From NCBI GenBank assembly GCA_000004985.1, contig GG738874.1: a DNA stretch of 64,000 nt; one strand, written 5' to 3'. Below are positions 1-64,000 of the stretch, one piece after another (positions within the stretch are counted from its first letter, which is position 1; each line of letters starts with the position of its first letter). This stretch comes from Naegleria gruberi. Its lineage: Eukaryota. Below the pieces are notes generated by a model. That model worked only from the letters and a program-made list of their open reading frames with translations, did no database searches and was not told where the DNA came from. A program made the position numbers and the translations under genes.

Positions 1-2
1 AG

Positions 3-2996
3 AAGACTAAGGATGTAAAGTCTGATAATCCTGATTCTAAGAATACTAGTAAATCAAAGAAGTCTGTTGATAAGAAGAAGACTAACACAAAGAAGGATAA
101 GAAGACCAATAAGGAAGAAAAGAAATCTGTAGAAAAGAATGAAAAGAAAATAGGAAAGAAGTCTACAAATACAGCCACAAAGAAGGATACTACCAAGTCC
201 ACTAAGAAAACTGATAAGAAATCCTCTGAAAATAAGAAGACAAGTGGATCCAAAAAGGCCGAGCCTAAAAAGAAAACCAATTCAACCAAACCTGGAAAGA
301 AATCTAGCACAAAGAAGCTCTCTAGTACGAAATCAAAATCTATTGGAAAGAAATCTGATATTAAGGAGGGTAACAAGAATGCTAAACCAAAGACCACTGA
401 TACCGGTAAGAAATCAGCTTCTGATAAGAAATCCAAGTCAGACAAGAAATCTGAAAAGAGCCCAACAAGTGTAAAAAAGGATAAGAAGAGTACCAAATCA
501 AAAACTGAAAAAAAGTCAACAACTAGAATGAAATCCAAGGATGTTAAAAAGCCAGGAATGACACCAAAATCATTTGATAACATGTTTGCTCAACAAGCTA
601 AAAAGTTGTCTCAACCAACAAGTCCAGTCAAACCAAACACAAAGTCTGACAAGAAGTCCAACAAGCCAAAGAAATCAAACACTGGTAAGAGGACCTATTC
701 CAAGAAGAATGATAAGTCAAAAACTAGTTCCAAGAAACCTGGAAAGAAATCTAGCACAAAGAACCTAGCTGGTAAGAAATCAAAATCTATTGAAAACAAA
801 TCTGATGTTAAATCCACAAAATCAGGAAAGAAGTCTTCAAAAAATACTGGCAAAAAATCTGGAAAGAAATCTACCAACAAGTCTGGAAAGAAATCAACTA
901 AAAAGAGTAAGAACACTACTAAGTCTGGAAAGATATCCAATACTGGAAAGTCTGGAAAGAAATCAAAGAATGGTAATACGAAATCAGATAAGAAGACCAA
1001 GAAATCAGAAACTGGTAAGAAATCAAAAAATTCCAAAGGAAAGAAGGATAGTAAGAAATCAAAGAAATCTACCAAAAAATCAGTAACGTCAACTAAAACA
1101 ACTAGTAAGAAATCTAACAAGTCTGGAAAGAAGGCTTCTAAGAATACTGGCAAGAAATCAGGAAAGAAATCCAATAAGCCTGGAAAGTCAAAGAAGATAC
1201 CCAAGAAATTAGGTAAGAAGGGTTCTAAAAAGGCTAACCAACCAAGCAAATCCAGTAACAAGTCTGGAAAGACCTTAAAGAATGGTAAACCAAAGAAATC
1301 CAATACTGGAAAGACATTAAAGAATGACACATCAAAGAAATCAACTAAAAAGGGCAAGAACGGTACTAAGTCTGGAAAGAAATCAAAATCTGGTAAGAAG
1401 ACTAAGAAATCAGAAACTGGAAAGAATTCTGGAAAGAAATCAAATACTGGAGAGAAAAACAACAATTCTTCTAAGAATAATAAGAAAAAGAACTTGAATG
1501 GAAAGAAGGACAAGTCCAAAAACAAATCAACTAATTTAAAGAATAATAAGAACACCAATAAGAAGAGTGCAAACAAATCAAGGAATAACAAGAACATGAC
1601 TGAACAAAAGGAAGAATCTGAATCATCTTTTGGCACACCAGATTCTGAGGAGAGAGAAACTCCATATTCTGAAGATGGACCAATAATATTATTAAGAGAT
1701 GATAACATCTTATCTAATTCTTACAAACAAAGAGGAATTGAAATTGAAGATGAACCAGTTAAAGTAGTTGAAAAGAATAGTATGAAGGTCAAGCAAGTCG
1801 ATAGTGAAATTGAACTATCTAGTGATCAAGATGAAGAAAGGCCACTCCAAATTTCTAAGAGGCAAGTTGAAAAGTCAATTCAAAGAAACGATTTTGAAGA
1901 CAATGAGGAACCAAAGGTCTCTAAATCTAAACAAGACGCTGAAAAATCCGAAGTTGAAAAGACCATTCAAAGAAAAGAGAAACACCAAGTTGAAGATGAA
2001 GAAGAAGCCCCTCAAAAGAAGTCTGTAAAAGGAAAGCATGATAAGAAATCTGGAAAGAAATTGAAGAATGAAAGATCAAAGAAGTCTGGAAAGTCTGTTG
2101 CTAAGAAAGGCAACAGGTCTGGAAAGAAATCAAATAATTCCACAGGAAAGAATGGCAATAAGAAATCAAAGAAATCTGGAAAGAACACCAAAACAACAAG
2201 TAAGAAGTACGGAAAGAAGCTCACTAAAAAGAATACCAAGAAATTAGGTAGGAAGGGTTCTAAGAAATCTGTAATTAAACCAAAGAAATCCAATCTTTCT
2301 TATGGTAAGGATTCTGGAAAGAAATCTTCCAAACAATCCAGAAAAGTGGAATATGAAGATGTTGAATATCCAATTCAAAGAAACCAAAAAAAAAGAAAAC
2401 AACAAGTTGATGAAAAACCTCCTCAAAAGAAGTCTAGAAATATTTCAAAGAGACAGCAGCAAGATGAAGAAAGATTTATTCTACAATATGAAAAGAAATC
2501 TGGACACAGAAAGGTTAATAAGAAATCATCCAAGCAAGAATTCGAAGAAAACCGAGCTCCAAAGAGGCAATATGTTGAATTTGATGAAGAAGTTCCTCAA
2601 GAGAATTCCAAATCTGGAATGGATATCTTGACCTATAGAACAAATCCAATCAATATCAATAACCATCAACCTCAAAAAAGAATGATCAATAGAATTACCC
2701 CTCAAACAGTATCTCAATTAAGACCAATCGAATCAAATGCCCCAGCTATTACTAATCCACAAATTTATCATCCATTTGTTAGACCAAATAACTTTGTTAC
2801 CACTGCTCCACCAGCTATTGCTCGACCAAATAACTTTACTCCTCAAACACAATCTCATGATGAAACTATGAATCTGCAAAATATTGGTATCAATCTTGTC
2901 ACCAACAATCCAACTCCTACAGCTCCAAATCATAATGTTAACAGAGCCAGAGTTGTACAAGCTTTGAGAAAATTGATTGCCTCTATGAAGAAATAA
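3..2996 (+). CDS. Lys/Ser/Thr-rich low-complexity protein, 5'-partial. The reading frame is open from the window start; the track's 528 start is only the first internal Met. Paralog of 3466..5193.
   Basis: Frame 3 is uninterrupted from nt 3 to the TAA at 2994-2996. It consists of degenerate KKSGKKS-type repeats. An acidic middle block (RGIEIEDEPVKV...KQVDSEIE) and the C-terminal block (RI.PQ.V.Q...MN.QNI.INL.TNNPTPTAP...RA.V..ALR.LIAS) are shared with the downstream gene. Lys is encoded mostly by AAG. Confidence 0.6.
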   Translation, partial: KTKDVKSDNPDSKNTSKSKKSVDKKKTNTKKDKKTNKEEKKSVEKNEKKIGKKSTNTATKKDTTKSTKKTDKKSSENKKTSGSKKAEPKKKTNSTKPGKKSSTKKLSSTKSKSIGKKSDIKEGNKNAKPKTTDTGKKSASDKKSKSDKKSEKSPTSVKKDKKSTKSKTEKKSTTRMKSKDVKKPGMTPKSFDNMFAQQAKKLSQPTSPVKPNTKSDKKSNKPKKSNTGKRTYSKKNDKSKTSSKKPGKKSSTKNLAGKKSKSIENKSDVKSTKSGKKSSKNTGKKSGKKSTNKSGKKSTKKSKNTTKSGKISNTGKSGKKSKNGNTKSDKKTKKSETGKKSKNSKGKKDSKKSKKSTKKSVTSTKTTSKKSNKSGKKASKNTGKKSGKKSNKPGKSKKIPKKLGKKGSKKANQPSKSSNKSGKTLKNGKPKKSNTGKTLKNDTSKKSTKKGKNGTKSGKKSKSGKKTKKSETGKNSGKKSNTGEKNNNSSKNNKKKNLNGKKDKSKNKSTNLKNNKNTNKKSANKSRNNKNMTEQKEESESSFGTPDSEERETPYSEDGPIILLRDDNILSNSYKQRGIEIEDEPVKVVEKNSMKVKQVDSEIELSSDQDEERPLQISKRQVEKSIQRNDFEDNEEPKVSKSKQDAEKSEVEKTIQRKEKHQVEDEEEAPQKKSVKGKHDKKSGKKLKNERSKKSGKSVAKKGNRSGKKSNNSTGKNGNKKSKKSGKNTKTTSKKYGKKLTKKNTKKLGRKGSKKSVIKPKKSNLSYGKDSGKKSSKQSRKVEYEDVEYPIQRNQKKRKQQVDEKPPQKKSRNISKRQQQDEERFILQYEKKSGHRKVNKKSSKQEFEENRAPKRQYVEFDEEVPQENSKSGMDILTYRTNPININNHQPQKRMINRITPQTVSQLRPIESNAPAITNPQIYHPFVRPNNFVTTAPPAIARPNNFTPQTQSHDETMNLQNIGINLVTNNPTPTAPNHNVNRARVVQALRKLIASMKK

Positions 2997-3465
2997 ACAA
3001 TTAAGATTTGGTGTGTTTGAAAATTTAATTTTAACGGCTCTGGGAATATTTAAGAAAATTCACACAAGTGATTAATAATTAAGTTATGATAAGAATTAGT
3101 GAACGTTCATTACACATTCACTTGAATGGCTATCGTATCTTAAACCAGTAGCACAACCAACTGTTGAAAAGAAATCTGTTGCCAAGACTGACAAGAGTCA
3201 AGTCAAATCAGCANCTGAAAAGAAGAAGGCCGATGTAACACCAAAAGAAATTGCTAAACCAACAAAGAAGCCAGTTGATACCAAGCCAGCTAAACCTGTT
3301 GTCGATACCAAGAAATCTGATGCCAAGAAGTCAACTGATAAATCTGGTAAGCCAAAGACTGGTGCCAAGAAAACTACTGGTAAGAACACTGATGCCAAGA
3401 AGTCAACTAATAAGAAGACTGATGCAAAGACAGGAAAGTCTGCTACTGCCAAGAAGACTCCAGCT

Positions 3466-5193
3466 ATGGCAACCAAGTCTGTTCAAAATAAGACTATTGC
3501 CAAGAAATCTGATGCCAAGAAGTCAACTGATAAAACTGGAAAGCCAAAGACTGCTACCAAGAAGACTGCCAAGAAAACCATTGATAAGGCAAAGTCTGGT
3601 GTAAAGACTAATGCCAAGAAGACTGGTTTGAAGGGAAAGTCAACAAAGAAAGATGTCACCAAGTCAACTAAAAAGTCTGACAAGAAGCCATCTGCCAAGA
3701 AGGATAAGTCTGCCAAGAAGTCATCTGATAAGACTGTAAAATCAAAGAAATCATCTGAAAAGAAAACCGGTAAAAAATCCAAGAAAACTGGTGTAAAGAA
3801 GACTGATAAGAAGGGAAAGAAGGATAAAAAGCCAACTAAAAAGACTCATAAGAAAACCAAGTTAAGTGCATTGACTAGAGCTAGAGGCCACGTCTTTAAG
3901 AAAAAGAAGAAGAATTTGACAACTGAAAACCCATCCCAATCATCCCAATCTCCAATTCTTGAACATATTCCAATGGAATCAGATGGTTTGTCAAGAAGAC
4001 AAAGATATGAACGTTCACTTAAAGAAAAATCAAAGAAATCCGAAAACAATGAAGAGAATGTCCAAAAGGAATCTGAAGTTATTGCAACTCCTAGTTCTGA
4101 AGACATTTCCTCACCAATTAATTCTGAAAGAGTAGCTACTTCTGAAGATTCACCGGTCCAAAACAATTCCGAAGAAAGATCTTCCTCAAACGATAACATC
4201 TCATCCAATTCTGTTAATCAAAGAGGACTTGAAATTGAAGATGATGTTAAAGTTGAAAAGAAACAACGTGTTGGAGTCAAGCAAGTTGATGAAGAAATTG
4301 AATCTAAGGAAGAAATCAAGTCTGACGAAAAGAAATCTGCTAAGGTTTATGGAGAGTCTGATAAGAAACCTAGAAAGGATGAATCTGAAGAAGAATTGGA
4401 AGAGCCAACCTCTGTCCAAAAGAAATCCAAGAAGTCAACTAAGAAATCAAGAAATCTTACGAAGAAGACTGGTAAGAAGGGTGAGAAATCAACCAAAAAG
4501 ACTGCTCCAAAGAAGAATAGCAATAAGACAGGTAAGCAGACAGGTAAGAAGGGTAAGAAATCTGGAAACAAATCAAGAAAGGTTGTTAAGAAATCTGGAA
4601 ACAAGTCAAACAAGAATGAAAAGAAACCAACCAAGAAGACTGATAAGAAGGGTAAGAAATCTGGAAACAAGTCTAACAAGGGTGCTAAGAGATCCACTAA
4701 GAAATCAGGAAAGGGTGAAAAGAAATCCATGAATACTCAAAATAGAAGAATCAATAGAATTGCTCCTCAATCAGTAACTCAATTCAAACCAATGGAAATT
4801 GTTGATACTCCAGCTATCAGTAAGGCACAAATTTCCCAACCAGTTATCACTCAACAAGATGTCGAACCAACTACTGGTACTCAAAGACAACTTCCAACTG
4901 GTGCAATGAATGTTCAAAACATTGACATTAATCTCATCACAAACAATCCAACTCCTACTGCTCCAGATAGTCCATCTCCATCCGAGATTGCATTGGTCAG
5001 AAGATTTTTGGCTAATAGAAGAAGATTGGAAAAGAAGCAAGCTCCACAACAACCAAAGGAAGAACCAATGAATGTTTCTAATGTTGTCACTGTTGGTATG
5101 CCTCAACCTGCTCAAAAGCCAACCAAACAAAATATTGATAGAGCTAAAGTTGCTGCTGCTTTGAGAAATTTGATTGCTTCTGTTAATAAATGA
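3466..5193 (+). CDS. Lys/Ser/Thr-rich low-complexity protein, tandem paralog of the upstream gene. The true 5' end is uncertain.
   Basis: The 575-aa ORF starts at a real ATG. The same frame is open with no ATG back to 3103 and encodes more of the same KSDAKKSTDK repeats, so an upstream exon or intron is likely. The conserved acidic middle and the C-terminal NPTPTAP...RAKVAAALRNLIAS domain are present. Confidence 0.6.
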   Translation: MATKSVQNKTIAKKSDAKKSTDKTGKPKTATKKTAKKTIDKAKSGVKTNAKKTGLKGKSTKKDVTKSTKKSDKKPSAKKDKSAKKSSDKTVKSKKSSEKKTGKKSKKTGVKKTDKKGKKDKKPTKKTHKKTKLSALTRARGHVFKKKKKNLTTENPSQSSQSPILEHIPMESDGLSRRQRYERSLKEKSKKSENNEENVQKESEVIATPSSEDISSPINSERVATSEDSPVQNNSEERSSSNDNISSNSVNQRGLEIEDDVKVEKKQRVGVKQVDEEIESKEEIKSDEKKSAKVYGESDKKPRKDESEEELEEPTSVQKKSKKSTKKSRNLTKKTGKKGEKSTKKTAPKKNSNKTGKQTGKKGKKSGNKSRKVVKKSGNKSNKNEKKPTKKTDKKGKKSGNKSNKGAKRSTKKSGKGEKKSMNTQNRRINRIAPQSVTQFKPMEIVDTPAISKAQISQPVITQQDVEPTTGTQRQLPTGAMNVQNIDINLITNNPTPTAPDSPSPSEIALVRRFLANRRRLEKKQAPQQPKEEPMNVSNVVTVGMPQPAQKPTKQNIDRAKVAAALRNLIASVNK

Positions 5194-5198
5194 ATTCT

Positions 5199-6362
5199 TT
5201 AAAATTGACAATTTATCATTAAATCTGTTAGTTTCTGAGCTATCATTGATTGATAGCATCTTTTCAATGTTGTCTTCTCGAATAAACAATTAGAAATATA
5301 GTGGTTATTTTTCTCGTTACTATTCACTACATATTTAACCACTTGTGAAATGTCAAAATCAGATATCGACTTGATAATGTGATATTCTGACACATTTCCA
5401 TTACCTGTTCGTAAATAGTTAGATATAATTGTATTGACAACATCCCTCTCGTGATAATCGTTTACAATTTGTTCAAGTTCTGGCATTAATTGAGCTTCAA
5501 AAGGTCTTTCAAATTTGATATAATTCCTCAACTTTTTCATCATTAAATCTGGTTTGGTAAAGAGAAGAATTATTCTCGTATTCGAATGATTTCCAATCAA
5601 TTCCTTGTAGAGTTTCAAACTTTCGTCCATTCTATTAACCTTCTCATCTCCATAACATGTTTGATTAAATTCTGAAAGAGAAACTACATAAATCAAAACT
5701 GAAACTTGATTTTCCAAACAATATCTCCACTTTCGTCTTTCATGAATTTTTCCACCTGCTGTCACAAATGTCAATCTATTCTTATTAAAAATAACACTAT
5801 AATCAATTATTCCAGAAGATCCTCCCTTAATATAAATATCTGGAATAAACCTCTCTCGATTCTTAATTTTTGACACAAAAATGTCAACATTCTCAAATAA
5901 ATTCAATGTATCCTGATTAGTTCTATAAATCTTTCTAAATCTATCATCATTCCACAATGCAACAAGTGCATGATCATCAAAATTTCCATTCGGTACCTTT
6001 TCATTAATAATAAACTCAACTGTCCTATCACTCGATGACGATGACGATGAGTACAAAATTTGTTGAATGATAATTCGTGAAATTGTATTCGTATCGACGT
6101 GATAGAAAGAGTCGGAAGTTTTATCGATGGAAGTAAAATGTTCCTTCTTTCTATTTTCATATCGAATCATTTCACAGATGGTTGTCTTTCCACTTGATGT
6201 GTTTCCAAGGAGGACGAATCTCTTTTCTTCCACGTCGTCATTAGCAAGATTATTCGAATGGTTATTCGAAGGAGAAGACGAAATAAACGTGTTTTGAATT
6301 GCGTTACTGTTAACGACGTTGGCGTGTTGCTGTTGTTGAAGTGTTGAGAGCTTCCCACCCAT
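5199..6362 (-). CDS. Heterotrimeric G-protein alpha subunit, divergent.
   Basis: N-terminal MGGKLS is the MG..S myristoylation-type start typical of G-alpha. The P-loop LLGNTSSGKTTICEMI matches the G-alpha GxxxSGKST consensus. RRKWRYCLENQVSVLIYVVSLSEF matches the switch II/G3 region ([24 protein letters not shown]). RILLFTKPDLMMKKL matches the NKxD region (ILFLNKKDLF). Real ATG (CAT on plus) at 6360-6362. Single exon of 387 aa. Confidence 0.75.
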   Translation of the reverse strand: MGGKLSTLQQQQHANVVNSNAIQNTFISSSPSNNHSNNLANDDVEEKRFVLLGNTSSGKTTICEMIRYENRKKEHFTSIDKTSDSFYHVDTNTISRIIIQQILYSSSSSSSDRTVEFIINEKVPNGNFDDHALVALWNDDRFRKIYRTNQDTLNLFENVDIFVSKIKNRERFIPDIYIKGGSSGIIDYSVIFNKNRLTFVTAGGKIHERRKWRYCLENQVSVLIYVVSLSEFNQTCYGDEKVNRMDESLKLYKELIGNHSNTRIILLFTKPDLMMKKLRNYIKFERPFEAQLMPELEQIVNDYHERDVVNTIISNYLRTGNGNVSEYHIIKSISDFDISQVVKYVVNSNEKNNHYISNCLFEKTTLKRCYQSMIAQKLTDLMINCQF

Positions 6363-6529
6363 TTTTTTTTATCTGATTCTTTTCGAAAGGTTTCACTAGT
6401 AATGCTCGAATTGGAAGGAAGAGTCCAAAGATGGTCTTCCAGCTGCTGTTGGAATCTGTAAATCTTTAGCTTAATATTTATTACTGTTCGATACCAGCTT
6501 GGCTAGACAGTAAATTTTATTATTAAAAA

Positions 6530-6874
6530 ATGGCGGGAAAAGCTGTGAACGAATGTTTCTTCCCCATTTCGTTCACTATTGAGCAAAAGGAACTGAAAAA
6601 CTCGTCGACACCAGATGTGGTGGTGGCAAAAAAGCGCAGAAAAAAACGACACAAATATATATCAGGTGCATATCAAAGGTTGTTTGATTTTGAAACCAAC
6701 TTGTTCACTCGCTTTTTATCAATTGTCTTACCAAATGATGAAGATTTGAAAATAGTCCAGTGGTCATATATCCTTAGTGTCATTGTATTCCATCTAGTCT
6801 TCCAATTTATTTTACCGTGTTACCTCGCTTGCAAAGTGGAAGAAAAAGATATTTTGCAAGGGAAGCTATTGTGA
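6530..6874 (+). CDS. Small hypothetical ORF (114 aa, one hydrophobic segment) in the divergent intergenic region. It may not be a gene.
   Basis: Real ATG at 6530 but no recognisable domain. It sits between the starts of two divergently transcribed genes. Confidence 0.15.
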   Translation: MAGKAVNECFFPISFTIEQKELKNSSTPDVVVAKKRRKKRHKYISGAYQRLFDFETNLFTRFLSIVLPNDEDLKIVQWSYILSVIVFHLVFQFILPCYLACKVEEKDILQGKLL

Positions 6875-7116
6875 TTTTGTGTGGCTTGGTCAATTATTCA
6901 CTAGAAGAAAAAAAGGTGATTGAAAGGGAAGAAAATATTTTCACGCTTTTTCTGTCCACGTGTGTTCATCATTAGAGAAGAGAACACTTTCAACATCACG
7001 TTCATCAATTTATAGAATATACTTCTTCCTTTTTGTGTGAGTATTCAGAAGTGTAACAACAAAAGAAAAAGAAGAATTTTAAACAATTTTGCCTACTACA
7101 CTACTTCATCATCATT

Positions 7117-8313
7117 ATGTCCATCGGAAAGTTAATACAGTCATCAGCCTTGTTAAGTCAAGTTGCTGGACAGGCTAATCAATTGTTTGATTCAATACTT
7201 TCCTATTTATTAATTAATTTAGGTTCTTCATCATCTTTATCAACAACAACTATAGCACAACAAGATACAAACTTGTTGCACAATATCATCAATAACAACA
7301 ACAATATTATTGGATCATCCTTTGGAACAACAACCAATGATATAAATAATAGGACTGAAGAAATAATTTTGGTGAGAGGAGTAACACTTACAATGGATAT
7401 TACCTTCTTGTTGGTTCCTTTAATAATCTCGATTGCCATTCCGATCCTCTATGAAATGCTTGTTGTTCGACAATTCCTGGATAAGATTAAAAAGAAGTTT
7501 AAAAGAAAGGCAAGAACACGTTCAACCTATTACGATAAGTTTGGTCAATATCAAGATAGTATTGAGGCATTTGCACTTCAAGATATTGAAAAGGAGGAGA
7601 ATGCTAGAAGCACATTGTTTTGGAAATTGGTTTGCTTTTGTGGATGGAGAAATTTCAAAAACTTTTTCTTTACTACTCCATTAGGTGCAGATAATTCATT
7701 GGCAGCAATCAATGAGAATGGAAGCTTTGTAATGTATCATTCAACACCCTTTCAATTATTGGATAGAATGTGTTCCAGTTGCTGCACAACTGTCAGTACA
7801 TCATCCAGTGAAGATCTCGCACCACTCTTTCCATCAGAAAACAATGTGAAAATTCGATCTGTTACATCCAAAAGCGTTCATCAATATAACATTTCATGCT
7901 GGATTTCTAGTTCAATACTCTTGCTAATACGTATTGGTAATTTCGTATTGGCAGTAGTGACAGCTGTCTACTTGGGAAAGGATGAAATATTCAAGAAGGG
8001 CAATCACAATCCTTGGTTCGAATATACCAAATATCTTACCAACAATACTTTCAATCTCTTCCTTGTCTATTCATCACTCGTGCTATTCTACCATATTATT
8101 CTAATGATGACTGCAGGTGTTCTTGTGATCAAGAAGAGAAAACCAACAAGTGGTAACACAGCTACAGTTACTTTTCCATATCATGACATTATGCCAAGAA
8201 ATTTGGAAAAAGTTTTAGAGGTAATTGGTAACATGTTGTGGTTCTTATCAGAGATGAACCTTGTAACTTCTGCTCTTGTTTCTATTGGGTATGTTATTAT
8301 TGCTATTGTATAA
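7117..8313 (+). CDS. Hypothetical multi-pass membrane protein, probably exon 1 of a gene that continues in 8376..9086.
   Basis: Real ATG at 7117. Several hydrophobic helices (LLVPLIISIAIPILYEMLVV, LLLIRIGNFVLAVVTAVYLG, LVLFYHIILMMTAGVLVI). No recognisable family. Confidence 0.5.
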   Translation: MSIGKLIQSSALLSQVAGQANQLFDSILSYLLINLGSSSSLSTTTIAQQDTNLLHNIINNNNNIIGSSFGTTTNDINNRTEEIILVRGVTLTMDITFLLVPLIISIAIPILYEMLVVRQFLDKIKKKFKRKARTRSTYYDKFGQYQDSIEAFALQDIEKEENARSTLFWKLVCFCGWRNFKNFFFTTPLGADNSLAAINENGSFVMYHSTPFQLLDRMCSSCCTTVSTSSSEDLAPLFPSENNVKIRSVTSKSVHQYNISCWISSSILLLIRIGNFVLAVVTAVYLGKDEIFKKGNHNPWFEYTKYLTNNTFNLFLVYSSLVLFYHIILMMTAGVLVIKKRKPTSGNTATVTFPYHDIMPRNLEKVLEVIGNMLWFLSEMNLVTSALVSIGYVIIAIV

Positions 8314-8375
8314 TATTTACCATTAACCTGAAAATTATTTTGAATAATTATTATAATTATTAATGAACTTGCTGA

Positions 8376-9086
8376 ATGATTATCTTAAGTTTTTGGACAA
8401 TCATCATACCAACAGGAAATTTCCCAACGGATAGAATTAACTTTATCATTATATCATCACATGGATTGACATTTATTGGAAGTTTTATAGAGGCCTTCAT
8501 GTCAGACTTTTATTTTAAATTCTGGCATGTCTTCATCATTGGCCTTTATTCACCAATTTATCTTCTCTATGTTATTGGATTGAAAGAAGGTGGATACATT
8601 ACATCATTCCCATACGGAAATCTTCTCGATTATGACAAGGGAGATTTAGCTTTGGCTGGACATTTCACATTCATCATTGGCATTTATTTACTCTTCGCCT
8701 TGTTCTGGCTCGTCTTGACAGTTTTTAAAAAGTTGATGGTCATCAAGTTTTGTGCCAGTTATGCCTTCCCTTCAACACTTGGACATCGTTCTTCTATTCC
8801 TCATAGTGCATCATCAGGATCATTGGAAAGAAGAGCCAGTTCGACCCCATACTATCAATCCACTTTTAAAGTTGGTTCTCCCGATAGAACAATTTCACCA
8901 ACTCTTCTCCAACAACATGCTCGTTCCATCAGTTTATCGAGTAGTGGTTATGGTGATGAAGAGGAGGAACAATTTACATCACTCCCAGCCAATTCAACCC
9001 TACAAACAACACCTACTCCATCCTCTACAGCTCAGCATCACAAGAGAACCTTTTCTTATGGCAGTACAAGCCATAGCCAGCAATAA
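8376..9086 (+). CDS. Hypothetical membrane protein, probably the 3' exon of the 7117 gene via a candidate intron near 8289-8389. The Ser-rich C-terminal tail is cytosolic.
   Basis: The ORF continues with TM helices and then a Ser/Thr/Pro-rich tail. A GTATGT donor at about 8289 and a CTTAAG acceptor at about 8389 would join the two ORFs in frame at phase 2 (GG|T = Gly). Confidence 0.4.
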   Translation: MIILSFWTIIIPTGNFPTDRINFIIISSHGLTFIGSFIEAFMSDFYFKFWHVFIIGLYSPIYLLYVIGLKEGGYITSFPYGNLLDYDKGDLALAGHFTFIIGIYLLFALFWLVLTVFKKLMVIKFCASYAFPSTLGHRSSIPHSASSGSLERRASSTPYYQSTFKVGSPDRTISPTLLQQHARSISLSSSGYGDEEEEQFTSLPANSTLQTTPTPSSTAQHHKRTFSYGSTSHSQQ

Positions 9087-9690
9087 TTTTACATCATCAG
9101 CCCACAGTACAATAATTTCAAGTGAAATTAGCCCAACAAAATAGAATGTGAGAAGGGCTTTAAAGTGTTAAAGGGTTGGCTAGAAACTGGACCATTCGAA
9201 GTTTGTGTGTCACTGCTTGTTGCTTTGTGATATCTTGTATTTGGAAAGACTTCTCTTCTGGAGCCGTGAGTGTTACGCGATGACAGTTTGGGTAATACAA
9301 ATCTGTCAGAAAGGTGTAACAAATTCGAAACTTTTGCCAAGTTAACAACGCACGTTGCTGCATCAATGTTGCCAAAATGATCCAATGAAGTTATTCACCT
9401 CCTAATCGTTTCATGAATCTGCTTGTAACGATACTTTTCACATCTCTTGAGGTAACAAAACAATCATTTGTTGTCTCTTGTTGAGAAAGATGATTCACCA
9501 TCATTTCAAAACAAATACCCCAACCAACAACAACTAGAGCAAATTACTCTTAGCCGAGTTGTAGCAGTAATTTGTAAATCTTCATTAACAACAACAACAA
9601 GAATACCTTTCTTCTCTAAAATCATTAAAATTATTATTAACCAACTTTCGGTAGCTCTTTCTAACACTTTCTCACAACACCATTTTCTAA

Positions 9691-11277
9691 ATGTCAAGCG
9701 ATAACACTAATGGTGGAACAACCTCAAGTGGTCCAGTTCTCTCCCAATCGGCAACTGATGTCTCATCTCCAACCGAAATTAAAGCCAAAAAGAAGGTTGT
9801 CATTAATGCTGAACCAACCCACGGTCCAATGTCAGTAGCTTCCAACACTACAAAAACCTCTGCCTCTGCTAAAGGAGCTCTCAAAGTCAATACATGTTGT
9901 GGTGTTGTTGAACTGACACCTATGAAATTAGCCTGTTTGATTGGTATGGCTATTACTGTCGTTGCCTTTGTTGCTTTGGGTGTTATTTCAATTACAAGCT
10001 TTGTTTATTCGAGCAGTAAGAAAATTGACCTTTTAATTACCTATGCAGATATCAGATATTACAGATCACAAGCTATGGCTGCTGTCAAGATGGCTGCTTA
10101 TTCTAATGTATGTTTTATAATTATTTGATCAAACTGAACTGTTATTTCCACAAATTAACAATGTTGTCAACCTTTTAACAATGATGACAACTAACATTAA
10201 TTGATAACCAATAATTTAATGATGACAATTCAATAGGATTTTAATCAATACTATGATATCTACACTTCCAACAATAACAATTTAACAAACCTCATCACGT
10301 CGATCAGAACAATTTTCCAAAATGATGCCACAGCCAATGCCCTCTTCACCAAGACCACTCTGACAGCAAAGAGTAAATTGGAAGGTTTTAATACCTATAT
10401 CTTTGGTTTATTGAGACAAGGCAGTTATCAACAAGATGCTATTGACACAGTGAATAGTCAAGATTATAAGGACACTGATAATCTTTTCTATTCTGGTTTA
10501 ACTTCCCTATTGAACTATGTCGTTACTTCGGAACAATCCAAAGACAATAGTGTCATTGCTTCCAACCTAGTTCAATTGGTAATTATTGTGATTGCCTTGG
10601 TGATTGTTTTGCCAGTTTTAGTATTCGTCTTTACTTATGCCATCAATCGTGACTCACTCTATTTGGAAAAGATTAGACGTGCCAATTCCATCATGTTATT
10701 GGATACAATTGCTGATAGTAATTTACGTTCTCTCTTCAAAGCTCATTGTGAAAAGGAAAAGTCAACTGAAAACTTTTTACTCTTAGAAAAGATTCACAAC
10801 TATAAGGCCATGTGTGAAAGAGTCGACGATTTAAATATGAAATTATATGGAGATAGCACAATTTCTGATACTGCTAGTGCTTCTTCAAAGACTGATTCAA
10901 CTGCCACTGCTGAGTCAGTTCCAAAACTCAAGAAGGAACAAGTTGCCAAGTATGAAAAAGAGCTCAATGAAATGGAAGGTAAAAAGTATGAATTGGCCTT
11001 TGAAATTTACTCCTATCACTTGGATATCAACGGTGACATGGCTGCCAACGTAACCAAGAGCAAGTGTGACAAGGTTAAGGTTCAACTCGATAATTACAAT
11101 ACCAAACAAATCGAAAGTTTACCACTCGATTTATTCAAACAAATTGAAAAGGAAGTTTGTTTGACCATGATGGACACTCACAATAGATTCAAATCATCCA
11201 TTGCCTTCCAAAAGGAAATGAAAATTCACAAGCTTAACGTTGAAAAGATTAAGGCTAAGCATAAGAATAAGTTTTAA
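9691..11277 (+). CDS. Two-TM RGS-domain protein (regulator of G-protein signalling). Two exons: about 9691..10107 and 10237..11277, with a 129-nt phase-0 intron. Paralog of 45176..46798.
   Basis: The RGS core is LEKIRRANSIMLLDTIADSNLRSLFKAHCEKEKSTENFLLLEKIHNYKAMCE (S.ENL.F-type motif). Exon 1 has the TM helix KLACLIGMAITVVAFVALGVI, and a second TM helix lies just before the RGS domain. Donor AAT|GTATGT, acceptor CAATAG|GAT. The architecture is colinear with the unspliced paralog on the minus strand at 45176..46798. Confidence 0.75.
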
Positions 11278-11655
11278 ATTTTTGAGAGGAGAGAAAAATA
11301 ATTACCCACCAAGTAGAATATATCTGATACCTTGCTGCTGCTGTGTGTGTAATTAATATTGTATCATAATAATATTAAAATAATGAATTTTTGTAAATTG
11401 TAATAGAACATCATATTCTCCTCGGGTTGCCTTTTTTGATCAAACTGAATCTGTAAAAAATGGCGTTAATCAAACCGCGGGAAATCGTTAGTTGATTTTA
11501 GAAGGCTTGTTGTTGTATGGAAAGTGCATGGAGATATTACCATAACTCTCATGATTGGAGAAATATTAAAGTGGAAAGGAAGGCTATTTTGAATGTGAAA
11601 ATATTCCATCCGATAATTTTATTATTTAATATTATTTTTAAAATTTAAATTTAAT

Positions 11656-14600
11656 TTATTGGGTATTGGCAAAGAGGTTGGAAACACTTCTATTGTTTGA
11701 GTAGAGGAGTGGATTGTTTTTCAAGTGTCTGTGATGTTTGTCATTGAGCAAATAGGTCTTGACAATTCCCTTTCCTTTCACATCAACTTCTCTCTCTTCA
11801 AAATCATATCCCAAATCGAAAACTCTTTCATAAGTTGATCTGGAGATTTGAATTCGTCCATTCTTTGAAGTGGATTCCATTCGAGAAGCAATATTGATGG
11901 TATCACCCCATAAATCGTAGGCAAACTTTTTCATTCCAATCACTCCAGCAACAACTGATCCTGTATTAATTCCAACTCGAATATTGATTTGTTGAGGTGG
12001 TGGAGAGGATGATTTCACCTTTAATTCATTATCTGTTTCCTTAACAACCTCCTCTTGTTCATTATTATCAACAGATTTGAGTCGATTTGAATTGAAATCA
12101 TTTATCACTCCAAATGTTTCAATTGCAAATTTTAAAACTCTTTCAGGATGATCACTTGTTGCAGCTCCAGGTAATCCACCCACTGCAAAATAGGCATCTC
12201 CAATTGTTTTGATCTTTTCCAAATCATATTTTTCAGTCAACATGTCAAATCCATTCACAATTGAGTTCAACATCATTACTAAATCAGTGGCTTGCATATT
12301 ACTACTTATGGCTGTAAATCCAACCATATCTGAAAAGAAACAAGTGATATCATCCAATTTTTCAGCAATGAATGTATGTCCACTTTTCAATCTTGAAGCA
12401 ACACTTGTTGGTAAGATATTCTTCAAGAGATTATCCGATTTTTGTTTCTCTTCACTCAATAAGGCATTTTGTTTCTTTTCAGAAGTTAAATCTTTCATTG
12501 TGACAATCAGAATATTTCTCATTGAACCTCTTTCACCTTGAATTTTGACAGTGAAGAGTGTTATTTTGCAAGGGAATTTGGTTTGATTTCTTCTGATACA
12601 ATCTAATTCAACAATTTCACATTTTCCATTTCCTTCTTCACTCTCCTTGCTGGATTGTTTCAATTGAACATCTTCATCATCTTGATCTTCATCCTTCTTA
12701 TCAGAATCTTTTCCACTCTTTTTGAAAATATACTTGATACACTTGTTGAGTTCATCTTGGTGTGTTGATTCAACCAATTGTGAAATTGAAGTTCCCAAAA
12801 CATCAATTGGTTTCATTCCAAACATTTTCAATGCAGAATAATTCAAAAATTCAATTTCATGATTCTCATTACAAATAATACTTCCTTCAACACTTGAATT
12901 GAAAACATTCTTCAAATCAGAAATGGATGAAGCGGAAGATGATGATGATTTGTCCTTCTTTTTCATTCTTGTACTCAATGAATTGGTATTGTTATAGAGG
13001 ATAAAGTTTCTCAATGTTTCATTCCTCTCTAAAACTTCAACTGGAATATATTGTGACATTAATCGAAGTGAATGTAATTGACCACAATAATTGGAGTAGA
13101 TGATATACATCAGAAAGAAGAAAACCATACACCCAACAATTTCCACACCTGCAAAGCTTATTACTACATCATAAGAGGGAGCTGTAGAGGAGGAAATGAA
13201 TGCCTTGATGAAAATTGTGAACTTGTTACTCAATGCTAGTGCCATTCTCATAGCAAGGTTATGCCGTATCCCTAAATCAGCTATTGGAAGAAGAATACCT
13301 TTTGGAGTTGCTGCCTTTTGAAGAGAATTTTGCTTTCTGGAGTCAGTCAATAATTGAGGAACCAGGGTCATGTAATCATTCAAAAGTGTTTCCAAACCGA
13401 TGCAGTACATCATATTTGTTTCTATTGTAAGAGTCATATTATTTTCTTGCAAATAGTCAGAGCAATTAGATGAAACGCCATGATTAATAAGTGAGTCAAC
13501 ACCTGGATACATTCCTAAAATTGGTCTGGTACCAACAGAGGCATCCCCATAAATTAATCTTGACCACATACTACTAAGAGTTGGTAATCTATTTGTTGCT
13601 CTGTCAAAGAGTACATTGAAATTTGTAACAGTATTGAATAATCTTGGATCACCATATGTAACATTTCTTTTGAAATTAACTGCCAATGGAGAAATATTGT
13701 TTGAAATTTCACTTGCAACAAAGTAGGTCATTACTTCACCTGTGTTAAATGCGATTCTCTGTACAGATGTTGCAGCTTGAATACTTAATCTTACATTGTT
13801 CATCACTCTACCAGCAGTTTGGGCATTGAAGTCGCTTTCATAATAGAACATGGCAATACTTGCACATGTAAATAAGGTAATCAGCGAAATCAAAATAATT
13901 GTTGAAATGTTTGATTTCATTTTGGCAAGTGAGAAAGTATTGTCAGCATTATTGGCAGTATCAGTTGTTTTGTTGTTGAGAGAGTGAAATATTTTTCCAA
14001 TCACATCTTTGCTCAAATGTTTTTCATATATTTTCACAATTTTTGTCATATGACTCATTTCAAATATCATATAACTCAAATAAGCAATACTGATCAAAAA
14101 GAATGCAACTAGAACTGCACCTGAATAATACACCAAATTTTGAGTTGTTAGATCTACTGCATCTGTTGATCTATCAAGATAACGGGCGCAAAAAGTATCA
14201 AAAGCCAGTGAAGCAGTTTCTCTATTCGCAAACAGGAACATGAAATTGTAATTCTTCAATGGGTGAAAGTACAAATCAGTTGCTGCAATATTTAGCAATA
14301 GAGTTTGATAGGACGGATCATAGTTATGGCTTGAAATATTTGTCAACAAGTTAATTGGAAAGGTGTCAATCATATTTTGGGTATACTTGATCATGTGGTT
14401 TGTAAATTCAAGAATGGATATATTCTTTTGACTTGCACTTCCTAAATCATACAAATTCAAATCTTTTGAATTTTCATTTGGAAAGTTACAAGTGTAAATG
14501 TTAGCAGAATAATCTGAATATACATCTACATCGAAAGAATTACTTTGACTCAATTTGATAAGATTCTTGTAAATATCAATATTGTCTTGCAATCGTTTGT

Positions 14601-17136
14601 AGGAATTCTTGATATATTCAGTTTTGGAAAGAGTCTCATATCCTTGATAGGTATTTGGCCATGGATATTCAAAAAACATGAAGGTATTAATGAAGTTCTG
14701 TGTTGCCCTAATGTTTCTAAGTACAGAGTAAGGAGAAATACTTGGTTGACAAACTTGTTGGAGGTAAGGAACTCCTGATTTTACCATATTTGAATAATAG
14801 GCACTGAGAGCCAGTGATGCAACAAACAGAGCAACAACAACCAGGGCGTAAATGCAAGTGATAGATAGTGTGAGAGTATTTGATCTTTGTGATGAAATGG
14901 CATTCTTGAAAATTTGCTCCTTTTTAATCTTTGGATTTTCAAATGCACTTGCCATATCATCTTCATTTGGTTCCTCTTGAGCCAAGTACATTTCATAAGT
15001 ATTTTTTACCTCTGACACAAGTGGCATAATTCTATTTCCTCTCTTATTGACTGTATTATTTGCAAATGAAGCTTTCCTTCTCTTTTTAATTTCCTCTTCT
15101 TCAATGGAGGACGCTTCATTGTAATAGTATTGTGCTAATTCTGAATTGAATTCAAAATTTTCCAAAAAGTTTCCATATAATCTGAGAAGTGTCTTGTTAT
15201 TCTTATTGTTGAAAATTAAATTTTGCAACGTATTTCTACATTGAGTGGTCAAAGCATAAATGGAACGATTAATCTTTTCAACAGATGAATAATTAATTCT
15301 TTCAGAGGCCATTTCTTTCCAAAAGTTTCTGTGAAGAACCAACAAGTTATTTTGATTCTTTTCTAGAATATCTAATTGAGAGGTTAATTCAAATGAATTG
15401 CTTGTTGATTTGGATTTTAAATTGAATGATTCAATTTGTTTCATTTTCTCTCTGATTTTAAATTGTTGGAAAATGTTTGGATGTTGTGATGAGGCTCTTT
15501 TCAATAAACTCATTGAAAAGACACAATTATTTGAATCTAACCATTGTGTTTGAATCAAGAGTGCAGAATAGATTAATAGATCAACATTATTGAATGATTT
15601 TTGATGAGCTGCACCTCTTATGAAAGACATGGCCAATTCACAATCTTTCAATATTTGATTATTTTCAGTAGTGCTATTATTGTTAGTATTATTGGATGAT
15701 TTGTTTAGTGTAGAATTGGATAAACATGATTTGATGAATAATTTCAATAATGATAACTTGTTGAAATCTTCAAACATGTAATATAAATTCATTGCATTCT
15801 TTTCAATTAAAATAAGTGATGAAATGGTTCCATAATTTTCATGACCTTCAATTCCATTCAATATCATATTTCTTGCTCTCTTCAATTGTAAACGTTGATA
15901 CAGTTCCATTGTCAATGTGCCAACAGTAAAGAAAATGATAATAAGAGCAAGTGTCATTAATGAAAATGCAATTCCCATCATTTCAAAATTGGCCCTCTCA
16001 GAATCTGAAGATGAAGATGTTATCGATGATGAATTGACCAATGAAGAAACGAGTGAACCAATACTCGCACCAACTCTTGCTGACATTACACCAAAATACA
16101 ATGAATTTTCAAATCTTCTCAAACATGGCATGCTATAGAATACCAAAACACAACAAATTAGTGAAACTAGTAAATGAAAAATTGCTGATATGAAAATATA
16201 ATTGGTTGGTAATAATTGAGACAATACCAATTGTAAAATACTCAGACAACCAATCAAACTAAAAATGAATGGATTTTCAATCAACATTGGAATTTGAGAT
16301 TCTGGATTTGAATTGCATGTTATAAATTCTGATAATGGAAAGACAAAAGTGACCAAAACTAAAATTGAAATAATTGAAAGAATTAACATGATCAAATTGG
16401 TGGTGTCATTAATACATGCTTGATTCGGATATCTCATCAATGAAGCAATCATATCAGAAGATTCATCAGCATCATTCATCATCATTGTTGAACTACAATT
16501 GAGAAAACCAAGCAACACATAAACAAACAACAAGGAGAATGGTTTTACAATCAAAGCACAATAAAAAGTAAACCATTTCAATTTCTTATAATACTTGTTC
16601 TGTTTGTTGGCTAATCGAATTGAAATTACATAAAAAACAGCCATAATCAATATAATTGCAATGAAAACAGAACCAATTCCAACAACACCCAAATAAGGAA
16701 TCATTCTTGCAATCAAAGTCGTTGGAAAATTGAAAGCATCAATTAAAATATAACTTCCAACATGTCCCCATTTAAAATCTGAAAGAGTTGTCATGAAAAT
16801 TAAACACCACATCCAATAAACATTCACAAATAAAAAGATTGAATAATTTTTCCATCCCTTCTTTGCCTCACAATCTTGTAAAGTGATAATACTATTGGTG
16901 AGTAATATCTTTGCCTGATAAGTGATTGAATTAGTTTCGGTTGTGGTTGTATGAGTGTTGGCACTGTGCAAACTTTCAGAGCCAACATGAGATGGTGTTG
17001 GTTGTAAGAGATTAGATGGATGTTGTTGCTGAGCATTGAAGGAGAAGGCAGCGCTGTAGGAATCGAATAAATTATTGGAAGAAATGTTTCGTGTTGTTTC
17101 GTTTGGATTGGAATGATTTGAGTTGGATTCCTCCAT
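11656..17136 (-). CDS. Receptor-type class III nucleotidyl cyclase, predicted adenylyl cyclase (1826 aa), tandem copy 1.
   Basis: The C-terminal cyclase homology domain contains FSDMVGFTAI, KIKTIGDAYFAVGG, GSVVAGVIGMKKFAYDLWGDTINIASRMES. The purine-specifying residues are Lys (KIKTIG) and Asp (YDLWG), as in adenylyl cyclases; guanylyl cyclases have Glu and Cys. Upstream lie an N-terminal ~6-TM block, a predicted helical region, and two more TM segments flanking a ~350-aa extracellular segment. A PAS-like segment precedes the catalytic domain. No intron is needed. Confidence 0.85.
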   Translation of the reverse strand: MEESNSNHSNPNETTRNISSNNLFDSYSAAFSFNAQQQHPSNLLQPTPSHVGSESLHSANTHTTTTETNSITYQAKILLTNSIITLQDCEAKKGWKNYSIFLFVNVYWMWCLIFMTTLSDFKWGHVGSYILIDAFNFPTTLIARMIPYLGVVGIGSVFIAIILIMAVFYVISIRLANKQNKYYKKLKWFTFYCALIVKPFSLLFVYVLLGFLNCSSTMMMNDADESSDMIASLMRYPNQACINDTTNLIMLILSIISILVLVTFVFPLSEFITCNSNPESQIPMLIENPFIFSLIGCLSILQLVLSQLLPTNYIFISAIFHLLVSLICCVLVFYSMPCLRRFENSLYFGVMSARVGASIGSLVSSLVNSSSITSSSSDSERANFEMMGIAFSLMTLALIIIFFTVGTLTMELYQRLQLKRARNMILNGIEGHENYGTISSLILIEKNAMNLYYMFEDFNKLSLLKLFIKSCLSNSTLNKSSNNTNNNSTTENNQILKDCELAMSFIRGAAHQKSFNNVDLLIYSALLIQTQWLDSNNCVFSMSLLKRASSQHPNIFQQFKIREKMKQIESFNLKSKSTSNSFELTSQLDILEKNQNNLLVLHRNFWKEMASERINYSSVEKINRSIYALTTQCRNTLQNLIFNNKNNKTLLRLYGNFLENFEFNSELAQYYYNEASSIEEEEIKKRRKASFANNTVNKRGNRIMPLVSEVKNTYEMYLAQEEPNEDDMASAFENPKIKKEQIFKNAISSQRSNTLTLSITCIYALVVVALFVASLALSAYYSNMVKSGVPYLQQVCQPSISPYSVLRNIRATQNFINTFMFFEYPWPNTYQGYETLSKTEYIKNSYKRLQDNIDIYKNLIKLSQSNSFDVDVYSDYSANIYTCNFPNENSKDLNLYDLGSASQKNISILEFTNHMIKYTQNMIDTFPINLLTNISSHNYDPSYQTLLLNIAATDLYFHPLKNYNFMFLFANRETASLAFDTFCARYLDRSTDAVDLTTQNLVYYSGAVLVAFFLISIAYLSYMIFEMSHMTKIVKIYEKHLSKDVIGKIFHSLNNKTTDTANNADNTFSLAKMKSNISTIILISLITLFTCASIAMFYYESDFNAQTAGRVMNNVRLSIQAATSVQRIAFNTGEVMTYFVASEISNNISPLAVNFKRNVTYGDPRLFNTVTNFNVLFDRATNRLPTLSSMWSRLIYGDASVGTRPILGMYPGVDSLINHGVSSNCSDYLQENNMTLTIETNMMYCIGLETLLNDYMTLVPQLLTDSRKQNSLQKAATPKGILLPIADLGIRHNLAMRMALALSNKFTIFIKAFISSSTAPSYDVVISFAGVEIVGCMVFFFLMYIIYSNYCGQLHSLRLMSQYIPVEVLERNETLRNFILYNNTNSLSTRMKKKDKSSSSSASSISDLKNVFNSSVEGSIICNENHEIEFLNYSALKMFGMKPIDVLGTSISQLVESTHQDELNKCIKYIFKKSGKDSDKKDEDQDDEDVQLKQSSKESEEGNGKCEIVELDCIRRNQTKFPCKITLFTVKIQGERGSMRNILIVTMKDLTSEKKQNALLSEEKQKSDNLLKNILPTSVASRLKSGHTFIAEKLDDITCFFSDMVGFTAISSNMQATDLVMMLNSIVNGFDMLTEKYDLEKIKTIGDAYFAVGGLPGAATSDHPERVLKFAIETFGVINDFNSNRLKSVDNNEQEEVVKETDNELKVKSSSPPPQQINIRVGINTGSVVAGVIGMKKFAYDLWGDTINIASRMESTSKNGRIQISRSTYERVFDLGYDFEEREVDVKGKGIVKTYLLNDKHHRHLKNNPLLYSNNRSVSNLFANTQ

Positions 17137-18513
17137 CTTTCTTTTGGTTTTTTTTTGAAAATTGTAGTTTTTGTGCCGCCCGGGCGGGTAAGTTGTCAGA
17201 AGTTTCAGATTCGAATAACTTCAACTATACTTCTGTACTGAACTTTAGATGTTGAACATAATTTCCTTCTTGAAATTTGTTTAGTTCGACCGATAGTGAA
17301 ATTACTTTGTTGAGATAAGTTCGCAATGTCTATCAGAATTACATCATGAGATTTCAAATAAAAAAATTATTCGAAATATGGTTATATCATTCACTAGAAT
17401 AAATGTTTGTAAACTATATAGTTTGATTTCTAGTGATTGGTCATTAATTTTGCAACCAGGTTCATGCTCCTTATGATAAGTTTACTTTCGAATATATACA
17501 ATTACAAATGAAAATGGAAATAAAAATTCTCAATTAATTTTGATGTTTGTAATTAATGACAGGTTTTGAGATAATGGTGGGCTAGGAACATAACGAAAAT
17601 GATTTTCTTGCCGTTTGCCCTCTTGATGTGTTTTGAAGCCAAGCGTCATCTTTTAAATTTACTTTAATGTCCAACATTTTAGAGGATAGAACGTTTATTC
17701 CCACTAGTAATATCACCATCAAGAGTTCTTCATCAGATATCTCGAAATCCTTTCTTTTGTTCTTCAAGTTCATGTTTGATTTTTTCTTGCCTTTTTGAGA
17801 GTTGTTTTTGGTTTTTTCAATTTTTTCATATTTATTTTCAAAGGCCACATCAAAGCATCGAAGGAGATTGGCTTCACACAAGATTTTAAGCAATTTGGAA
17901 ATACAGGTAAAGTGCTTTATTTTGAAACATCACAAAAAATCAAACAACAATCTTTTAATAATTAGCTGAAGATTGAGCCTTTTCAAATAATATCAAGTCT
18001 TTATTCAATAATTGCCAAATCCTTACAATTTTTATCTCACGATCTGGCAAACATTGAAATTGTTAATTAATCATGATCGATTGTTTAATAGATTGATCAA
18101 AAAACAGATTGATTAGATGGATTTTAATCGATCAACATGGATGAGATGGAAAAATGATTGGTGTTGAGTGAAAAAATTGTTTCTGGAAAACTGCAATATT
18201 CATCGAGTGGCAAATTTCACTTCATGGTGAATTTTCCAACATGGCAAAGTTCATGTTTAAGAGATTTTCTCCTAAGGTCCATATAAGGGTTGTGGCATTA
18301 TCTTCCTCACGAATAAAATCATCAAAGTTGAGCATATATTTTTTCAACTGTAAAAGGGGAATAATGTGTTCAATGTAACCTCATTGAGCACTGAAACAGA
18401 AAGTTTATTCTCTTAATGTACAAATTCAGCGTAAAACGATTTTCTTTGCTTGTATTAATATTATAATAAAATTATAGGAATATATAAATATTATTTTAAT
18501 CTTTCAACATGGT

Positions 18514-21500
18514 TTAGTTGGAGAAAAGTATTGGCATGCTTCTATTGTTTGAGTAGAGGAGTGGATTGTTTTTCAAGTGTCTGTGATGTTTGTCATTGAG
18601 CAAATAGGTCTTGACAATTCCTTTTCCTTTCACATCAACTTCTCTCTCTTCAAAATCATATCCCAAATCGAAAACTCTTTCATAAGTTGATCTGGAGATT
18701 TGAATTCGTCCATTCTTTGAAGTGGATTCCATTCGAGAAGCAATATTGATGGTATCACCCCATAAATCGTAGGCAAACTTTTTCATTCCAATCACTCCAG
18801 CAACAACTGATCCTGTATTAATTCCAACTCGAATATTGATTTGTTGAGGTGGTGGAGAGGATGATTTCACCTTTAATTCATTATCTGTTTCCTTAACAAC
18901 CTCCTCTTGTTCATTATTATCAACAGATTTGAGTCGATTTGAATTGAAATCATTTATCACTCCAAATGTTTCAATTGCAAATTTTAAAACTCTTTCAGGA
19001 TGATCACTTGTTGCAGCTCCAGGTAATCCACCCACTGCAAAATAGGCATCTCCAATTGTTTTGATCTTTTCCAAATCATATTTTTCAGTCAACATGTCAA
19101 ATCCATTCACAATTGAGTTCAACATCATGACTAAATCAGTGGCTTGCATATTACTACTTATGGCTGTAAATCCAACCATATCTGAAAAGAAACAAGTGAT
19201 ATCATCCAATTTTTCAGCAATGAATGTATGTCCACTTTTCAATCTTGAAGCAACACTTGTTGGTAAAATGTTCTTCAAGAGATTATCCGATTTTTGTTTC
19301 TCTTCACTCAATAAGGCATTTTGTTTCTTTTCAGAAGTTAAATCTTTCATTGTGACAATCAGAATATTTCTCATTGAACCTCTTTCACCTTGAATTTTGA
19401 CAGTGAAGAGTGTTATTTTGCAAGGGAATTTGGTTTGATTTCTTCTGATACAATCCAATTCAACAATTTCACATTTTCCATTTCCTTCTTCACTCTCCCT
19501 CTTCACTTGTTTCAATTGAACATCTTCATCATCTTGATCTTCATCCTTCTTATCAGAATCTTTTCCACTCTTTTTGAAAATATACTTGATACACTTGTTG
19601 AGTTCATCCTGTTGAGTGGATTCAACTAATTGTGAAATTGAAGTTCCCAAAACATCAATTGGTTTCATTCCAAACATTTTCAATGCAGAATAATTCAAAA
19701 ATTCAATTTCATGATTCTCATTACAAATGATACTTCCTTCAACACTTGAATTGAAAACATTCTTCAAATCAGAAATGGATGAAGTTGAAGATGATGATGA
19801 CTTGTCCTTCTTTTTCATTCTTGTACTCAATGAATTGGTATTATTATAGAGGATAAAGTTTCTCAATGTTTCATTCCTCTCTAAAACTTCAACTGGAATA
19901 TATTGTGACATTAATCGAAGTGAATGTAATTGACCACAATAGTTCATATAGATAGTGTAAAGCAGACTAAATATAACCAAACATGCCAAAAATTCTAAAC
20001 AAGCAAAAACAATGGTAACACCAAACGAAGGATTTGATGATGAGCTCACAAATACCTTCATAAATGTAACGAACTTGTTGGTAAGAGCTACACTCATTCT
20101 CAACGCTTGGTTATGTGATAGAGCAACATCTGTTGGTGCAAGAAGAATACCTTTTGGAGTTGCTGCCTTTTGAAGAGTGTTTTGCTTTCTAGATTCGGTC
20201 AATAATTGAGGAATCAATGTCAAATAATCATTTAAAAGTGTTTCCAAACCAACACAATACATCATATATGATTCCATTGTTAATGTAATATTATTCTTTT
20301 GAAGGTAGTCAGAGCAATTAGATGATACACCTTGAGTAACAAGAGAGTCAACATCAGAATATCTTCCCAATATCTGGTCATCTCCAGTGTTTGGATCACC
20401 ATAAATTAGTCTTGACCACATACTACTAAGAGTTGGAAGTCTTGTTGTCACTCTGTCAAAGAGTACATTGAAATTTGTAACAGTATTGAATAATCTTGGA
20501 TCACCATATGTAACATTTCTTTTGAAATTCACTGCCAATGGAGAAATTTTGTTAGAAATTTCACTTGCAACAAAGTAGGTCATTACTTCTCCACTGTTAA
20601 ATCCAATTCTTTGAATAATTGTGGCAGCTTGAATACTCAATCTTACATTCTTCATAACCTTAGAACTGCTGAAAGCGTTGGCATTACTTTCATAATAGAA
20701 CATGGCAATACTTGCACATGTAAATAAGGTAATCAGAGAAATCAAAATAATTGTTGAAATGTTTGATTTCATTTTGGCAAGTGAGAAAGTATTGTCAGCA
20801 TTATTGGCTGTATCAGTTGTTTTGTTGTTGAGAGAGTGAAATATTTTTCCAATCACATCTTTGCTCAAATGTTTTTCATATATTTTCACAATTTTTGTCA
20901 TATGACTCATTTCAAATATCATATAACTCAAATAAGCAATACTGATCAAAAAGAATGCAACTAGAACTGCACCTGTATAATACACCAAATTTTGAGTTGA
21001 CAATTCAATTGAATCAATAGATCTATCAAGATAACGGGCACAAAAAGTATCAAAAGCCAGTGAAGCAGTTTCTCTATTCGCAAACAGGAACATGAAATTG
21101 TAATTCTTCAATGGATTGAAGTACTTGTCGCTAGCAACTAAATCCAACAACGCTGATTGAGTAAATGCATCATTGTTGTTATTGGAAATATTTTGTAGTA
21201 AATCCCAAGGAAATTCATTGATTACATTCTGAGTATATTTGATCATATTGTTTGTAAATTCAAGAATTGAAACATTCTTTTGAGATGAACTTCCCAAATC
21301 GTATATCGTGACATCTTTCGAATTTTCATTTGGATAATTGATGGTAAAATTATTAATAGAATAATCTGAATATACAGTCTCATCAAATGAATTACTCTGA
21401 CCTAATTTGATCAAAGTCTTATAAACCTCTAGCTCTTCTTTAAGTCTTTTCAAAGAGTTGGCAAAGTAATTAGGTTTTGTAGAAATAATATTTCCCTGAT

Positions 21501-23761
21501 AACTAATAGGCCATGGATACTCAAATAACATGAAGGTATTTACAAAATTTTGAGTGGCTCTAACATTTCTTAGAGCAGAATAAGGAGAAATACTTGGTTG
21601 ACAAACTTGTTGAAGGAAAGGCACTCCTGAAATTACTGCATCAGAGTAGTATGAACTCAGTGCTATGGAAGAAACAACAAGGCACAAGCAAACAAATATG
21701 TAGAGTAAACTAATTATAACTGTTGTAGAATTTGACCTTTGTGATGAAATTGCATTCTTGAAAATTTGCTCTTTCCTCATCTTGGGATTTTCAAATGCAC
21801 TTTCCATATCATCTTCATTTGGTTGTTCTTCTACTGGGAATAAGTATGGTTCAAAGTTGGCCTTGGTTTCGTGGAGAGGCATTACACGGTTAGTTCCTCT
21901 CTTATTACTAGTAGCATTACTAAACACAGAAGCTCTTCTCTTCTTTTTCATTTCCTCTTCTTCAATGGAGGAAGCTTCATTGTAATAGTATTGTGCTAAT
22001 TCTGAATTGAATTCAAAATTTTCCAAAAAATTTCCATATAATCTGAGAAGTGTCTTGTTATTCTTATTGTTGAAAATTAAATTTTGCAACGTATTTCTGC
22101 ATTGAGTGGTCAAAGCATAAATGGAACGATTAATCTTTTCAACAGATGAATAATTAATTCTCTCAGAGGCCATTTCTTTCCAAAAGTTTCTGTGAAGAAC
22201 CAACAAGTTATTTTGATTCTTTTCTAGAATATCTAATTGAGAGGTTAATTCAAATGAATTGCTTGTTGATTTGGATTTTAAATTGAATGATTCAATTTGT
22301 TTCATTTTCTCTCTGATTTTAAATTGTTGGAAAATGTTTGGATGTTGTGATGAGGCTCTTTTCAATAAACTCATTGAAAAGACACAATTATTTGAATCCA
22401 ACCATTGTGTTTGAATCAAGAGTGCTGAATAGATTAATATATCAACATTATTGAATGATTTTTGATGAGCTGCTCCTCTTATGAAGGACATGGCCAATTC
22501 ACAATCTTTCAATATTTGATTATTTTCAGTAGTGCTATTATTGTTAGTTGGATGATTTGTTTAGTGTAGAATTGGATAGACATGATTTGATGAATAATTT
22601 CAATAATGATAACTTGTTGAAATCTTCAAACATGTAATATAAATTCATTGCATTCTTTTCAATCAAAGTAAGTGGAGAAATGGTTCCATAATTTTCATGA
22701 CCTTCAATTCCATTCAATATCATATTTCTTGCTCTCTTCAATTGTAAACGTTGATAAAATTCCATTGTCAATGTGCCAATAGTAAAGAAAATGAAAATAA
22801 GAGCAAGTGTCATTAATGAAAATGCAATACCCATCATTTCAAAATTGGCCCTCTCAGAATCTGAAGATGAAGATGTTATGGATGATGAATTGACCAATGA
22901 AGAAACGAGTGAACCAATACTCGCACCAACTCTTGCTGACATTACACCAAAATACAATGAATTTTCAAATCTTCTCAAACATGGCATGCTATAGAACACC
23001 AAAACACAACAAATCAGTGAAACTAGTAAATGAAAAATTGCTGAAATGAAAATATAATTGGTTGGTAATAATTGAGACAATACCAATTGTAAAATACTCA
23101 AAGAACCAATCAAACTGAAAATGAATGGATTTTCAATCAACATTGGAATTTGAGATTCTGGATTTGAATTGCAAGTTATGAATTCTGATAATGGAAAGAC
23201 AAAAGTGACCAAAACTAAAATTGAAATAATTGAGAGAATTAACATGATCAAATTGGTGGTATCATCAATACATGCTTGATTAGGATATCTCATCAATGAA
23301 GCAATCATATCAGTAGATTCATCAGCATCATTCATCATCATTGTTGAACTACAATTGAGAAAACCAAGCAACACATAAACAAACAACAATGAGAATGGTT
23401 TTACAATCAAAGCACAATAAAAAGTGAAGTATTTCAATTTCTTATAATACTTGTTCTGTTTGTTGGCTAATCGAATTGAAATTACATAAAAAACAGCCAT
23501 TATTAATATAATTGCAATAAAAACAGAACCAATTCCAACAACACCCAAATAAGGAATCATTCTTGCAATCAAAGTCGTTGGAAAATTAAACGCATCAATT
23601 AAAATATAACTTCCAACTTTTCCCCAATTAAAATCTGAAAGAGTTGTCATGAAAATTAAACACCACATCCAATAAACATTCACAAATAAAAAGATTGAAT
23701 AATTTTTCCATCCCTTCTTTGCCTCACAATCTTGTAAAGTGATAATACTATTGGTGAGCAA
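18514..23761 (-). CDS. Receptor-type adenylyl cyclase, tandem copy 2. It is disrupted. A 5-nt deletion relative to copy 1 breaks the frame between 22512 and 22544. The 5' end is separated from the body by N-gaps and an inserted duplicate block.
   Basis: The first ~885 nt (18514-19398) and the whole catalytic and N-terminal TM parts are nearly identical to copy 1. The extracellular middle part is clearly diverged. Alignment of 22500-22560 with 15640-15720 shows 'attgttagttggatgatt' in copy 2 versus 'attgttagtattattggatgatt' in copy 1. Confidence 0.7.
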
Positions 23762-23824
23762 TATCTTTGCCTGANNNNNNNNNNNNNNNNNNNNNNNNNN
23801 NNNNNNNNNNNNNNNNNNNNNNNN

Positions 23825-24895
23825 GTGGCAAATGTTGAGAGTGTACCATTAATATCAATCTTTTTGATAGACCAAGTTGGATTGTTTTCAACAAAGTAAA
23901 TATCACCAGTCATTAACGAAACTGTGACTGTGTTTGGATTGGTCAACTTGACAGTATTAGCTGGAAGGCCATCAGTGTTTTCATTAGATGATGAACCTGA
24001 TGCTGCAACACCAGCAATGGTTGATACAACAGTAGGAATGTTATCGAAAACTTCTTGTTCAGGATCAACAATAACACCAGTCCAATTATAAGTTAATTTT
24101 CTGATTAAATTATTTGCTCTGTCAATAATGATCAAATCTTGAGGTCTTTCATCTTCTACCAAATTTACAAGAGGTGTAGGAATTGTTCTAGGATAGAATG
24201 CAATAGCGTGTGGATGACCGATTGGTGTATCAAGTCCATTATAGCCATCACCAAGATTACCTCCAGCGATGGTTTCCAATTTGTATGTAGGAGCCAAGTT
24301 GTTATCTGAAGATGTTGCATTGATGGTAGTAGTACTAAACAACAACATCATCAAGAGAAGGCTACTAATAAATAAAGATAATAAATATTCGTGATGAGAA
24401 AAAGATTTTACTCTCCCTGCAGAGTCGAAAAACCTCTTCATTTTTGTGCCTTTTTTTCTTCTTGTCGATTCACTCTACTTGTGCATAAGAGAAGAATGTT
24501 TGATGGATGGGAAGTAATTTTGGAAGGGCAAGGGCAGAAAGTATGTTGTTTGATGCTAAGAAGTGATCTCCGCATTTTGATTTTGTTGGAGTAAATTTAA
24601 TTGGCTGATTATTTTTTGTTAGTATTCTTTTTGTCTTCCATTTACGAGGAAGATCTTCATGAAAGATTATTTATCTGATATTAAAGATAGCATTGTGATG
24701 AACAGATGAAAGCAACACATTTTTATTTTTTTTAAATTATGAATTGTTTATTCTTGTAACGGTAACTTTTACTGCCCGCCACGTTTAAAAAATGAAAAGA
24801 AAGCAAGAAACAAAAAACACCAAGAAATTATCTTCATCATCCAATGAAGGACCAACAAAAAAGTTGAAGCAATCCAACCTTCTCTCCCTATTCAA
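23825..24895. repeat. Diverged (~98-99% identical) duplicate of 30467..31525. That source region holds the 5' end of the NHL/EGF gene, the bidirectional promoter, and the first ~100 nt of the AP-endonuclease gene. The duplicate is flanked by N-runs and sits inside the 5' region of adenylyl cyclase copy 2.
   Basis: Direct sequence comparison shows scattered substitutions. A 3-nt indel gives SGSSSNENTDG here versus SGSSNENTDG in the source. Further small indels occur near 24640. Confidence 0.8.
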
Positions 24896-24945
24896 NNNNN
24901 NNNNNNNNNNNNNNNNNNNNNNNNNNNNNNNNNNNNNNNNNNNNN

Positions 24946-25145
24946 GCCTGATAAGTGATTGAATTAGTNTCGGTTGTGGTTGTATGAGTGTTGGCACTGT
25001 GCAAACTTTCAGAACCAACATGAGATGGTGTTGGTTGAAGCATTGAGGAAGAGAAAGCTACGTTGGTATTTTGTTCGAGCAGGTTATTGGAAGAGGAGGA
25101 TGAACCATTACTTGCATTAGGTACTGCAAGTAAGTCTTCGTTCAT
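24946..25145 (-). CDS. Displaced 5' coding segment (N-terminal ~65 aa) of adenylyl cyclase copy 2.
   Basis: Its translation ...MLQPTPSHVGSESLHSANTHTTTT.TNSITYQ matches the copy-1 N-terminus. The nucleotides match 16900-17040. The segment is bounded by an N-run at 24896-24945. Confidence 0.5.
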
Positions 25146-25529
25146 TGTGTTGTTTTTCTTTTGATTTGATGAAGTGGAAGGAATTTGCTTTGAAAGAAAA
25201 GATGATGAAATCCAAAAATGGTAGTAAAACTGAGTTTGTGCGAAACCTGTAGAAAGCTTTCAAATCGAATTTATGTTCCAATATGGGTTAGATTGGTTCT
25301 ATAGGTAAATTCTATTTCGTGTATGGTATTGTTGTACAGGGATATTTCCTTTTGTATTTGCCCTACCAACCCATCATGAAAACGCAGTTTCATGTTGTAC
25401 TGTTTGCCCTGATGATGGCGCCAGACATTACAAGACTTCAATTTTGTATTACATTTGAAACGTATTGATGCAACAAGGTTTTTATTTTACAATATACGTA
25501 TAATTGTAAAATAGAAATTTATAAATCTC

Positions 25530-28500
25530 TTAAGGTTCTTCAGTGAGTGTTGCGTAATTTCCATTTCCATCATTTTGATTTTGTGGAGCGGTTTGTCCTT
25601 GTTTCTTCTTGTAAATGTAATATCCAACACCAATGACAATTGCAATAATTATCATCAAAATAAATCCTACAAGAACAACGATATATGATTTGTCACCCTT
25701 TTCTGTAATAATTGTTCCAGCACTACTTGATGTTGGCTTATTGCTTGATGTGCTTGGTTTGTTTGGGGATGGAGTTGGTTTGTTTGGAGATGGAGTTGGT
25801 TGAGGAGTCTTACCACTGCTAGATGTTGGTGGAGTTATTGGTTGAGCAATAAGGGCAAAAGATGAAGGCCAATGAGTAGTTGAGCATACAACTGAATAAG
25901 TGCTTGCTGTTGCTCCTTGTTGTGAACTCAAAATGGTGGTTGTAACTCTGTCAGTCTTCCAAGAATCAGTGGCTTTATCGTAATATGCACAAGCAATTCT
26001 GGACAAGGCGACACTATGTCTTGCTAATGCAGATGTTGGAACGACTATATTGTGCATGTTTAAAAGGATTGGATCAGGAAGGTTATTTAATTCTACTCTT
26101 TGGTTGTTTCCTTGTTGAGTAATGATGAATGTAACAGCAGGGCTCAATACTTTAGAGTTAACACTTCTAATATCAGAAACTGATGAGGCCATATTGAGTG
26201 GAATCTCTTCATCTCTGAGAATAGTTTCCAAATAATCAGAAATTGATGCAGGAAGAGTAATGAAAATATCCTTGAATTTGGTAAATGTAATATTAAAGCT
26301 CTCCATATCTTCCATATCTTGTACGTCTATAATGTTTGTTTCTGTCAAATTCTTCAAAGCAGTATTGTTTACAACAGAACAGAAGAGGGAAGTATCTCCT
26401 GGTGGACAAATAATATTTGTAGCACATTGAGGACCATTATATCCATAAGCACATTGACATGAATCAGGAGATTCACAAACACCATTTCCAGAACATACAT
26501 TAGGATCAGAATAATGAATACCATAACAATAGTAATTCTCACAATTATTACCAGAGAATCCACTTGTGCAATTACACTTGTTTGGAGATGAACAAATACC
26601 ATTACCTGAACAAACTTGAGGATCATTCTTATCCAAGCCATTACAAGAGAAGCTTTCACAATTTTCTCCTTCATATCCAAGAACACAAGTACAATTATTT
26701 CCAGATGAGCAAACACCATGACCTGAGCACACATTGGTATCGTTTGAAGGAATACCATGGCATTTGAATGCTTCACAAGTGTGTCCATAGTATGGTTCAG
26801 TACATTCACAGAGGTCAGGTTTTGAACAAACACCCTTTGATGAACATACTTGTGTATCATTGTGCATAATTCCAAAGCAGTCAAAATGTTCACAAACATT
26901 TCCGTAATATCCAGCTTGACATTCACACTTGTCTACAGATTTGCAAATACCATTACCAGAGCATACTTGCTTGTTAGAATTGAGTACACCAAAGCATTGA
27001 TAATTTTGACATTCCTTTCCTGAATAGCCAGCTTGACAAGTGCAATTGTTTCCAGATGAGCAAACACCATGCCCTGAGCAAACAGTTGAAGTATTAGTTG
27101 AGGAAATACCATAACATGTGAATGATTCACAATTAACTCCTTCATAAGCCTCCTTACATTCACAACGACCTGGGGCTGTGCAGTATCCATTTGCTGAACA
27201 CACATTTGGATCGGCGTGTTCTACTCCATTACAGTAATAAAATTCACAACTAGAACCGTTAAAGTTTTGTTCACATACACACTTATCAATTGCTTCACAA
27301 ACACCATGTGAGGAACATACTTTCTCATCGTTGTGGGCCAATCCAAAGCATCCATAATTCTCGCATTCGTTTCCATAGTATCCAGGTTTGCAGGTACAAT
27401 TATTTCCAGATGAACAAACACCATGACCTGAGCAAACAGTGGAGTCATTTGATTGTTTTCCGAAACAGGTAAAATATTGGCAAGTTTCACCAGAGTGACC
27501 ATCGCGGCATTCGCACTTGTTTGGCAAACTACAGAGACCAGCTTGAGAACAAACTGATGGATTTGAGTGCTCTACACCAAAACAGTCATAATGCTCGCAA
27601 TTATTTCCATAATATCCATTGTTACAAGTACAATTATTGGCAGAAATACAAACACCTTGAGATGAACAAACGTTTGGATCTTCCTTTGGAATTCCATTGC
27701 AACCAAATAATTCACATTGCTCGCCATAATAACCTGCGAAACATGAACAATTATTGTAAGACTCACAAACACCATTGCCCGAACAGACAGTTTCATTTGA
27801 AGGGAGCAAACCAAAGCAAATTCTCGGTAATTTTTCACATTCAGCAGCATCATTAAGTCTGTAACCCTTTGGACACATTGCTGTCAACTTTCTAACTCTA
27901 GAATTACCACTGTCAGCAATATAAACAGTACTTCCGTCTGGTGAGATATCAGCAAACAATGGTCTGTTCAAAAGTGCGAGCCTTGAATCTAAAACAACTT
28001 CTCCATTGAATCCATTAATACCAGTTTTACCAGCAATAGTAGAGATGGTAGCGTTTTCTTCCTTAAGATTAAATCTTATAATTGTGCTATCTCCATTACA
28101 AACAACAATAAAATCACCCTTTGGAGAAACTGAAACAGATCTTGGATAGTAAATAGTATCATCAGATTCAGAACCTTCCAAAACGGTGGAAATAATTCCG
28201 TCATTTGAAACTTTTCTAATTCTATGACTGGCAAAGTCAGAAATGAATACTTCTCCTTCTGGGGATAAGGCAACTGAAGTAGGATTAGCCAATGAAGCAA
28301 GTGTAGCCTTAATATTATCAGCATTATAACCATAATTGTAGTTACCAGCAATAGTTGAAATAACACCCTCTGCGGATACTTTTCTAATTCTGTTAGCAAC
28401 ATTATCAGCAATGTAAATTTCACTTGATGCAGAAACAACAAATGAAGATACACTTGACAAAGCAGCTTGTGTAGCCAATAATCCATCACCAATACCACCA

Positions 28501-31076
28501 GCAATAGTTTCAATTACATTGTTGGAGAGTTTTCTAACTCTATTATTGCCACTATCAGCAATAAAGATATTATCAGAACTATCCATAGACAATGAAGAAG
28601 GATAATTGAGATAAGTTGTTGTGGCCAAACCATCACCATTAAATTCATAGTTTGAGTCAGATCCAGCAATTAATTGAAGAGAACCATTATCATACTTGCT
28701 TATCATATTACCATGGGCAATATAGATTTCATCACTGCTGGAAATAACAATACTAGCAGGACTTGAAACCTCAACAAGTGTGGTAATATTTCCATCGAGG
28801 CCAATTTTTCTGATTCTATCATTTCTGGTATCGGCAATAAACATTTCACCAATTGAATTGATAGCAATAGAATTTGGGGCATTGAGAGAGGCACAACAAG
28901 CCTTTGAACCATCTCCAGCAAAAGTTGGTGAACCATTTCCAGATACAGAAGTAATAATTCCATTAGAAATCTTTCTAATTCTATTATTGTTAGTATCTGC
29001 AAAATAAATATCACCATTAGAGGATATGTGCAAACCATTTGGATTGTTCAACAAGGCATCGGTAGCGCTAATGTTGTTTCCATTATAACCTGTAACGGTT
29101 TGATTACCAGCAATAATAGTGACAACACCATCTGGAGACAATTTACTGATTGTGCTAAGTCCTGTAAAGTAAATATCATCTCCAAATTCATTGACACTGG
29201 TTGGGAACTCTACCACATTAGTAATAGTAGAAATGATACCGGTTGTTTGATTGATCATTCTAATTCTATTATTTCCACTGTCACAAATGTAAATGTTGCC
29301 AGAAGTCTTTGAGGCAAAAACACCAGATGGATAGAAGAGAATTGATGAGGTAGCAACTTGTCCATCTCCTGCAAAATTATTGAGGATACCACCAGCAACA
29401 CGCTTAATAATACCATTTGAAAGAATCTTGTAAATGACATTTTCTACATTAAAGTAGGTCTCTCCTGTACCGGCAATGTAGAAGGAAGCAGATGGATTGG
29501 AAATTAATGTTGCATTGGCCAATTTACCATCCAAATCAGTTAATGTGTTTACAGGTTCTGACGAACCAATGACTGTAGAAATAATGCCTTGTTGATTAAT
29601 TCTTCTAATTCTATTGTTACTTCCATCGGCAATGGTAATAATATCGGCTCCATCCTTTTGGGCGACATGAACATGATTAGGTGAGAGTGCAGACTGAATT
29701 GCTGGGCCATTATCTCCCAAATATGTTGGTTGTCCATTACCAAAAATTGTTGAAATGATTCCTTCCTCAGTAATCTTTCTAATTCTATTGTTCATGCAGT
29801 CGGCAATAATAATCTCCTCAGCAGAAATAGCAATGAATGAAGGATTGTTCAAAGTTGCAGCAGTAGCTAAGCCACCATCTCCAATTGGTCCGATATTAGA
29901 TCCAGTACCGGCTACAATGGAAATTGTATTGGTTGCTGGATTTAACATTTTGAGAATGTGTTGGGATTGTTCCAAAAAGTAGACTTCACCCTCCTCACCA
30001 ACAGCAATACTGGTTGGAGCAATGGTTGCATTGAGAGCATCAATAGGAATTGGTTGGATTGGAGAACCTGGAATTGGTTGAGCACCTGAACCTGCAACTG
30101 TTGTAATAATTCCATTGACAATCTTTCTAATGTAAAACTTGTCGGCAATGTAAATTTCTGGGATGGTATTAATTGGAGCATCTTCCATTCTAAAAAGAGC
30201 AAGTCCTGTTGGTTGAGAAAGGAGAGCATCAGTAGCATTGATACCATTGCCAAAGTATCCCTCTTGTCCACATATACCAGCAATGGTAGTGATGGTCTTG
30301 TTGGAAATTGATAACTTTCTAATTCTAAAGTTTTGAGTATCTACAATATAGATAAACTCCTCTACACCTTCCATTGAATAGACAATTTGACTTGGAGCAG
30401 ACAATTGTGCATCACTCAAAGGAGAAGGAACATTATCAGAACAAATAGAGTCCAAATTGTTAGTGGCAAATGTTGAGAGTGTACCATTAATATCAATCTT
30501 TTTGATAGACCAAGTTGGATTGTTTTCAACAAAGTAAATATCACCAGTCATTAACGAAACTGTGACTGTGTTTGGATTGGTCAACTTGACAGTATTAGCT
30601 GGAAGGCCATCAGTGTTTTCATTAGATGAACCTGATGCTGCAACACCAGCAATGGTTGATACAATAGTAGGAATGTTATCGAAAACTTCTTGTTCAGGAT
30701 CAACAATAACACCAGTCCAATTATAAGTTAATTTTCTGATTAAATTATTTGCTCTGTCAATAATGATCAAATCTTGAGGTCTTTCATCTTCTACCAAATT
30801 TACAAGAGGTGTAGGAATTGTTCTAGGATAGAATGCAATAGCGTGTGGATGACCGATTGGTGTATCAAGTCCATTATAGCCATCACCAAGATTACCTCCA
30901 GCGATGGTTTCCAATTTGTATGTAGGAGCCAAGTTGTTATCTGAAGATGTTGCATTGATGGTAGTAGTACTAAACAACAACATCATCAAGAGAAGGCTAC
31001 TAATAAATAAAGATAATAAATATTCGTGATGAGAAAAAGATTTTACTCTCCCTGCAGAGTCGAAAAACCTCTTCAT
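25530..31076 (-). CDS. Giant type-I surface protein of 1848 aa. It has a signal peptide, ~20 NHL (six-bladed beta-propeller) repeats, ~16 tenascin-type EGF repeats, a Ser/Pro/Thr-rich stalk, one TM helix, and a 25-aa cytosolic tail.
   Basis: The N-terminal hydrophobic leader is LLSLFISSLLLMMLLFS. Many NHL-type units recur, for example IYIADSGNNRIRKI, FIADTRNDRIRKI, YFADTNNNRIRKI. The EGF units follow C.G....VCSG.G.C.....C.C..GY.G..CE..C. The stalk is TPQPTPSPNKPTPSPNKPSTSSNKPTSSS. The TM helix is YIVVLVGFILMIIIAIVIGVGYYIY. Confidence 0.85.
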   Translation of the reverse strand: MKRFFDSAGRVKSFSHHEYLLSLFISSLLLMMLLFSTTTINATSSDNNLAPTYKLETIAGGNLGDGYNGLDTPIGHPHAIAFYPRTIPTPLVNLVEDERPQDLIIIDRANNLIRKLTYNWTGVIVDPEQEVFDNIPTIVSTIAGVAASGSSNENTDGLPANTVKLTNPNTVTVSLMTGDIYFVENNPTWSIKKIDINGTLSTFATNNLDSICSDNVPSPLSDAQLSAPSQIVYSMEGVEEFIYIVDTQNFRIRKLSISNKTITTIAGICGQEGYFGNGINATDALLSQPTGLALFRMEDAPINTIPEIYIADKFYIRKIVNGIITTVAGSGAQPIPGSPIQPIPIDALNATIAPTSIAVGEEGEVYFLEQSQHILKMLNPATNTISIVAGTGSNIGPIGDGGLATAATLNNPSFIAISAEEIIIADCMNNRIRKITEEGIISTIFGNGQPTYLGDNGPAIQSALSPNHVHVAQKDGADIITIADGSNNRIRRINQQGIISTVIGSSEPVNTLTDLDGKLANATLISNPSASFYIAGTGETYFNVENVIYKILSNGIIKRVAGGILNNFAGDGQVATSSILFYPSGVFASKTSGNIYICDSGNNRIRMINQTTGIISTITNVVEFPTSVNEFGDDIYFTGLSTISKLSPDGVVTIIAGNQTVTGYNGNNISATDALLNNPNGLHISSNGDIYFADTNNNRIRKISNGIITSVSGNGSPTFAGDGSKACCASLNAPNSIAINSIGEMFIADTRNDRIRKIGLDGNITTLVEVSSPASIVISSSDEIYIAHGNMISKYDNGSLQLIAGSDSNYEFNGDGLATTTYLNYPSSLSMDSSDNIFIADSGNNRVRKLSNNVIETIAGGIGDGLLATQAALSSVSSFVVSASSEIYIADNVANRIRKVSAEGVISTIAGNYNYGYNADNIKATLASLANPTSVALSPEGEVFISDFASHRIRKVSNDGIISTVLEGSESDDTIYYPRSVSVSPKGDFIVVCNGDSTIIRFNLKEENATISTIAGKTGINGFNGEVVLDSRLALLNRPLFADISPDGSTVYIADSGNSRVRKLTAMCPKGYRLNDAAECEKLPRICFGLLPSNETVCSGNGVCESYNNCSCFAGYYGEQCELFGCNGIPKEDPNVCSSQGVCISANNCTCNNGYYGNNCEHYDCFGVEHSNPSVCSQAGLCSLPNKCECRDGHSGETCQYFTCFGKQSNDSTVCSGHGVCSSGNNCTCKPGYYGNECENYGCFGLAHNDEKVCSSHGVCEAIDKCVCEQNFNGSSCEFYYCNGVEHADPNVCSANGYCTAPGRCECKEAYEGVNCESFTCYGISSTNTSTVCSGHGVCSSGNNCTCQAGYSGKECQNYQCFGVLNSNKQVCSGNGICKSVDKCECQAGYYGNVCEHFDCFGIMHNDTQVCSSKGVCSKPDLCECTEPYYGHTCEAFKCHGIPSNDTNVCSGHGVCSSGNNCTCVLGYEGENCESFSCNGLDKNDPQVCSGNGICSSPNKCNCTSGFSGNNCENYYCYGIHYSDPNVCSGNGVCESPDSCQCAYGYNGPQCATNIICPPGDTSLFCSVVNNTALKNLTETNIIDVQDMEDMESFNITFTKFKDIFITLPASISDYLETILRDEEIPLNMASSVSDIRSVNSKVLSPAVTFIITQQGNNQRVELNNLPDPILLNMHNIVVPTSALARHSVALSRIACAYYDKATDSWKTDRVTTTILSSQQGATASTYSVVCSTTHWPSSFALIAQPITPPTSSSGKTPQPTPSPNKPTPSPNKPSTSSNKPTSSSAGTIITEKGDKSYIVVLVGFILMIIIAIVIGVGYYIYKKKQGQTAPQNQNDGNGNYATLTEEP

Positions 31077-31425
31077 TTTTGTGCCTTTTTTTCTTCTTGT
31101 CGATTCACTCTACTTGTGCATAAGAGAAGAATGTTTGATGGATGGGAAGTAATTTTGGAAGGGCAAGGGCAGAAAGTATGTTGTTTGATGCTAAGAAGTG
31201 ATCTCCGCATTTTGATTTTGTTGGAGTAAATTTAATTGGCTGATTATTTTTTGTTAGTATTCTTTTTGTCTTCCATTTACGAGAAGATCTTCACGAAAGA
31301 TTATTTATCTGATATTAAAGATAGCATTGTGATGAACAGATGAAAGCAACACATTTTTATTTTTTTTAAATTATGAATTGTTTATTCTTGTAACGGTAAC
31401 TTTTACTGCCCGCCACGTTTAAAAA
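31077..31425. promoter_or_regulatory. Divergent (bidirectional) promoter region between the NHL/EGF gene (minus) and the AP-endonuclease gene (plus).
   Basis: Head-to-head real ATGs lie 349 nt apart. The GC-rich motif CTGCCCGCCACG sits 15 nt upstream of the APE ATG in an otherwise AT-rich spacer. Confidence 0.4.
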
Positions 31426-32538
31426 ATGAAAAGAAAGCAAGAAACAAAAAACACCAAGAAATTATCTTCATCATCCAATGAAGGACCAACAAAAAAGTTG
31501 AAGCAATCCAACCTTCTCTCCCTATTCAAGGCACCTTCATCACCACCAGCCTCATCGCAATCCTCTACTGATACTGACTCATTGACAATAGTAGAGGAGA
31601 GTAAAACCTTCTTGGGCACGAATAATAGCTATGAATTGAACAAGCAATTTAAATTCATCAGCTGGAATGTGAATGGAATATCTGCCGTCTTTAGGAAGGA
31701 ACCCAATTATTTGAAAATGTTGGTAGAGAAGGAAGAACCTACTTGTCTTTGTTTGCAAGAGACTAAGCTTTCTGAAGATGTAAAATTATCGGAAATGGCA
31801 CAATATAAATTCAAGAATTATATTGGACACTTTAACACTTCTAGGGCAAGAAAAGGATACTCTGGTACTGCTTGTTTTGTTCTAAAGCATGGTCCAAAAG
31901 TATTGAATGTCAAGTTTGGTATTGGTAAGGATAAGCATGATTTGGAGGGAAGAACTATTACTGTTGAATATGAAGACTTTTATTTGGTCAAGTAAGTTAA
32001 TATTTACACATGTGTAATCTCATGCCTTATTATTGAATGAATTGATTCAAAATGATAATCATTTTGTTGACATAATAATAGTACTTATTGTCCCAATTCT
32101 GGACAAAATCTCGATCGATTGGAATATAGAACAAAGGAATGGGATGTGGATCTACTCAAATACTTTGAAAAATTGGAAAAGAAAAAGCCAATCATTTGGG
32201 GTGGTGATCTTAATGTTGCCATTTCAGAGATGGATATTCATGATCCTCTTACATTATCCAAAAGTCCTGGTTTTACATTGGAAGAACGGCAATCTTCTCC
32301 TCTCGTAACAAAGGCCTCACCTCCTTTTATTGATTCTTTCAGATATAAAAATCCATATAAGAAACAATACACATACTATGGTTACATTAATGACATGAGA
32401 TTACAAAAGAAAGGATGGAGAATTGATTATTTTGTTTGTAGTAATTCTCTAAAAGACAAGATTGTAAATTCTTACATTCTTGAGGAATACTTTGGCAGTG
32501 ACCATCTACCAATTGGTTTAATCATTAATAAGGAGTAG
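31426..32538 (+). CDS. AP endonuclease, exonuclease III / APE1 family. Two exons, about 31426..31991 and 32082..32538, with a 90-nt phase-2 intron (GTAAGT...AATAATAG).
   Basis: Exon 1 carries ISWNVNGI, LCLQETK, GYSGTA and EGR. The spliced junction gives [26 protein letters not shown], which matches human APE1 [25 protein letters not shown]. Exon 2 carries IIWGGDLNVA, GFT.EER, GWRIDYF and GSDHLPI. Confidence 0.85.
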
Positions 32539-32758
32539 ATAACAACTTGGTTTGGAATGTTCATCTCAATGGTCTTTTCGAATAGGTGTTTATGCAAAAT
32601 GATAATGAAAACATTCACAAAACATCAAGACAAATCACCAAACCTTAAATGTACGGTTTTATCTCAGGGCATCAAGCTTCATTCTATTACACTTTAATCT
32701 CTTGACGAACAGACAATTAATTGAAAAAATTATTCAAACATATTAGAGAAGAAGAAGA

Positions 32759-34348
32759 ATGGGCAACATTTCTGGCTCGACAGCCTGTGACTACTCCAAC
32801 ACAACTGATTATGCATCACCTCGACAACGAAGATTTACCTGTAAATCAACAACATTGGAAAGACATTATTCTATTGCCTCTCAACCACCAATATCTTTAC
32901 CGAATTCATATACTAATGTATCCTCACTGCAGACCAATAATAATACGAGTATTCTTTCAAGCAGTCCTCATAGTCCTAAAGAATGTCAGCAACAATCTGC
33001 CATTACTCAAAAATTAATGACGTTCCTTAGATTTAATCCTCATTATTCGGCAAGAACAATACCAGAAGAACAAGAATTATGGAGAACTATTATTGCTCAA
33101 TCGGGAATTTCATGTATTCTTTCTACTCCATCCAAGATGAGGGACTTTTACTTGTCCGGATATGATTCTTCGTTTTTAATATTGAAACCAAAAATTGAAG
33201 AATTGGAGTATGAATTACGGCCAGTCCTCAAACACTTTGGAAGTTTTGATGCGACTAACAATGATGTAGATGAAAGTAGAGCAGAATTATGGCAATTGAT
33301 TGACACTCCAGATTATGACAGTGCTGATGTTGTTCAAATGGCCAAACTCAATAAGAATGTCACTGGTTTAAAGTTATTACTCTTGCCTTCTTATCCGAGC
33401 ATTCCTAAAAACTCCAAGGTTGGTTCAATTCCTGACAAGAATGAATCCCTCACAAAAACCATGAGATACCTATTATCACCATTGGCTGTTGATTTGATTT
33501 TTGATACGAGAGAAGAAATTCACTTCAAACCAGTTGTAGCCATTGGCTCTTTATTGTTGGAATGGGATTCTACCGTAGGTCTGTGTATTCCTAGACACTC
33601 ATTACAATTGTCCAAAATGCTTATCCAAGAAAATTGCATTTACAGCAATGATAAGATCAACATGGAGGAAGCTCTCAATATTGCAAGTGAGCTTATTTGT
33701 GAGTGGAACTTGAGAAAACCTGCAATCTTTTCCAGTTTTGCTCCAACTAAGGGCGAAAGACCAAGAAAGCAATCCATTGGTTCTTATTATCCACCTGAAC
33801 AAAAGATTTTTGAAAATAGGGAGAGAACAGTTGATTCATCAGCTATTCACTTTGCATACGATTTATTGGAAAATATTATCAAGCATTGTAGCACCAATAT
33901 GGCTAGAAACAATGAGGAGGAAGAGAATGAAATTACCCAACTCTTTTTCCCACAAACTGAGACCTGTACATCACTTCTCATTAAAGAATTACTGCAATAT
34001 TCAAGTGGAAATACATTGAAATTATTTGATGGTGGCGATTCCATTTCATTACGCTTTCCAGTGACTGAATATTTCAGGGAGAGCTTTGATTTACCAGTGA
34101 CAAGTCCAAAATTTATTGAGTTCAATTCACATAAGGAATTTGATGAATTTGTTTTGGGATTGTTAGATAAGGAAGATGATTTGGCTAAAAAGTTTCCATC
34201 AGAATATGCCATGTTAAAATGCATTGATAGATGCTTTTGGGTAGGTCATTTACACGATGATGAGGAGTATGCATTTGCGCCTAAACGAGATTGCCCCTTC
34301 ACAGATCCGAGTAACCTTATTGGTATTACACTAACAATGGATCGTTAA
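32759..34348 (+). CDS. Hypothetical protein of 529 aa with an N-terminal MGNISG. This could be a myristoylation motif. No recognisable domain.
   Basis: Long ORF from a real ATG. Ser/Asn-rich N-terminus. Confidence 0.5.
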   Translation: MGNISGSTACDYSNTTDYASPRQRRFTCKSTTLERHYSIASQPPISLPNSYTNVSSLQTNNNTSILSSSPHSPKECQQQSAITQKLMTFLRFNPHYSARTIPEEQELWRTIIAQSGISCILSTPSKMRDFYLSGYDSSFLILKPKIEELEYELRPVLKHFGSFDATNNDVDESRAELWQLIDTPDYDSADVVQMAKLNKNVTGLKLLLLPSYPSIPKNSKVGSIPDKNESLTKTMRYLLSPLAVDLIFDTREEIHFKPVVAIGSLLLEWDSTVGLCIPRHSLQLSKMLIQENCIYSNDKINMEEALNIASELICEWNLRKPAIFSSFAPTKGERPRKQSIGSYYPPEQKIFENRERTVDSSAIHFAYDLLENIIKHCSTNMARNNEEEENEITQLFFPQTETCTSLLIKELLQYSSGNTLKLFDGGDSISLRFPVTEYFRESFDLPVTSPKFIEFNSHKEFDEFVLGLLDKEDDLAKKFPSEYAMLKCIDRCFWVGHLHDDEEYAFAPKRDCPFTDPSNLIGITLTMDR

Positions 34349-34350
34349 AT

Positions 34351-35520
34351 TTATTCTAAAGGTTTGTAAGCTGGTCTACGACGATTCTTCAAGTAAATAA
34401 ACATCCAATAACCAATGACTGCCAAAATTACACAAACCAAAACAAGGGCAACAACAGAAATAGCTACAGCAAGTTCAAGATCATTGTTGTCACATGGCTG
34501 AGAAGGCTGTGATTCAAATTCTTTAGGAATAGGTGGGTCGAACGCTCTCGAGATACGAAGAGCAGAATACTTGTCAGAAAGGTTTTCCACTTGTAATGTT
34601 GTTGCTCCACAATTCCCAGAATCAAAAGAAACAATTGATGATAAGCCAAATAATTGCTCCCTTTTGTTGCAAATATTGCAATCTATCACATCTTGAACCC
34701 AATATTGGAGATCAGTGCAAACTGATCTAGTTGCCAAAAGAATACCAAGTTCAGCAATGTATTGATATTTCCCCTTAATTTTCATAGCCAAGAAGTTTTC
34801 TTGCAATTTACATACACTTCTAGCCTTTCCAAAATCAATAGCTTCGTTAATTTGTATGGTATAGGTACCATCACTATTGAAAACTACATATCCAGATTCT
34901 GATAACCTTCCAAACATGTCGTTATTGTCCAATTTCCAATTTTCTGACATTGGGCAAATACTAGCTAATTGGTTTACTTGATAAATTGGACCTTTCCACA
35001 TTATTGATGCTTTAGATTCCTCATTCCTAATATTAACATAATAATTAACTTGATTATCTTCATCAACATCAAAAAGTGAATACCAATAACTGGCTCCACT
35101 CAACCAAAGTGATGAATATTGCTGACAGCCAGTAGGATCTGCCAACCCATTTGGTAAAGCCAAATTTTCACATTGCACATTAAAAACACTCAAATCAATA
35201 GAATCTGTCAAATTATCTTTCAATTCATATTCTCCTTTCAAGTGCACATAAACAGGATATTTCCTAATCACATGTTCATTATCACTCGTTTTCACAATAT
35301 AAACATCAATCATTCTCGTACTATTATTAACCTTGACTGCAAATATATGACTTTTATATGATTGTGTATCATCATCCAAAAATCCTCTCCAAACCTTATT
35401 AAACACTTCATCCCGAAGATTGTTCACTCTAGCCTCCATCTGTACATTCATCATGACGATTACTACTAACATGATCAAAACCACATAAAGGCTTACTAAT
35501 CGATATATCCGCCGCGTCAT
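34351..35520 (-). CDS. Hypothetical single-pass membrane protein of 389 aa. It has an N-terminal signal/anchor, a Cys-containing ectodomain, a C-terminal TM helix and a short basic tail.
   Basis: The hydrophobic N-terminus is LVSLYVVLIMLVVIVMM. The C-terminal TM is LAVAISVVALVLVCVILAVIGYWMFIYL, followed by KNRRRPAYKPLE. Confidence 0.5.
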   Translation of the reverse strand: MTRRIYRLVSLYVVLIMLVVIVMMNVQMEARVNNLRDEVFNKVWRGFLDDDTQSYKSHIFAVKVNNSTRMIDVYIVKTSDNEHVIRKYPVYVHLKGEYELKDNLTDSIDLSVFNVQCENLALPNGLADPTGCQQYSSLWLSGASYWYSLFDVDEDNQVNYYVNIRNEESKASIMWKGPIYQVNQLASICPMSENWKLDNNDMFGRLSESGYVVFNSDGTYTIQINEAIDFGKARSVCKLQENFLAMKIKGKYQYIAELGILLATRSVCTDLQYWVQDVIDCNICNKREQLFGLSSIVSFDSGNCGATTLQVENLSDKYSALRISRAFDPPIPKEFESQPSQPCDNNDLELAVAISVVALVLVCVILAVIGYWMFIYLKNRRRPAYKPLE

Positions 35521-35868
35521 TATTGTTTAAAATTAATATTGTTGTTATTGTTCTAATAAATAAATTGTTGTATTATTTGATGATATGATGAAAATTGTCC
35601 CGCACTGTAATTTGTTATTTTATCCAAATCTTTTGGTAGTAGAAGAGCGTGCGGGTAATGGCGGAGATTATGATATTTTTTTCTGTTGAATTTTTACACT
35701 TTTTTATGGATTTTTAAAATTGTAAAGATTCCAAAATAAATCATGAAGGATTTTGGATGGATATGGAATGGACACAGGTGGATTGGAGGTTGTATTTGAG
35801 GATTTTTGAGGTTTAGCATTTGGGAAGTTTCAATTTGGGTTCAAAAATTGTTTGAAATTTTAACAAAT

Positions 35869-37875
35869 TTAGATATAATCCAAATCTGAATATTGTGAAC
35901 TAGTCAAAATGTTGACATCCGTGAAATGATTATTCTCCAATTTGTAAAGTAATCTCCTCCCCATCAAATTTTCAAACTTTTTATCCAAATTCCAATTCAC
36001 AAATGATTCTCTCACATTAAATAACATTGAATTCATTACCTGATTGACATCAAATTCATCCAAAGTATTAATGGCATGGAAAGTGATTGAAGATTCGTAT
36101 TCTGCTTCACTTTCTCCATAGTAATGTGAATGATAGCTGATTGAGTATCGATTTTGGATTTGTTTGAATCGTTCGAGGATGTAATTGAAAACTTGTTTTG
36201 GGTTTTTACGATTTCCATTGAAATCTGAAAAGTATTGAGAAAGTGCATTGGATGCTTCACCTTTGGAAACCTTTCGAATGAAGGAATCGACCTTTGTGAA
36301 GAGAACAATCTTTCGAATAGATGATTCGCCAAGTTCCTTCTTGGAAAACACTTGTTCGAAATAGGTTAAACTATCTAGCAATCTATTACCTGGTTTGGTT
36401 TCTGATTTGGAAGGTGAAATTAAATCTTCAAAACTTAACATGTCAATATCCGAAAGTGAAACTGTGAATATAATACATTTCAAATTTTGTTTTTCCAAAT
36501 ATGGAAGATAGAGAGCTCGTTTTTCTTTCCATCCAAAAGTTTCCAATAACAATAGCTTTCTAGTCACCAATTCTCTATTTTCCAAAGTTGGTTTTGTAAT
36601 ATCCTTCACTGGCATACTTTCCAAAGATAGAATTTTAGCCCTCACAATATCTTGTTTGGTCAACTCGGTAATTTTCTTCAATTTTTCAACTCTGCCATCA
36701 TTTAAAAAGTATTCAATATTCTCTCCCAATAGTGGAATTGGAGTTTTCCTCGAATTTCTCTCTCTATACGATTTTTGGACGAAAGGATGTTTCCACAATT
36801 GATCCATCACTTTGAAAAATTCCTTCTGCTTCCATAATCGTCTTAGAATTTGTTGAGATGATGAAACTGAGTTGTTATCTGATGAATTAACTGTCATTGA
36901 AGAACTTCCATTATTCGAATTTTGGCTTGTTTGAGGATTTAATGAGAAAATATTCGAAGGAGATTGGTTTCCATTCGGTGATGTCTTTCCATTCGTAGAA
37001 TTCACATTCGTATTCATTGAACTATTCGATAAATAATTAATTCTTGGAGAAACTGACTCTGGATGAATCATATTTTGAAATTGTTGAATTAAATCTGAAA
37101 ATTGTTGAGTAAATTCTGGTGAAGAATTTTGAATTTCCTCAAAATTGACTTCATGTTGTGAATGTACAAGGATTTTTAAACAGTAAATGCAATAGAGAAG
37201 TATTGAATCTCTATAGAATTTCAATTCTTCAGTTTTGTAATTGTAATCTCTCAAAATTTCCATCAAAGTTGCTAAAATAGGAAACTGTCAGAATTCAAAA
37301 TTATATTGACACTTACTTTTACCGCTATCTACACCTCCAAGAATGAGAACTAATTTACAATCTTGTAATCTTTTCAAATGTTCTTGATGTGAAATGCCAC
37401 TAATCAATTTTGAATAAATATTGAACTGGGTAGCTCTTGGAGTTTTCATTGCAGAACTTGAACTTCCAATATTTAATAATGAAGTTGATAAAGATTTACT
37501 CTTCCTGTCAGAATTGATGACTGACAGTTGTTCGACATTTGTTAGATTGAGTGTTGGCACTTTCGACACTTCGGAAGATTTTGTATTTTTCAAAGCATCA
37601 AAAACAGGATCTTCTGTTTTGACATCCGAAGTATTATTTGATGTTATCATGGATGTCAAAATAAATCTGCCAACTGACTGGCTTCTTTGATGTTTGGCAG
37701 GTTTTAATCCTTCCCTTCCGTTCTGTTGTTGTAAATTTGCAAGATTTGAATTCGAATTATTTAAAGTAAACGAAGACGAATCTACTTCTATTCGAATCAG
37801 ACTTTCAATTCCATTTGATAGAGAATCTCCAGCATTTTGTTGGTCAAGATCTGGTGATGAAAGTTTTATTCCCAT
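35869..37875 (-). CDS. Heterotrimeric G-protein alpha subunit. Two exons, about 37317..37875 and 35869..37271, with a 45-nt phase-1 intron at 37272..37316.
   Basis: The start is MGIKLSS. On the minus strand the intron reads GTAAGTGTCAATATAATTTTGAATTCTGACAGTTTCCTATTTTAG. Splicing restores the G-alpha P-loop LILGGVDSGKTTLMMEIL. Without splicing, the frame stops 11 codons after SGKSK. Downstream, YLPYLEKQNLKCIIFTVSLSD matches the switch II/G3 region and IVLFTKVDSF matches the NKxD region. Confidence 0.85.
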
Positions 37876-38216
37876 TTTTTTTGATTGTTTTCTACGACCT
37901 GTCAGTGACCTAGTCCACCAATCAAATAATTAATGACATTTCGCAGATTATCAACGTTTATCTCTGCAGTGAACACCATGCAGTTTTCAACACCATCACT
38001 GCAGAGATTATCTGGTACATCAGTAAAAAAACTGTAAATTGTTGCTGATTGAGTAATTTCCTCTTTGAGAATCTTTCAATAATTACAATACCAGAAATTG
38101 TTATAAGCAGGGTTCTCCACGTGGTTATAAGTTGCCAAGGTTGTGGCGATTTTTGCGCATATCCCAAGCGAATATCTTAAAGTTGTGCGGCATTTCATCA
38201 AAAAAAACGACTCTAC

Positions 38217-39834
38217 ATGACTTTTGGCATTTCATTGATGTCTTCAGAGACAATGGCCAATTCAACAATCTATGCTAATCAGACATATTGTGATGAAGCT
38301 CTTTTCAACTTGCCGTCATCAATATATTTGGACTCTATTCCACAAATCATAAACGGAGTTTGTCCTGACACCATTTTCACACCAATTTCATCGAGCTTGG
38401 TCCTATTGAACCATCTTATCATTGTCTTTGTGGGGCTAGCTGGTGTCATTTACAAACGCAACAATGCTCATATAAGATATAGAAGTCCAGTTTATTTGTA
38501 TTGGAGTATGTTTGCTAGTACTCTCCTTGTGGGTATTAGTTGTTTGAGGTTTATGATTGGGAGGACTATCTTTCCATGCCCGTTGCATGCTGTTACCTTC
38601 TTTATATTTCCACAAGTTTTAATGATGCCGTCCATTCTGAAATGTTTTAGAGTGTTTCTTCTATATAGGATAAATTTGGAAAAAAGTAAAGTTCACAATG
38701 AGGCTAGATTTTCAATTGCTGTTAAAGAAAAAGGCATAGAATTGGAGTCAAAGGAATTATCTGAAGGCTCTCCTGCTGTTGGTACGCCTGAATTGAATAC
38801 CAGTTCATCAAATATCATGTCAATTGCCACCGATGATGACAGATCAAGTGAAGCAGGTGAAGCACTGTCTGAAATTTCCACAACCCAAACTAGAAAAATC
38901 AAAATCCTTGAATTTCTAGCCAGTACCAAATTTGCCACCATCATTTACATATCCTTACTCATTTTCCATCTTTGTTTTTGGTTAATTTTTTCAGGAATTG
39001 ACCAAGCAATTTCCAATTCAGGAAATCCAGGCAAAACCATCGTTCTACAAGTTGGTTTACTAGATTTCACCAAAGGATGTGTCTCCTCATCCAATGCAGT
39101 CCTCCTCGTAGCAGCTCAATGCATCTTTTACTTGATTATTGAAATAATCGTCTTTGTCTTGTTTGCTTTTTTCACAGATCGAGATACTTGGGGAATGAAG
39201 AGAGAAACCTTTGTTCTGATTTCGTTTCAAGTGGTGGCTGCCATTTTATACATTGCTTTGGGGAGTATTGGGATTATTAAGACTCTGGTTGATTATTTTG
39301 TGGCGTATGCTCATGTGATTTTGATTTATGTTGGATTGGAATTGTGTGTGAATGTTGTGGCACCTGTTGGATATGCATTTATGATGGATTGGAAGGAGGG
39401 AAGAGGAGAGGAGATGGATACAGTTGGAGGGTTTTTGCAGGATAAAAAGAATGTTGAAAATTTGTTGGATTTTGCCAGAAGAAGGTAATTATTTTTTAAT
39501 TTTTTAATTTTTTTTTATTTTAATTTCCAAAATTAGTTATTGTCCAGAAAATGTCTTATTTTGGAGAGATGTTCAAAGATTTAAAAAATCCAACAAGAAG
39601 AATAGAAACAAAATGGCCCAAGTCCTCATTAACACCTACATGAAGCAAACTTCTCCTGTCGAATTGAATTTACCAAGTGAATTGAGTAAATTAATTCCAA
39701 ATTTAGAAATTCAAGCTAATGAAACAACTCCAGTCGATGCAAATATCTTCCAACAATTTGAATTGCATTGCTTGAATGATTTGTGTGATATTTTCACAAG
39801 ATTTAAGGCCTCCACCAAATATGGAAATAATTAA
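38217..39834 (+). CDS. Seven-TM receptor fused to a C-terminal RGS domain. Exons about 38217..39484 and 39537..39834, with a 52-nt phase-2 intron (GTAATT...AAATTAG).
   Basis: Seven hydrophobic helices are separated by a Ser-rich loop. The spliced junction LLDFARR|SYCPENVLFWRDVQRFKK reconstitutes the RGS core (SEENL.FW...FK pattern). The RGS C-terminal helices are AQVLINTYMKQTSPVELNL and IFQQFELHCLNDLCDIFTRF. Confidence 0.8.
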
Positions 39835-39866
39835 TATGTAACAATTTTATTTTTTTATGGAATAAT

Positions 39867-41369
39867 TTACAATTTACTGGCAAATCCTGAGAATGAATTT
39901 GTTTCAGATGAATGGAAATTAATTTCATCACGAATGGAATTGGACCAAACCATAGGTTTACCTGTCAAATCTCTGACATCTGTAAATAATAGTTTAGAAT
40001 AGTTTCTACTGGATGCTTGAGTAATCTTCATCAATGGACTCTTTCTTACTTGTTTAGGATCCAAGAGTTTCAAATCTTGGAAGCTGTAATACAATTTGGC
40101 GAAACTCAAGTTTGAGTTTTCATACGAATCTAGAATAAACTTGTTGAAATCGTAATCACCCAATGTAACGAAGATAATATTTGCTACTTGTGCATTGTTC
40201 TCCAACTTTGAGTTTTCCAATTTGGAAAAGACAATATTCTTGACATCTGAAACTAGTTTCGAATATTGTGAACGATTCAATGGCATTGGACCTTCATGGC
40301 TTTCATCCATCGAATGAGAAACAATGTTGTTCACCATGAAACTTGGAATTCTTTCACCAGTTTCTTTCATTTCTGCATATTTACACTTCCATAATTGGAA
40401 AGTAAAGTTTTCTTTCGTATTTACATAACAACCAGCAAATGAATCATGTAAATAAACACAATCTAAATCCTGAATCAAGAATCCATCATTACCATAAACA
40501 TCTTTCATTGTAGAAACATAATCTTGCACATCATCAATTTCCCTCACATTCGTCTCGTTTTTTTCTTCACCTTCTCTCTTAACATTCATACCAATAAATG
40601 TCAATTTCTGATCACCAACGAACATGCCACAATTCCTAGTCATACCAACACTCTTCATATTATCTTCAAAGATGTTACAGTATCCATATCTAGCACCCAT
40701 CCTTTTTTGGATAAGTACTGCCAAATACATCATTAAATATTTGGAATCAAAGTTTGCTCTCATCCTCGTATTAACCCATCCACTGCCATTAACTCCTACT
40801 TTCATTTGTTTTCCATTGATGAAGGCATCTTTGATGGAGAAGGCATAAATGCTTGCTGGAATGGCTTGGAATAGGTCAACTGAAGAAAGTGGAGAATTGA
40901 GTGGTGTTGCATCTTGTGGAAGTTCTTTAATGTAGACGATGAAGTGATGGGCTGAATGTTTGAATTGAGAGTATTGAGACCATCTTTCGTATAGATTCTC
41001 ATGGACCTTTAGCATGGAAACAAGTTTCTTATCGTTGAGATAGTAAAAGTATTCGTCGAAACATTCCTTTTGTTTGTCGATGGCAGCTAATTCTTGTTGG
41101 AACCATGATTGGAGAGGGGAGTTGTTTTGATTCGTCTTGTTTCCAATATCTTTCATTGTCTTGATTGATGCGCTGTGGTAAATCTTGGCCAACATGGGAT
41201 TTTGTGGATGTAAGAGAAAGACCAAATAGAAAGGTTTCTCGCTCACTGTATTCTTCGAATCTAAACTTGGCGAAACTACTTTAAAATCTTTAGTGTAGAA
41301 TAAGTATTGATGAGTGAGCAACATGTCCACATGTTGTTCTGTAATAACATTCTGATAAGCTGCCTCCAT
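39867..41369 (-). CDS. Hypothetical protein of 500 aa ending in -SKL, a canonical peroxisomal PTS1 tripeptide.
   Basis: Real ATG. The C-terminus is ...GFASKL. No recognisable domain. Confidence 0.55.
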   Translation of the reverse strand: MEAAYQNVITEQHVDMLLTHQYLFYTKDFKVVSPSLDSKNTVSEKPFYLVFLLHPQNPMLAKIYHSASIKTMKDIGNKTNQNNSPLQSWFQQELAAIDKQKECFDEYFYYLNDKKLVSMLKVHENLYERWSQYSQFKHSAHHFIVYIKELPQDATPLNSPLSSVDLFQAIPASIYAFSIKDAFINGKQMKVGVNGSGWVNTRMRANFDSKYLMMYLAVLIQKRMGARYGYCNIFEDNMKSVGMTRNCGMFVGDQKLTFIGMNVKREGEEKNETNVREIDDVQDYVSTMKDVYGNDGFLIQDLDCVYLHDSFAGCYVNTKENFTFQLWKCKYAEMKETGERIPSFMVNNIVSHSMDESHEGPMPLNRSQYSKLVSDVKNIVFSKLENSKLENNAQVANIIFVTLGDYDFNKFILDSYENSNLSFAKLYYSFQDLKLLDPKQVRKSPLMKITQASSRNYSKLLFTDVRDLTGKPMVWSNSIRDEINFHSSETNSFSGFASKL

Positions 41370-42403
41370 TTTCTTTTTTTTGTGTTACCAATAATTATTC
41401 GAAACAGAGAAACTGTATTAAGGTGGATTGCACTGGATTGTTCTAGTTGATTGGGTGGTGCCAATGATTATCTCTGATTTCCTTTTTTATCATGTTTAAA
41501 AACAATCTTATAGATAAAAACGAAAAGATTCTATTGATTGAAGAAAAATTTTTACAAGCTGGAAGATCTAGTAATCAAAGATCAGCAGATCTATTGGTTG
41601 ACCAAAAGATTGACGTGTGCTATTCATTTTAAATAGTGTATTGTTTGTGAGACGGTGTTACACTTTCAAAATCTCGCGAATTAATTGTATTGGCTATTGG
41701 ATGTTGTAAATTCAATGTCCAATTACAAAAAGTGGACGGTTGAACATTCATTTGATGATGATTAGAAATTTTTAACATTTGTGTGGTTTTTGTCTGTCGT
41801 TCATTCTACTTGATCCTTAATGCCGCAGTTGCTCTTGTCAATGTGGAGAGTTTCTGCAGGACTTGTCTGCGTTACTAATCTGGATCATGAGTTCTTTGAA
41901 AAATTAGTTTGCTCTTCTGTGCATATAGTTAGTTTGTATGTCAGACAACTCTTTCATAGGAATCTTTATGTTGGGGAAATTTGTTCTTCTATTGATCATG
42001 GCATGAGATGATCATCAAGATTACATGAAATGTAAAGGATTTGATCAAGGATATATTAGAAATGAAGTCTTTAAGATATAAAAGAAGAAACTGGTCTTTT
42101 TGGAATTAATTAAATAATTATTTACAAAATTCTCAATTAATTTTGCATTTCTAATTTTCAAACAAAGCTGTAAAGGTGGATTTGACTCAAATATTTCAGA
42201 ATTTCACAAACAAGAACCTAAAATAATTGAAATGCTATAGTACTAATTGTCATGATAATTTCCTATTATGTATTCTGTTGCCGTAGGATTGACCTATTCG
42301 AATTCTTTCGGCTAACACTAAAAAGGGATATCCGTGTCTTGTTAGCGACCTCACAAATCAAATTTATTATTTAAACACAAAACTTAAAAACAACAACATC
42401 AAC

Positions 42404-45020
42404 ATGGTTACCCAACTCGTTTTTACTTTTCTCTTCTTTTTCTTGTGTTTGGTTTCTTCTTCCTTCTCCTTTCCAACAAAAATTATTCACTTTACAGAAA
42501 TTAGTACAACAACACAAAATGTAGAAATTTACGGAGCATTCAACTACTTTTCGATATTTACATGGAAAGGGCTGGGAATTAAATCACTTTCACAATTAAA
42601 CATTTCGTCCAATGCACAACTTTCCGAAATATTTTCAAAATATCAAAGTTATGCATTACAACGAATAACAACAAACCAGCATGACAACCAGCAGCAGCAG
42701 AATAGTAAATTCACAATTGTTTGCTCTCACTTGTATCCATGTCGTAGAATTTGGAAAATTCTCGACTTGAATAGTAATTATTTCGAATTACTAATAATAC
42801 CCAACATGTATCCTGATTGTGTCCGTGGATCAGTATTGGAATTGGGTGATGGATTTTTGGCAACTTCAATGGATTTTGCTCGACTTGTTAGAGTGAATCA
42901 AGTTGCAACGAGGAAGGGTTTATTTAGAGAACATTATGATAATAGTATGATACAAATAGATACAAGGTATGATCCTTATGATTTCTATTCGATTCCACTT
43001 GTGCCCACACAATTACTTCTGTCTGTGCATGCAGCAGCAGCCATCATCAGCAACAAGTGTTGACATGTCAACAATATCTGAGAATGAAATCAGATCATTC
43101 TCAGATATTGTTGAGGATCATCTTCATTTCATTAACGATCAGGGATTGAGTTGTAAAAGTAGTCAAATTCATGATTCGTATGTTTGGGATAAATTACATG
43201 GTCTAGTAGATGTAGGATCGAGTCATTTGACCTTCCTCAACAATCTCACAACATCTATAGTGGGATTTCCTGTCAATATTACATATAATAGAGATCCATT
43301 AGTAGAATATAGAACATTTATAATTGAGGGAGGAGGAAGAAATGTCTTTAGACTAAGTACTCCAGATTATGTCAACACATTGTTATGGAATTCTACATGT
43401 CACTTTTGTTCATCCACTGAATGTTTGGCAGAATCTATGGCAAGTAACGATTATTTCATTTTCGTATATTCTGTACCTAGTATTATATATTATTTGAGTT
43501 TTTTTGGATTGGGAATGTTCAGAAAACCATCAATGAGAAATAGATTATTAATTCCTTATATATTACCAATATGTATAATTGTCTTTGAAGTTTGCTGGTC
43601 GGCATTCATTGTGAATACTTGTAAATCAGTATTCTCAATTGTTTCCTTGTTAATTCTTGGATTTTTTACAATTCTAAATGGAATTGTTGTTCTTCGAATT
43701 AAGGGAGCACAAATATTGTATCATAGAATGATTGGGAGGGAAAATAGTTCCAAATTAATCAAATTACTAGTTTCGGAAAGGCTGGGATGGATATTATGTA
43801 TTATCATTCCAAGTATTTTCATGTTGATTTATGGAATACCTCCATTGTTTGTTTCCATCTTTGATTTCCACAAGATTTTATACATTAATAATTTGATATT
43901 TGTTGCCTTTGCATGTATTGGATCAATTACTGCCTTGTTGTATAACACTATTGATTTACTATTTAATTGGAATCATCTCCGAGAAAAAGGTTTGTTAATT
44001 ATATTATAATAATATTTAAATTAATAATTACTATAATTATTATTATTATTATTATTATTGTAAATTAATTTAGGAATATTTTACTATTTGTTTTTCCAAG
44101 ATCCTCTCTATCTTCGATTAGATACTCTATCAATATCCTTAACAATTGTTCCCCTAGCCATCTATATCGGAATTAATGTCATCTACTCACTTTCCTACCA
44201 ATCTGTTGCTAGTAATATTATACGATTAATTATCTCAACATGGCTCTTACTATCATGTGGCGGCTTTGCAATGATTGTTGAGATGGTTTACATGTTATTA
44301 AACTCGAGGAAAGTATCATCCCCGAATAGAGATTCAAAAACTGATGATATCAAATATCTACTATTGAAGAATGAAAAGTTTACCTCTCTTTTCAAAGAGT
44401 ATTGTGAAGGAGAATTAAGCGTTGAAAATTACTTCTTCTATCAGGAATTGATCAATATTCAGAATGCAAATTGTGTTTCCAAAGAACAATTACAAAAGTT
44501 GGAATCCAAATTCATCAACACTTATGCAGTATTCCGTGTAAATATTTCAAATAATTGTAGGAAGGAATTCTACAAGACTTTAAAAGAGGTTAAGCAATCT
44601 ACAACCTCTAGTTTTGTTCTTGATCGTTATCTTGAAGAGAAACCAAAAAGTGATCAAGACAGGAAACGAGAATTTAAAAGCTTAATTGTACATCAATCCC
44701 AAGATAACCTAATGGAGCATGTTGACATTTCAGAGAATGTTGTAAATACTCCACTCTCATCACCACCAATAAGGAGTCACAGCAGTAGCAATGCTTCTTA
44801 TCTGAAGGATAGTTTGAGTATTAAAGTTTGTGGCACGATTGAAAATTTACTGCTCGGCATTCAATTGAATATTCAAGAGACTTTCACCCGATTCCAAAAT
44901 ACTAGAGAATACAGACAATGTCTTGCTGAGAGCAGTGAATTATCAGCAGTGGCCTCTACATCAACTACGCCCAACTCCAACAACAGGAAGAACCTTGCAG
45001 TAAGATTTGATGATGAATAA
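42404..45020 (+). CDS. Second 7TM-RGS fusion receptor. It has a signal peptide and a ~190-aa N-terminal ectodomain. Three exons, about 42404..42966, 43058..43989 and 44074..45020.
   Basis: The signal peptide is MVTQLVFTFLFFFLCLVSSSFSF. The first intron (GTATGA...CAACAAG) is tentative. The second intron (GTTTGT...(ATT)n...TTAATTTAG, phase 1) is firm and joins HLREK|G|IFYY. TM helices span exons 2 and 3. The RGS core is LFKEYCEGELSVENYFFYQELINIQN. Confidence 0.7.
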
Positions 45021-45175
45021 AATCATCGTGATGAGGTTTTTTTAAGGAATTTTTTGTTAAGGTTTTTTTGAAGTTGCAACAACACTGTGTAAAGTTTTGA
45101 TGGCCATTATTACGACCTAAAAGACTTCATAAGGAACCAAGAGTGGAACATTTTTGTACTGTATCAATGATTTAT

Positions 45176-46798
45176 TTAAAAATCGTATTTCTTCTTTTTG
45201 AGTTTATCAACCTTAATCTTATCAATCTTCATTTCACGTTGGAAAGCAAGAGATTGTTTGAATCTGTGGTGAGTATCCATCATTACCAAACAAGTTTCCT
45301 TTTCCAAAATATTGAACATATCTTCTGGTAGTGTTTCAATTTGCTTATCGTTGTAACTGTCAAGCTTATCCTTGACAGCATCAGTAAGAACATGAGAAAT
45401 ATTGACAGCCATATCACCAGTAACTTCCAAAAATTCAGTAAATATCTCAAAAGCAACTTCATACTTTTTGGCTTCAACTTCAGCATATTCTTTTTCAAGT
45501 GGGGAAAGCTTCTTTTTTCCAGAGTGGGCTGAATCACCTGAAACACCTGAAATTTCACTAGAAACATCACTTTGTACATTGCTTTCTCCGAATAATCTCA
45601 TTTGCAAGTCAATGGAACGTTCGCACAATGATCTATAATAATGAATCTTTTCCAAGAGTAAAAAGTTTTCAGTTGACTTTTCCTTTTCACAATGTATCTT
45701 AAATAATGTTCTCAATCCATCATCCTCCATAGTGTCCATCAACATGACAGCATTGGCACGACGAATCTTCTCCAAATATAATGAGTCACGGTTAATGGCA
45801 TAAGTAAAGACAAATACAATGATTGGCAAAATGACGAATAGTGAAACGGCAATGACAATCAATTGAACCAAAGTAATGGCCAGAACATTCTTGTCTTTGG
45901 TACTTTCTTTCTCTTGTACAAAGGTGACCAATTTATCGAGACCTTCTTGGAAAGTTGTCTTGATTGTATTGTATGATGTTGAACTCAGTCTTGTTTTGGC
46001 ATCTTCTGGTTGTGTTCTGATAATTAGTAATATCTGAGAATTTGCTCCATCCCAATTATTTGAAGCCTCAACAGTTGTAGAGTTAAACATGGTCTGAATG
46101 GAAGCATCATCCACGTTCTTTAAAATTGTTTGTAAGGTTTTTTTCAGTGTTTGAGTAGAGTTTTTATACTCTTCCTGAACTAGTAATCTCTGATCTTCTG
46201 ATGAGTAACCAGTATAAGTATACTTTAAAACTAGAGCATTGGAGCTTTCAAAGATGGAAGTAACTTTACCAACAGCAATTAAAATATCGGTTGACTTGGT
46301 TGTGGTAGCAACGAATGCAGCAACAGCTACGCCAGCCAATACTAACAAACCAATAACTGTCACCATCATACCTAGTAAACAAGCCAATTTCATTGAAGTT
46401 AGCTCAACAACACCACAACATGTTCGCAAAGTAATTTTACTCTGACTGAAAGAACTTCCAGACCTTCCACTTTCGCTATGATTCACAAAACCAACTTGAG
46501 ATTGAGCAGCTGTTGTTTGTTTTGCTGTTGTAGTTGGTGATGCAATAGTGACCTTCTTTGAGTTATTTGTTGATGGAAGTGCTGTTATATTCATTGTGTT
46601 ATTTGGTTTGTTGTTGTCGAGTGGAGTTGTTGATTGTGGAAATGATGGTGAAGAGGACGTTGTTGGATTATTTGCTATTGTTGTTGTTGTATTGTTATTA
46701 TTGTTGGAGAGATAGGAAGTGGCATTATTGGCTTCGTTTGAGGCAGGAGCTAGTGAAGGTGAGCCTGTTGTGGAGGCTGTTGATGGTGGTGTATTCAT
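45176..46798 (-). CDS. Two-TM RGS-domain protein of 540 aa with a single exon. Paralog of 9691..11277.
   Basis: The RGS core LEKIRRANAVMLMDTMEDDGLRTLFKIHCEKEKSTENFLLLEKIHYYRSLCE is near-identical to the paralog. TM1 is KLACLLGMMVTVIGLLVLAGVAVAAFV and TM2 is LAITLVQLIVIAVSLFVILPIIVFVF. The N-terminus is Asn/Thr/Ser-rich. Confidence 0.8.
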   Translation of the reverse strand: MNTPPSTASTTGSPSLAPASNEANNATSYLSNNNNNTTTTIANNPTTSSSPSFPQSTTPLDNNKPNNTMNITALPSTNNSKKVTIASPTTTAKQTTAAQSQVGFVNHSESGRSGSSFSQSKITLRTCCGVVELTSMKLACLLGMMVTVIGLLVLAGVAVAAFVATTTKSTDILIAVGKVTSIFESSNALVLKYTYTGYSSEDQRLLVQEEYKNSTQTLKKTLQTILKNVDDASIQTMFNSTTVEASNNWDGANSQILLIIRTQPEDAKTRLSSTSYNTIKTTFQEGLDKLVTFVQEKESTKDKNVLAITLVQLIVIAVSLFVILPIIVFVFTYAINRDSLYLEKIRRANAVMLMDTMEDDGLRTLFKIHCEKEKSTENFLLLEKIHYYRSLCERSIDLQMRLFGESNVQSDVSSEISGVSGDSAHSGKKKLSPLEKEYAEVEAKKYEVAFEIFTEFLEVTGDMAVNISHVLTDAVKDKLDSYNDKQIETLPEDMFNILEKETCLVMMDTHHRFKQSLAFQREMKIDKIKVDKLKKKKYDF

Positions 46799-47949
46799 TT
46801 CTTATTATTCTTATTGAAATTGCTACCTAAAGTTTATGTTGTTATTCGAATGTGGTGTGATTTGATTGTTTTTGAAAACTTCATAACATGAATTGATTGC
46901 AAGGAGATAAATCAATTTAAGGAAATAGATTTATGAATCATGCATTCAATATCAATACTTCTTCATAACAACTTACCAAATACTCTTTGCAATTCTTCTT
47001 CTTCTCCAAGTAGTTTACCGTGAATGTTGTTGTTTGAGAATGCAAAAATTTACGGAATGATTTTGGAGGTAATCTTTGAGTTGTTTTTTTGTGTGATGTT
47101 GAAATGGTGTTGTCTTGCAAGGTCGGGTTTTTTGCTTTAATATTCTTGCTGATCGCGCTTTACTGAATCGCCTTCCTTCTTGGTGAAATGATTGCTGGAC
47201 ATATTGTGAAAGGAGGTATTTATATGGAAATTCATGCGAAAGTAAGCAAAGCCAAAGGTGGAAGTGTTTAAGGATAGATAATTAGTGTTGTTTTTAATTT
47301 TATTTGAATATTTTGAAGATATTAGATGATGAAGAAAGTGGATGAAACTATTGATTTCAGCAAAGAAAATGTAATACAACATTAGGACGGTTATTAGAAA
47401 AGACAATTTAGAAAGAAGAGACAAAGCGGATAGATTCCGATTTTAGGCAACCAATTAAATTATGGAAGCAGACGAAAATAAATGGAATTGTTGCATCTGC
47501 CTTATCAACTTTATCCTTCCAAGAGAAATAAAATAAATTTAGAAAGTTGAAATGCAACGTTCTGTGAACAGTTCCACCTTTTGGCTTTCTGTCAAATAGT
47601 GTAATGTTACTGTAAATCATGTTAAATTGAAAATTCATTTACAACATACTACAGTGAAATGGGTATTTAATTATTAGGTTTGAGTTCACTTAATTTGTTT
47701 GTCGATTTGTCTTGATGTCAGTTAAGAATTTGGAAATGTCAATAGTTCGCTGTTTGTTGCCTTGTTTGTAAAATCCATTTTCTTAAATGAGTAAAATACC
47801 CTAGTAAGAGTAGTGAAGAGCTATTTGTGATTCAATCATCAAAGTACGGTATTTTCATTACCATCTTCCTTTTATCTAATCACGAATCAAACAACTTGCT
47901 CAAATCCACATAAAAGTAAAATAATAAATTTATAATAATAAATAATAAT

Positions 47950-48881
47950 CAAGGGGGGACATAGTTATTTTTAGACAAGCTACTTGCACGGTAAAGTTTT
48001 GAAGCAACCATAGGGAGAAAGGCTTTGCTTTCTTTCTTGATATATACAATAAATGGTGAAATGAAGATTTCAGAATAGACAGTCAACTCAATGGTATATC
48101 TAAAACTTTTTTCTGTTTTTTTGGTATTATTGTAGTTATTGTGTAATATTAGTGTAAAGTTCCCATAACATTTAAAGTACCATACCATTGATATTTTCTC
48201 GCCACCATTTGAGAGATAGGTGAATAGTATCTATATAATTATACTCTAAAGAGCCGAGTCGTCAGAATCAGTATTGATCTTGGTGTATCCCACAGGAGGT
48301 AAGTAGTAGGAAATACTTCGTCAAAAAATGACTAGCGAAATTTTGTTGTAAAGAGATGAGTATTATGTCTATATATAAACAACCTCAGCCAATAAAAATT
48401 CATGGATTCGTTATAATAGATATATATTATCAGTGGTAAAATATTTGTCTGTCAATATGACTTATTAGAGTAATGTAAACTTGATGAAAGTTGTTCGTCA
48501 TTTTATCATTATTTTATAATAAGGAAAAAAATTAGTTGGTAAACTATACTTATTTTTGGAGTAAATAATTGATTTCAATCAACTATTATTTCTATAACCG
48601 TTTCTGCTAATGTCTATAAACGACTGGAAAAATATGAGAACAAACAAGCATAAATTTATTTATTAAATTAGCACAGGATAATAGAATAGTGAAAATCCAG
48701 TTGTTTATTCAATTTTGATGGAAACTGATTTTCTTTTCAAAAAATTGTCATCTTATGCATTCATTGAAGCTCAAAAATAAATTTTTTTATTTATTTTAAT
48801 TGAAAATAATGAGTTTCTTGTACCATAATATTTTTTAAAAAATGTATGACTTCAACAAATTCTTCACTATGTCCCCCCTTG
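47950..48881. mobile_element. Candidate non-autonomous hAT-like MITE of 932 bp. It has 15-bp terminal inverted repeats, CAAGGGGGGACATAG and its reverse complement CTATGTCCCCCCTTG. An 8-bp direct target-site duplication, ATAATAAT, flanks it.
   Basis: The TIR starts with CAAGG. This fits the hAT YARNG terminal motif, and an 8-bp TSD is the hAT hallmark. There is no ORF inside. The flanks are (AAT)n-like, so the TSD could be fortuitous. Confidence 0.5.
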
Positions 48882-49971
48882 ATAATAATAATGTGGTGTA
48901 AAATCTTAGAATATTCGTAAAAAAATTATGCAAATAGCCCTTTTCAGCTCTTCTGATTTTCGGAGTGGTTTTGCAGTGGGAAAGCACCAAACTTTCCCAT
49001 CATCTCAACATCATCTAAATAGTAGTAATAGTAGTAATTTTTATTGGTGGATTATGTATCATCATGAAGTTGGAATTTATTTTTCATGATGGAAAATCTC
49101 AAGTTGGTGTTCCATCATCCGATCATTCCACCAACCATCATCATTATTGTTTTCCATCAATATTAATAATAGTATTTGTGGAAATTAATTTTTAGTATTG
49201 TAATTTTGGTGAAATGTCAAAATTTTCACTAAATTCATCATCACTGCTTGATCTACTGGACAAGTTGGAAAACTGTCAATGTAGCATTGTTCGGAATGGT
49301 CAATAGTAGGTAGGAGAACTTTCTCTGATCAATTTTGGTCAAGTTATGATAGGGATAGGTACATGTGAATTTTGAAAAAGTACATGGACCATAACTCAAC
49401 ATGTACTTCACCAACTTGAATCATGTCTTTTAGTACTACTATTTAAATAGATAATAAACATCATATTTATTATCAGATTTTCATCATGTTGTCAATTTAC
49501 CAAGTTCCGATTTTTGATGCTACCAGAGTTGATTCATAGCCCAATTACAAATCAAACAACAATAAAACAACAATTCATAATGTTTATTATGTTATTAAAT
49601 GTATAATTTCAAGTCTTGTAGCATAATTTGTGAAAATCATTGATATCTGATATTTTCATGTTTTTATTGTTTTTCTCATGATGTGGAAATTGACTTCTCA
49701 CTGAAACATCACGAATAGCATGTCATTCATCCATTCTCTACCAGATAATTATCTTTTACTGTAATTTTCACTATTGGATATTACTTTTAATATTTGTGAT
49801 ACTTTACTATTTTATTCAATGAATAAGGGATGAGAAACATTCATTAGAAGAAGAAAGATTCCCAGTAATATATTCTCTCTCTGTACAATTTATTATTTCA
49901 ATATCTGTCAAATTAATTGAGATAGAAGGTATTTCATCAGCTCATATCAAAACAGCTGGAGTTGAACTACC

Positions 49972-50747
49972 TTGAAAAAGAAGCCTGGAAATTCCAGGAA
50001 AGAATTTGGAACAAAAATCTTTCCTAGAAAATCCAGAGAAAAATCTTTCCGGCTACACTCACCACAAGTTTGCTCATCACATGGTTCTTGTGTTGCTCCC
50101 AATAATTGCTCTTGCCTTAATGGATATTATGGAAGTGAGTGTGAACATTATAATTGTTATGGTATTTATTATAATTCATCACAAGTGTGCTCATCTCGTG
50201 GTGTTTGTGTTTCTCCTGAGAAATGTAAATGTTCAGATGGATATTATGGTAATAATTGTGAACAGTTCAATTGTTCTGGCGTTCATTTCAATTCATCACA
50301 AGTTTGTTCTTCACATGGCACATGTATTCTTCCAGAAAAGTGTATTTGTTCTAGCGCTGGCTGGAACTAATTGTGAGATCTATAATTGTTCTGGAATTGT
50401 AAACACCTCACCAGAAGTTTGCTCTTCACATGGTATTTGTGCATCTCCTTTTTAATTGTAAATGTTCCAATGGATATTATGGAACCATTTGTGACTTGTT
50501 TGATTGTTTCGGTGTTGAACATTCGAATAGCAGTATTGTCTGTTCAGGAAATGGTATATGCCAAACTCCAGATTTTTGTAAATGCAACAATGATCGCCAT
50601 GGAATCCAATGTGAGGCTGTAGGAAAATGTGTCACTGTTAATAATTCAACATTGTGTGCTAAATCCTCAACTCACTCCTTCGATATTCATGTAATTTTCA
50701 TGGTTGTCTTGTTGGTAGCATTGTTTTTAACTCATAACAGTTTGTAA
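49972..50747 (+). pseudogene. Truncated and decayed gene fragment. It encodes ~6 tenascin-type EGF repeats, a TM helix and a short tail (NHL/EGF surface-protein family). It lacks a start and a signal peptide. Two +1 frame breaks occur at homopolymer runs near 50365 and 50455.
   Basis: The EGF units (CSCLNGYYGSECEHYNC, CKCSDGYYGNNCEQFNC, CKCSNGYYGTICDLFDC) are spread over three frames. The frame is restored by removing 1 nt at each break. The fragment begins mid-repeat and ends VIFMVVLLVALFLTHNSL. Confidence 0.6.
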
Positions 50748-50950
50748 ATCAAATAAATGGTCTTATTATTCTGTGAAAGTAAAAGATGATGACGTGCCTC
50801 GAAACAAGTTGAATACTGTGTATGCATACTGTGATAATAGATTAATTTGGTGAGGAGACTGTTTTAATCTACGGATTACCTTTCTTGTACAGATATTCTT
50901 TATATTTTAAAATTTATTATCTTCACCTTTCAGATGGCAATTAAAAAAAA

Positions 50951-53152
50951 ATGTCTTCACTTGCTACCAGGGCACAACTGTATAATCCTGTTGGTATTTT
51001 TGTTTCATCAAATAATGAAGTTTATATTGCTGATTATAGTAATCATAGAATTAGAAAAATATTAAAAAATGGAAATATTGCAACAATCGCTGGAAAGGGA
51101 ACTTGTGGCTTCAGTGGTGATAATGGTCCTGCAACAAATGCACAAATTTATTATCCTTCTAGTGTTTTTGTTTCATCAAATAATGAGGTTTATATTGCTG
51201 ATCAAAGTAATCACAGAATTAGAAAAATATTAGAAAATGGAAATATTGTAACAATTGCAGGGAATGGAATTGGTGGCTTCAGCGGTGATAATGGTCCTGC
51301 AACAAATGCACAAATTTATTATCCTTATAGTGTTTTTGTTTCATCAAACAATGTAGTTTATATTGTTGATTATGGTAATAATAGAGTTAGAAAAATACTA
51401 GGGAATGGAAATATTGTAACAATTGCAGGAAATGGAACTTCTGGATTCAGTGGTGACAATGGTCCTGCAACAAATGCACAACTAAATAATCCTGTTGGTG
51501 TTTTTGTTTCATCAAATAATGAAGTTTATATTGCTGATCAAAGTAATCACAGAATTAGAAAAATATTAGAAAATGGAAATATTGTAACAATTGCAGGGAA
51601 TGGAACTGGTGGATTCGGTGGTGACAATGGTCCTGCAACAAATGCACAACTATATATCCCTTATAGTGTGTTTGTTTCAAACAATGAAGTTTATATTGTG
51701 GATTATGGTAATAATAGAATTAGAAAAATATTAGGGAATGGAAATATTGTAACAATTGCAGGGAATGGAACTTCTGGATTCAGTGGTGATAATGGTCCTG
51801 CAACAAATGCACAACTGAATAGGCCTTCTAGTGTGTTTGTTTCAAACAATGAAGTTTATATTGCTGATCTTAATAACCATAAAATTAGAAAAATATTAGA
51901 AAATGGAAATATTATAACAATTGCAGGAAATGGAACTAAGGGATTCAGTGGTGATTCACCATTTGATATTAGAATGTATCCTCATATTGGAAATAACTTA
52001 TTTACTGGAAGTAGTATCTTGTATTCTAAAATACAAGTTCATAATTTGTGCAAACATTCAAGAGATCAATTATTTGGATTGCAAATTTATGGATTCATTC
52101 CATTCATTGAGAAAATTTCACCACAGTTTAGTAATATTTTGAAGAATGAAAAAATACTTTGTTTGATGAGTTCATCACAACAAGAAATTATTCAAAAATT
52201 AATTGACTCTTTGATATATGATAAAGATAAGGTAATGTTTAGCAAAGAAGAAACGTTGGATGTTTTATTCATTTTGGGTTTATTCAAGAATGGTGAATTT
52301 ATTGATTTGAAAAGATCATTGACAAGTGGGTTTGTGAACTCACTCACATTAGAAAATCTTCTTTTGAAATGGGAAACAATTGAGATTTTACTGAAAATTT
52401 GCAAGGAAGAATTCAATGTTCAAAATTACATTCTTGATCATTTGAATAACTATTGTATTGAATATGCTGTTGTTCAAATGAAAACCAAAGAAGGAAACGC
52501 CTTATTATCTACCCTTCCAATAATTATGAGAAATGGTGCTACCATATTTCCAAAATTGATCATTACTCAACCAACTGCAATTAATATTGAGGAAACAATT
52601 GAGATTAAACCACAAACAATTGAATCATTATATAATGACATGAAAACAAGTGATGTGAAAATCAAAATGGGACAAAACAAATACCTATATTGTCACAAAA
52701 CTGTATTGAGTTTTTCAAGTACATTCTTTAATGCACTTTTTGACAGCGGATCTTGTTTCAGTGATTTAAGTGATGACGGAGTATTCACACTAAACGAACC
52801 AGAAGATTTGGAATTATTGGAAATTGTGATTAAATATTGTTATGGAATTTCAATTGACAAAATTGATCCTGTTAAAAGTATGGGATTACTTGATATGGCA
52901 ATGAAACATGAAATTCCATATCTGGTTGATTATTGCAAGAATAGCTTTAATCTATCTATTGATAATTACTTTAATATGCTTGAAGTATGTGAAAATTATT
53001 TTGATTTACAACTATTTGAGCCATGTTTCAGAGAATTTGTCAAATTTAGCATTGCCAACAGAAAACAACTTTTCAGTGATCGCGATAGAATTTCCAAATT
53101 ACCTGAAAAAGTGTTGCAAGAAATGGTCTTTTCGTTTTCTCAGGACTTTTGA
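50951..53152 (+). CDS. NHL-repeat (6 units) plus BTB/POZ domain protein of 733 aa. It has no signal peptide, starts mid-NHL-unit, and may be a subtelomeric chimeric gene.
   Basis: The NHL units are near-identical 55-aa repeats (NGNIVTIAGNGTSGFSGDNGPATNAQLNNPVGVFVSSNNEVYIADQSNHRIRKILE). The C-terminal BTB spans KYLYCHKTVLSFSSTFFNALFDSG...LELLEIVIKYCYGISI...MGLLDMAMKHEIPYLVDYC. Confidence 0.6.
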   Translation: MSSLATRAQLYNPVGIFVSSNNEVYIADYSNHRIRKILKNGNIATIAGKGTCGFSGDNGPATNAQIYYPSSVFVSSNNEVYIADQSNHRIRKILENGNIVTIAGNGIGGFSGDNGPATNAQIYYPYSVFVSSNNVVYIVDYGNNRVRKILGNGNIVTIAGNGTSGFSGDNGPATNAQLNNPVGVFVSSNNEVYIADQSNHRIRKILENGNIVTIAGNGTGGFGGDNGPATNAQLYIPYSVFVSNNEVYIVDYGNNRIRKILGNGNIVTIAGNGTSGFSGDNGPATNAQLNRPSSVFVSNNEVYIADLNNHKIRKILENGNIITIAGNGTKGFSGDSPFDIRMYPHIGNNLFTGSSILYSKIQVHNLCKHSRDQLFGLQIYGFIPFIEKISPQFSNILKNEKILCLMSSSQQEIIQKLIDSLIYDKDKVMFSKEETLDVLFILGLFKNGEFIDLKRSLTSGFVNSLTLENLLLKWETIEILLKICKEEFNVQNYILDHLNNYCIEYAVVQMKTKEGNALLSTLPIIMRNGATIFPKLIITQPTAINIEETIEIKPQTIESLYNDMKTSDVKIKMGQNKYLYCHKTVLSFSSTFFNALFDSGSCFSDLSDDGVFTLNEPEDLELLEIVIKYCYGISIDKIDPVKSMGLLDMAMKHEIPYLVDYCKNSFNLSIDNYFNMLEVCENYFDLQLFEPCFREFVKFSIANRKQLFSDRDRISKLPEKVLQEMVFSFSQDF
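51000..51950 (+). repeat. DNA-level tandem repeat with a ~165-bp period and ~6 copies. It encodes the NHL units of the 50951 gene.
   Basis: Blocks such as aatggaaatattgtaacaattgcagggaatggaa...ggtgataatggtcctgcaacaaatgcacaa recur almost verbatim. Confidence 0.75.
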
Positions 53153-54179
53153 GAGATTTCTGATTGATATCATTATGATCTATTAGTTTCGCTACGTAGT
53201 GGTGTAACTAGCAACCTGTTGATTTGCATGAATCTGAAAAATGCAGCACTATCAAGTGTTGTGTGTCATAATTATCGCACGATTAGCTGTGCCAATTTTA
53301 TTCCTTTCCATAAAAGTCGCACCGAGTGTCATTCCAAATTTATACCAATAAACAAAGTTTAGACATGTTATCATCTGCTACTTTCACCACGTATTCTTTT
53401 CACGGTTGGCATAAATGCCATCACACAACTCGAATAAACTTTGTATTTTATGTTTTAATTGCTGAAAATAATCATAGGAAATCTACTTTCAAGTTTGAAA
53501 CCATTGTTATGCTCGTAACGAAATTTCCATTCAGAGGGTGAAGTCAGATTCTGAAATTGTCAAGTATTTAATGAGAAATGCAATAATTTATAAGTTTCAA
53601 CTGGATCTGGTGAGATGACACATAATCTTTTCCCTTGGGGGTTTGGAAATACGAACCTCGGATACCTCTTACTCCAATCTCTTATTGATTTAAGATTTTG
53701 AAATTGTTTATTATTGAATTTTTATAAAGAGTGTTGACACGAATCAGAAGCTTCTTATTGTAACAACACTTGATAGAAGAATGGGAAAGTGGCTGCATTA
53801 ATTCAACATATTGAAAGTGAACAAGGTTCTCATCTCAAGATTTGGAACTCTTCTTCATGAAGAGGAGATTATTGGGTGGTGACTAGAGAGAAACATTTCC
53901 TTGTAGCTTTTCTACTAGTAATTAATTGACCAAGATGTTGACCTATAATATGGAAACACAATAAAATTCAATAATACTGATAAATCCAAGTAGTGAATAT
54001 GAATGGTAATCATAAATCTAAAATCCTTCCAGAAAAAATCATGGTTGGATCCATTTTGAGACTTTTGGAAGTCAACTTGGATGGCAATAGGGGAGCTTTT
54101 GATGTGGTTAACACATTTAAAGGGATCTGAATATTTTATTGGATGATATATGTCATCGCTGTACTTTATCACTAAATGT

Positions 54180-54300
54180 TGAATATCATGATGTTATAAT
54201 CTATATTTCCAATTTGGAAAATGTTGCAATGTCAATGTTTAATTGAAATATTGCCATCATACCAATAATTGATTTTATAATATAAAAATGGTATTATACA
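54180..54300. repeat. Subtelomeric dispersed repeat, family A. The second copy is at 56226..56340.
   Basis: Shared string ...caatttgg(a/g)aaatgt(t/c)gcaatgtcaat(g/a)(t/c)ttaattgaaatattgccat(c/a)ataccaat(a/t)attgatt... Confidence 0.7.
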
Positions 54301-54303
54301 CTA

Positions 54304-54952
54304 NNNNNNNNNNNNNNNNNNNNNNNNNNNNNNNNNNNNNNNNNNNNNNNNNNNNNNNNNNNNNNNNNNNNNNNNNNNNNNNNNNNNNNNNNNNNNNNNN
54401 NNNNNNNNNNNNNNNNNNNNNNNNNNNNNNNNNNNNNNNNNNNNNNNNNNNNNNNNNNNNNNNNNNNNNNNNNNNNNNNNNNNNNNNNNNNNNNNNNNNN
54501 NNNNNNNNNNNNNNNNNNNNNNNNNNNNNNNNNNNNNNNNNNNNNNNNNNNNNNNNNNNNNNNNNNNNNNNNNNNNNNNNNNNNNNNNNNNNNNNNNNNN
54601 NNNNNNNNNNNNNNNNNNNNNNNNNNNNNNNNNNNNNNNNNNNNNNNNNNNNNNNNNNNNNNNNNNNNNNNNNNNNNNNNNNNNNNNNNNNNNNNNNNNN
54701 NNNNNNNNNNNNNNNNNNNNNNNNNNNNNNNNNNNNNNNNNNNNNNNNNNNNNNNNNNNNNNNNNNNNNNNNNNNNNNNNNNNNNNNNNNNNNNNNNNNN
54801 NNNNNNNNNNNNNNNNNNNNNNNNNNNNNNNNNNNNNNNNNNNNNNNNNNNNNNNNNNNNNNNNNNNNNNNNNNNNNNNNNNNNNNNNNNNNNNNNNNNN
54901 NNNNNNNNNNNNNNNNNNNNNNNNNNNNNNNNNNNNNNNNNNNNNNNNNNNN
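54304..54952. other. Assembly gap (N-run).
   Basis: 649 N. Confidence 1.
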
Positions 54953-55035
54953 TTGAAATTGATAGAAACCTCATTATATGATGTTAATAACATATTGTAT
55001 CAATTTGGTATTGAATCTCATTGTCCTTAGGGTAC
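54953..55035. repeat. Subtelomeric dispersed repeat, family B. Other copies are at 56770..56862 and partly at 62040..62090.
   Basis: Shared string tgaaattgatag(a/g)aacctc(a/t)ttatatgatgtt(a/t)ataacatattgtatca(a/g)tttggtattgaatctcattgt(c/t)cttaggg. Confidence 0.7.
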
Positions 55036-55329
55036 TTCCCTATTGAGGTACCTTAATTGACCATCTCTATATTTAAATTGAGATATGATATTTATTTCAA
55101 TTGTATCATCATTTTGTAAATGATGGATAGTAGCCAAGTTGTGTATGGTGTAGAATTGGTATAACATTATTTTCAACATTTACAAGTGCAAATTCTCATC
55201 ATCTGTTGGACCAAAACAAAAAATTTTGTTATAGTGGTGGTTTTTTTACTAATATCCACATGTACAATATCGGAACAAGGAGATGCTCTATAGTTGTGCA
55301 GAATCATTCCACCAACAATAAGTTTTTGA

Positions 55330-55440
55330 AATATTCTTTTCTTAGTGAACTTTGCTTGCATCATAATTATTAAGGAATTGTTTCAAGTAGATGGAAAGTG
55401 TTCTAAAATTGCTGTAGATGGTAACATTCCGTTACAGCAT
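55330..55440. repeat. Local duplicated segment, family C. The second copy is at 55660..55745.
   Basis: Shared string cttgcatcataattattaaggaattgtttcaagtagatggaaa(g/a)tgtt(c)taaaat(t/c)g(c/a)tg(t/g)a(g/a)atggt. Confidence 0.7.
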
Positions 55441-55745
55441 AGTTAAATTCTAAGAAATGATTGAGATTTGCCATTTTTTCACAACTGTTATCTTTTAAAC
55501 AATGGTTGTCATCCAACCCGATGTAAAAACTGTTTGAAATTGTTTCAAATGAACGTGGAGTGGCTCAAACCCGTTGCTTCTTTTCAAAAAAGAGACTTAT
55601 CCAACCTTTTGAATGAGAATGTATTAACTATACAACAAACTGAAATTTATTTTTTCTTACTGAACTTTTCTTACTTCACAATTATTAAGGAATTGTTTCA
55701 AGTAGATGGAAAATGTTCCAAAATCGATGGAAATGGTGGCAGTCC

Positions 55746-55781
55746 TTAGGGTTTGGGGGTTTGGGGGTTTGGGTTTGGTTA
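55746..55781 (+). repeat. Short interstitial telomere-like tract, gggtttgggggtttgggggtttgggtttgg. A GC-rich motif (CCTGGCGCCGGACG) follows it.
   Basis: Direct reading of the sequence. The tract has the same orientation as the terminal (GGGTTT)n blocks. Confidence 0.7.
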
Positions 55782-56862
55782 ACCTGGCGCCGGACGATTT
55801 TGTCCAAAAATCCTGCCTTTCGACCTAAAATTTTTTAGCTATGCCTTCTACACATCTATTTCTATCTACCATATTAATATCTAGTCTTGTCTTTAAGTAA
55901 TTTTCGAGAAAATAGCCTCTGATTAGAGGTCATTTTTCAATAAAATTTTCCCGCGGAAATTTTCCCGCTTTTAGTATTACAGAACTTTGACAACCTTCAA
56001 ACTCAATCAAATTAGCAAATAATCTATTTATATAAAATGGAACCCTGCCATGTGATGTATACATCAATGTTACAAATAATTGTTTGTTGGATATATTTCT
56101 CTATGTAATATATTGAGTTTGATTGAATACTGTCAATAACAACACTATTAAACTTTTAAAAGGGACCTACATTTTATTTGATAATATCATTTATCTATGT
56201 ATTGTATCGACAAAAACCTGGTATCATGATTTTATTTTCTATATATTCAATTTGGGAAATGTCGCAATGTCAATACTTAATTGAAATATTGCCATAATAC
56301 CAATTATTGATTATATATCATGAAGCTGATATTATAGACTTTATTTGATGTATATATGAATATATGATTGAAATATTTCAATTTTGACTTTTCTTAATGT
56401 CATGGGTAGTTCACTAAGGTAGTCACTTTGCCATATGACAACTATCTAAGATGATATTGAAATCATTCCAAAATTGATATTATGATAGTATTTGATGATT
56501 ACAACATGATGAAAATGAAAAGGAATTGATTATTACAATATTTGACATGTAAGAATGTTACCTTTGATCAATTGGATAAGTAGCTTGACAGACATTCCAA
56601 TTATATAGATATTGATTTCTATTACTCAGATACTTTACAAATATCATTTATAAGAGTAGTGGTATGATATTCTGTTTTTTTATACTTCTTGATATTGACT
56701 TGTCATATTATCATGAGTAATTGCTTACATGGTTAAATGACATGTATACTGAATGATGTCCAAATGATATGAAATTGATAGGAACCTCTTTATATGATGT
56801 TTATAACATATTGTATCAGTTTGGTATTGAATCTCATTGTTCTTAGGGAACTCTCCTATTAA

Positions 56863-57458
56863 ATTTTGTAAAATCAACATGTACCTTCCTGTGGCGCCAT
56901 TTCTAATTATTATGATATGAAATTGAATTCTACATCATTATAGATCATCTATATCATGTTGGTAAAGTTTCAAAAGTGGTTCTTTTTCAAGATTTTATCC
57001 TTTTCATATCTAGTTGACCATGTGTGATTGAGGGAAGAAATCTATAAATATGAAAGTCAAAATAAATTTGATATTCGATGTTTACTCATTCAAATGGAAC
57101 ATTTTCATATCAGGGTTCAATATGTTTTGATGAGAAACTCAAAAGTTATTGTTGACCTCTTTTACCTCACAACTTCCCTTTTCACTTGATACTTTTATAC
57201 CTACAGACTTGAACTTTTGAAATTTGATATGAAAGTGATTATAGATGTTGTTAATGATGATATATACTATATAATCTCATTAAAGGATTTTGAAATTATC
57301 ATTCTTCCTATGGTTTCATTTTAACAATTTTAATCTGACACTATTTATAAAGTTAATATTTTATAAATTGAAAAACTAAATATAACACGTTGTTCTACTC
57401 ATCATTTACAATCGAGGTGATATAAAATTTAATGATATTTGAATAAGTTTATAATTTN
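56863..57458. repeat. Subtelomeric tandem element, copy 1 (~600 bp). It runs into the N-gap.
   Basis: About 90% identical over its length to 62080..62668. Confidence 0.85.
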
Positions 57459-60400
57459 NNNNNNNNNNNNNNNNNNNNNNNNNNNNNNNNNNNNNNNNNN
57501 NNNNNNNNNNNNNNNNNNNNNNNNNNNNNNNNNNNNNNNNNNNNNNNNNNNNNNNNNNNNNNNNNNNNNNNNNNNNNNNNNNNNNNNNNNNNNNNNNNNN
57601 NNNNNNNNNNNNNNNNNNNNNNNNNNNNNNNNNNNNNNNNNNNNNNNNNNNNNNNNNNNNNNNNNNNNNNNNNNNNNNNNNNNNNNNNNNNNNNNNNNNN
57701 NNNNNNNNNNNNNNNNNNNNNNNNNNNNNNNNNNNNNNNNNNNNNNNNNNNNNNNNNNNNNNNNNNNNNNNNNNNNNNNNNNNNNNNNNNNNNNNNNNNN
57801 NNNNNNNNNNNNNNNNNNNNNNNNNNNNNNNNNNNNNNNNNNNNNNNNNNNNNNNNNNNNNNNNNNNNNNNNNNNNNNNNNNNNNNNNNNNNNNNNNNNN
57901 NNNNNNNNNNNNNNNNNNNNNNNNNNNNNNNNNNNNNNNNNNNNNNNNNNNNNNNNNNNNNNNNNNNNNNNNNNNNNNNNNNNNNNNNNNNNNNNNNNNN
58001 NNNNNNNNNNNNNNNNNNNNNNNNNNNNNNNNNNNNNNNNNNNNNNNNNNNNNNNNNNNNNNNNNNNNNNNNNNNNNNNNNNNNNNNNNNNNNNNNNNNN
58101 NNNNNNNNNNNNNNNNNNNNNNNNNNNNNNNNNNNNNNNNNNNNNNNNNNNNNNNNNNNNNNNNNNNNNNNNNNNNNNNNNNNNNNNNNNNNNNNNNNNN
58201 NNNNNNNNNNNNNNNNNNNNNNNNNNNNNNNNNNNNNNNNNNNNNNNNNNNNNNNNNNNNNNNNNNNNNNNNNNNNNNNNNNNNNNNNNNNNNNNNNNNN
58301 NNNNNNNNNNNNNNNNNNNNNNNNNNNNNNNNNNNNNNNNNNNNNNNNNNNNNNNNNNNNNNNNNNNNNNNNNNNNNNNNNNNNNNNNNNNNNNNNNNNN
58401 NNNNNNNNNNNNNNNNNNNNNNNNNNNNNNNNNNNNNNNNNNNNNNNNNNNNNNNNNNNNNNNNNNNNNNNNNNNNNNNNNNNNNNNNNNNNNNNNNNNN
58501 NNNNNNNNNNNNNNNNNNNNNNNNNNNNNNNNNNNNNNNNNNNNNNNNNNNNNNNNNNNNNNNNNNNNNNNNNNNNNNNNNNNNNNNNNNNNNNNNNNNN
58601 NNNNNNNNNNNNNNNNNNNNNNNNNNNNNNNNNNNNNNNNNNNNNNNNNNNNNNNNNNNNNNNNNNNNNNNNNNNNNNNNNNNNNNNNNNNNNNNNNNNN
58701 NNNNNNNNNNNNNNNNNNNNNNNNNNNNNNNNNNNNNNNNNNNNNNNNNNNNNNNNNNNNNNNNNNNNNNNNNNNNNNNNNNNNNNNNNNNNNNNNNNNN
58801 NNNNNNNNNNNNNNNNNNNNNNNNNNNNNNNNNNNNNNNNNNNNNNNNNNNNNNNNNNNNNNNNNNNNNNNNNNNNNNNNNNNNNNNNNNNNNNNNNNNN
58901 NNNNNNNNNNNNNNNNNNNNNNNNNNNNNNNNNNNNNNNNNNNNNNNNNNNNNNNNNNNNNNNNNNNNNNNNNNNNNNNNNNNNNNNNNNNNNNNNNNNN
59001 NNNNNNNNNNNNNNNNNNNNNNNNNNNNNNNNNNNNNNNNNNNNNNNNNNNNNNNNNNNNNNNNNNNNNNNNNNNNNNNNNNNNNNNNNNNNNNNNNNNN
59101 NNNNNNNNNNNNNNNNNNNNNNNNNNNNNNNNNNNNNNNNNNNNNNNNNNNNNNNNNNNNNNNNNNNNNNNNNNNNNNNNNNNNNNNNNNNNNNNNNNNN
59201 NNNNNNNNNNNNNNNNNNNNNNNNNNNNNNNNNNNNNNNNNNNNNNNNNNNNNNNNNNNNNNNNNNNNNNNNNNNNNNNNNNNNNNNNNNNNNNNNNNNN
59301 NNNNNNNNNNNNNNNNNNNNNNNNNNNNNNNNNNNNNNNNNNNNNNNNNNNNNNNNNNNNNNNNNNNNNNNNNNNNNNNNNNNNNNNNNNNNNNNNNNNN
59401 NNNNNNNNNNNNNNNNNNNNNNNNNNNNNNNNNNNNNNNNNNNNNNNNNNNNNNNNNNNNNNNNNNNNNNNNNNNNNNNNNNNNNNNNNNNNNNNNNNNN
59501 NNNNNNNNNNNNNNNNNNNNNNNNNNNNNNNNNNNNNNNNNNNNNNNNNNNNNNNNNNNNNNNNNNNNNNNNNNNNNNNNNNNNNNNNNNNNNNNNNNNN
59601 NNNNNNNNNNNNNNNNNNNNNNNNNNNNNNNNNNNNNNNNNNNNNNNNNNNNNNNNNNNNNNNNNNNNNNNNNNNNNNNNNNNNNNNNNNNNNNNNNNNN
59701 NNNNNNNNNNNNNNNNNNNNNNNNNNNNNNNNNNNNNNNNNNNNNNNNNNNNNNNNNNNNNNNNNNNNNNNNNNNNNNNNNNNNNNNNNNNNNNNNNNNN
59801 NNNNNNNNNNNNNNNNNNNNNNNNNNNNNNNNNNNNNNNNNNNNNNNNNNNNNNNNNNNNNNNNNNNNNNNNNNNNNNNNNNNNNNNNNNNNNNNNNNNN
59901 NNNNNNNNNNNNNNNNNNNNNNNNNNNNNNNNNNNNNNNNNNNNNNNNNNNNNNNNNNNNNNNNNNNNNNNNNNNNNNNNNNNNNNNNNNNNNNNNNNNN
60001 NNNNNNNNNNNNNNNNNNNNNNNNNNNNNNNNNNNNNNNNNNNNNNNNNNNNNNNNNNNNNNNNNNNNNNNNNNNNNNNNNNNNNNNNNNNNNNNNNNNN
60101 NNNNNNNNNNNNNNNNNNNNNNNNNNNNNNNNNNNNNNNNNNNNNNNNNNNNNNNNNNNNNNNNNNNNNNNNNNNNNNNNNNNNNNNNNNNNNNNNNNNN
60201 NNNNNNNNNNNNNNNNNNNNNNNNNNNNNNNNNNNNNNNNNNNNNNNNNNNNNNNNNNNNNNNNNNNNNNNNNNNNNNNNNNNNNNNNNNNNNNNNNNNN
60301 NNNNNNNNNNNNNNNNNNNNNNNNNNNNNNNNNNNNNNNNNNNNNNNNNNNNNNNNNNNNNNNNNNNNNNNNNNNNNNNNNNNNNNNNNNNNNNNNNNNN

Positions 60401-61945
60401 NNNNNNNNNNNNNNNNNNNNNNNNNNNNNNNNNNNNNNNNNNNNNNNNNNNNNNNNNNNNNNNNNNNNNNNNNNNNNNNNNNNNNNNNNNNNNNNNNNNN
60501 NNNNNNNNNNNNNNNNNNNNNNNNNNNNNNNNNNNNNNNNNNNNNNNNNNNNNNNNNNNNNNNNNNNNNNNNNNNNNNNNNNNNNNNNNNNNNNNNNNNN
60601 NNNNNNNNNNNNNNNNNNNNNNNNNNNNNNNNNNNNNNNNNNNNNNNNNNNNNNNNNNNNNNNNNNNNNNNNNNNNNNNNNNNNNNNNNNNNNNNNNNNN
60701 NNNNNNNNNNNNNNNNNNNNNNNNNNNNNNNNNNNNNNNNNNNNNNNNNNNNNNNNNNNNNNNNNNNNNNNNNNNNNNNNNNNNNNNNNNNNNNNNNNNN
60801 NNNNNNNNNNNNNNNNNNNNNNNNNNNNNNNNNNNNNNNNNNNNNNNNNNNNNNNNNNNNNNNNNNNNNNNNNNNNNNNNNNNNNNNNNNNNNNNNNNNN
60901 NNNNNNNNNNNNNNNNNNNNNNNNNNNNNNNNNNNNNNNNNNNNNNNNNNNNNNNNNNNNNNNNNNNNNNNNNNNNNNNNNNNNNNNNNNNNNNNNNNNN
61001 NNNNNNNNNNNNNNNNNNNNNNNNNNNNNNNNNNNNNNNNNNNNNNNNNNNNNNNNNNNNNNNNNNNNNNNNNNNNNNNNNNNNNNNNNNNNNNNNNNNN
61101 NNNNNNNNNNNNNNNNNNNNNNNNNNNNNNNNNNNNNNNNNNNNNNNNNNNNNNNNNNNNNNNNNNNNNNNNNNNNNNNNNNNNNNNNNNNNNNNNNNNN
61201 NNNNNNNNNNNNNNNNNNNNNNNNNNNNNNNNNNNNNNNNNNNNNNNNNNNNNNNNNNNNNNNNNNNNNNNNNNNNNNNNNNNNNNNNNNNNNNNNNNNN
61301 NNNNNNNNNNNNNNNNNNNNNNNNNNNNNNNNNNNNNNNNNNNNNNNNNNNNNNNNNNNNNNNNNNNNNNNNNNNNNNNNNNNNNNNNNNNNNNNNNNNN
61401 NNNNNNNNNNNNNNNNNNNNNNNNNNNNNNNNNNNNNNNNNNNNNNNNNNNNNNNNNNNNNNNNNNNNNNNNNNNNNNNNNNNNNNNNNNNNNNNNNNNN
61501 NNNNNNNNNNNNNNNNNNNNNNNNNNNNNNNNNNNNNNNNNNNNNNNNNNNNNNNNNNNNNNNNNNNNNNNNNNNNNNNNNNNNNNNNNNNNNNNNNNNN
61601 NNNNNNNNNNNNNNNNNNNNNNNNNNNNNNNNNNNNNNNNNNNNNNNNNNNNNNNNNNNNNNNNNNNNNNNNNNNNNNNNNNNNNNNNNNNNNNNNNNNN
61701 NNNNNNNNNNNNNNNNNNNNNNNNNNNNNNNNNNNNNNNNNNNNNNNNNNNNNNNNNNNNNNNNNNNNNNNNNNNNNNNNNNNNNNNNNNNNNNNNNNNN
61801 NNNNNNNNNNNNNNNNNNNNNNNNNNNNNNNNNNNNNNNNNNNNNNNNNNNNNNNNNNNNNNNNNNNNNNNNNNNNNNNNNNNNNNNNNNNNNNNNNNNN
61901 NNNNNNNNNNNNNNNNNNNNNNNNNNNNNNNNNNNNNNNNNNNNN
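57459..61945. other. Assembly gap (N-run). It probably spans further copies of the subtelomeric tandem element.
   Basis: 4487 N, flanked on both sides by copies of the same ~600-bp element. Confidence 1.
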
Positions 61946-62079
61946 TGAAAGTGAAAATAAACTTGATTTTCTATCTCTACTCATCGAATGGAGCATTTTC
62001 ATGTATATATTGTTGGTTGAAGTGATGTATTTGATAGAGTTGGTCTGACTTGTCTTTCCTTTAAGTCAACCATAAAATA

Positions 62080-62668
62080 TCAACATTTACCTTCTCATGA
62101 TACCATTTCTGATTTTTAGGACATGAAATTGAATTCTATATCATTATAGATCATGTACATCATTTTGGTAAAGTTTTAATAGGTGGTCCTTTTTCAAGAT
62201 TTCATCCTTTTCATCCCTAGTTGACCATGATGGTTGAGGGAAGAAATCTTTAAATATGAAAGTTAAAATAAATTTGATATTCGATGTTTACTCATCAAAT
62301 GGAACATTTTCATATCAGGTTTCAATATGTTTTGATGAGAAACTCAAAAGTTATAGTTGACCTATTTTACCTCACAACTTCCCTTTTCACTCTATACTTT
62401 TATACCTACAGAGATGAACTTTTGAAATTTTATATGAAAGTGATTATGAATGTTGTTAACGATGATATATACTATATAATCTCATTAAAGGATTTTTAAA
62501 TTATCATTCTTCATATGGTTTCATTTATGAAATTTTAATCTGACATTATTTACAAAGTTAATATTTTATAAATTGAAAAACTAAATATACTACGTTGTTC
62601 TACTCATCATTTCCAATCGAATGATATAAAATATTATGATATTTGAATAAGTTTATAATTTTGGGCTA
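62080..62668. repeat. Subtelomeric tandem element, copy 2. It is preceded at 61946..62080 by a partial copy and is followed directly by telomere repeats.
   Basis: Aligns to 56863..57458. The piece at 61946-62040 aligns to an internal part of the element (57040-57135), which indicates a head-to-tail array. Confidence 0.85.
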
Positions 62669-63076
62669 GGGTTTGAACGTTGGGTTTAGAAGAATTCTGG
62701 GGGTTGGGTTTGGGTTTGGGTTTGGGTTTGGGTTTGGGTTTGGGTTTGGGTTTGGGTTTGGGTTTGGGTTTGGGTTTGGGTTTGGGTTTGGGTTTGGGTT
62801 TGGGTTTGGGTTTGGGTTTGGGTTTGGGTTTGGGTTTGGGTTTGGGTTTGGGTTTGGGTAGGGTTTGGGTTTGGGTTTGGGTTTGGGTTTGGGTTTGGGT
62901 TTGGGTTTGGGTTTGGGTTTGGTTGGGTTTGGGTTTGGGTTTGGGTTTGGGTTTGGGTTTGGGTTTGGGTTTGGGTTTGGGTTTGGGTTTGGGTTTGGGT
63001 TTGGGTTTGGGTTTGGGTTGGGTTTGGGTTTGGGTTTGGGTTTGGGTTTGGGTTTGGGTTTGGGTTTGGGTTTGGG
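62669..63076 (+). repeat. Telomere-type hexamer array (GGGTTT)n of ~65 units. It begins with degenerate units (gggctagggtttgaacgttgggtttagaagaattctggggg). A few variant units occur (GGGTAGGGTTT, GGTTGGGTTT). An N-run at 63077-63126 truncates it.
   Basis: Direct reading. The G-rich strand runs 5'->3' toward the window end. Confidence 0.9.
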
Positions 63077-63449
63077 NNNNNNNNNNNNNNNNNNNNNNNN
63101 NNNNNNNNNNNNNNNNNNNNNNNNNNTTGAATCAGGTTGATTTGCATGCAATATGAATAAGTAACATTATCAAGAGTGATTATTCACCAATTAAATAATC
63201 AATATTCAATAATCGGTTTGATTTCAATCAATAGCTTGATCAACAAGCTATGGATTAATATTCCAGTAATTAACGGCAGTCTATTTTTAAATTTAATCAA
63301 AGACCATATATAGTATCTTGACTTTTATGATCTGGAAACTATCTAGACGTGTTCTATTAGACGGTGGGCAGTGCCATGTATTCGTTGTTCCAACCAAATT
63401 TTTTTAGAGTCGAGCCAATTTTGTTAATATTTTAATATTATTTATTCTT

Positions 63450-63560
63450 CTGATGATATTTCGTCACCACTTTATTCATCACTTCCACTGTCTGACCCAG
63501 CTTGACTTGTAAATTTTTTAGCCTGACCGGCTCGACTTGGAAATTTCGCAAGTTCTGCAT
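63450..63560 (+). repeat. Three degenerate ~25-bp tandem units, (c/g)agc(t/c)(t/c)ga(c/g)tt(g)(t/g)aaattt, in the unique telomere-associated spacer.
   Basis: cccagcttgacttgtaaatttttta / gaccggctcgacttggaaatttcgc / ctctggctcggctttgaaattttta. Confidence 0.5.
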
Positions 63561-63639
63561 AAAATGCCTCTGGCTCGGCTTTGAAATTTTTACTTTGGGT
63601 TTGGATTAGAGTTGTTTTGATTTGTTACTTCGGGTTTGG

Positions 63640-64000
63640 GTTTTGATTTGTTACTTCGGGTTTGGGTTTGGGTTTGGGTTTGGGTTTGGGTTTGGGTTTG
63701 GGTTTGGGTTTGGGTTTGGGTTTGGGTTTGGGTTTGGGTTTGGGTTTGGGTTTGGGTTTGGGTTTGGGTTTGGGTTTGGGTTTGGGTTTGGTTGGGTTTG
63801 GGTTTGGGTTTGGGTTTGGGTTTGGGTTTGGGTTTGGGTTTGGGTTTGGGTTTGGGTTTGGGTTTGGGTTTGGGTTTGGGTTTGGGTTTGGGTTTGGGTT
63901 TGGGTTTGGGTTTGGGTTTGGGTTTGGGTTTGGGTTTGGGTTGGGTTTGGGTTTGGGTTTGGGTTTGGGTTTGGGTTTGGGTTTGGGTTTGGGTTTGGGT
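63640..64000 (+). repeat. Second (GGGTTT)n telomere-type array. It runs to the end of the window and is preceded by degenerate units (gggtttgggttttgatttgttacttcgggtttggg).
   Basis: Direct reading. Same orientation as the first array. Confidence 0.9.

What the first reader, a model, noticed from the sequence alone, without database searches (positions are those of the whole stretch)
5199..46798. Dense G-protein signalling neighbourhood: 2 G-alpha, 4 RGS (two 7TM-RGS fusions), 2 receptor adenylyl cyclases within ~42 kb
Eight genes of one signalling pathway are interleaved with only a few unrelated genes. They are the G-alpha genes at 5199-6362 and 35869-37875, the TM-RGS paralogs at 9691-11277 and 45176-46798, the 7TM-RGS fusions at 38217-39834 and 42404-45020, and the tandem cyclases at 11656-17136 and 18514-25145. 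Eukaryotic genomes rarely cluster pathway genes. The receptor, its GAP (RGS) and the G-alpha it would act on lie next to cAMP-producing effectors. This suggests either a co-regulated module or a subtelomeric hotspot where this family expands. 7TM-RGS fusions like plant AtRGS1 are themselves uncommon outside plants and some protists.
Basis: partly seen in the sequence, partly recalled or inferred. Interest (0 to 1): 0.75.

Follow-up and report, generated by a model that had tools for sequence, protein, structure and literature searches.

The report
Subtelomeric G-protein signalling gene cluster
The last ~60 kb of a Naegleria gruberi chromosome arm really does hold eight genes from three hugely expanded signalling families (G-alpha, RGS, adenylyl cyclase), but it looks like a chromosome-end zone where such families pile up rather than a working pathway module.

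Summary
The window is Naegleria gruberi NEG-M, from a 401,612-bp scaffold. It ends in (TTTGGG)n, the published candidate telomere repeat.

All eight genes sit at the stated coordinates.
- Two G-alpha genes pass Pfam (150 and 127 bits).
- Two tandem PAS adenylyl cyclases pass Pfam (177-179 bits).
- RGS support is uneven: 7TM-RGS1 54 bits, TM-RGS1 25.4 (cutoff 23.9), TM-RGS2 22.1, 7TM-RGS2 14 (21.8 with its insert removed).

Only the cyclases (90% nucleotide identity) and the two 2-TM RGS genes (45% amino-acid identity) are local paralogs.

With published N. fowleri family sizes (201 genes), about 0.2-0.5 such genes are expected per 42 kb. Six or seven independent placements therefore exceed chance. 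Homologs in N. lovaniensis and N. fowleri have none of these families among 33 neighbouring genes.

The pathway-module reading is weak:
- Both G-alphas belong to a fast-evolving subfamily lacking the catalytic Arg and Gln, so they are poor RGS substrates.
- The cyclases are single-domain homodimeric enzymes.
- 7TM-RGS proteins are common in Naegleria.

Two hints of G-alpha/RGS linkage in other genomes remain unexplained.

Best reading: a subtelomeric expansion zone. Interest is moderate to low.

The parts
5199..6362 (-). G-alpha1: single-exon, 387-aa G-alpha-like protein. It starts MGGKLS (myristoylation-type). P-loop is GNTSSGKT, switch I is IKGGSSG (Arg to Lys), switch II is TAGGK (Asp to Thr, Gln to Lys), and G4 is TKPD.
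   Evidence: Pfam G-alpha 150 bits. Residue alignment to N. fowleri G-alpha7 (6ne6) and Gq. Subfamily alignment. A 54-60% identical metagenomic homolog, P0014, keeps the same substitutions.
9691..11277 (+). TM-RGS1: 485 aa, exons 9691-10107 and 10237-11277. Two TM segments flank a ~150-aa loop, followed by a divergent C-terminal RGS domain with a ~50-aa insert.
   Evidence: Splice model. Pfam RGS 25.4 bits against a cutoff of 23.9. Hydropathy. 45% amino-acid identity to TM-RGS2. hhalign against the 7TM-RGS RGS profile gives 61% probability.
11656..17136 (-). Cyclase 1: 1826 aa (EFC43411 / NAEGRDRAFT_68800). It has about 11 hydrophobic segments, TPR_TmcB, PAS and a single class III cyclase domain with all the adenylyl-cyclase catalytic residues.
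   Evidence: Exact match in NCBI. Pfam. Hydropathy. Alignment to both the C1 and C2 domains of AC9.
18514..25145 (-). Cyclase 2: tandem paralog of cyclase 1. It is interrupted in the assembly by N gaps at 23775-23824 and 24896-24945, by an inserted contig, and by a 5-bp deletion frameshift near 22513-22543.
   Evidence: Self-BLAST: 90% identity over 5263 bp, and the 5' end 24946-25037 is 97.8% identical to 16913-17004. Frameshift. Mosaic identity with dS 0.08-0.10 at the ends, 0.7-1.1 in the middle, and dN/dS about 0.2.
23825..24895 (.). A 1071-bp contig between two 50-N gaps, 99.4% identical to 30463-31529 (the 5' end and upstream region of the NHL/EGF gene). It is probably a misplaced allelic contig and not part of cyclase 2.
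35869..37875 (-). G-alpha2: 653 aa, exons 37875-37317 and 37271-35869. It starts MGIKLS and has a ~170-aa N-terminal extension. P-loop is GGVDSGKT (split by the intron), switch II is ETFGW (no Gln), and G4 is TKVD. No GenBank model was found for it.
   Evidence: Pfam G-alpha 127.5 bits on exon 2. Splice model. PDB alignment. The spliced sequence is not in the protein collection, and the order of UniProt accessions leaves no slot for it (inference).
37876..38216 (.). A 341-bp intergenic region shared by the divergently transcribed G-alpha2 and 7TM-RGS1 genes. It could act as a bidirectional promoter.
   Evidence: Sequence read directly. The promoter function is inferred only.
38217..39834 (+). 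7TM-RGS1: 521 aa, exons 38217-39484 and 39537-39834, with seven TM segments and a C-terminal RGS domain. The GenBank model (P0008, 411 aa) reads into the intron and lacks the RGS exon.
   Evidence: Pfam RGS 54.2 bits. Hydropathy. Homologs P0009-P0012 share LLDFARRSYCPE..W.DIQR.K across the splice junction.
42404..45020 (+). 7TM-RGS2: about 813 aa with a signal peptide, a ~300-aa extracellular region, seven TM segments and a divergent RGS domain carrying an ~85-aa insert. Exons are 42404-42966 (junction uncertain), 43058-43989 and 44074-45020.
   Evidence: Pfam RGS 14.2 bits as it stands, 21.8 bits with the insert removed. Best PDB hit is RGS5 at E=0.45. The single-sequence AF2 model was unusable, pLDDT 39.8.
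45176..46798 (-). TM-RGS2: 540 aa (EFC43416 / NAEGRDRAFT_68810). It is an inverted paralog of TM-RGS1 with two TM segments and a divergent RGS domain.
   Evidence: Exact NCBI match. Pfam RGS 22.1 bits against a cutoff of 23.9. 45% amino-acid and 68% nucleotide identity to TM-RGS1.
49972..50747 (+). Frame-shifted EGF-repeat ORF fragments related to the NHL/EGF gene at 25530-31076. Probably a pseudogene remnant.
56870..57457 (+). Telomere-associated repeat, 90.7% identical to 62076-62661, which directly abuts a telomere array. It lies at the edge of the 4488-N gap.
62700..63076 (+). (GGGTTT)n telomere-type array of 63 copies, ending at a 50-N gap.
   Evidence: TTTGGG is the published candidate N. 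gruberi telomere repeat (PMC3622300).
63658..64000 (+). Second (GGGTTT)n array of 57 copies, running to the last base of the window.

Best explanation
The interval is a real, locally exceptional concentration of members of three lineage-expanded Naegleria signalling families. It lies in the terminal ~60 kb of a chromosome arm.

The most likely origin is the usual behaviour of subtelomeres: local duplication, ectopic exchange, and tolerance of fast-evolving lineage-specific paralogs. Shown steps:
- One old tandem duplication of a PAS adenylyl cyclase, since homogenised at both ends by gene conversion.
- One old inverted duplication of a 2-TM RGS gene.
- Independent placement of two unrelated 7TM-RGS genes and two distantly related G-alpha-like genes.

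The genes are probably all functional signalling components, with clean ORFs and purifying selection where it could be measured. They are not a dedicated receptor-GAP-G-alpha-effector circuit.

Shown here: gene identities, duplication history, telomere proximity, lack of catalytic residues in the G-alphas, and absence of comparable clustering around homologs in two other Naegleria genomes. Inferred: that subtelomeric location is the cause of the clustering.
For: - Organism and scaffold.
- Telomere repeats in the correct orientation at the window end.
- A telomere-associated repeat, AT-rich gene-poor DNA, EGF pseudogene fragments and gaps lie distal to the cluster.
- Cyclase pair: 90% nucleotide identity, dS 0.7-1.1 in the middle and 0.08-0.10 at the ends, dN/dS about 0.2.
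- TM-RGS pair: 45% amino-acid identity, inverted, 34 kb apart.
- G-alpha1/G-alpha2 and 7TM-RGS1/7TM-RGS2 show no BLASTP similarity to each other.
- Family sizes in the sister species are very large (13 G-alpha, 108 RGS, 80 cyclases).
- Enrichment over uniform placement.
- Controls: 0 of 33 neighbouring genes around homologous G-alpha or 7TM-RGS genes in N. lovaniensis and N. fowleri belong to these families.
- The G-alpha subfamily evolves fast. Syntenic N. fowleri and N. lovaniensis orthologs share only 49% identity.
Against: - Genome-wide N. gruberi counts and positions could not be obtained, so enrichment at chromosome ends in general is untested.
- Gaps of 649 and 4488 N separate the telomere-bearing contigs from the gene-bearing sequence, and two telomere arrays are stacked. 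At least one small telomeric contig is therefore mis-scaffolded, and the distance to the true end is uncertain.
- A conserved housekeeping gene (an ExoIII/APE-type nuclease, 31426-32538) sits inside the cluster.
- The best N. lovaniensis homologs of G-alpha1 and 7TM-RGS1 lie only ~30 kb apart on one contig, about 0.2% likely by chance.
- A Logan contig has a G-alpha-like gene next to a TM-RGS-family gene.
- These last two hints of conserved G-alpha/RGS linkage are not explained by a pure hotspot model.
Confidence: 0.6

Rival explanations
1. Co-regulated functional module. The 7TM-RGS and TM-RGS proteins act as receptor GAPs on the neighbouring G-alphas, which in turn control the neighbouring cyclases. 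Linkage is kept by selection for co-expression or co-inheritance.
For: - Eight of about 15 genes come from one nominal pathway.
- G-alpha2 and 7TM-RGS1 are divergent neighbours sharing 341 bp.
- N. fowleri 7TM-RGS domains do act as GAPs on some G-alphas (PMC9283941).
- All four RGS domains keep the GAP-critical Asn (read from the sequences).
Against: - Both G-alphas lack the Arg finger and the catalytic Gln that an RGS domain stabilises.
- The cyclases are single-domain homodimeric enzymes with PAS sensors. This is not the C1/C2 type that binds G-alpha.
- There is no microsynteny in N. lovaniensis or N. fowleri.
- A 341-bp intergenic region is ordinary in this compact genome.
- Seven unrelated genes are interleaved.
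Confidence: 0.12
2. Chance. The three families are so large in N. gruberi that a window like this is expected somewhere in 41 Mb, once tandem duplicates are discounted and the post-hoc choice of window is allowed for.
For: If the pairs are collapsed to five independent placements and the families total 400-500 genes, the genome-wide corrected probability rises to 0.13-0.36.
Against: With six or seven independent placements the corrected probability is 5e-6 to 3e-2 across all assumed family sizes. Four control neighbourhoods in other Naegleria genomes show 0 of 33 neighbours from these families.
Confidence: 0.13
3. Conserved pairing of catalytically inert G-alpha-like proteins with membrane RGS proteins. 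The TKxD, no-Arg, no-Gln G-alpha subfamily works with 2-TM or 7-TM RGS proteins as binding partners rather than GAP substrates. Their genes tend to stay linked, and the cyclases are bystanders.
For: - Both G-alphas in the window belong to this subfamily.
- Each has an RGS gene within 0.3-3.3 kb.
- On Logan contig L007, a subfamily G-alpha (DFGGS, TKPD) is the convergent neighbour, 436 bp away, of a 2-TM protein homologous to TM-RGS1 and TM-RGS2 (tblastn 2e-14).
- The N. lovaniensis subfamily member 003200 lies ~30 kb from the closest 7TM-RGS1 homolog, 003184.
Against: - The syntenic pair N. fowleri 002682 / N. lovaniensis 002998 and the environmental contig L008 have no RGS neighbour.
- Gene orientation and spacing differ between the cases.
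- The L007 RGS-like domain has lost the key Asn and gets no Pfam hit.
- The sample of neighbourhoods is very small.
Confidence: 0.12
4. Assembly artefact. The apparent duplication and density come from collapsed or mis-scaffolded haplotypes at a poorly assembled scaffold end.
For: There are five N gaps. A 99.4% duplicate contig is inserted inside cyclase 2, and two telomere arrays are stacked.
Against: Cyclase 1 and 2 differ by 10% overall and by dS of about 1 in the middle, far beyond allelic divergence. The other six genes lie in gap-free sequence and are mutually divergent.
Confidence: 0.03

Closest known systems
Naegleria fowleri G-protein signalling repertoire (Bosch, Jeck & Siderovski 2022, PMC9283941)
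   Same: The same families and architectures are present: 7TM proteins with a C-terminal RGS domain, many other RGS proteins, PAS-containing and multi-TM CYCc cyclases, and multiple G-alphas. The best PDB hit for G-alpha1 is N. fowleri G-alpha7 (6ne6).
   Different: That paper does not mention genomic clustering. It reports that the switch-1 Gly and switch-2 Trp are conserved in the N. fowleri G-alphas. The two G-alphas here lack the catalytic Arg and Gln, and G-alpha2 also lacks those two features.
Arabidopsis AtRGS1 / GPA1 (7TM-RGS acting as GAP on a self-activating G-alpha)
   Same: The architecture is the same, with seven TM segments followed by a cytoplasmic RGS domain that keeps the GAP Asn.
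   Different: No sequence similarity was found in the 7TM part (no Pfam hit). GPA1 is a competent GTPase, whereas the neighbouring G-alphas here lack the residues needed for hydrolysis. The plant genes are not linked.
Subtelomeric multigene-family regions (for example yeast, trypanosomatid and apicomplexan subtelomeres; general knowledge, and the introduction of PMC3418195 listed)
   Same: The region is close to telomere repeats. It contains tandem and inverted paralogs, gene conversion between copies, pseudogene fragments, fast-evolving membrane or sensory proteins, and poor assembly.
   Different: Several different families that belong to one nominal pathway are mixed here, rather than one family being amplified. 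A housekeeping nuclease gene lies inside the region.
Plant extra-large G proteins (XLGs) and other atypical G-alphas (review PMC8584482, listed; the comparison rests on my own knowledge)
   Same: These are G-alpha-fold proteins with an N-terminal extension (as in G-alpha2) and with catalytic residues replaced.
   Different: There is no evidence of common descent. The Naegleria subfamily has its own signature ([TS]KxD, YH[IV]xN, and a short C-terminal extension). Its biochemistry is untested.
Homodimeric class III adenylyl cyclases (for example mycobacterial Rv1625c-type enzymes; PDB hits)
   Same: A single catalytic domain carries both metal-binding Asp residues, the Lys/Asp adenine-specifying pair and the Asn/Arg transition-state pair.
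   Different: The Naegleria enzymes are much larger, with about 11 hydrophobic segments, a TPR_TmcB domain and a PAS domain. Their regulation is unknown.

Membership tests
Heterotrimeric G-protein alpha subunit (Pfam PF00503) | Profile match above the curated cutoff (48.8 bits), spanning the Ras-like and helical domains | tested here: met
   G-alpha1 scores 150 bits over profile positions 7-331 of 333. G-alpha2 exon 2 scores 127.5 bits over positions 41-329.
Heterotrimeric G-protein alpha subunit (Pfam PF00503) | P-loop GxxxxGK[ST] and an N-terminal MGxxxS acylation signal | tested here: met
   P-loops are GNTSSGKT and GGVDSGKT. N-termini are MGGKLS and MGIKLS.
Catalytically competent, RGS-sensitive G-alpha | Switch-I arginine finger and switch-II DxxGQ glutamine | tested here: not met
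   G-alpha1 has Arg to Lys and DVGGQ to TAGGK. G-alpha2 has Arg to Lys and DVGGQ to ETFGW. The same positions vary across the whole subfamily.
Catalytically competent, RGS-sensitive G-alpha | NKxD guanine-specificity motif and TCAT (G5) motif | tested here: not met
   The motifs are TKPD/TKVD and IKSIS/INTLD. TKxD is a tolerated G4 variant in other GTPases (my own knowledge), so nucleotide binding is not excluded.
RGS domain (Pfam PF00615) | Profile match above the curated cutoff (23.9 bits) | tested here: inconclusive
   7TM-RGS1 scores 54.2 (met). TM-RGS1 scores 25.4 (met). TM-RGS2 scores 22.1 (just under). 7TM-RGS2 scores 14.2, or 21.8 without its insert (not met). PDB sequence searches were negative or weak. 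hhalign of the TM-RGS profile against the 7TM-RGS profile gives 61%. The AF2 models were too poor to use.
RGS domain (Pfam PF00615) | Hallmark motifs: F..F...E.S.EN..F; the GAP Asn (RGS4 N128); and the C-terminal ..D...RF..S helix | tested here: met
   Read directly from the four sequences. The EN blocks are CPENVLFW, STENFLLL (twice) and SVENYFFY. The Asn blocks are ELNL, AANV, AVNI and RVNI. The C-terminal blocks are DIFTRFKAS, DTHNRFKSS, DTHHRFKQS and ETFTRFQNT.
7TM-RGS receptor GAPs (AtRGS1-like architecture; the N. fowleri 7TM RGS family) | Seven transmembrane segments directly followed by a cytoplasmic RGS domain | tested here: met
   Hydropathy shows seven segments in both proteins. Homologs P0009-P0012 share the same architecture and carry Pfam RGS hits.
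7TM-RGS receptor GAPs (AtRGS1-like architecture; the N. fowleri 7TM RGS family) | GAP activity on a cognate G-alpha | not testable with these tools
   This needs biochemistry, such as the BODIPY-GTP or SPR assays used in PMC9283941.
Class III adenylyl cyclase | Cyclase homology domain with two metal-binding Asp residues, a Lys/Asp adenine pair, and an Asn/Arg transition-state pair | tested here: met
   Pfam 177-179 bits. FSDMVGFT, KTIGDAYF and YDLWGDTINIASRMES align to both the C1 and C2 domains of AC9.
G-alpha-regulated transmembrane adenylyl cyclase (mammalian AC1-9 type) | Two different catalytic domains (C1 and C2) in one chain, forming the G-alpha-s/G-alpha-i binding grooves | tested here: not met
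   Each protein has a single catalytic domain.
Selected functional gene cluster (co-regulated pathway module) | Linkage conserved in related species | tested here: inconclusive
   No window protein other than the query's own homolog was found in four N. lovaniensis and N. fowleri loci, and 0 of 33 neighbours belong to the three families. However, the G-alpha1 and 7TM-RGS1 homologs are ~30 kb apart in N. lovaniensis, and a G-alpha plus TM-RGS pair occurs on L007.
Selected functional gene cluster (co-regulated pathway module) | Co-expression of members | not testable with these tools
   No expression data were reachable. The gene identifiers were not found in the paper library.
Subtelomeric multigene-family region | Lies within tens of kb of terminal telomere repeats in the correct orientation | tested here: met
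   (GGGTTT)n lies at 62700-63076 and at 63658-64000, the window end. The repeat identity comes from PMC3622300. Caveat: gaps and stacked arrays leave the exact distance uncertain.
Subtelomeric multigene-family region | Local paralogs, gene conversion and pseudogene fragments | tested here: met
Subtelomeric multigene-family region | Genome-wide enrichment of these families at chromosome ends | not tested
   N. gruberi gene positions are not indexed in the tools.

The most novel reading that the evidence does not exclude
Naegleria and its relatives have a distinct, fast-evolving subfamily of G-alpha-fold proteins that have lost the catalytic Arg and Gln. Its signature is [TS]KxD, YH[IV]xN, and a short C-terminal extension. 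These proteins would work as non-hydrolysing partners of membrane-anchored RGS proteins, with the RGS domain serving as a docking or effector module rather than a GAP. The genes for the two partners tend to remain physically linked. This subtelomeric cluster is where several such pairs arose.
Probability: 0.1. Interest if true: 0.6.

Novelty: new member of a known kind. Interest (0 to 1): 0.33.

Why it matters
If the cluster is just a subtelomeric expansion zone, its value is mainly descriptive.
- It shows where the very large Naegleria signalling families (about 200 genes in N. fowleri) are being generated.
- It corrects three gene models: an unannotated G-alpha, a 7TM-RGS model missing its RGS exon, and a disrupted cyclase.

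The more interesting by-product is that both G-alphas belong to a conserved but rapidly evolving subfamily without the hydrolysis residues. One such gene sits next to a TM-RGS-family gene in another genome. If that linkage holds genome-wide, it would point to a non-GAP role for RGS domains in a deep-branching eukaryote. That would bear on how G-protein signalling without classical GPCR activation works.

Tried and rejected
1. A homolog search with a two-sequence G-alpha alignment returned only three hits. Low-complexity words probably saturated the candidate list.
2. A 2506-aa chimeric query built from six masked window proteins returned nothing.
3. Walking along the N. gruberi scaffold failed because N. 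gruberi genes are not indexed.
4. Published N. gruberi family counts could not be retrieved. The Fritz-Laylin 2010, Anantharaman 2011 and Bradford 2013 papers are not held, and the supplements were empty.
5. Structure route for the weak RGS domains: the single-sequence and two-sequence AF2 models had pLDDT 39.8 and 52.7. Foldseek on the better model gave only meaningless helical-bundle hits.
6. PDB sequence and profile searches for the TM-RGS domain were negative.
7. X500 and P529 have no informative PDB or Pfam match.
8. The idea that G-alpha1 and G-alpha2, or 7TM-RGS1 and 7TM-RGS2, are local duplicates was rejected.
9. The idea that the cyclase pair is an assembly duplicate was rejected.
10. 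The first exon junction of 7TM-RGS2 could not be fixed. Many GT..AG combinations keep the frame open, and a sequencing frameshift is equally possible.

Full report
**Source.** Five intron-less ORFs in the window match GenBank/UniProt proteins of Naegleria gruberi exactly, all on a 401,612-bp scaffold. Examples are EFC43411 / NAEGRDRAFT_68800 and EFC43416 / NAEGRDRAFT_68810. GC content is about 33% and ORFs are long with few short introns.

**Checking the observation.** All eight genes exist at the stated coordinates.
- G-alpha1 (5199-6362, minus strand) scores 150 bits against Pfam G-alpha.
- G-alpha2 (35869-37875, minus strand) has a 45-nt GTAAGT..TTTTAG intron inside the P-loop codons. Spliced, it gives a clean 653-aa ORF, and exon 2 scores 127.5 bits.
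- The two cyclases each carry TPR_TmcB, PAS and one Guanylate_cyc domain at 177-179 bits.
- 7TM-RGS1 needs intron 39485-39536 removed. The junction then reads LLDFARRSYCPENVLFWRDVQRFK and RGS scores 54.2 bits. The same motif spans the junction in four homologs. The GenBank model (P0008, 411 aa) runs into the intron and lacks the RGS domain.
- TM-RGS1 scores 25.4 bits (cutoff 23.9) and TM-RGS2 scores 22.1.
- 7TM-RGS2 scores only 14.2 bits, or 21.8 when its ~85-aa insert is cut out.
- PDB sequence searches, profile searches and AF2 models did not add support for these weak domains. A profile-profile comparison of the TM-RGS family with the 7TM-RGS RGS family gave 61% probability.
- By eye, all four domains have the three RGS motif blocks, including the Asn equivalent to RGS4 N128.
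- Hydropathy gives seven TM segments in both 7TM-RGS proteins (7TM-RGS2 also has a signal peptide and a ~300-aa ectodomain) and two in the TM-RGS pair.

I rate the observation confirmed, with two of the four RGS assignments 'probable' rather than proven.

**Which are local duplicates.**
- Cyclase 1 and cyclase 2 are a tandem pair, 90% identical over 5.2 kb.
- Identity along the pair is mosaic: 96-100% at both ends and 70-85% in the central region, which holds several membrane segments. Synonymous divergence (dS) is 0.08-0.10 at the ends and 0.7-1.1 in the middle, with dN/dS about 0.2.
- This is an old duplication with recent gene conversion, and both copies are under purifying selection. It is not a haplotype artefact.
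- In the assembly, cyclase 2 is interrupted by two 50-N gaps and by a 1071-bp contig that is a 99.4% copy of the neighbouring NHL gene's 5' end, probably a misplaced allele. It also has a 5-bp frameshift in an AAT-rich tract.
- TM-RGS1 and TM-RGS2 share 45% amino-acid identity and are inverted, 34 kb apart.
- G-alpha1/G-alpha2 and 7TM-RGS1/7TM-RGS2 give no BLASTP hit to each other. G-alpha1 is not among the best 25 matches of G-alpha2 in a G-alpha panel.
- That leaves six or seven independent placements, not eight.

**Is it more than chance?**
- I could not count the families in N. gruberi.
- The sister species N. fowleri has 13 G-alpha, 28 7TM-RGS, 80 other RGS and 80 cyclase genes, 201 in total (PMC9283941). 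N. gruberi has 15,727 genes (PMC6366073).
- For 200-500 family members in 41 Mb, the expectation is 0.2-0.5 per 41.6 kb.
- The genome-wide corrected Poisson probability is 5e-6 to 2e-3 for seven members, 2e-4 to 3e-2 for six, and up to 0.36 for five.
- As an empirical control, I looked at ±10 kb around homologous genes in other Naegleria genomes: N. lovaniensis 7TM-RGS C9374_003184, N. lovaniensis G-alphas 003200 and 002998, and N. fowleri G-alpha FDP41_002682. None of the 33 neighbouring genes is a G-alpha, RGS or cyclase. tblastn with all window proteins found only the query's own homolog in each locus.
- The density here is therefore exceptional, not a general rule of Naegleria genome organisation.

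**Where the cluster sits.**
- The window ends in (GGGTTT)n: 63 copies at 62700-63076 and 57 copies at 63658-64000, the last base.
- TTTGGG is the candidate telomere repeat reported for N. gruberi scaffold ends (PMC3622300). The G-rich strand runs toward the window end, as expected for a right chromosome end.
- 56870-57457 is 90.7% identical to 62076-62661, which directly abuts the first array. A telomere-associated repeat therefore lies on both sides of the 4488-N gap.
- From 46.8 kb outward there is gene-poor DNA, frame-shifted EGF fragments related to the NHL/EGF gene, an NHL-BTB gene, and sequence at about 20% GC.
- Two stacked arrays mean at least one small telomeric contig is mis-scaffolded.
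- On this assembly, the cluster lies between roughly 10-16 kb (distal edge) and 52-57 kb (proximal edge) from a chromosome end.

**Does it look like a working pathway?**
- Alignment to solved G-alphas shows that G-alpha1 has Lys for the switch-I arginine finger and TAGGK for DVGGQ. G-alpha2 has Lys for the finger and ETFGW for DVGGQ. Both have TKxD instead of NKxD.
- An exhaustive search with G-alpha1, names for the best hits and an alignment place both proteins in a Naegleria/heterolobosean subfamily. Its features are [TS]KxD, YH[IV]xN in place of TCAT, no arginine finger, and K/W/R/D/S/T in place of the catalytic Gln.
- Members include N. gruberi 66226, 73162 and 49275, N. lovaniensis 003200 and 002998, N. 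fowleri 002682, and environmental sequences.
- A 54-60% identical environmental homolog keeps G-alpha1's exact substitutions, so this is a maintained state and not decay.
- The subfamily evolves fast. Syntenic N. fowleri and N. lovaniensis orthologs share only 49% identity.
- RGS domains accelerate hydrolysis by stabilising the G-alpha's own Arg and Gln (established knowledge). These G-alphas are therefore poor candidates for GAP substrates.
- Each cyclase has a single catalytic domain that aligns to both the C1 and C2 domains of AC9 and carries both sets of catalytic residues. It is a homodimeric adenylyl cyclase with a PAS sensor, not the C1/C2 type with G-alpha docking grooves.
- The divergent G-alpha2/7TM-RGS1 pair shares 341 bp, which is unremarkable in a compact genome.
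- 7TM-RGS proteins are abundant in this genus and widespread in protists (PMC3971589).

**What does not fit a pure hotspot model.**
- In N. lovaniensis, the best homolog of G-alpha1 (003200, at 600.7-601.9 kb) and the best homolog of 7TM-RGS1 (003184, at 568.9-570.6 kb) lie ~30 kb apart on contig PYSW02000017.1. For a genome of about 30 Mb (my own knowledge) that is roughly 0.2% likely by chance. None of the genes seen around them is shared with this window.
- On a 10.9-kb Logan contig (L007, GC 34%), a subfamily G-alpha (DFGGS, TKPD) is the convergent neighbour, 436 bp away, of a 551-aa protein. That protein has the same two-TM topology as TM-RGS1 and TM-RGS2 and clear homology to them (tblastn 2e-14). 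Its RGS-like domain gets no Pfam hit and has Thr at the GAP-Asn position.
- Other subfamily members have no RGS neighbour.
- These are anecdotes, but they keep open the possibility that inert G-alpha-like proteins and membrane RGS proteins are linked partners.

**Verdict.** The families and architectures are known, and I found no published mention of the cluster itself. I file it as a new instance of a known kind of region, with moderate to low interest. The non-catalytic G-alpha subfamily and its possible linkage to membrane RGS genes is the part worth following up.

Noticed in passing
window 62700-63076 and 63658-64000: Two (GGGTTT)n arrays of 63 and 57 copies, the second running to the last base of the window. 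TTTGGG is the published candidate telomere repeat of N. gruberi. Two stacked arrays separated by a 50-N gap imply that a small telomeric contig is mis-scaffolded.
   Followed up: yes
window 56870-57457 and 62076-62661: A 590-bp repeat at 90.7% identity. One copy abuts a telomere array and the other lies at the edge of the 4488-N gap. It is probably a telomere-associated sequence.
   Followed up: partly
window 35869-37875 (-): G-alpha2 appears to be missing from the GenBank/UniProt annotation. The spliced 653-aa product is not in the protein collection, and the run of UniProt accessions D2VIU2..D2VIV3 leaves no slot for it.
   Followed up: partly
window 38217-39834 (+): The deposited model of 7TM-RGS1 (P0008, 411 aa) reads through the donor site into the intron and ends at ...LDFARRR, so the RGS exon (39537-39834) is not annotated.
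   Followed up: yes
window 11656-17136 vs 18514-23774: Mosaic divergence between the tandem cyclases. dS is 0.08-0.10 in the N-terminal 7-TM part and in the PAS/catalytic part, but 0.7-1.1 in the central multi-TM/loop region (amino acids ~640-1340), with dN/dS about 0.2. This indicates gene conversion at both ends of an old duplicate. The central region may be the ligand-sensing part.
   Followed up: partly
window 23825-24895: A contig between two 50-N gaps inside cyclase 2 is a 99.4% copy of 30463-31529 (the NHL/EGF gene start and its upstream region). It is probably a misplaced allelic contig.
   Followed up: yes
window 22513-22543: Cyclase 2 has a 5-bp deletion relative to cyclase 1 in an AAT-rich low-complexity tract, which breaks the reading frame. 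This is either a sequencing error or a very recent inactivation, since the rest of the gene is under purifying selection.
   Followed up: partly
window 528-2996 and 3466-5193 (+): Two adjacent genes encode very Lys/Ser-rich proteins (822 and 575 aa) with related C-terminal ends (...RINRI.PQ.V.Q..P...LR.LIAS..K). They are tandem paralogs of unknown function.
   Followed up: no
window 5199-6362, 35869-37875; L003 10001-11155; L007 7402-8517: The G-alpha-like proteins of this subfamily share a short C-terminal extension beyond the usual G-alpha end (for example ...KRCYQSMIAQKLTDLMINCQF, ...RRLLYKLENNHFTDVNILTSS, ...RLFMNINCFNDVTFKFIEE, ...LELRLRKTLIDITIVNT). Its meaning is unknown.
   Followed up: no
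L007 7402-8517 (+) and 8953-10608 (-): On a Logan contig (SRR15442450, GC 34%), a Gln-less G-alpha-like gene is the convergent neighbour of a 2-TM protein homologous to TM-RGS1 and TM-RGS2 (tblastn 2e-14). This is a second case of G-alpha/TM-RGS adjacency, in another organism.
   Followed up: partly
L001 and L003 (N. lovaniensis PYSW02000017.1, 558.9-611.9 kb): The closest N. lovaniensis homologs of 7TM-RGS1 (C9374_003184) and G-alpha1 (C9374_003200) are ~30 kb and 16 locus tags apart, yet none of the other genes seen there matches a gene of this window.
   Followed up: partly
window 49972-50747 and 50951-53152 (+): Frame-shifted EGF-repeat fragments are followed by an NHL-repeat/BTB gene whose NHL part is a 168-bp tandem array (5.9 copies, 86% identical). 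Both are related to the large NHL/EGF surface-protein gene at 25530-31076.
   Followed up: no
L002 4469-4663: The metagenomic contig carrying the closest 7TM-RGS1 homolog (35% identity) has a second, partial 7TM-RGS-like ORF directly downstream. This suggests tandem duplication of this family in another organism as well.
   Followed up: no

What the first reader, a model, noticed from the sequence alone, without database searches (positions are those of the whole stretch)
11656..23761. Tandem receptor cyclases: near-identical ends, diverged extracellular middle, adenylyl specificity predicted
Copy 1 and copy 2 are almost base-identical over the 3' ~900 nt (catalytic domain) and over the N-terminal multi-TM block. 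The ~350-aa predicted extracellular segment between the central TM helices shows many substitutions and indels (for example DFNAQTAGRVMNN versus NANAFSSSKVMKN, and GDASVGTRPILGMYPGVDSLINHG versus GDPNTGDDQILGRYSDVDSLVTQG). This pattern fits gene conversion homogenising the ends while the ligand-facing part diversifies. Both copies carry Lys in KIKTIGDAY and Asp in YDLWGDT at the two base-recognition positions, so they are predicted adenylyl, not guanylyl, cyclases.
Basis: partly seen in the sequence, partly recalled or inferred. Interest (0 to 1): 0.65.

Follow-up and report, generated by a model that had tools for sequence, protein, structure and literature searches.

The report
Tandem Naegleria cyclase genes, partly homogenised
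Two neighbouring genes of the amoeba Naegleria gruberi encode large membrane adenylyl cyclases, and gene conversion has kept their ends nearly identical while the two outward-facing sensor loops keep an old divergence; this is a clean but ordinary case of concerted evolution.

Summary
The mosaic is real. The window is Naegleria gruberi NEG-M. Copy 1 (11656-17136, minus strand) is an intact 1826-aa gene. Copy 2 runs from 18514 to 25144, not to 23761. A mis-scaffolded 1071-bp piece flanked by two 50-N gaps splits it, and it carries a 5-nt frameshift near 22548. Its public gene model (XP_002676156.1) is chimeric.

Four blocks are 95-100% identical (dS about 0.08; 0.024 over the cyclase end). Three blocks are 61-82% identical (dS about 1.3, near saturation). 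Four-fold sites differ at 5.7% versus 42% (Fisher p = 1.6e-18). The flanking DNA and the first ~43 codons are essentially unalignable. This fits an old tandem duplication followed by recurrent interlocus gene conversion.

dN/dS in the diverged blocks is about 0.2, so there is no sign of diversifying selection. Against other paralogues the sensor loops are no more divergent than the membrane blocks.

The "extracellular middle" is two ~225-aa helical-bundle loops, not one ~350-aa segment.

All six canonical class III catalytic residues are present, with Lys1643 and Asp1741 at the specificity positions, so adenylyl cyclase activity is predicted.

This is a new example of a known process in an annotated but uncharacterised gene family. 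Interest is modest.

The parts
11656..17136 (-). Copy 1: intact 1826-aa ORF for a multi-pass membrane PAS / class III cyclase protein.
   Evidence: ORF list. Pfam gives TPR_TmcB at 583-682, PAS_9 at 1417-1551 and Guanylate_cyc at 1591-1798 with E = 3.8e-52.
18514..25144 (-). Copy 2: the paralogous gene as it really extends, with its own ATG at 25144. It is interrupted by a scaffold insert (23775-24945) and by a 5-nt frameshift.
   Evidence: The public model P0012 (XP_002676156.1) matches its C-terminal 1304 residues.
23775..24945 (.). Scaffolding artefact inside copy 2: a 50-N gap, a 1071-bp piece (23825-24895) that is 99.4% identical to 30463-31529 (the 5' end of the NHL/EGF gene), and a second 50-N gap. 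The flanking contig ends overlap by 6 nt relative to copy 1, so no cyclase sequence is missing.
22545..22550 (-). Site of the 5-nt deletion (ATAAT relative to copy 1) in an Asn-rich linker. The frame shifts and reads ...KSSN-TAA.
15091..17007 (-). Homogenised block A (copy 1 codons 44-682): N-terminal tail, 7TM block, cytosolic linker and TPR_TmcB. The partner in copy 2 is 21952-23774 plus 24946-25038.
   Evidence: dS 0.090, dN 0.009. The 5' boundary is sharp at 17007/25038.
14257..15090 (-). Diverged block B (codons 683-960): end of the cytosolic linker, TM8 and most of extracellular loop 1. The partner in copy 2 is about 21109-21951.
   Evidence: dS 1.69, dN 0.265, dN/dS 0.16. Nucleotide identity is 64-81%.
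13840..14256 (-). Homogenised island C (codons 961-1099): end of loop 1, TM9, cytosolic loop and TM10. The partner in copy 2 is 20692-21108.
   Evidence: dS 0.099. TM9-loop-TM10 is 91/91 residues identical.
13717..13839 (-). Diverged block D (codons 1100-1140): start of extracellular loop 2.
   Evidence: dS 1.02, dN/dS 0.21.
13591..13716 (-). Homogenised island E (codons 1141-1182), inside loop 2.
   Evidence: dS 0.137. Mismatch profile.
13087..13590 (-). Diverged block F (codons 1183-1350): rest of extracellular loop 2 and TM11. The partner in copy 2 is 19939-20442.
   Evidence: dS 0.97, dN 0.239, dN/dS 0.25.
11692..13086 (-). Homogenised block G (codons 1351-1815): juxtamembrane segment, PAS, coiled-coil transducer and cyclase domain. 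The partner in copy 2 is 18544-19938. The last 275 codons are the most recently homogenised.
   Evidence: dS 0.051 overall and 0.024 for codons 1541-1815, against 0.090 for block A (p = 0.005). The 3' boundary lies about 10 codons before the stop.
15922..16839 (-). Predicted block of seven TM helices in copy 1 (residues 100-405).
   Evidence: Kyte-Doolittle peaks. No Pfam match. The AF2 model has low confidence and gives no informative fold match.
14119..14805 (-). Predicted extracellular loop 1 (residues 778-1006), mostly helical.
13168..13845 (-). Predicted extracellular loop 2 (residues 1098-1323), mostly helical.
12484..12888 (-). PAS domain of copy 1 (residues 1417-1551).
   Evidence: Pfam PAS_9, E = 2.8e-14.
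11743..12366 (-). Class III cyclase catalytic domain of copy 1 (residues 1591-1798), with D1603, D1647, K1643, D1741, N1748 and R1752. It is identical in protein sequence in copy 2.

Best explanation
The locus holds two tandem, head-to-tail paralogues of a Naegleria/Willaertia-restricted family of very large membrane cyclases.

Predicted layout of each protein:
- an N-terminal tail outside the cell;
- seven TM helices;
- a cytosolic region with TmcB-type TPR repeats;
- TM8, helical loop 1, TM9, a short cytosolic loop, TM10, helical loop 2 and TM11;
- a cytosolic PAS domain, a coiled-coil transducer and one class III catalytic domain.

The catalytic domain carries all six canonical residues in a single chain, so the enzyme should work as a dimer. 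With Lys and Asp at the base-recognition positions it should make cAMP. The loops are the presumed sensors.

The duplication is old: synonymous sites in the unconverted parts are near saturation and the flanks no longer align. Since then, repeated non-allelic gene conversion has overwritten about 73% of the aligned codons. It has affected four blocks: the N-terminal 2 kb, the TM9-TM10 island, a small island in loop 2, and the 3' 1.4 kb. The cyclase end was converted most recently. Three blocks escaped: TM8 with loop 1, the start of loop 2, and the rest of loop 2 with TM11.

Shown here: the mosaic, the contrast in synonymous divergence, purifying selection in all blocks, the domain content and the catalytic residues.

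Inferred: the topology, cAMP as the product, dimerisation, the sensing role of the loops, and the idea that the diverged blocks persist because selection on distinct sensing and/or a divergence barrier to recombination keeps conversion out.

Copy 2 as assembled is frameshifted. It shows no excess of amino-acid change, so the lesion is very recent, specific to one allele, or a sequence error.
For: - Organism: the public model of copy 2 is XP_002676156.1, N. gruberi NEG-M.
- Mosaic identity.
- Synonymous divergence: 0.078 versus 1.29. Four-fold sites differ at 5.7% versus 42%, Fisher p = 1.6e-18. Biopython NG86, LWL85 and YN00 give the same picture.
- Boundaries are sharp and lie within the coding sequence, and the flanks do not align.
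- Constraint does not explain the identity. The 7TM block is 97% identical between the copies and 45% identical to paralogue P0001. TM9-loop-TM10 is 100% versus 44%.
- dN/dS is 0.10-0.27 in every block.
- Derived amino-acid changes are symmetric between the copies: 6:6 in homogenised blocks and 38:47 in diverged blocks.
- Domains and hydropathy topology.
- Catalytic residues align to AC9 C1 and C2 and to mycobacterial Cya.
- The sensor module is found in 116 cluster representatives. All 15 named members examined come from Naegleria or Willaertia.
Against: - No orthologous pair from a second species was available, so the classical test (paralogues closer than orthologues within the converted tracts) could not be run. 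The nearest N. lovaniensis and N. fowleri homologues are single-copy within the 10 kb of flanking DNA fetched on each side and show no shared neighbours.
- Four separately converted blocks with similar dS (0.09-0.14) need either recurrent conversion at equilibrium or one patchy event. The alternative of a younger duplication followed by import of the middle blocks is not formally excluded.
- No GC3 rise was seen in the converted tracts, so there is no signature of GC-biased conversion.
- With dS near saturation, dN/dS in the diverged blocks is imprecise and episodic positive selection at a few sites would go unseen.
- The resemblance to four-helix-bundle sensors is generic. De novo designed bundles and talin score almost as well, and no Pfam sensor family matches even at E <= 10.
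- The source is a draft Sanger scaffold. The near-identity of the last ~800 nt could be slightly inflated if reads from the two copies were mixed.
- Product specificity rests on a sequence rule only.
Confidence: 0.8

Rival explanations
1. The tandem duplication is recent, and the middle diverged quickly because positive, diversifying selection acted on the ligand-facing loops. This is the 'diversifies' half of the first reader's account.
For: The diverged blocks overlap the two predicted extracellular loops.
Against: - Synonymous divergence in those blocks is about 1.3, against 0.08 elsewhere in the same gene. Selection on protein sequence does not raise dS.
- dN/dS there is 0.16-0.28, and no 50-codon window inside the diverged blocks exceeds 0.25.
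- TM8, TM11 and a cytosolic linker are equally diverged.
- The flanks and the first ~43 codons do not align, which a recent duplication would not produce.
Confidence: 0.03
2. The two genes were fully alike at a time corresponding to dS of about 0.09, through a young duplication or one full-length conversion. Later, three middle patches of one copy were overwritten by ectopic conversion from a third, more distant paralogue.
For: Blocks A, C, E and the first half of G have similar dS (0.09-0.14), as a single homogenising event would give. The family has many paralogues in N. gruberi.
Against: - In every segment the two copies are each other's closest relatives. The nearest other N. gruberi protein found, P0001, is only 42-51% identical in the loops, against 66-74% between the copies.
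- At 54-57% protein identity P0001 is too diverged to recombine by homology.
- A young duplication does not explain the unrelated flanks.
- Derived changes in the diverged blocks are symmetric at 38:47.
Confidence: 0.1
3. The mosaic is an assembly artefact. Either reads from two diverged genes (or alleles) were mixed, giving falsely identical ends, or haplotypes were laid out in tandem.
For: The scaffold is a draft with gaps and single N calls. One proven mis-scaffolding lies inside copy 2 itself.
Against: - Copy 1, the 1377-bp spacer and copy 2 up to 23774 lie in one gap-free stretch between the single N at 3214 and the gap at 23775.
- The 'identical' 5' block still carries about 3% differences spread evenly, mostly synonymous, which read mixing would not produce.
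- The flanks of the two copies are unrelated, so they are not haplotypes of one locus.
- Local allelic divergence, judged from the stray piece, is about 0.6%, far below the roughly 10% between the copies.
Confidence: 0.05

Closest known systems
TLR1 / TLR6 of mammals: tandem receptor paralogues partly homogenised by gene conversion (Kruithof et al. 2007, PMC2077338)
   Same: Both cases involve tandem paralogous receptors. Gene conversion keeps the transmembrane and intracellular signalling end nearly identical between paralogues, while the ligand-binding part stays diverged. That paper reads this as conversion limiting the divergence of shared functional regions.
   Different: - The TLR case was shown with orthologues from nine species, whereas here only one genome is available.
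- Here conversion affects both ends and two internal islands, so the tract pattern is a mosaic rather than one C-terminal block.
- The protein family is unrelated.
Trypanosomatid receptor adenylate cyclases (ESAG4/GRESAG4-type RACs; PMC7719234)
   Same: Both are large protist-specific expansions of membrane class III adenylyl cyclases with a conserved catalytic domain, variable extracellular parts and unknown ligands. PMC7719234 cites a study (Rogozin et al. 2020) suggesting gene conversion shaped the Leishmania donovani repertoire.
   Different: By established knowledge, RACs have one TM helix and one N-terminal extracellular domain. The Naegleria proteins have about 11 predicted TM helices, two helical loops, a TmcB-type TPR region and a PAS domain. 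No homology outside the catalytic domain was detected.
Homodimeric class IIIa adenylyl cyclases with solved structures (mycobacterial Cya 5o5k/7yz9, Rv1625c 1yk9) and mammalian AC9 (7pd4)
   Same: The catalytic domain and the preceding helical transducer segment align at E = 1e-45 to 1e-64. The metal Asp pair, Lys/Asp, Asn and Arg are all conserved. All six residues sit in one chain, as in the homodimeric enzymes.
   Different: Mammalian enzymes have two catalytic domains (C1 and C2) and 2 x 6 TM helices. Cya and Rv1625c have one 6TM block. Neither has the loops, the PAS domain or the TPR region.
Bacterial periplasmic four-helix-bundle sensor domains (PilJ, NIT/NasR, 4HB_MCP as in Tar and PcaY, NarQ, TorS)
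   Different: - There is no sequence-level match.
- Generic designed bundles and talin score nearly as well.
- Here two unrelated loops occur in series, in a eukaryote.

Membership tests
Class III nucleotidyl cyclase (Pfam PF00211) | Significant match to the catalytic-domain profile. | tested here: met
   E = 3.8e-52 (177 bits, cut-off 21.9) for copy 1 and 1.2e-52 for copy 2. PDB hits to AC9, AC8, AC5 and Cya.
Class III nucleotidyl cyclase (Pfam PF00211) | Two metal-binding Asp plus the transition-state Asn and Arg. | tested here: met
   D1603 (FSDMVGFT) and D1647 (TIGDAY) align with the AC9 C1 Asp residues. N1748 and R1752 (TINIASRM) align with AC9 C2 TVNIASRM.
Adenylyl rather than guanylyl cyclase | Lys and Asp at the two base-recognition positions. 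By established knowledge from AC2 C2 (K938/D1018), guanylyl cyclases carry Glu and Cys (or similar) there. | tested here: met
   EKIK(1643)TIGD aligns with AC9 C2 EKIKTIGA and Cya EKIKVSGD. YD(1741)LWGD aligns with AC9 C2 YDIWGD. Other family members keep the motifs: P0001 and P0003/4 keep both, while P0005 keeps the Lys motif but its model stops before the Asp. A guanylyl cyclase alignment was not displayed by the tool, so the Glu/Cys contrast rests on prior knowledge.
Adenylyl rather than guanylyl cyclase | Measured conversion of ATP to cAMP. | not testable with these tools
   Requires an enzyme assay.
Class IIIa cyclase with an N-terminal helical transducer element | A conserved helical segment directly before the catalytic domain. 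| tested here: met
   Residues ~1555-1590 (NALLSEEKQKSDNLLKNILPTSVASRLK) align with the pre-catalytic helix of Cya 5o5k and of AC9. There is a weak HNOBA C-terminal match at 1554-1583.
Mammalian-type tmAC (2 x 6TM, C1 + C2) | Two catalytic domains in one chain forming a pseudo-heterodimer. | tested here: not met
   There is one Guanylate_cyc stretch per protein, and that single domain aligns to both C1 and C2 of AC9.
Trypanosomatid receptor adenylate cyclase | A single-pass protein with one large N-terminal extracellular domain. | tested here: not met
   About 11 hydropathy peaks and two internal loops. The definition of the RAC architecture rests on prior knowledge and PMC7719234.
Interlocus (non-allelic) gene conversion between paralogues | Segments with synonymous divergence significantly lower than the rest of the same gene pair, with discrete boundaries. 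| tested here: met
   dS 0.078 versus 1.29. Four-fold sites differ at 24/420 versus 44/105, p = 1.6e-18. Boundaries.
Interlocus (non-allelic) gene conversion between paralogues | Within the tracts, paralogues are closer to each other than to their orthologues in related species. | not testable with these tools
   No orthologous tandem pair was retrievable. The N. lovaniensis and N. fowleri loci are single-copy and not syntenic.
Interlocus (non-allelic) gene conversion between paralogues | GC-biased signature (raised GC3) in converted tracts. This is common but not obligatory. | tested here: not met
   GC3 is 0.27 in homogenised blocks and 0.28-0.31 in diverged blocks.
Four-helix-bundle sensor domains (4HB_MCP / PilJ / NIT) | Profile match to the family, or specific fold similarity above that to generic bundles. 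| tested here: inconclusive
TmcB-like proteins (Pfam PF25474, TPR_TmcB) | Match to the TPR_TmcB profile above the gathering score. | tested here: met
   48.2 and 48.6 bits against a cut-off of 27.

The most novel reading that the evidence does not exclude
Conversion is kept out of the two sensor loops by selection, so the pair works as a modular system. One shared signalling chassis (7TM block, TPR, TM9-TM10, PAS, transducer, catalytic domain) is kept interchangeable by conversion. This would allow the two products to form heterodimers as well as homodimers, with two different chemoreceptor-like four-helix-bundle ectodomains reading different ligands. On this reading the Naegleria family would be a eukaryotic counterpart of bacterial chemoreceptor-type sensing wired directly to cAMP synthesis.
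Probability: 0.2. Interest if true: 0.55.

Novelty: new member of a known kind. Interest (0 to 1): 0.3.

Why it matters
- It gives a clean, quantifiable case of concerted evolution in a free-living excavate. Conversion tracts follow domain architecture in a receptor-type enzyme, much as in TLR1/TLR6.
- It corrects a public gene model. XP_002676156.1 fuses an NHL fragment from a misplaced contig to a truncated cyclase.
- It defines the architecture of a heterolobosean-restricted cyclase family whose sensor loops, 7TM block and ligands are all uncharacterised. Naegleria carries about 80-100 cyclases and their inputs are unknown (PMC9928731).
- It does not reveal a new mechanism.

Tried and rejected
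- An exact-sequence look-up of copy 1 and of P0001 in the contig index found nothing.
- A word-indexed homologue search with the loop profile returned one fragment only. The exhaustive HMMER search was needed.
- Loop 1 and loop 2 are not detectable repeats of each other.
- No Pfam family matches the loops or the 7TM block at E <= 10.
- GC3 shows no signature of biased conversion.
- N-glycosylation sequon density does not support or contradict the topology, because the protein is Asn-rich throughout.
- A second recent paralogue pair, N. lovaniensis P0034/P0131, is uniformly 99.4% identical, so it offers no replicate of the mosaic.
- No GT-AG intron can rescue the copy 2 frameshift.
- I first read P0001 as an orthologue from another species. 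One search showed that the window itself is N. gruberi, so P0001 is a paralogue. The per-domain comparison is therefore between paralogues.
- Literature searches found no report of this locus or of gene conversion in Naegleria cyclases.

Full report
**Source and gene structure**

The window is a low-GC (~33%) eukaryotic draft scaffold with several N gaps. An exhaustive profile search with the sensor region returned P0012. One search identifies it as XP_002676156.1 / EFC43412.1, [quoted passage not shown], on a 401,612-bp scaffold. Its C-terminal 1304 residues are those of copy 2. The window is therefore N. gruberi NEG-M.

Copy 1 (11656-17136, minus strand) is an uninterrupted 1826-codon ORF.

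Copy 2 is longer and less tidy than the finding states:
- Next comes a 1071-bp piece (23825-24895) that is 99.4% identical to 30463-31529, the 5' end of the neighbouring NHL/EGF gene. A second 50-N gap follows (24896-24945).
- The cyclase then resumes at 24946, with 24946-25040 being 96.9% identical to 16913-17008 of copy 1. It reaches its own ATG at 25144.
- Relative to copy 1 the two contig ends overlap by 6 nt. Nothing is missing, so the small piece, probably an allelic haplotig, was scaffolded into the wrong place.
- Copy 2 also lacks 5 nt (ATAAT) near 22548 in an Asn-rich linker, which leads to ...KSSN-TAA. No intron can repair this.
- The public model avoids both problems by splicing 167 residues of the misplaced NHL fragment onto "ALLIQTQWLD...". 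This discards the whole 7TM block, so the model is chimeric.

**The observation**

A MAFFT alignment of the two genes with their flanks gives 95-100% identity over copy 1 coordinates 17005-15059 and 13114-11700. Identity is 61-82% over 15058-14165. It is patchy over 13864-13115, with islands of 94-99%.

The only indels are the 5-nt frameshift and two in-frame indels (3 nt and 6 nt) in the cytosolic linker before TM8.

Homology starts abruptly at 17007/25038, which is codon 44 of copy 1. It ends about 10 codons before the stop codons. The first ~43 codons, the promoters and the 3' flanks align no better than chance, apart from faint traces.

**Gene conversion or selection**

I split the codon alignment into homogenised blocks (codons 44-682, 961-1099, 1141-1182, 1351-1815) and diverged blocks (683-960, 1100-1140, 1183-1350).

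| Blocks | dS | dN | dN/dS | Four-fold sites differing |
|---|---|---|---|---|
| Homogenised | 0.078 | 0.010 | 0.13 | 24/420 |
| Diverged | 1.29 | 0.25 | 0.20 | 44/105 |

These are Nei-Gojobori estimates. The four-fold contrast gives Fisher p = 1.6e-18. Biopython's NG86, LWL85 and YN00 give the same picture.

A 16-fold difference in synonymous divergence within one gene pair cannot come from selection on the protein. It is the signature of conversion, or of some other chimeric history.

Constraint does not explain the identity either:

| Segment | Copy 1 vs copy 2 | Copy 1 vs paralogue P0001 |
|---|---|---|
| 7TM block | 97% | 45% |
| TM9-loop-TM10 | 100% | 44% |
| Loop 1 (residues 778-960) | 66% | 42% |
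| Loop 2 | 74% | 51% |

The loops are therefore not a fast-evolving part of this family.

No 50-codon window inside the diverged blocks has dN/dS above 0.25. The middle is old divergence under purifying selection.

The cyclase end (codons 1541-1815) has dS 0.024 against 0.090 for the 5' block (p = 0.005). This implies more than one conversion event. The youngest is about as recent as the local allelic divergence of ~0.6% estimated from the stray piece.

Using paralogues as outgroups, derived amino-acid changes are symmetric between the copies: 6:6 in homogenised blocks and 38:47 in diverged blocks. Copy 2 has therefore not been decaying. Its frameshift is very recent, specific to one allele, or an error.

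GC3 is not raised in the converted tracts.

**Rivals**

- A recent duplication with positive selection fails on dS.
- A younger homogenisation followed by import of the middle from a third paralogue is not excluded. However, no candidate donor exists among the known N. gruberi proteins. The nearest, P0001, is 42-51% identical in the loops, against 66-74% between the two copies. That model also does not explain the unrelated flanks.
- An assembly artefact is unlikely. Both copies up to 23774 lie in one gap-free stretch. The "identical" 5' block still carries evenly spread, mostly synonymous differences. The flanks also differ.

**What the proteins are**

Pfam finds TPR_TmcB (583-682), PAS_9 (1417-1551) and Guanylate_cyc (1591-1798). 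Hydropathy gives seven TM helices at 100-405, then TM8 (759-777), TM9 (1007-1025), TM10 (1079-1097) and TM11 (1324-1342).

With the PAS and cyclase domains cytosolic, residues 778-1006 and 1098-1323 face outward (or into a lumen), and the TPR region is cytosolic. Two Cys in loop 1 are invariant across the aligned members, and two more in loop 2 are invariant or nearly so. This fits an oxidising compartment.

The sensor module occurs in 116 cluster representatives, mostly proteins of 1400-1800 aa with the same layout. All 15 named members examined are from Naegleria or Willaertia.

**Specificity**

phmmer against PDB sequences aligns the single catalytic domain to both C1 and C2 of AC9 and to homodimeric mycobacterial Cya. 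The aligned residues are:
- D1603 and D1647, the metal ligands;
- K1643 (EKIKTIGD) and D1741 (YDLWGD), the base-recognition positions;
- N1748 and R1752, the transition-state residues.

All six sit in one chain, as expected for a homodimeric class IIIa enzyme. By the established Lys/Asp versus Glu/Cys rule the product should be cAMP. The helical segment before the domain aligns with the transducer helix of Cya and AC9. Activity was not measured.

**Comparison and verdict**

The closest analogue in process is TLR1/TLR6. There, conversion homogenises the signalling end of tandem receptor paralogues while the ligand-binding end stays diverged (PMC2077338). Trypanosomatid receptor cyclases are the closest analogue in biology, and conversion has been suggested for the Leishmania repertoire (PMC7719234). 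Their architecture is different.

The pattern is real and well explained, but the mechanism is ordinary. What is new:
- a documented conversion mosaic in a Naegleria cyclase pair;
- a corrected gene model;
- a description of the architecture of this uncharacterised family.

Noticed in passing
window 62700-63076 and 63658-64000: Two arrays of (GGGTTT)n, with 63.5 and 57.7 copies at 97-98% match. The G-rich strand runs 5'->3' toward the right end of the window, which is the orientation expected of a telomere. The second array runs to the window end. A 2013 survey states that no information was available on N. gruberi telomeres (PMC3622300), so TTTGGG may be the telomeric repeat of this species.
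   Followed up: partly
window 23825-24895 (compare 30463-31529): A 1071-bp contig, 99.4% identical to the 5' end and upstream region of the NHL/EGF gene, sits between two 50-N gaps inside cyclase copy 2. It is probably an allelic haplotig that was mis-scaffolded. It makes the public model XP_002676156.1 chimeric: NHL residues 1-167 are fused to a truncated cyclase.
   Followed up: yes
window 5199-6362 (-), 35869-37266 (-), 10378-11277 (+), 45176-46798 (-): Two G-protein alpha-subunit genes and two RGS-domain genes lie within 35 kb of the cyclase pair. The two RGS genes share an 80% identical 190-nt stretch (10607-10796 versus 45831-45642). This may be a chance cluster of signalling genes, or another partly homogenised paralogue pair.
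   Followed up: partly
window 25530-31076 (-) and 50951-53152 (+): An 1848-aa teneurin-like protein with NHL repeats, many EGF repeats and a C-terminal TM helix lies next to copy 2. A second gene combines NHL and BTB domains, and its NHL repeats form a 168-bp x 5.9 tandem array at 50972-51955 with 86% match.
   Followed up: no
window 54000-62000: The sequence upstream of the telomere-like arrays has large N gaps (54304-54952 and 57458-61945). A 91% direct repeat lies on either side of the larger gap (56870-57457 versus 62075-62661). This looks subtelomeric. The GC values of ~0.19-0.21 reported for 54-58 kb include N positions, so how AT-rich this sequence really is was not established.
   Followed up: no
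window 1-4000: The + strand is strongly A-rich (AT skew 0.34-0.46). This stretch overlaps an 822-aa ORF (528-2996) and a 575-aa ORF (3466-5193), neither of which has a Pfam match.
   Followed up: no
L001 10001-15706 (N. lovaniensis PYSW02000005.1): The closest N. lovaniensis homologue is annotated as two genes: a 1502-aa PAS protein without a cyclase domain, and an adjacent 213-aa Guanylate_cyc protein 157 nt downstream. This is probably one gene split by annotation.
   Followed up: no
proteins P0034 and P0131 (N. lovaniensis C9374_013611 and C9374_009222): Two family members on different contigs are 99.4% identical along their whole shared length. They could be a very recent duplication or a haplotig pair. 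They show no mosaic.
   Followed up: partly

What the first reader, a model, noticed from the sequence alone, without database searches (positions are those of the whole stretch)
22500..25145. Adenylyl cyclase copy 2 is broken three ways: 5-nt frameshift, N-gaps, and a foreign ~1.07-kb block inside its 5' region
Relative to copy 1, copy 2 lacks 5 nt (tatta) at about 22530, and this splits the ORF. Its N-terminal coding segment lies at 24946-25145 beyond an N-run. Between that segment and the body, at 23825-24895, lies a ~98-99% identical copy of the NHL/EGF gene 5' end plus the bidirectional promoter and the first 100 nt of the APE gene. N-runs of 60 and 50 nt bound this block. One explanation is a real segmental duplication that pseudogenised the cyclase. 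The other is a haplotig or collapsed-repeat mis-join in the draft assembly. The duplicated block differs from its source by substitutions and a 3-nt indel, so it is not simply the same reads placed twice.
Basis: seen in the sequence. Interest (0 to 1): 0.55.

Follow-up and report, generated by a model that had tools for sequence, protein, structure and literature searches.

The report
Misplaced allelic contig inside cyclase gene
The "foreign block" inside the second adenylyl cyclase gene is most likely a small alternative-allele contig that the scaffolder dropped into an assembly gap of the Naegleria gruberi draft genome. It is probably not a real insertion, its main consequence is a chimeric protein entry in public databases, and only a 5-nt frameshift remains as a possible real lesion.

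Summary
The sequence facts are largely as reported. Copy 2 of a tandemly duplicated PAS/adenylyl cyclase gene lacks 5 nt relative to copy 1. A 1,071-nt block, 99.4% identical to the NHL/EGF–APE promoter region 6.6 kb away, sits between two 50-N gaps. The interpretation "broken three ways" does not hold.

The two cyclase contig ends flanking the block overlap by 6 nt (GCCTGA) and are colinear with copy 1, so no cyclase base is missing. The block is exactly one contig. It is homologous to its source from end to end, has no assembled junction with cyclase sequence, lies in the same orientation as its source, and occupies the scaffold gap nearest to that source. This is what a misplaced allelic contig looks like in a heterozygous Sanger draft, here Naegleria gruberi NEG-M.

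With the block removed, copy 2 is one 1,819-codon reading frame with a single lesion, the 5-nt deletion at 22548/22549. dN/dS against copy 1 is 0.25, so copy 2 is either a functional gene with a sequencing error or null allele, or a very young pseudogene.

The practical result is that the public protein XP_002676156.1 (D2VIU3_NAEGR) is a chimera: a block-derived NHL N-terminus spliced to the cyclase body. Low interest.

The parts
11656..17136 (-). Cyclase copy 1. Intact 1,826-aa ORF with an N-terminal block of about 7-8 TM segments, TmcB-type TPR, further TM segments, a PAS domain, and a class III cyclase catalytic domain.
   Evidence: ORF list; Pfam Guanylate_cyc 3.8e-52, PAS_9, TPR_TmcB; hydropathy
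18514..22512 (-). Cyclase copy 2, reading frame downstream of the frameshift (1,332 codons: TPR, TM segments, PAS, cyclase domain).
22547..22549 (-). Site of the 5-nt deletion in copy 2 (copy 1 has ATTAT at 15688-15692). It creates the stop TAA at 22544-22546.
   Evidence: Global alignment: the only non-multiple-of-3 gap in the homologous body
22544..23774 (-). Cyclase copy 2, TM-domain coding segment upstream of the frameshift. It runs to the end of the left contig.
23775..23824 (.). 50-N scaffold gap.
23825..24895 (.). Stand-alone 1,071-nt contig, an allele-like copy of the NHL/EGF 5' end, bidirectional promoter and first 34 APE codons. Most likely misplaced by the scaffolder.
   Evidence: 99.44% end-to-end match to 30463-31529; protein differences I->V and +Ser only
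24896..24945 (.). 50-N scaffold gap.
24946..25145 (-). Cyclase copy 2 N-terminal coding segment (ATG at 25145-25143). Its first 6 nt, GCCTGA, repeat the last 6 nt of the left contig (23769-23774). An N at 24969 marks low-quality sequence at the contig end.
30463..31529 (.). Source locus of the block: NHL/EGF gene 5' end (gene 25530-31076, minus strand), promoter, and APE 5' end (31426 onward, plus strand).
23847..24348 (-). Exon 1 of the public chimeric model XP_002676156.1, lying inside the block.
   Evidence: The spliced reconstruction translates exactly to P0008
18514..22424 (-). Exon 2 of XP_002676156.1 (cyclase copy 2 body). The predicted intron 22425-23846 swallows the N-gap, the TM-domain ORF and the frameshift.

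Best explanation
[quoted passage not shown] The assembler broke the contig about 90 nt inside the tract where copy 2 is 96-99% identical to copy 1. This left two contig ends that overlap by only 6 nt, too little to merge. A 1,071-nt contig representing the other allele (or a redundant near-identical read group) of the NHL/EGF-APE promoter region could not be placed at its true position 6.6 kb away, because the primary contig already occupied it. The scaffolder therefore put it, in the correct orientation, into the nearest gap. That gap happens to lie inside the cyclase gene.

The "foreign insertion" and the "N-gap break" are therefore artefacts. The one remaining lesion is a 5-nt deletion at 22548/22549. 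It is either a real, very recent or allele-specific null mutation in a gene that was otherwise maintained by selection, or a consensus error.

Shown here: contig-end overlap, colinearity, end-to-end homology of the block, a single frameshift, purifying selection, and the chimeric public model. Inferred: the scaffolder's behaviour and the allelic origin of the block.
For: 1. The cyclase contig ends flanking the block overlap by GCCTGA, and both map to copy 1 at 16913-16918. Merging them gives an alignment colinear with copy 1 across the join.
2. The block is exactly one contig bounded by Ns. It matches its source over its full length (1065/1071), and its ends fall at arbitrary points inside two coding sequences. 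No microhomology, repeat or GCCTGA occurs at the source boundaries.
3. No base of any contig joins block sequence to cyclase sequence.
4. The orientation matches the source. The gap the block occupies is the nearest gap to the source, and the next gap is at 54304.
5. The block differs from the source only by I->V, one extra Ser codon and two intergenic changes, which is allele-like. N. gruberi is reported to be heterozygous and diploid (PMC9928731).
6. The contig break lies just inside the near-identical paralogous tract (homology starts at 25040, the break is at 24946, local identity is 96-98%). A low-quality N sits 24 nt from the contig end.
7. The same window contains another implausible join: a (TTTGGG)n telomere-type array at 62700-63076, followed by a gap, then a second subtelomere with its own array.
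8. With the block removed, copy 2 has a single frame-breaking indel and no other stop codon. dN/dS against copy 1 is 0.25 overall and 0.13 upstream of the frameshift.
9. Organism and consequence: P0008 is XP_002676156.1 of N. gruberi NEG-M, and it is reproduced exactly by splicing block exon 24348..23847 to 22424..18514.
Against: - No reads, coverage data or independent assembly could be consulted. Every external search for this locus came back empty.
- A 6-nt overlap of the flanking ends could also be read as a target-site duplication of a real insertion.
- An assembler that trims at repeat boundaries could in principle produce contig ends exactly at real junctions.
- At 99.4% identity most overlap assemblers would have merged an allele, so why this one stayed separate is not explained.
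- A 5-nt deletion is not a typical Sanger consensus error, so at least that lesion may be real.
Confidence: 0.82

Rival explanations
1. Real, very recent duplicative insertion. A 1.07-kb or longer copy of the NHL/EGF-APE bidirectional promoter region was inserted into codon ~64 of cyclase copy 2 with a 6-bp target-site duplication (GCCTGA). This disrupted the gene and possibly created an NHL-cyclase fusion transcript like the RefSeq model. The assembler then broke at both repeat boundaries.
For: GCCTGA occurs on both sides of the block. The block differs from the source, so it is not the same reads placed twice. Assemblers can break at boundaries of 99%-identical repeats. A GT..AG pair allows the spliced model XP_002676156.1.
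Against: No junction is assembled on either side, and all four contig ends would have to be trimmed exactly at the junctions. The block has no transposon features and its source boundaries are featureless. The insertion site would coincide by chance with the edge of the near-identical paralogous tract, where a contig break is expected anyway, and with the gap nearest to the source. The RefSeq intron discards 405 codons that are conserved with copy 1 at dN/dS 0.13, which looks like a gene-predictor workaround rather than biology.
Confidence: 0.06
2. The block is a misplaced contig from a true paralogous second copy of the NHL/EGF-APE region elsewhere in the genome (for example another subtelomere), rather than from the other allele. 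For the cyclase this is still an artefact.
For: The window is subtelomeric and carries other duplicated segments (56870-57457 matches 62075-62661 at 90.9%). The block stayed unmerged despite 99.4% identity.
Against: The other duplicated segments in the window are far more diverged (79-91%). Placement next to the source in the same orientation points to mate-pair links into this very neighbourhood, which is expected for an allele.
Confidence: 0.1
3. Concerning the frameshift only: the 5-nt deletion is a consensus or assembly error, and copy 2 is a fully intact, functional 1,819-aa cyclase.
For: It is the single lesion in 5.4 kb. dN/dS is 0.13-0.26, and every other indel is a multiple of 3. It lies in an AT-rich, low-complexity Asn/Ser/Thr-coding stretch inside a tract 95-98% identical to copy 1, where reads of the two copies are easily confused.
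Against: Five-base deletions are unusual consensus errors in multi-fold Sanger coverage. No N or other low-quality mark is nearby. The deletion is not a simple repeat-unit slippage.
Confidence: 0.35

Closest known systems
Haplotig or allelic contig misplaced into a scaffold gap (a known artefact of draft assemblies of heterozygous genomes)
   Same: The contig is small and bounded by N-gaps on both sides. It matches a nearby locus end to end at allelic-level identity, in the same orientation, with no junction sequence. The flanking contigs abut each other.
   Different: Read depth and mate-pair evidence could not be examined, so allelic origin is inferred rather than shown.
Tandem-duplicate (unprocessed) pseudogene
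   Same: Copy 2 is a tandem paralogue of an intact gene and carries a frameshift that truncates the protein after the first TM block (about aa 478).
   Different: There is only one lesion, and the sequence shows strong purifying selection rather than neutral decay. Whether the lesion is real is unverified.
Naegleria gruberi expanded family of membrane PAS-domain class III adenylyl/guanylyl cyclases
   Same: Both copies have Guanylate_cyc and PAS domains plus multi-TM regions. Paralogues and a N. lovaniensis relative have the same N-terminal architecture.
   Different: Nothing unusual. The public model for copy 2 carries a spurious NHL-derived N-terminus.
Ectopic gene conversion between tandem paralogues
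   Same: Identity is mosaic, with tracts of 96-100% alternating with tracts of about 70%. dS ranges from 0.03 to 0.85.
   Different: No formal conversion test or outgroup phylogeny was run.

Membership tests
Misplaced allelic contig (haplotig) in a scaffold gap | The candidate is a whole contig delimited by gaps on both sides. | tested here: met
   N-runs at 23775-23824 and 24896-24945 bound 23825-24895 exactly.
Misplaced allelic contig (haplotig) in a scaffold gap | End-to-end colinear match to a primary locus at allelic-level divergence. | tested here: met
   1065/1071 identical over the full contig. The changes preserve coding.
Misplaced allelic contig (haplotig) in a scaffold gap | The flanking contigs are contiguous with each other once the contig is removed. 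| tested here: met
   6-nt overlap GCCTGA, and colinearity with copy 1 across the join.
Misplaced allelic contig (haplotig) in a scaffold gap | Half (haploid) read depth on both the contig and its primary counterpart, with mate pairs pointing to the primary locus. | not testable with these tools
   No reads are available here. Nanopore and Illumina data for NEG-M exist.
Real segmental duplication or duplicative insertion | Sequenced junctions between the inserted and the target DNA. | tested here: not met
   Both junctions are N-runs, and no contig contains both kinds of sequence.
Real segmental duplication or duplicative insertion | Target-site duplication or other insertion signature. | tested here: inconclusive
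   GCCTGA occurs on both sides, which is equally explained by two read ends overlapping by 6 nt. There are no terminal repeats or microhomology at the source boundaries.
Pseudogene | A disabling lesion. | tested here: inconclusive
   There is one 5-nt deletion giving a premature stop. Whether it is real in the genome is unverified.
Pseudogene | Relaxed constraint (dN/dS near 1) and accumulation of multiple lesions. | tested here: not met
   dN/dS is 0.25 overall and 0.13 upstream of the lesion. There are no other stops or frameshifts.
Class III adenylyl/guanylyl cyclase | Catalytic domain PF00211 above the gathering score. | tested here: met
   Copy 1 scores 177 bits and copy 2 scores 178.7 bits, against a cut-off of 21.9.

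The most novel reading that the evidence does not exclude
The block is a real, extremely recent (<=0.6% diverged) duplicative insertion of a bidirectional promoter plus two gene 5' ends into the cyclase coding region, with a 6-bp target-site duplication. It would give a nascent NHL-signal-peptide/cyclase fusion gene, as in the RefSeq model. That would be exon shuffling caught in the act in a subtelomeric signalling-gene cluster of Naegleria.
Probability: 0.06. Interest if true: 0.5.

Novelty: not a real feature. Interest (0 to 1): 0.12.

Why it matters
The value is mainly for curation. XP_002676156.1 / EFC43412.1 / D2VIU3_NAEGR, annotated "adenylate/guanylate cyclase" (1,470 aa), is very probably a chimera. 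Its first ~168 residues come from a misplaced NHL/EGF allele contig, and it lacks the real 478-residue N-terminal membrane domain. Any domain-architecture or signal-peptide analysis of the Naegleria cyclase family that uses this entry inherits the error. Biologically, a tandem cyclase pair with mosaic gene conversion, one copy perhaps carrying a young null allele, is ordinary in a genome with a very large cyclase family.

Tried and rejected
- **Independent copies of the locus.** None of these searches found one:
  - Word-indexed protein search with a repaired full-length copy 2 and with its N-terminal 674 aa. The best hit was 26% identical, so N. gruberi appears to be absent from or masked in that index.
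  - Exact-product contig look-ups for copy 1, for the NHL/EGF ORF and for P0008.
  - JGI metagenome scan by protein and by a 38-nt pattern spanning the join.
- **Metagenome relative.** An ENA metagenome contig 99.4% identical to the window's G-alpha gene shows that a close relative exists in metagenomes. No contig covering the cyclase could be retrieved.
- **Intron rescue of the frameshift.** 35 GT..AG pairs would restore the frame. All of them delete 25-130 codons that are conserved and uninterrupted in copy 1, so this was rejected as biology. One such acceptor is the one the public model uses.
- **Tandem-duplication periodicity as an explanation for the block.** The period is about 6.85 kb and the block's offset is 6.64 kb. 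The block has no homology to the inter-copy spacer, so this was rejected.
- **The genome paper.** Fritz-Laylin et al. 2010 could not be read in the library, so assembly parameters are not cited.

Full report
**What the window is**

The window is 33% G+C with long intron-free ORFs and N-runs of 50, 50, 649, 4,488 and 50 nt, so it is a draft scaffold. It is Naegleria gruberi NEG-M. A protein retrieved by an exhaustive HMMER search with the copy-1 N-terminus (P0008) maps to the window at essentially 100% identity. It is recorded as XP_002676156.1 / EFC43412.1 / D2VIU3_NAEGR, [quoted passage not shown], on a 401,612-bp scaffold. The window also ends in (TTTGGG)n arrays. That unit is the unusual candidate telomere repeat reported for N. 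gruberi (PMC3622300).

**Checking the observation**

Self-BLAST shows three relevant matches:
- 11687-16918 matches 18539-23774 at 90.3%.
- 16913-17008 matches 24946-25040 at 96.9%.
- 23825-24895 matches 30463-31529 at 99.44%.

Copy 1 is an intact 1,826-aa ORF (11656-17136, minus strand) with Guanylate_cyc, PAS and TmcB-type TPR domains and many TM segments.

The block carries the first 205 codons of the NHL/EGF gene, the intergenic promoter region, and APE codons 1-34. It differs from its source by one I->V substitution, one extra Ser codon, and a 1-nt indel plus one substitution in the intergenic part.

Copy 2 lacks 5 nt relative to copy 1, and this splits the frame.

Three details in the finding needed correcting. 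Both N-runs are 50 nt. The left contig ends at 23774. The deletion lies between 22548 and 22549, where copy 1 has ATTAT at 15688-15692.

The last six bases before the first gap (23769-23774, GCCTGA) are the same as the first six after the second gap (24946-24951). Both align to copy 1 at 16913-16918. If the block and the gaps are removed and the six bases merged, copy 2 aligns colinearly with copy 1 straight across the join.

No cyclase base is missing, so the gaps do not break the gene. The block is therefore the only thing separating two contigs that in fact abut.

**Why the block is most likely an artefact**

1. It is exactly one contig, and its homology to the source runs from its first base to its last. 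Its ends fall at featureless positions inside two coding sequences, as read ends would. There is no microhomology, repeat or GCCTGA at the source boundaries.
2. No contig contains both block and cyclase sequence, so no junction has actually been observed.
3. It has the same orientation as its source, 6.6 kb away, and it sits in the gap nearest to that source. The next gap is at 54304. This is where a scaffolder would put an allelic contig whose true place is already occupied.
4. Its differences from the source amount to 0.4-0.6% and all are compatible with function, which is allele-like. N. gruberi is reported to be heterozygous and diploid (PMC9928731).
5. There is an independent reason for a contig break at this spot. 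Homology between the two cyclase copies begins at 25040, and the next ~1.8 kb is 96-99% identical between the copies. The right-hand contig stops 95 nt into this tract, with a low-quality N 24 nt from its end.
6. The same window contains another implausible join. A telomere-type array at 62700-63076 is followed by a 50-N gap, then a second subtelomeric piece ending in its own array.

A real insertion would need all four contig ends to have been trimmed exactly at the junctions. The 6-nt overlap would also have to be a target-site duplication around a non-transposon segment. I put this at about 6%. A misplaced true paralogue from elsewhere in the genome gets about 10%. For the cyclase gene that is also an artefact.

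**What remains of "broken"**

With the block removed, copy 2 is one frame of 1,819 codons with a single lesion.
- Global alignment to copy 1 shows only one indel in the homologous body that is not a multiple of 3, and no other stop codon.
- Nei-Gojobori estimates give dN/dS = 0.25 overall (dS 0.27), 0.13 upstream of the lesion and 0.26 downstream.

Copy 2 has therefore been maintained by selection. It is either intact in reality, with the deletion a consensus error (about 35%), or it carries a very young or allele-specific null mutation (about 65%). The deletion is not a unit slippage and there is no low-quality mark nearby, which argues mildly that it is real. If it is real, translation ends after the first TM block at residue 478, and the PAS and cyclase domains are lost unless translation re-initiates.

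Rescue by an intron is not credible. Frame-restoring GT..AG pairs exist by chance, but each removes 25-130 codons that are conserved and uninterrupted in copy 1.

**Consequence in the databases**

P0008 / XP_002676156.1 (1,470 aa) begins MLLFSTTTINATSS...KKIDIN and then continues ALLIQTQWLD....

Splicing window 24348..23847 to 22424..18514 (minus strand) reproduces it exactly. The donor is GTACAC and the acceptor is TTCAG.

Its first ~168 residues come from the block. They carry the block-specific V and SSS, not the source's I and SS. The 1,422-nt "intron" swallows the N-gap, the whole 405-codon TM ORF and the frameshift. The public entry is therefore a predictor-made chimera caused by the scaffolding error.

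**Comparison with known things**

The gene is an ordinary member of the large Naegleria family of membrane PAS-domain class III cyclases. Paralogues and a N. lovaniensis relative share its N-terminal architecture.

The identity profile between the two copies is a mosaic. It is 96-99.5% over alignment columns 200-2000, about 70% over 2000-3000 and 3600-4000, and 99-100% over 4600-5400, with dS ranging from 0.03 to 0.85. This pattern is typical of gene conversion between tandem paralogues.

**Limits**

No reads, depth data or second assembly could be reached. All searches for independent copies of the locus came back empty. The verdict rests on assembly anatomy, not on read evidence. Public NEG-M Nanopore data would settle both the block and the frameshift directly.

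**Verdict**

The "three-way break" reduces to one unverified 5-nt deletion plus a probable scaffolding artefact. This is not a real genomic feature and its biological interest is low. It has modest curation value.

Noticed in passing
62700-63076 and 63658-64000: Two (GGGTTT)n arrays of about 63 and 57 units lie in the same orientation, separated by a 50-N gap and about 530 nt of unique sequence. The unit is the candidate N. gruberi telomere repeat (PMC3622300). An internal telomere array followed by a second telomere-ending contig suggests that chromosome-end contigs were chained by the scaffolder, or that there is an interstitial telomeric array.
   Followed up: partly
56870-57457 vs 62075-62661; 54108-55044 vs 56148-56860: Subtelomeric segments repeated at 79-91% identity flank the 649-N and 4,488-N gaps. 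The terminal ~10 kb of the window looks like several related chromosome-end pieces.
   Followed up: no
11656-17136 vs 18514-25145: Identity between the two cyclase copies is a mosaic: a 506-nt identical run in the catalytic domain and about 70% in the middle, with dS from 0.03 to 0.85. This indicates repeated gene conversion on top of an old tandem duplication. Homology stops at 17008/25040, so the first ~40 codons and the promoters of the two copies are unrelated.
   Followed up: partly
5191-6556 (L001): The ENA metagenome contig ERZ929261 k127_235142 is 99.4% identical to the G-alpha gene but has about 200 extra nt where the window has only 6394-6400. This could be a strain-level indel or an intron difference just upstream of, or in the 5' end of, the gene. 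It also shows that a near-identical Naegleria occurs in that metagenome.
   Followed up: no
5199-6362, 35869-37266, 45176-46798, 11656-25145: Signalling genes are clustered in this subtelomeric window: two G-alpha genes, an RGS-domain protein and two PAS-cyclases. There are also two NHL-repeat proteins (25530-31076 teneurin-like NHL/EGF; 50951-53152 NHL+BTB with a 168-nt tandem repeat x5.9).
   Followed up: no
10607-10796 vs 45831-45642: An inverted repeat of about 190 nt at 80% identity, with arms 35 kb apart. Its nature is unknown.
   Followed up: no
3214 and 24969: Single N bases inside contigs mark low-quality consensus positions. The one at 24969 falls in codon 59 of cyclase copy 2 (GAN, Asp or Glu; copy 1 has GAA).
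   Followed up: yes

Follow-up and report, generated by a model that had tools for sequence, protein, structure and literature searches.

Animal adhesion GPCRs and polycystins are the best-known carriers of GAIN and GPS domains, and many animal GAIN domains remain uncleaved. These domains also occur in membrane proteins that are not GPCRs: in sea urchin suREJ1, which is single-pass, and in polycystin-1-like proteins, EGF or lectin modules precede a membrane-near GPS/GAIN; these proteins carry an REJ module and lectin domains and are without NHL propellers. The metazoan teneurins and a bacterial teneurin-like protein (PDB 9ifo; PMC13018210) have NHL blades and large adhesion ectodomains, with tenascin-type EGF repeats in the metazoan ones, and the definition of a teneurin requires a superfold (PMC13018210). 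From N. fowleri, 7TM-RGS proteins that carry GPS and EGF modules have been described (PMC9283941); a literature search on Naegleria combined with NHL and EGF repeats, GAIN domains or teneurins returned nothing specific, with this paper alone mentioning GPS and EGF modules.

We analysed a 64,000-nucleotide stretch of N. gruberi NEG-M DNA (contig GG738874.1; hereafter the window) and found that it holds a real, intact gene for a large cell-surface protein (Table 1), with the 1848-aa reading frame exactly as a first-pass annotation of this DNA had recorded it. Four proteins encoded next to it in the window match N. gruberi entries exactly, and the dictyostelid origin that AT-richness might suggest was ruled out. 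The frame of 5547 nt contains no run of Ns and has an even GC content along its length (0.34–0.37); the stop codon is followed, after 585 bp, by the nearest N gap (24896–24945). Judged by its length and composition, an open frame of 1848 codons in DNA of ~35% GC cannot have arisen by chance. The relatives P0011 and P0061 are full-length and colinear with the protein, and its domain order matches that of full-length relatives from N. gruberi and N. lovaniensis, with 77–81% coverage. Since full-length relatives are colinear, and given the absence of Ns and the even GC content, a mis-assembled concatenation of separate genes is excluded.

Table 1. Features of the gene and of the related subtelomeric pieces, in window coordinates.
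Feature	Residues (aa)	Position	Strand	Basis or remark
Complete single-exon ORF		25530..31076	(-)	N. gruberi NEG-M; ATG start; 1848 aa + stop (ORF listing)
Presumed cleavable signal peptide	1-43	30948..31076	(-)	Hydropathy peak aa 18-40; cleavage presumed
18 NHL blades, ~57 aa each	53-1066	27879..30920	(-)	Pfam, self-built repeat HMM, AlphaFold2
12 tandem EGF repeats	1087-1556	26409..27818	(-)	Cysteine map, repeat table, Pfam
GAIN subdomain-B-like beta-sandwich, without helical subdomain A	1557-1744	25845..26408	(-)	Family homology and predicted structure
Degenerate GPS motif	1696-1744	25845..25991	(-)	Alignment with paralogs, P0011 and P0094
S/T/P-rich stalk	1745-1797	25686..25844	(-)	Sequence; presumed O-glycosylated
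Single transmembrane helix YIVVLVGFILMIIIAIVIGVGYYIY	1798-1822	25611..25685	(-)	Hydropathy maximum 3.46
Cytoplasmic tail, 26 aa, KKKQGQTAPQNQNDGNGNYATLTEEP	1823-1848	25533..25610	(-)	Sequence
YxxΦ-type motif YATL in tail	1841-1844	25545-25556	(-)	Sequence; putative sorting role
EGF-TM fragment, frameshifted, over three frames		49972-50747		19 kb from gene
NHL-BTB gene		50951-53152

Pfam strongly upheld the assignment of NHL and tenascin/teneurin-type EGF repeats to this protein. Over the NHL region it returned TEN_NHL at 6e-57 (194 bits) and NHL at 3e-43 (144 bits). Where roughly 20 NHL repeats, probably in several six-bladed propellers, had been proposed, a repeat HMM that we built from the protein itself marks out 18 blades, most simply read as three tandem six-bladed propellers. 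An AlphaFold2 model of the region (pLDDT 76.5) contains 71 beta-strands, which corresponds to 18 four-stranded blades minus one strand, the inter-domain geometry of this model being unreliable (pTM 0.39). A Foldseek search with the propeller region retrieved multi-propeller receptors and teneurin NHL domains, with LRP4, LRP6, LRP2/megalin and Sevenless at the top. In a search against PDB sequences the region matched a bacterial teneurin-like protein at 3e-58 and PknD-type NHL propellers at 1e-46 to 1e-15, with bacterial or PknD-type NHL proteins together spanning 3e-58 to 7e-15, and metazoan teneurins at only 1e-13 to 1e-11; the best full-length homology matches were bacterial multi-NHL proteins.

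The EGF array, previously put at ~16 repeats, comprises exactly 12. Each repeat has six cysteines in 39–40 aa, spaced C-x10-C-x5-C-x5-C-x-C-x8-C and followed by a four-residue linker, and an extra cysteine pair (C1068, C1080) lies ahead of the array. Pfam matched it with EGF_Teneurin (6e-49), EGF_2 (6e-41) and EGF_TEN (1e-40). The repeats are 30–74% identical to one another at the protein level and TRF found no DNA-level tandem repeats within the array, so that there is no sign of recent repeat expansion in the gene.

The mucin-like stalk of the first-pass annotation exists as an S/T/P-rich segment, but it is confined to the 53 residues before the membrane helix; the preceding ~190 residues are, according to a structure predicted from an alignment of 10 sequences, a folded membrane-proximal GAIN-B domain of adhesion-GPCR type, which that annotation had missed. 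The Pfam GPS model was not detected in the protein, where a scan of the last 295 aa with a threshold of E ≤ 10 returned only low-complexity and transmembrane noise, and the assignment therefore rests on family homology and predicted structure. Pfam GPS matches in the paralogs and in P0094 fall at the site that aligns with the motif C1696-AYYDKATDS-W1706 ... C1731-STT-H1735-W-P-S-SFALIA, and a BLASTP comparison of the C-terminal region with P0011 and P0094 placed the GPS motifs correctly, although not significantly (E 0.28–0.45). At the cleavage site the family consensus HL↓TSFAVID (arrow, point of cleavage) is replaced by HWPS-SFALIA. Since HWPS stands in place of HL↓T in both alleles, the motif indicates that the protein is probably uncleaved. 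Through the GAIN-B/GPS domain the protein is linked to receptors of the adhesion-GPCR type and to one specific family in Naegleria.

The type I layout was borne out, with a single hydrophobic segment towards each end of the chain, as in the paralogs. The N-terminal segment consists of a charged N-region, a hydrophobic core at aa ~19–37 (LLSLFISSLLLMMLLFS) and the polar sequence TTTINATSS, and the paralogs have equivalent N-terminal hydrophobic segments. All 29 N-x-S/T sequons lie upstream of the transmembrane helix. The tail measures 26 aa, one more than first noted, and its YxxΦ motif could be fortuitous, because it is short and does not occur in paralog tails. The N-region, at 18 aa, is unusually long for a signal-like sequence.

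A phmmer search of 1.84 billion representatives recovered nine Naegleria members (E 2e-8 to 4e-4, 23–33% identity over aa 1560–1745); this exhaustive HMMER search was needed to find the paralogs, which word-indexed searches missed. There are at least seven paralogs in N. gruberi (D2VCD3, D2V6D1, D2VCH1, D2VTG3, D2V5G0, D2VZH3 and D2VSZ2) and two relatives in N. lovaniensis (A0AA88KJU5 and A0AA88KVK2). Pfam scans and hydropathy show a colinear architecture shared with our protein: signal, NHL, EGF, a GAIN-B domain of ~190 aa, an S/T-rich linker, one transmembrane helix and a short tail. Among the members found, ours is the largest, with 1848 aa versus 524–1387 aa, and 18 blades and 12 EGF repeats where the others have 1–3 EGF repeats. 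It further differs in its cleavage motif (HWPS versus HLT, with only D2VTG3 similarly degenerate), in a tail that is not purely basic and bears a YxxΦ motif, and in its absence from the public protein set. The databases name D2VCD3 'NHL repeat domain-containing protein' and A0AA88KJU5 'GAIN-B domain-containing protein'. Similar ectodomains are found on other modules in N. gruberi P0011, which has the order NHL-EGF-GPS-TM-kinase, and in P0094 (NHL-EGF-GPS-7TM-RGS), and the same NHL-EGF-GPS combination thus appears to have been reused on different outputs.

A second allele has a DNA identity of 99.44%, and its N- and C-terminal parts are 98–99% conserved and in frame; the coding indel is one codon (SS versus SSS). 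The allelic model P0127 keeps both the HWPS residues and the YATL motif. An exact-sequence look-up of the 1848-aa product in the public protein collection returned no entry, homology searches with the whole protein or the C-terminal region found no near-identical protein, and word-indexed searches with the C-terminal region or the family alignment returned only the allelic fragment P0127. On the strength of these three failed matches, the N. gruberi reference protein set seems to lack an intact 5.5-kb gene, for which its sole entry is a 349-aa chimeric model derived from an allelic scaffold. The missing model could reflect a lack of annotator support, the simpler reasons being the nearby assembly gap and the haplotig.

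Several features of the locus could be taken to mean that the frame is no single functional gene but a chimera of the assembly or a pseudogene in decay: scaffold gaps flank it, a 1.07-kb copy of its own 5′ end lies close by, an EGF fragment with frameshifts is found 19 kb away, public sets hold no protein model for it, and the GPS cleavage motif is degenerate. We consider this very unlikely, given an unbroken frame of even composition and without Ns, colinear full-length relatives in both species, a second allele that keeps the frame with an indel of one whole codon, 72 of 72 EGF cysteines in register and a GAIN-B domain predicted with high confidence to fold. There is likewise little to be said for the propellers being surface-displayed enzymes (six-bladed lactonases, lyases or SGL-type proteins) instead of binding modules. 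Pfam gave weak matches to SGL (3.5e-8) and Vgb_lyase (5e-5), and many bacterial relatives are named 'sugar lactone lactonase YvrE'; however, Vgb_lyase at 22.6 bits is far under its curated cut-off of 50, SGL at 33.8 bits against a cut-off of 26.3 is marginal and far weaker than the NHL and TEN_NHL scores, the 'YvrE' names are automatic labels, and the closest solved relatives (the PknD sensor, Pizza designs, the teneurin-like protein and TRIM71) are non-enzymatic. The teneurin-like reading of the first-pass annotation fails, and descent as a teneurin homologue or a pre-metazoan teneurin relative with rearranged domains is scarcely credible. The best Pfam names (TEN_NHL, EGF_Teneurin, EGF_TEN) point that way, and teneurins and the bacterial teneurin-like protein are among the PDB sequence and Foldseek matches. 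Yet none of the FN-plug, YD/RHS shell, ABD, Tox-GHH or Ten_N domains is among the Pfam matches at E ≤ 0.01, so the defining superfold is not there, and NHL, EGF, GAIN-B, stalk and transmembrane helix together take up the entire chain. Nor are YD-shell remnants seen in the relatives. The topology is opposite to the type II arrangement with an N-terminal intracellular teneurin domain, and a transmembrane helix and short tail take the place of the C-terminal ABD/Tox-GHH. Teneurins have one six-bladed propeller and ~8 EGF repeats in a different order, and lack GAIN; here the EGF array sits between 18 blades and a membrane-proximal GAIN. Because the NHL region scores far better against bacterial and PknD-type proteins than against metazoan teneurins, the Pfam 'Teneurin' names reflect generic NHL and EGF similarity; they mislead, and give no grounds for assuming teneurin ancestry.

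A further alternative concerns the GAIN domain itself, which might belong to a cleavage-competent, mechanosensitive receptor whose NHL-EGF fragment is shed or pulled off, exposing a tethered peptide that signals through a partner protein. The predicted GAIN-B fold, the HL↓T(S)-SFAVID site, which paralogs keep in canonical form, and the related ectodomains on 7TM-RGS and kinase modules would all suit such a receptor. We nevertheless regard it as improbable: in both alleles Trp replaces the Leu at −1, and either Pro stands in the place of the nucleophile or the turn has one residue more, the single transmembrane helix provides no 7TM core to take a tethered agonist, and, as noted above, uncleaved GAIN domains are common in animals. 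Adhesion GPCRs (latrophilin/ADGRL, GPR56/ADGRG1, BAI3, CELSR1 and CD97) and the Naegleria 7TM-RGS proteins carrying GPS (PMC9283941) count among the nearest known systems. As in class B2 receptors, a GAIN with GPS lies directly N-terminal to the membrane domain, but one transmembrane helix follows GAIN-B in place of seven, and the helical GAIN subdomain A is missing, as is any module for G-protein coupling or RGS. Of the two GPS disulfides only one is present, and the cleavage triad H-L/M-↓-T/S/C is not conserved (H1735-W-P-S, versus H-L-T in the paralogs).

The reading we favour is a receptor for adhesion or uptake that is specific to this lineage, and we think it likely that a type I surface glycoprotein of a Naegleria-specific family, serving as such a receptor, explains the locus as a whole. 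The three tandem propellers would form a distal ligand-binding head, candidate ligands being the surfaces of bacterial prey, the substrate and other amoebae. The 12 disulfide-braced EGF repeats would act as a long, stiff spacer, and the glycosylated stalk would raise the ectodomain above the membrane. Beside the membrane, the GAIN-B domain, whose autoproteolysis motif is the canonical HL↓T(S) in most paralogs, would with HWPS probably leave a single uncleaved chain. Because the tail has no enzymatic domain but does carry a YxxΦ motif (YATL), adhesion coupled to adaptor-mediated internalisation, as in an uptake or phagocytic receptor, would be the likeliest output, ahead of direct signalling. 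LRP4, LRP6, LRP2/megalin and Sevenless are analogous in design, combining tandem six-bladed propellers with EGF repeats in a type I protein with a short tail and a tyrosine-based sorting motif. The LRP propellers, however, are of YWTD rather than NHL type, and our protein has no LDL-A repeats or NPxY. Pfam found no Ldl_recept_a or Ldl_recept_b in it, and the likeness to LDL receptors is one of fold and architecture only; nor did Pfam find an REJ match.

More tentatively, and with considerably less likelihood, Naegleria (Discoba) may possess an undescribed class of single-pass GAIN adhesion receptors, in which one NHL-EGF-GAIN-B ectodomain is placed on three or more outputs, among them a short sorting tail, a kinase and 7TM-RGS, and the present protein is a giant, cleavage-dead, uptake-specialised member, unannotated in the reference genome. 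If so, well beyond animals and their unicellular kin, GAIN would already have served receptors of adhesion type in general as an adaptor close to the membrane, independently of 7TM coupling. The heterolobosean family offers a tractable non-animal system for GAIN function without a 7TM partner, and could reveal the way in which ectodomains of adhesion type move between signalling outputs. The genus includes the pathogen N. fowleri, and such proteins are candidate receptors for contact with prey or host.

The first-pass annotation had also placed the gene in an expanding, recombining surface-protein family. A multigene family does exist and related pieces do lie near the chromosome end, but expansion and recombination are unsupported for this gene, given the divergence of its EGF repeats, the lack of DNA tandem repeats among them and a DNA similarity of 65–76% over 100–300 bp to the subtelomeric EGF and NHL pieces. 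Those pieces, a decayed EGF-TM fragment and an NHL-BTB gene, were both located near the telomere as described, and terminal (GGGTTT)n arrays are present. Within the gene, TRF marked the stalk, where a PTPSPNK repeat is encoded by a 21-bp tandem of 2.3 copies (25754–25801).

The 1848-codon ORF, which the first-pass annotation had placed correctly, is a real and intact gene. It starts with ATG and runs in one uninterrupted frame that, given its length in DNA of ~35% GC, cannot plausibly have arisen by chance. It contains no N runs, its GC content is even (0.34–0.37), and the nearest assembly gap (24896–24945) lies 585 bp past the stop codon. The alternative of a mis-assembly within the ORF was ruled out because two related database proteins, P0011 of N. 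gruberi and P0061 of N. lovaniensis, are colinear with it over 77–81% of its length. Hydropathy analysis revealed two hydrophobic segments, aa ~19–37 and a TM helix at aa 1798–1822; the protein has 29 N-x-S/T sequons, every one of them upstream of the helix. The layout of the protein is type-I-like, with 18 NHL blades, 12 EGF repeats, a GAIN-B domain and an S/T/P-rich stalk ahead of the single TM helix and its short tail. The single helix had been read correctly at first pass and the tail one residue too short, the cytoplasmic part consisting solely of a 26-aa tail.

Features of the window, with coordinates and strand
Feature	Coordinates	Strand	Remarks
Lys/Ser/Thr-rich low-complexity protein	1-2996	+	ORF 528-2996; KKSxxKK repeats; AT skew 0.46 on coding strand
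Two G-alpha subunit genes and membrane protein with weak RGS match	5199-6362; 35869-37266; 45176-46798	-	G-alpha, Pfam 1e-43 and 8e-37; RGS, 2e-4
PAS-adenylate/guanylate cyclases, two tandem paralogs	11656-17136; 18514-~25150	-	TmcB-TPR, PAS, cyclase domain (1e-52)
1071-bp contig	23825-24895	same orientation as 30463-31529	99.44% identical to 30463-31529
NHL-EGF-GAIN-B gene	25530..31076	-	1848 codons, ATG start, single frame (ORF listing)
Exo_endo_phos (AP-endonuclease-like) gene	31426-32538	+	two ORFs, 31426-31995 and 32119-32538
EGF-TM fragment	49972-50747	+	~6 EGF repeats, then hydrophobic C-terminal segment; three reading frames
NHL-BTB gene D2VIV3, annotated	50951-53152	+	733 aa; six near-identical NHL blades, BTB/POZ
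(GGGTTT)n arrays	62700-63076; 63658-64000		63 and 58 copies, 97-98% matches; reach the 3' end of the window

Pfam supported both repeat assignments made at first pass, with TEN_NHL at 6e-57 and NHL at 3e-43 on one side, and EGF_Teneurin at 6e-49, EGF_2 at 6e-41 and EGF_TEN at 1e-40 on the other; both counts had to be lowered. Instead of ~20 NHL repeats, an HMM built from the nine blades bearing an N-x-R-I-R-K motif located 18 (aa 53–1066, period ~57 aa), and an AlphaFold2 model of aa 45–1070 (33-sequence alignment, mean pLDDT 76.5) contains 71 beta-strands, corresponding to 18 four-stranded blades with the last one a strand short. The simplest reading of the model would be three six-bladed propellers, a number that is only inferred because inter-domain geometry is unreliable (pTM 0.39). 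Instead of ~16 tenascin-type EGF repeats, the cysteine map gives exactly 12 repeats of the same type (aa 1087–1556), each of 39–40 aa with six cysteines spaced C-x10-C-x5-C-x5-C-x-C-x8-C. Pairwise identity among them is 30–74%; repeats 4, 7 and 10 are most alike, a possible sign of an ancient unit of three repeats, and no tandem repeat is detectable in the array at the DNA level.

The first-pass annotation had framed the protein in terms of teneurins, a comparison that did not hold. Teneurins are type II proteins defined by eight EGF repeats, a TTR domain, an FN-plug, one NHL propeller, a YD shell, an ABD and Tox-GHH (PMC13018210), whereas the topology here is the reverse and Pfam gave no match to FN-plug, YD/RHS, Tox-GHH or Ten_N. 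For the NHL region, matches to metazoan teneurins reach just 1e-13 to 1e-11, compared with 3e-58 for a bacterial teneurin-like protein and 7e-15 for the PknD sensor, with PknD-derived Pizza designs in between; the best full-length database matches for this half are bacterial multi-NHL proteins (30–37% identity). We therefore rejected a teneurin in the phyletic sense, and the likeness, as judged from domain content, is one of generic vocabulary in common rather than of membership.

What had been taken for a mucin-like stalk is S/T/P-rich only over aa 1745–1797, where it carries a PTPSPNK repeat; the preceding 190 residues are a folded domain. This domain contains a GPS-like motif (C1696-AYYDKATDS-W ... 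C1731-STTHWPSSFALIA) that Pfam does not call as GPS, and word-indexed homology searches with the region returned nothing beyond an allelic fragment. An exhaustive phmmer search of 1.84 billion representatives with aa 1560–1750 as query brought up nine relatives (E 2e-8 to 4e-4), all of them Naegleria proteins: D2V6D1, D2VCD3, D2VCH1, D2VTG3, D2V5G0, D2VZH3 and D2VSZ2 of N. gruberi, and A0AA88KJU5 (UniProt name ‘GAIN-B domain-containing protein’) and A0AA88KVK2 of N. lovaniensis. Each has NHL blades, 1–3 EGF repeats, a GAIN-B-type domain and a single TM helix followed by a short tail. In nearly all nine the domain ends in C-x-T-x-H-L-T-S-F-A-V-I-D, exactly where the Pfam GPS matches land. In the PDB, a profile of the ten aligned juxtamembrane domains matched adhesion-GPCR GAIN domains and nothing else (ADGRL3, E 0.011, then ADGRG1, ADGRG6 and ADGRG3), with the alignments stopping at HLT-x-FAV. 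AlphaFold2 predicted aa 1552–1760 (pLDDT 78.8, pTM 0.73) to be a beta-sandwich of ~12 strands and three short helices with SFALIA as the final strand, for which the top two Foldseek matches were the GPR56 (probability 1.00) and GPR126 (0.99) ectodomains. Taken together, the profile matches, the predicted fold and the structural matches indicate that the domain is GAIN subdomain B. The helical subdomain A is missing here and in the paralogs, and of the two canonical GPS disulfides just one is present. The 1848-aa protein is a giant among the members of a Naegleria-specific family of single-pass NHL-EGF-GAIN-B receptors.

GAIN-domain adhesion-type receptors are of an already known kind; what is new is a GAIN-B domain whose cleavage motif is dead. 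At the cleavage site the protein reads H1735-W-P-S as compared to H-L-|-T in the relatives: Trp replaces Leu and one residue is added. A sequencing error is ruled out, since the independent allelic model P0127 has identical residues. From the altered motif we infer that the protein is not self-cleaving. The GPS site of D2VTG3 (P0132) is also degenerate, SLERSIVVID versus HLTSFAVID, again with a one-residue insertion, and thus the motif has been lost more than once within the family.

The ectodomain design also recurs on other receptors, which is new as well. P0011 (2807 aa) begins with a signal and ~18 NHL blades, followed by EGF repeats, a lengthy middle part, a GPS reading SSHL|SVFSV, a single TM helix and a protein kinase, while P0094, a related database protein of 2300 aa, combines NHL, EGF, a weak REJ match and a GPS (Pfam 1.7e-8) with seven hydrophobic segments and RGS. 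In N. fowleri, 7TM-RGS proteins that carry GPS motifs and EGF repeats have been described and were found to be GAPs for G-alpha subunits (PMC9283941). Thus, judged by predicted domains, one combination of ectodomain modules sits on several signalling modules.

The NHL propellers would serve as a binding head, a reading that rests on their closest solved relatives being non-enzymatic NHL propellers (PknD sensor, Pizza designs, bacterial teneurin-like protein). The EGF array would be a stiff spacer, GAIN-B a non-cleaving membrane-proximal module and the stalk probably O-glycosylated. In the tail, Y1841-A-T-L, kept in the second allele (P0127), could be a YxxΦ sorting signal, suggesting adaptor-dependent internalisation. 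Foldseek matched the propeller region to the multi-propeller receptors LRP4, LRP2, LRP6 and Sevenless, the bacterial teneurin-like protein and teneurins; LRP-type endocytic receptors, the best of these fold matches, are analogous in overall design. As a best guess, the protein would be a receptor for adhesion or uptake, with its putative ligand on prey, substrate or other cells.

Four neighbouring proteins match D2VIU2, D2VIU6, D2VIU9 and D2VIV3 (N. gruberi NEG-M, 401,612-bp scaffold) exactly. The exact 1848-aa product is absent from a 15-billion-sequence protein collection, and neither a full-length nor a C-terminal 297-aa search found a near-identical protein. Its sole trace in the public collection is a gene model of 349 aa, P0127, listed as an N. 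gruberi ‘predicted protein’ from a 43-kb scaffold. This model fuses 178 aa from the N-terminus of the other allele to 171 aa from its C-terminus (98% identical), skipping ~1500 residues, and was presumably spliced across a gap in the allelic scaffold. The 1071-bp contig lies between 50-N gaps (23775–23824 and 24896–24945). The stretch that it matches holds the first 205 codons of the ORF, the beginning of the endonuclease gene next to it and the promoter that the two share, and the contig has the allelic variants of P0127 (Val for Ile, SSS for SS). Rather than a true duplication, it seems to be an allelic haplotig wrongly placed in a scaffold gap. The gene therefore appears to be unannotated in the N. 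gruberi reference set, the absence being a new observation.

The EGF-TM fragment and the NHL-BTB gene lie ~19–20 kb from the ORF towards the putative telomere, as described at first pass. The fragment has no upstream NHL region or signal and adjoins the NHL-BTB gene on its upstream side; it is either a decayed gene fragment or affected by sequencing errors. D2VIV3 has no signal peptide and is an intracellular NHL propeller on a likely cullin-3 adaptor. Its blades form a tandem array (168-bp unit, 5.9 copies, 86% DNA matches) and were amplified recently. The proposal of an expanding, recombining family is not borne out for the 1848-aa gene, whose DNA similarity to the two pieces, only 65–76% over 100–300 bp, gives no sign of recent exchange. 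The terminal arrays make TTTGGG a candidate for the telomere repeat of N. gruberi; as of a 2013 survey nothing was known about Naegleria telomeres (PMC3622300).

The low-complexity ORF has no Pfam match. The endonuclease-like gene and the 1848-aa gene are divergently transcribed, with 350 bp between the former and the start codon of the latter; the split of the endonuclease-like gene presumably reflects one intron. The second cyclase gene is interrupted by two gaps and the inserted haplotig, and its 5′ end (24946–25040) matches 16913–17008 of the first at 96.9%. With two G-alpha genes, two cyclases and the RGS-like membrane protein, whose match falls short of the curated cut-off, this chromosome end is rich in signalling genes.

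What the first reader, a model, noticed from the sequence alone, without database searches (positions are those of the whole stretch)
38217..45020. Two adjacent 7TM-RGS fusion genes whose RGS domains are completed only after splicing
In both genes the RGS domain is split from the 7TM body by a short AT-rich intron. In 38217-39834 the unspliced ORF stops 2 codons into the intron, and the RGS core appears only in the spliced frame (LLDFARR|SYCPENVLFWRDVQRFKK). ORF-based annotation would therefore report a receptor and miss the RGS fusion. A receptor carrying its own GAP domain implies self-limiting or ligand-regulated GAP signalling of the AtRGS1 type.
Basis: partly seen in the sequence, partly recalled or inferred. 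Interest (0 to 1): 0.6.

Follow-up and report, generated by a model that had tools for sequence, protein, structure and literature searches.

The report
Two mis-annotated Naegleria receptor-RGS genes
The window is Naegleria gruberi DNA, and the flagged region holds two genes for seven-helix membrane receptors fused to a G-protein "off-switch" (RGS) domain, a protein type already described in Naegleria, so the only new result is that both public gene models are wrong.

Summary
The window is Naegleria gruberi. Gene 1 (38217-39484 + 39537-39834, 521 aa) is a solid 7TM-RGS fusion. The spliced product scores 54.2 bits on Pfam RGS (cutoff 23.9). The 52-nt, 8% GC, GT-AG intron sits inside the RGS domain. 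Intronless paralogs read straight through the junction (DFARRSYC).

Gene 2 (42404-45020, about 800 aa) is also a 7TM-RGS, but two details were wrong. Its RGS lies wholly in the last exon, and the 84-nt intron separates TM5 from TM6. The tentative intron 42967-43057 deletes family-conserved coding sequence. The real +1 frame change lies within 43021-43060 and is unresolved: atypical short intron, frameshift or assembly error. Its own Pfam RGS score is sub-threshold (16.1 bits), but its family of 122 homologs is clearly RGS (profile vs RGS17, E 1.2e-10). Public model XP_002676081.1 skips TM1-6.

The genes are not adjacent; a minus-strand gene lies between them. Bosch et al. 2022 described 28 7TM-RGS proteins in N. 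fowleri with GAP activity, so these are new members of a known kind. The value is re-annotation. Interest is low.

The parts
38217..39484 (+). Gene 1 exon 1. It encodes an N-glycosylation-rich N-terminus, seven TM helices and the first ~16 residues of the RGS domain. The start could be Met1 (38217), Met8 or Met13 (38253, used by the public model).
39485..39536 (+). Gene 1 intron: 52 nt, GTAATT...ATTAG, phase 2, 7.7% GC. If retained, the ORF stops at TAA 39486-39488.
   Evidence: GT and AG are kept in the 98%-identical second strain L003. Intronless paralogs P0002 and P0003 read through 'DFARRSYC'.
39537..39834 (+). Gene 1 exon 2: the rest of the RGS domain (SYCPENVLFW...TRFKAS) and the stop codon.
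   Evidence: Pfam RGS 54.2 bits on the spliced product. The family HMM matches hmm 445-544, colinear with exon 1. PDB hits to RGS17 and RGS10 align across the junction. Only 1 substitution in 298 nt against the second strain, and the protein is identical.
42404..43021 (+). Gene 2 coding piece A: signal peptide (MVTQLVFTFLFFFLCLVSSSFSF) and the first part of the extracellular domain, in frame with 42404.
   Evidence: ORF. A family HMM built without gene 2 matches hmm 12-162, ending at ...YDPYDFYSIPLVPTQLLL (about nt 43021), E 1.2e-19.
43021..43060 (+). Gene 2 unresolved +1 frame change (52% GC). It could be an atypical short GT-AG intron (37 nt 43021-43057; 58 nt 43025-82 or 46 nt 43059-104 would reach just beyond this zone), a real 1-nt frameshift, or an assembly error.
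   Evidence: Enumeration of all frame-restoring GT-AG pairs. HMM end points of frames A and B. Composition. The three confirmed introns nearby all end in TTAG and are 6-27% GC.
43061..43989 (+). Gene 2 coding piece B: the rest of the ectodomain (conserved NSTCHxCSSxxC motif) and TM1-TM5. Frame-B homology to the family begins at about nt 43041, inside the overlap zone.
   Evidence: ORF 42969-44009. Family HMM matches hmm 157-466, E 7e-59. Hydropathy. The public model P0006 skips this whole stretch.
43990..44073 (+). Gene 2 intron: 84 nt, GTTTGT...ATTTAG, phase 1, 6% GC. It lies in the loop between TM5 and TM6.
   Evidence: Splicing restores the family spacing 'KG xxx (F/Y)LFF(D/Q)DP'.
44074..45020 (+). 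Gene 2 exon 3: TM6, TM7, an RGS domain (about 44343-44918) with an insertion of about 61 aa relative to the family consensus, and a Ser/Thr-rich tail.
   Evidence: 122 homologs, with TM6-TM7-RGS aligned near their C-termini. Family HMM matches hmm 463-676, E 2e-60. 26 of 36 family members hit Pfam RGS. The family profile hits only RGS chains in the PDB, best E 1.2e-10. G-alpha contact residues are kept.

Best explanation
Both loci are members of the large Naegleria (heterolobosean) family of seven-transmembrane RGS proteins, which are receptor-like membrane proteins whose cytoplasmic tail is a GTPase-accelerating (RGS) domain for G-alpha subunits.

Gene 1 is a compact 521-aa version: short glycosylated N-terminus, 7TM, RGS. 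One 52-nt intron interrupts the RGS domain at FARR|SYCPEN.

Gene 2 is a long version of about 800 aa: signal peptide, about 300-aa ectodomain, 7TM, an RGS with an internal insertion, and a tail. One clear 84-nt intron lies between TM5 and TM6. One unresolved +1 frame change lies in the ectodomain.

Inferred mechanism, from the published N. fowleri and Arabidopsis work and not tested here: the RGS domain, held at the membrane by the 7TM body, accelerates GTP hydrolysis on fast-exchanging ('self-activating') G-alpha subunits and keeps them off. An extracellular cue sensed by the 7TM or ectodomain would change that GAP activity or remove the protein from the membrane.

Shown here: the gene structures, the 7TM topology and GPCR-like fold of gene 1, RGS homology, conservation of G-alpha-contact residues, and the errors in the public models. 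Inferred: GAP activity, G-alpha partners and ligand regulation.
For: Organism and public models.

Gene 1:
- Pfam RGS 54.2 bits against a 23.9 cutoff.
- PDB RGS17 E 1.4e-5, with the alignment crossing the junction.
- The paralog HMM matches the two exons colinearly.
- Intronless paralogs exist in N. lovaniensis and in a metagenome.
- In the second strain the same splice gives an intact ORF, with 12 synonymous and 7 nonsynonymous codon differences and an identical RGS exon protein.

Gene 2:
- 122 homologs of 600-950 aa from N. gruberi, N. fowleri, N. lovaniensis and Willaertia magna.
- The three coding pieces match the family HMM colinearly: hmm 12-162, 157-466 and 463-676.
- The family is RGS.
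- Signal peptide plus 7 hydrophobic segments.

The two families are related from TM4 through the RGS (hhalign 98.6%, E 1.4e-15). The equivalents of RGS4 E87, N88, N128 and R167 are kept in both genes. Published biochemistry for the class in N. fowleri: PMC9283941.
Against: There are no transcript data, so every junction rests on homology and splice-signal logic. Gene 2's own RGS score is below the Pfam threshold (16.1 bits). Its single-sequence structure model was useless (pLDDT 39.7). Its reading frame is broken once, with no convincing intron, so it may not make a full-length protein. The gene 1 7TM model has only moderate confidence (pLDDT 60, pTM 0.55, 5-sequence alignment). The G-alpha-like gene next to gene 1 lacks the residues an RGS acts on, so the substrate is unknown.
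Confidence: 0.85

Rival explanations
1. Gene 2 is a pseudogene, or a recently inactivated copy. The +1 frame break at 43021-43060 is a real frameshift, so only a 219-aa secreted fragment would be made, or nothing at all.
For: No AT-rich, TTAG-ending intron is available in the zone where the frame must change. That zone is 52% GC and every candidate intron has weak signals. The RGS is sub-threshold on Pfam. No close ortholog was found; the best homolog is 35% identical.
Against: Apart from this one break, three long frames (219, 346 and 310 aa) stay open in 30% GC DNA. All match the family HMM strongly and colinearly. The G-alpha-contact residues and conserved family motifs are intact. The assembly is a draft with a 4.5-kb N gap in the same window, so a 1-nt assembly error is also possible.
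Confidence: 0.25
2. The RGS-encoding segments are separate genes or transcripts: a stand-alone receptor plus a small soluble RGS protein, as the public and metagenome gene calls imply.
For: The public model of gene 1 stops at 39488. A prokaryote-style caller reports a separate 127-aa RGS ORF in the second strain. ORF 39613-39834 has its own ATG.
Against: That ATG lies after the conserved SxxEN..FW core, so a stand-alone product would lack the N-terminal third of the RGS fold. The first 16 RGS residues are in exon 1. Paralogs encode the same architecture in one uninterrupted ORF. The intron is a canonical GT-AG with 8% GC, and both exons match one family HMM colinearly. In gene 2, TM6 and TM7 are on the RGS exon, so it cannot be a soluble RGS.
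Confidence: 0.03
3. Intron retention in gene 1 is a regulated switch. The unspliced mRNA makes a GAP-less 7TM receptor (stop 2 codons into the intron) and the spliced mRNA makes the receptor-GAP.
For: Retention gives an immediate in-frame stop and an otherwise intact 7TM protein. Intron retention is described as the most prevalent mode of alternative splicing across non-animal eukaryotes (abstract of PMC6142364).
Against: There is no transcript evidence. Paralogs lack the intron altogether, so it is not a conserved regulatory feature. Almost any short intron whose length is not a multiple of three terminates the frame when retained.
Confidence: 0.07

Closest known systems
Naegleria fowleri 7TM RGS proteins (Nf 7TM RGS1-4 and 24 others; Bosch, Jeck & Siderovski, J Biol Chem 2022, PMC9283941)
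   Same: Same genus and the same architecture: a variable ectodomain, 7TM and a C-terminal RGS. Gene 2's exon 3 is homologous to an N. fowleri member (FDP41_001505, 'RGS domain-containing protein', E 3.7e-21). One member of gene 2's family carries a GPS motif, as the paper describes for some Nf proteins.
   Different: These are N. gruberi loci with no close ortholog (32-39% identity at best). Neither is annotated as 7TM-RGS. Gene 1 has almost no ectodomain. Gene 2 has an insertion of about 61 aa inside the RGS. No biochemistry exists for them.
Arabidopsis AtRGS1 (plant 7TM-RGS)
   Same: An N-terminal 7TM followed by a cytoplasmic RGS box. The presumed role is a membrane GAP for self-activating G-alpha (PMC3386157 and PMC9283941).
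   Different: Sequence homology of the 7TM part to AtRGS1 was not tested here. Gene 1's predicted 7TM resembles class C GPCR domains most. Glucose- and phosphorylation-driven endocytosis is known only for the plant protein.
7TM-RGS proteins of Trichomonas, chytrid fungi, filastereans and ichthyosporeans (de Mendoza et al. 2014, PMC3971589) and fungal MoRgs7
   Same: The same domain fusion, recurring across eukaryotes.
   Different: These are different lineages. Common descent of the 7TM parts is not established.
Human GPR158-RGS7-Gbeta5 complex (PDB 7ewp, 7she)
   Different: In GPR158 the association is non-covalent, whereas here the RGS is fused. The similarity is in fold only (11-12% identity), and the query model is only moderately confident.

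Membership tests
Naegleria / heterolobosean 7TM-RGS family | Seven transmembrane helices N-terminal to the RGS domain | tested here: met
Naegleria / heterolobosean 7TM-RGS family | C-terminal RGS domain detected by HMM (gene 1) | tested here: met
   PF00615 at 54.2 bits against a 23.9 cutoff, residues 407-518 of the spliced product. PDB RGS17 E 1.4e-5.
Naegleria / heterolobosean 7TM-RGS family | C-terminal RGS domain detected by HMM (gene 2) | tested here: inconclusive
   On its own it scores 16.1 bits, E 0.015, below the cutoff, and only profile positions 5-86 match because of an internal insertion. The best PDB hit is RGS5 at E 0.45. At family level the result is positive: 26 of 36 homologs hit PF00615 (best 1.9e-9), and the family profile hits 35 PDB chains, all RGS, best 1.2e-10.
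Naegleria / heterolobosean 7TM-RGS family | Sequence homology to family members in other Naegleria species over both the 7TM and the RGS | tested here: met
   Gene 1: N. lovaniensis C9374_003184 at E 2.4e-69 over 91% of the query. Gene 2: N. fowleri FDP41_001505, N. lovaniensis C9374_011226 and Willaertia magna proteins. All three coding pieces match the family HMM.
Naegleria / heterolobosean 7TM-RGS family | G-alpha contact residues of a catalytically competent RGS box (RGS4 E87, N88, N128, R167; numbering from my own knowledge of the RGS4-Gi-alpha1 structure, 1AGR) | tested here: met
   A MAFFT alignment with RGS4 shows E, N, N and R kept in gene 1 and gene 2. D163 is D in gene 1 and E in gene 2. 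S85 is C in gene 1 and S in gene 2. The RGS4 sequence was recalled from memory and checked only for consistent numbering.
Naegleria / heterolobosean 7TM-RGS family | GAP activity on a Naegleria G-alpha subunit | not testable with these tools
   Shown for N. fowleri 7TM RGS2-4 only (PMC9283941).
AtRGS1-type plant 7TM-RGS | Domain order 7TM then a cytoplasmic RGS box | tested here: met
AtRGS1-type plant 7TM-RGS | Sequence homology of the 7TM region to AtRGS1 | not tested
No plant protein appeared among the 5 hits for gene 1; the sources of most of the 122 hits for gene 2 were not looked up.
AtRGS1-type plant 7TM-RGS | Acts on a self-activating G-alpha, with ligand- or phosphorylation-induced endocytosis relieving the GAP | not testable with these tools
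   Self-activating G-alpha5 and G-alpha7 exist in N. fowleri. Nothing is known for these two N. gruberi proteins.
GPCR fold (class C-like 7TM) | Structural superposition on solved GPCR 7TM bundles | tested here: met

The most novel reading that the evidence does not exclude
Gene 1 may form a dedicated module with the divergently transcribed, catalytically degenerate G-alpha-like gene 342 bp upstream (35869-37875, minus strand). That gene lacks the equivalents of Arg178, Gln204, Thr182 and Gly183. In this reading the receptor-RGS binds a GTPase-dead G-alpha as a stable partner or effector rather than as a GAP substrate. Retention of the 52-nt intron would toggle the receptor between GAP-bearing and GAP-less forms. 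More broadly, the 64-kb window (2 G-alpha-like, 4 RGS and 2 PAS-cyclase genes) could be a co-regulated signalling gene neighbourhood, which is unusual for a eukaryote.
Probability: 0.07. Interest if true: 0.5.

Novelty: new member of a known kind. Interest (0 to 1): 0.2.

Why it matters
The practical result is a corrected annotation. Two N. gruberi 'predicted proteins' (NAEGRDRAFT_68807 and NAEGRDRAFT_49902) are really 7TM-RGS receptor-GAPs. One public model lost its RGS to a missed 52-nt intron. The other lost six of seven TM helices to a false 1.2-kb intron. Censuses of G-protein signalling parts in Naegleria that rely on these models, such as counts of 7TM-RGS against GPCRs used to argue how G-protein activation evolved, will undercount this class wherever short introns were missed. 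The finding does not change the biology of the class, which was already established in the sister species N. fowleri.

Tried and rejected
1. It deletes family-conserved residues and is 44% GC.
2. I enumerated every frame-restoring GT-AG pair around the gene 2 frame break. Only a 37-nt, a 58-nt and a 46-nt candidate fit the homology limits, and none resembles the three confirmed local introns. The break is left unresolved.
3. A single-sequence AlphaFold model of gene 2 exon 3 gave pLDDT 39.7 and was unusable.
4. The word-indexed protein search found nothing for gene 2, although the exhaustive HMMER search found 122 homologs including its own public model. Those two negatives are misses of the word-indexed search.
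6. The afdb50 fold library was unavailable, so AtRGS1's predicted structure could not be compared.
7. Contig look-ups for the N. gruberi public models P0001 and P0004 returned nothing, so intron positions in N. gruberi paralogs could not be checked.
8. The idea that the neighbouring G-alpha gene is the RGS substrate is weakened. A formal alignment to Gi-alpha1 shows Lys for Arg178, Trp for Gln204, Leu for Thr182 and Glu for Gly183.
9. The 1500-aa 'ORFs' on both strands at 57.4-62.0 kb are runs of N, that is an assembly gap.
Full report
**Source and setting.** The window is Naegleria gruberi nuclear DNA (30.5% GC). The first exon of the first flagged gene is 100% identical to 'predicted protein [Naegleria gruberi]' XP_002676080.1 / NAEGRDRAFT_68807. 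The public models of both flagged genes can be rebuilt exactly from window coordinates. An ENA metagenome contig (L003) is 98% identical to window 35749-41120 and serves as a second strain for comparison.

**Gene 1, 38217-39834 (+).**
- The ORF 38217-39488 ends ...AGA AGA AGG TAA, with the stop at intron bases 2-4.
- Removing 39485-39536 (52 nt, GTAATT...ATTAG, 7.7% GC against 31-37% in the flanking exons) gives a 521-aa product.
- That product scores 54.2 bits (E 2.3e-14, cutoff 23.9) on Pfam RGS over residues 407-518. The junction follows residue 422, so the intron lies inside the RGS domain, in the conserved 'F.r.eyS.EN..FW' segment. Solved RGS17 and RGS10 domains align straight across it.
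- An HMM built from the four homologs, without gene 1, matches exon 1 (positions 9-447) and exon 2 (445-544) colinearly.
- All four homologs read 'DF(A/S)RRSYC' continuously. Two of them, from N. lovaniensis and from a metagenome, are single uninterrupted ORFs.
- In the second strain the GT and AG are kept, and the same splice gives an intact 519-aa ORF. There are 12 synonymous and 7 nonsynonymous codon differences and one in-frame 6-nt deletion. The RGS exon has 1 substitution in 298 nt, against 11-22% divergence in intergenic DNA.

**Annotation of gene 1.** The public model is the unspliced ORF 38253-39488, 411 aa, with no Pfam domain. The metagenome gene caller reports a 414-aa ORF and a separate 127-aa RGS ORF.

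**Gene 2, 42404-45020 (+).** This is also a 7TM-RGS, but the description needs correcting.
- The last coding block (44076-45017) has 122 homologs at E<=1e-3. Most are 600-950 aa, with the matching TM6-TM7-RGS region near their C-termini. They come from N. gruberi, N. fowleri, N. lovaniensis and Willaertia magna.
- Of 36 aligned family members (35 homologs plus gene 2's own last coding block), 26 hit Pfam RGS (best 1.9e-9). The family profile hits only RGS chains in the PDB (35 hits, RGS17 at 1.2e-10).
- A family HMM built without gene 2 matches three window pieces colinearly: frame A from 42404 (hmm 12-162, E 1e-19), frame B (hmm 157-466, E 7e-59) and exon 3 (hmm 463-676, E 2e-60).
- The product has a signal peptide, an ectodomain of about 300 aa, seven hydrophobic segments, an RGS with an insertion of about 61 aa, and a tail.
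- On its own the gene scores only 16.1 bits on Pfam RGS, below threshold, because the insertion breaks the match.
- The intron 43990-44073 (84 nt, 6% GC) is well supported, since it restores the family spacing KG-xxx-(F/Y)LFF. However, it separates TM5 from TM6. The RGS is complete within the last exon, contrary to the finding.

**The first junction of gene 2.** The tentative junction 42966/43058 is wrong. The supposed intron encodes 'YDPYDFYSIPLVPTQLLL', which aligns with the conserved 'NP.DF..IPL.P' motif of the family, and it is 44% GC. The +1 frame change must occur within about 43021-43060. Only weak GT-AG candidates of 37-58 nt exist there. These are unlike the three confirmed local introns, which are 45-84 nt, 6-27% GC and all end in TTAG. 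I cannot decide between an atypical intron, a true frameshift and an assembly error. The scaffold carries a 4.5-kb N gap nearby. The public model XP_002676081.1 (322 aa) uses donor 42966 and an acceptor inside exon 3 (44212). It thereby deletes TM1-TM6.

**Relation between the two genes and functional residues.** Profile-profile comparison aligns the two families from TM4 through the RGS (98.6% probability, E 1.4e-15), so they belong to one superfamily. The genes are not adjacent, because NAEGRDRAFT_49901 (39867-41369, minus strand) lies between them. In an alignment with RGS4, both keep the equivalents of E87, N88, N128 and R167, the principal G-alpha contacts (residue roles from my own knowledge of the RGS4-Gi-alpha1 structure).

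**Mechanism.** By homology, the most likely function is that of a membrane-anchored GAP for G-alpha subunits, whose activity or location responds to an extracellular cue. This matches the proposal for AtRGS1. In part it has been shown for N. fowleri, where RGS domains of three 7TM-RGS proteins accelerate GTP hydrolysis on, and bind the transition state of, several G-alpha subunits including self-activating ones (PMC9283941). None of this was tested for the two N. gruberi proteins.

**Comparison with the known, and verdict.** 7TM-RGS proteins are known in plants, Trichomonas, several opisthokont protists and fungi (PMC3386157 and PMC3971589). Bosch et al. 2022 reported 28 of them in N. fowleri. 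The two loci are therefore new, mis-annotated members of a known kind. A specialist would not be surprised by them. The useful output is the corrected gene structures, together with a warning that short missed introns hide members of this family in the N. gruberi annotation.

Noticed in passing
window 35869-37875 (-), intron 37272-37316: This is a G-alpha-like gene (Pfam G-alpha 127.5 bits) lying head-to-head with gene 1, with 341 bp between the two start codons. A 45-nt GTAAGT...TTTTAG intron restores the P-loop GGVDSGK|TT. The 653-aa product starts MGIKLS (a myristoylation-type motif) and has a ~170-aa low-complexity N-terminus. Aligned to Gi-alpha1 it has Lys for Arg178, Trp for Gln204, Leu for Thr182 and Glu for Gly183. 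It is therefore probably GTPase-dead and RGS-insensitive.
   Followed up: partly
window 5199-6362 (-): A second G-alpha-like gene (Pfam G-alpha 150 bits, MGGKLST start, P-loop GNTSSGKTT). By eye its switch residues are also non-canonical. It shows no detectable tblastn similarity to the other G-alpha-like gene.
   Followed up: partly
window 45176-46798 (-) and 9709-11277 (+): These are two paralogous RGS genes, 50% identical over 322 aa. Their Pfam RGS scores fall just under threshold (22.1 and 22.7 bits against 23.9) because of an insertion in the domain. Two predicted TM segments were seen in the first (45176-46798); hydropathy of the second was not examined. The first is NAEGRDRAFT_68810 and lies tail-to-tail with gene 2, about 155 bp apart. 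The second needs an intron or frame change between 10038 and 10300.
   Followed up: partly
whole window: Signalling genes are clustered: 4 RGS-domain genes, 2 G-alpha-like genes and 2 tandem PAS-adenylate/guanylate cyclase genes (11656-17136 and 18514-22512, both minus strand) in 64 kb. N. gruberi is reported to have 44 G-alpha genes (PMC8584482), and its genome is about 41 Mb (my own knowledge). That gives roughly 0.07 G-alpha genes expected per window, so the clustering looks non-random and at least partly reflects local duplication.
   Followed up: partly
window 25530-31076 (-) and 50951-53152 (+): The first is a large NHL-repeat/EGF (teneurin-like) protein of 1848 aa. The second is an NHL-repeat plus BTB protein of 733 aa.
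   Followed up: no
window ~57450-62000: This stretch is a run of N, an assembly gap of about 4.5 kb. The 1517- and 1528-aa 'ORFs' listed on both strands there are artefacts.
   Followed up: yes
L003 (ENA ERZ929261 contig k127_333974), matching window 35749-41120: A metagenome assembly contains a Naegleria gruberi-like strain 98.1% identical to the window, with the same gene order: G-alpha-like gene, gene 1, NAEGRDRAFT_49901. Its prokaryote-style gene calls split both intron-containing genes into separate ORFs.
   Followed up: yes
window 54288-54993: Three overlapping ORFs of 222-230 aa lie on both strands of the same ~700 bp. This may be low-complexity or repetitive sequence. I did not examine it.
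   Followed up: no
tool behaviour: The word-indexed protein search returned no hits for gene 2 or its 346-aa ORF. The exhaustive HMMER search, run on gene 2's last coding block, found 122 homologs, including a 99%-identical public model and full-length family members. Negative results from the indexed search should not be read as absence.
   Followed up: yes
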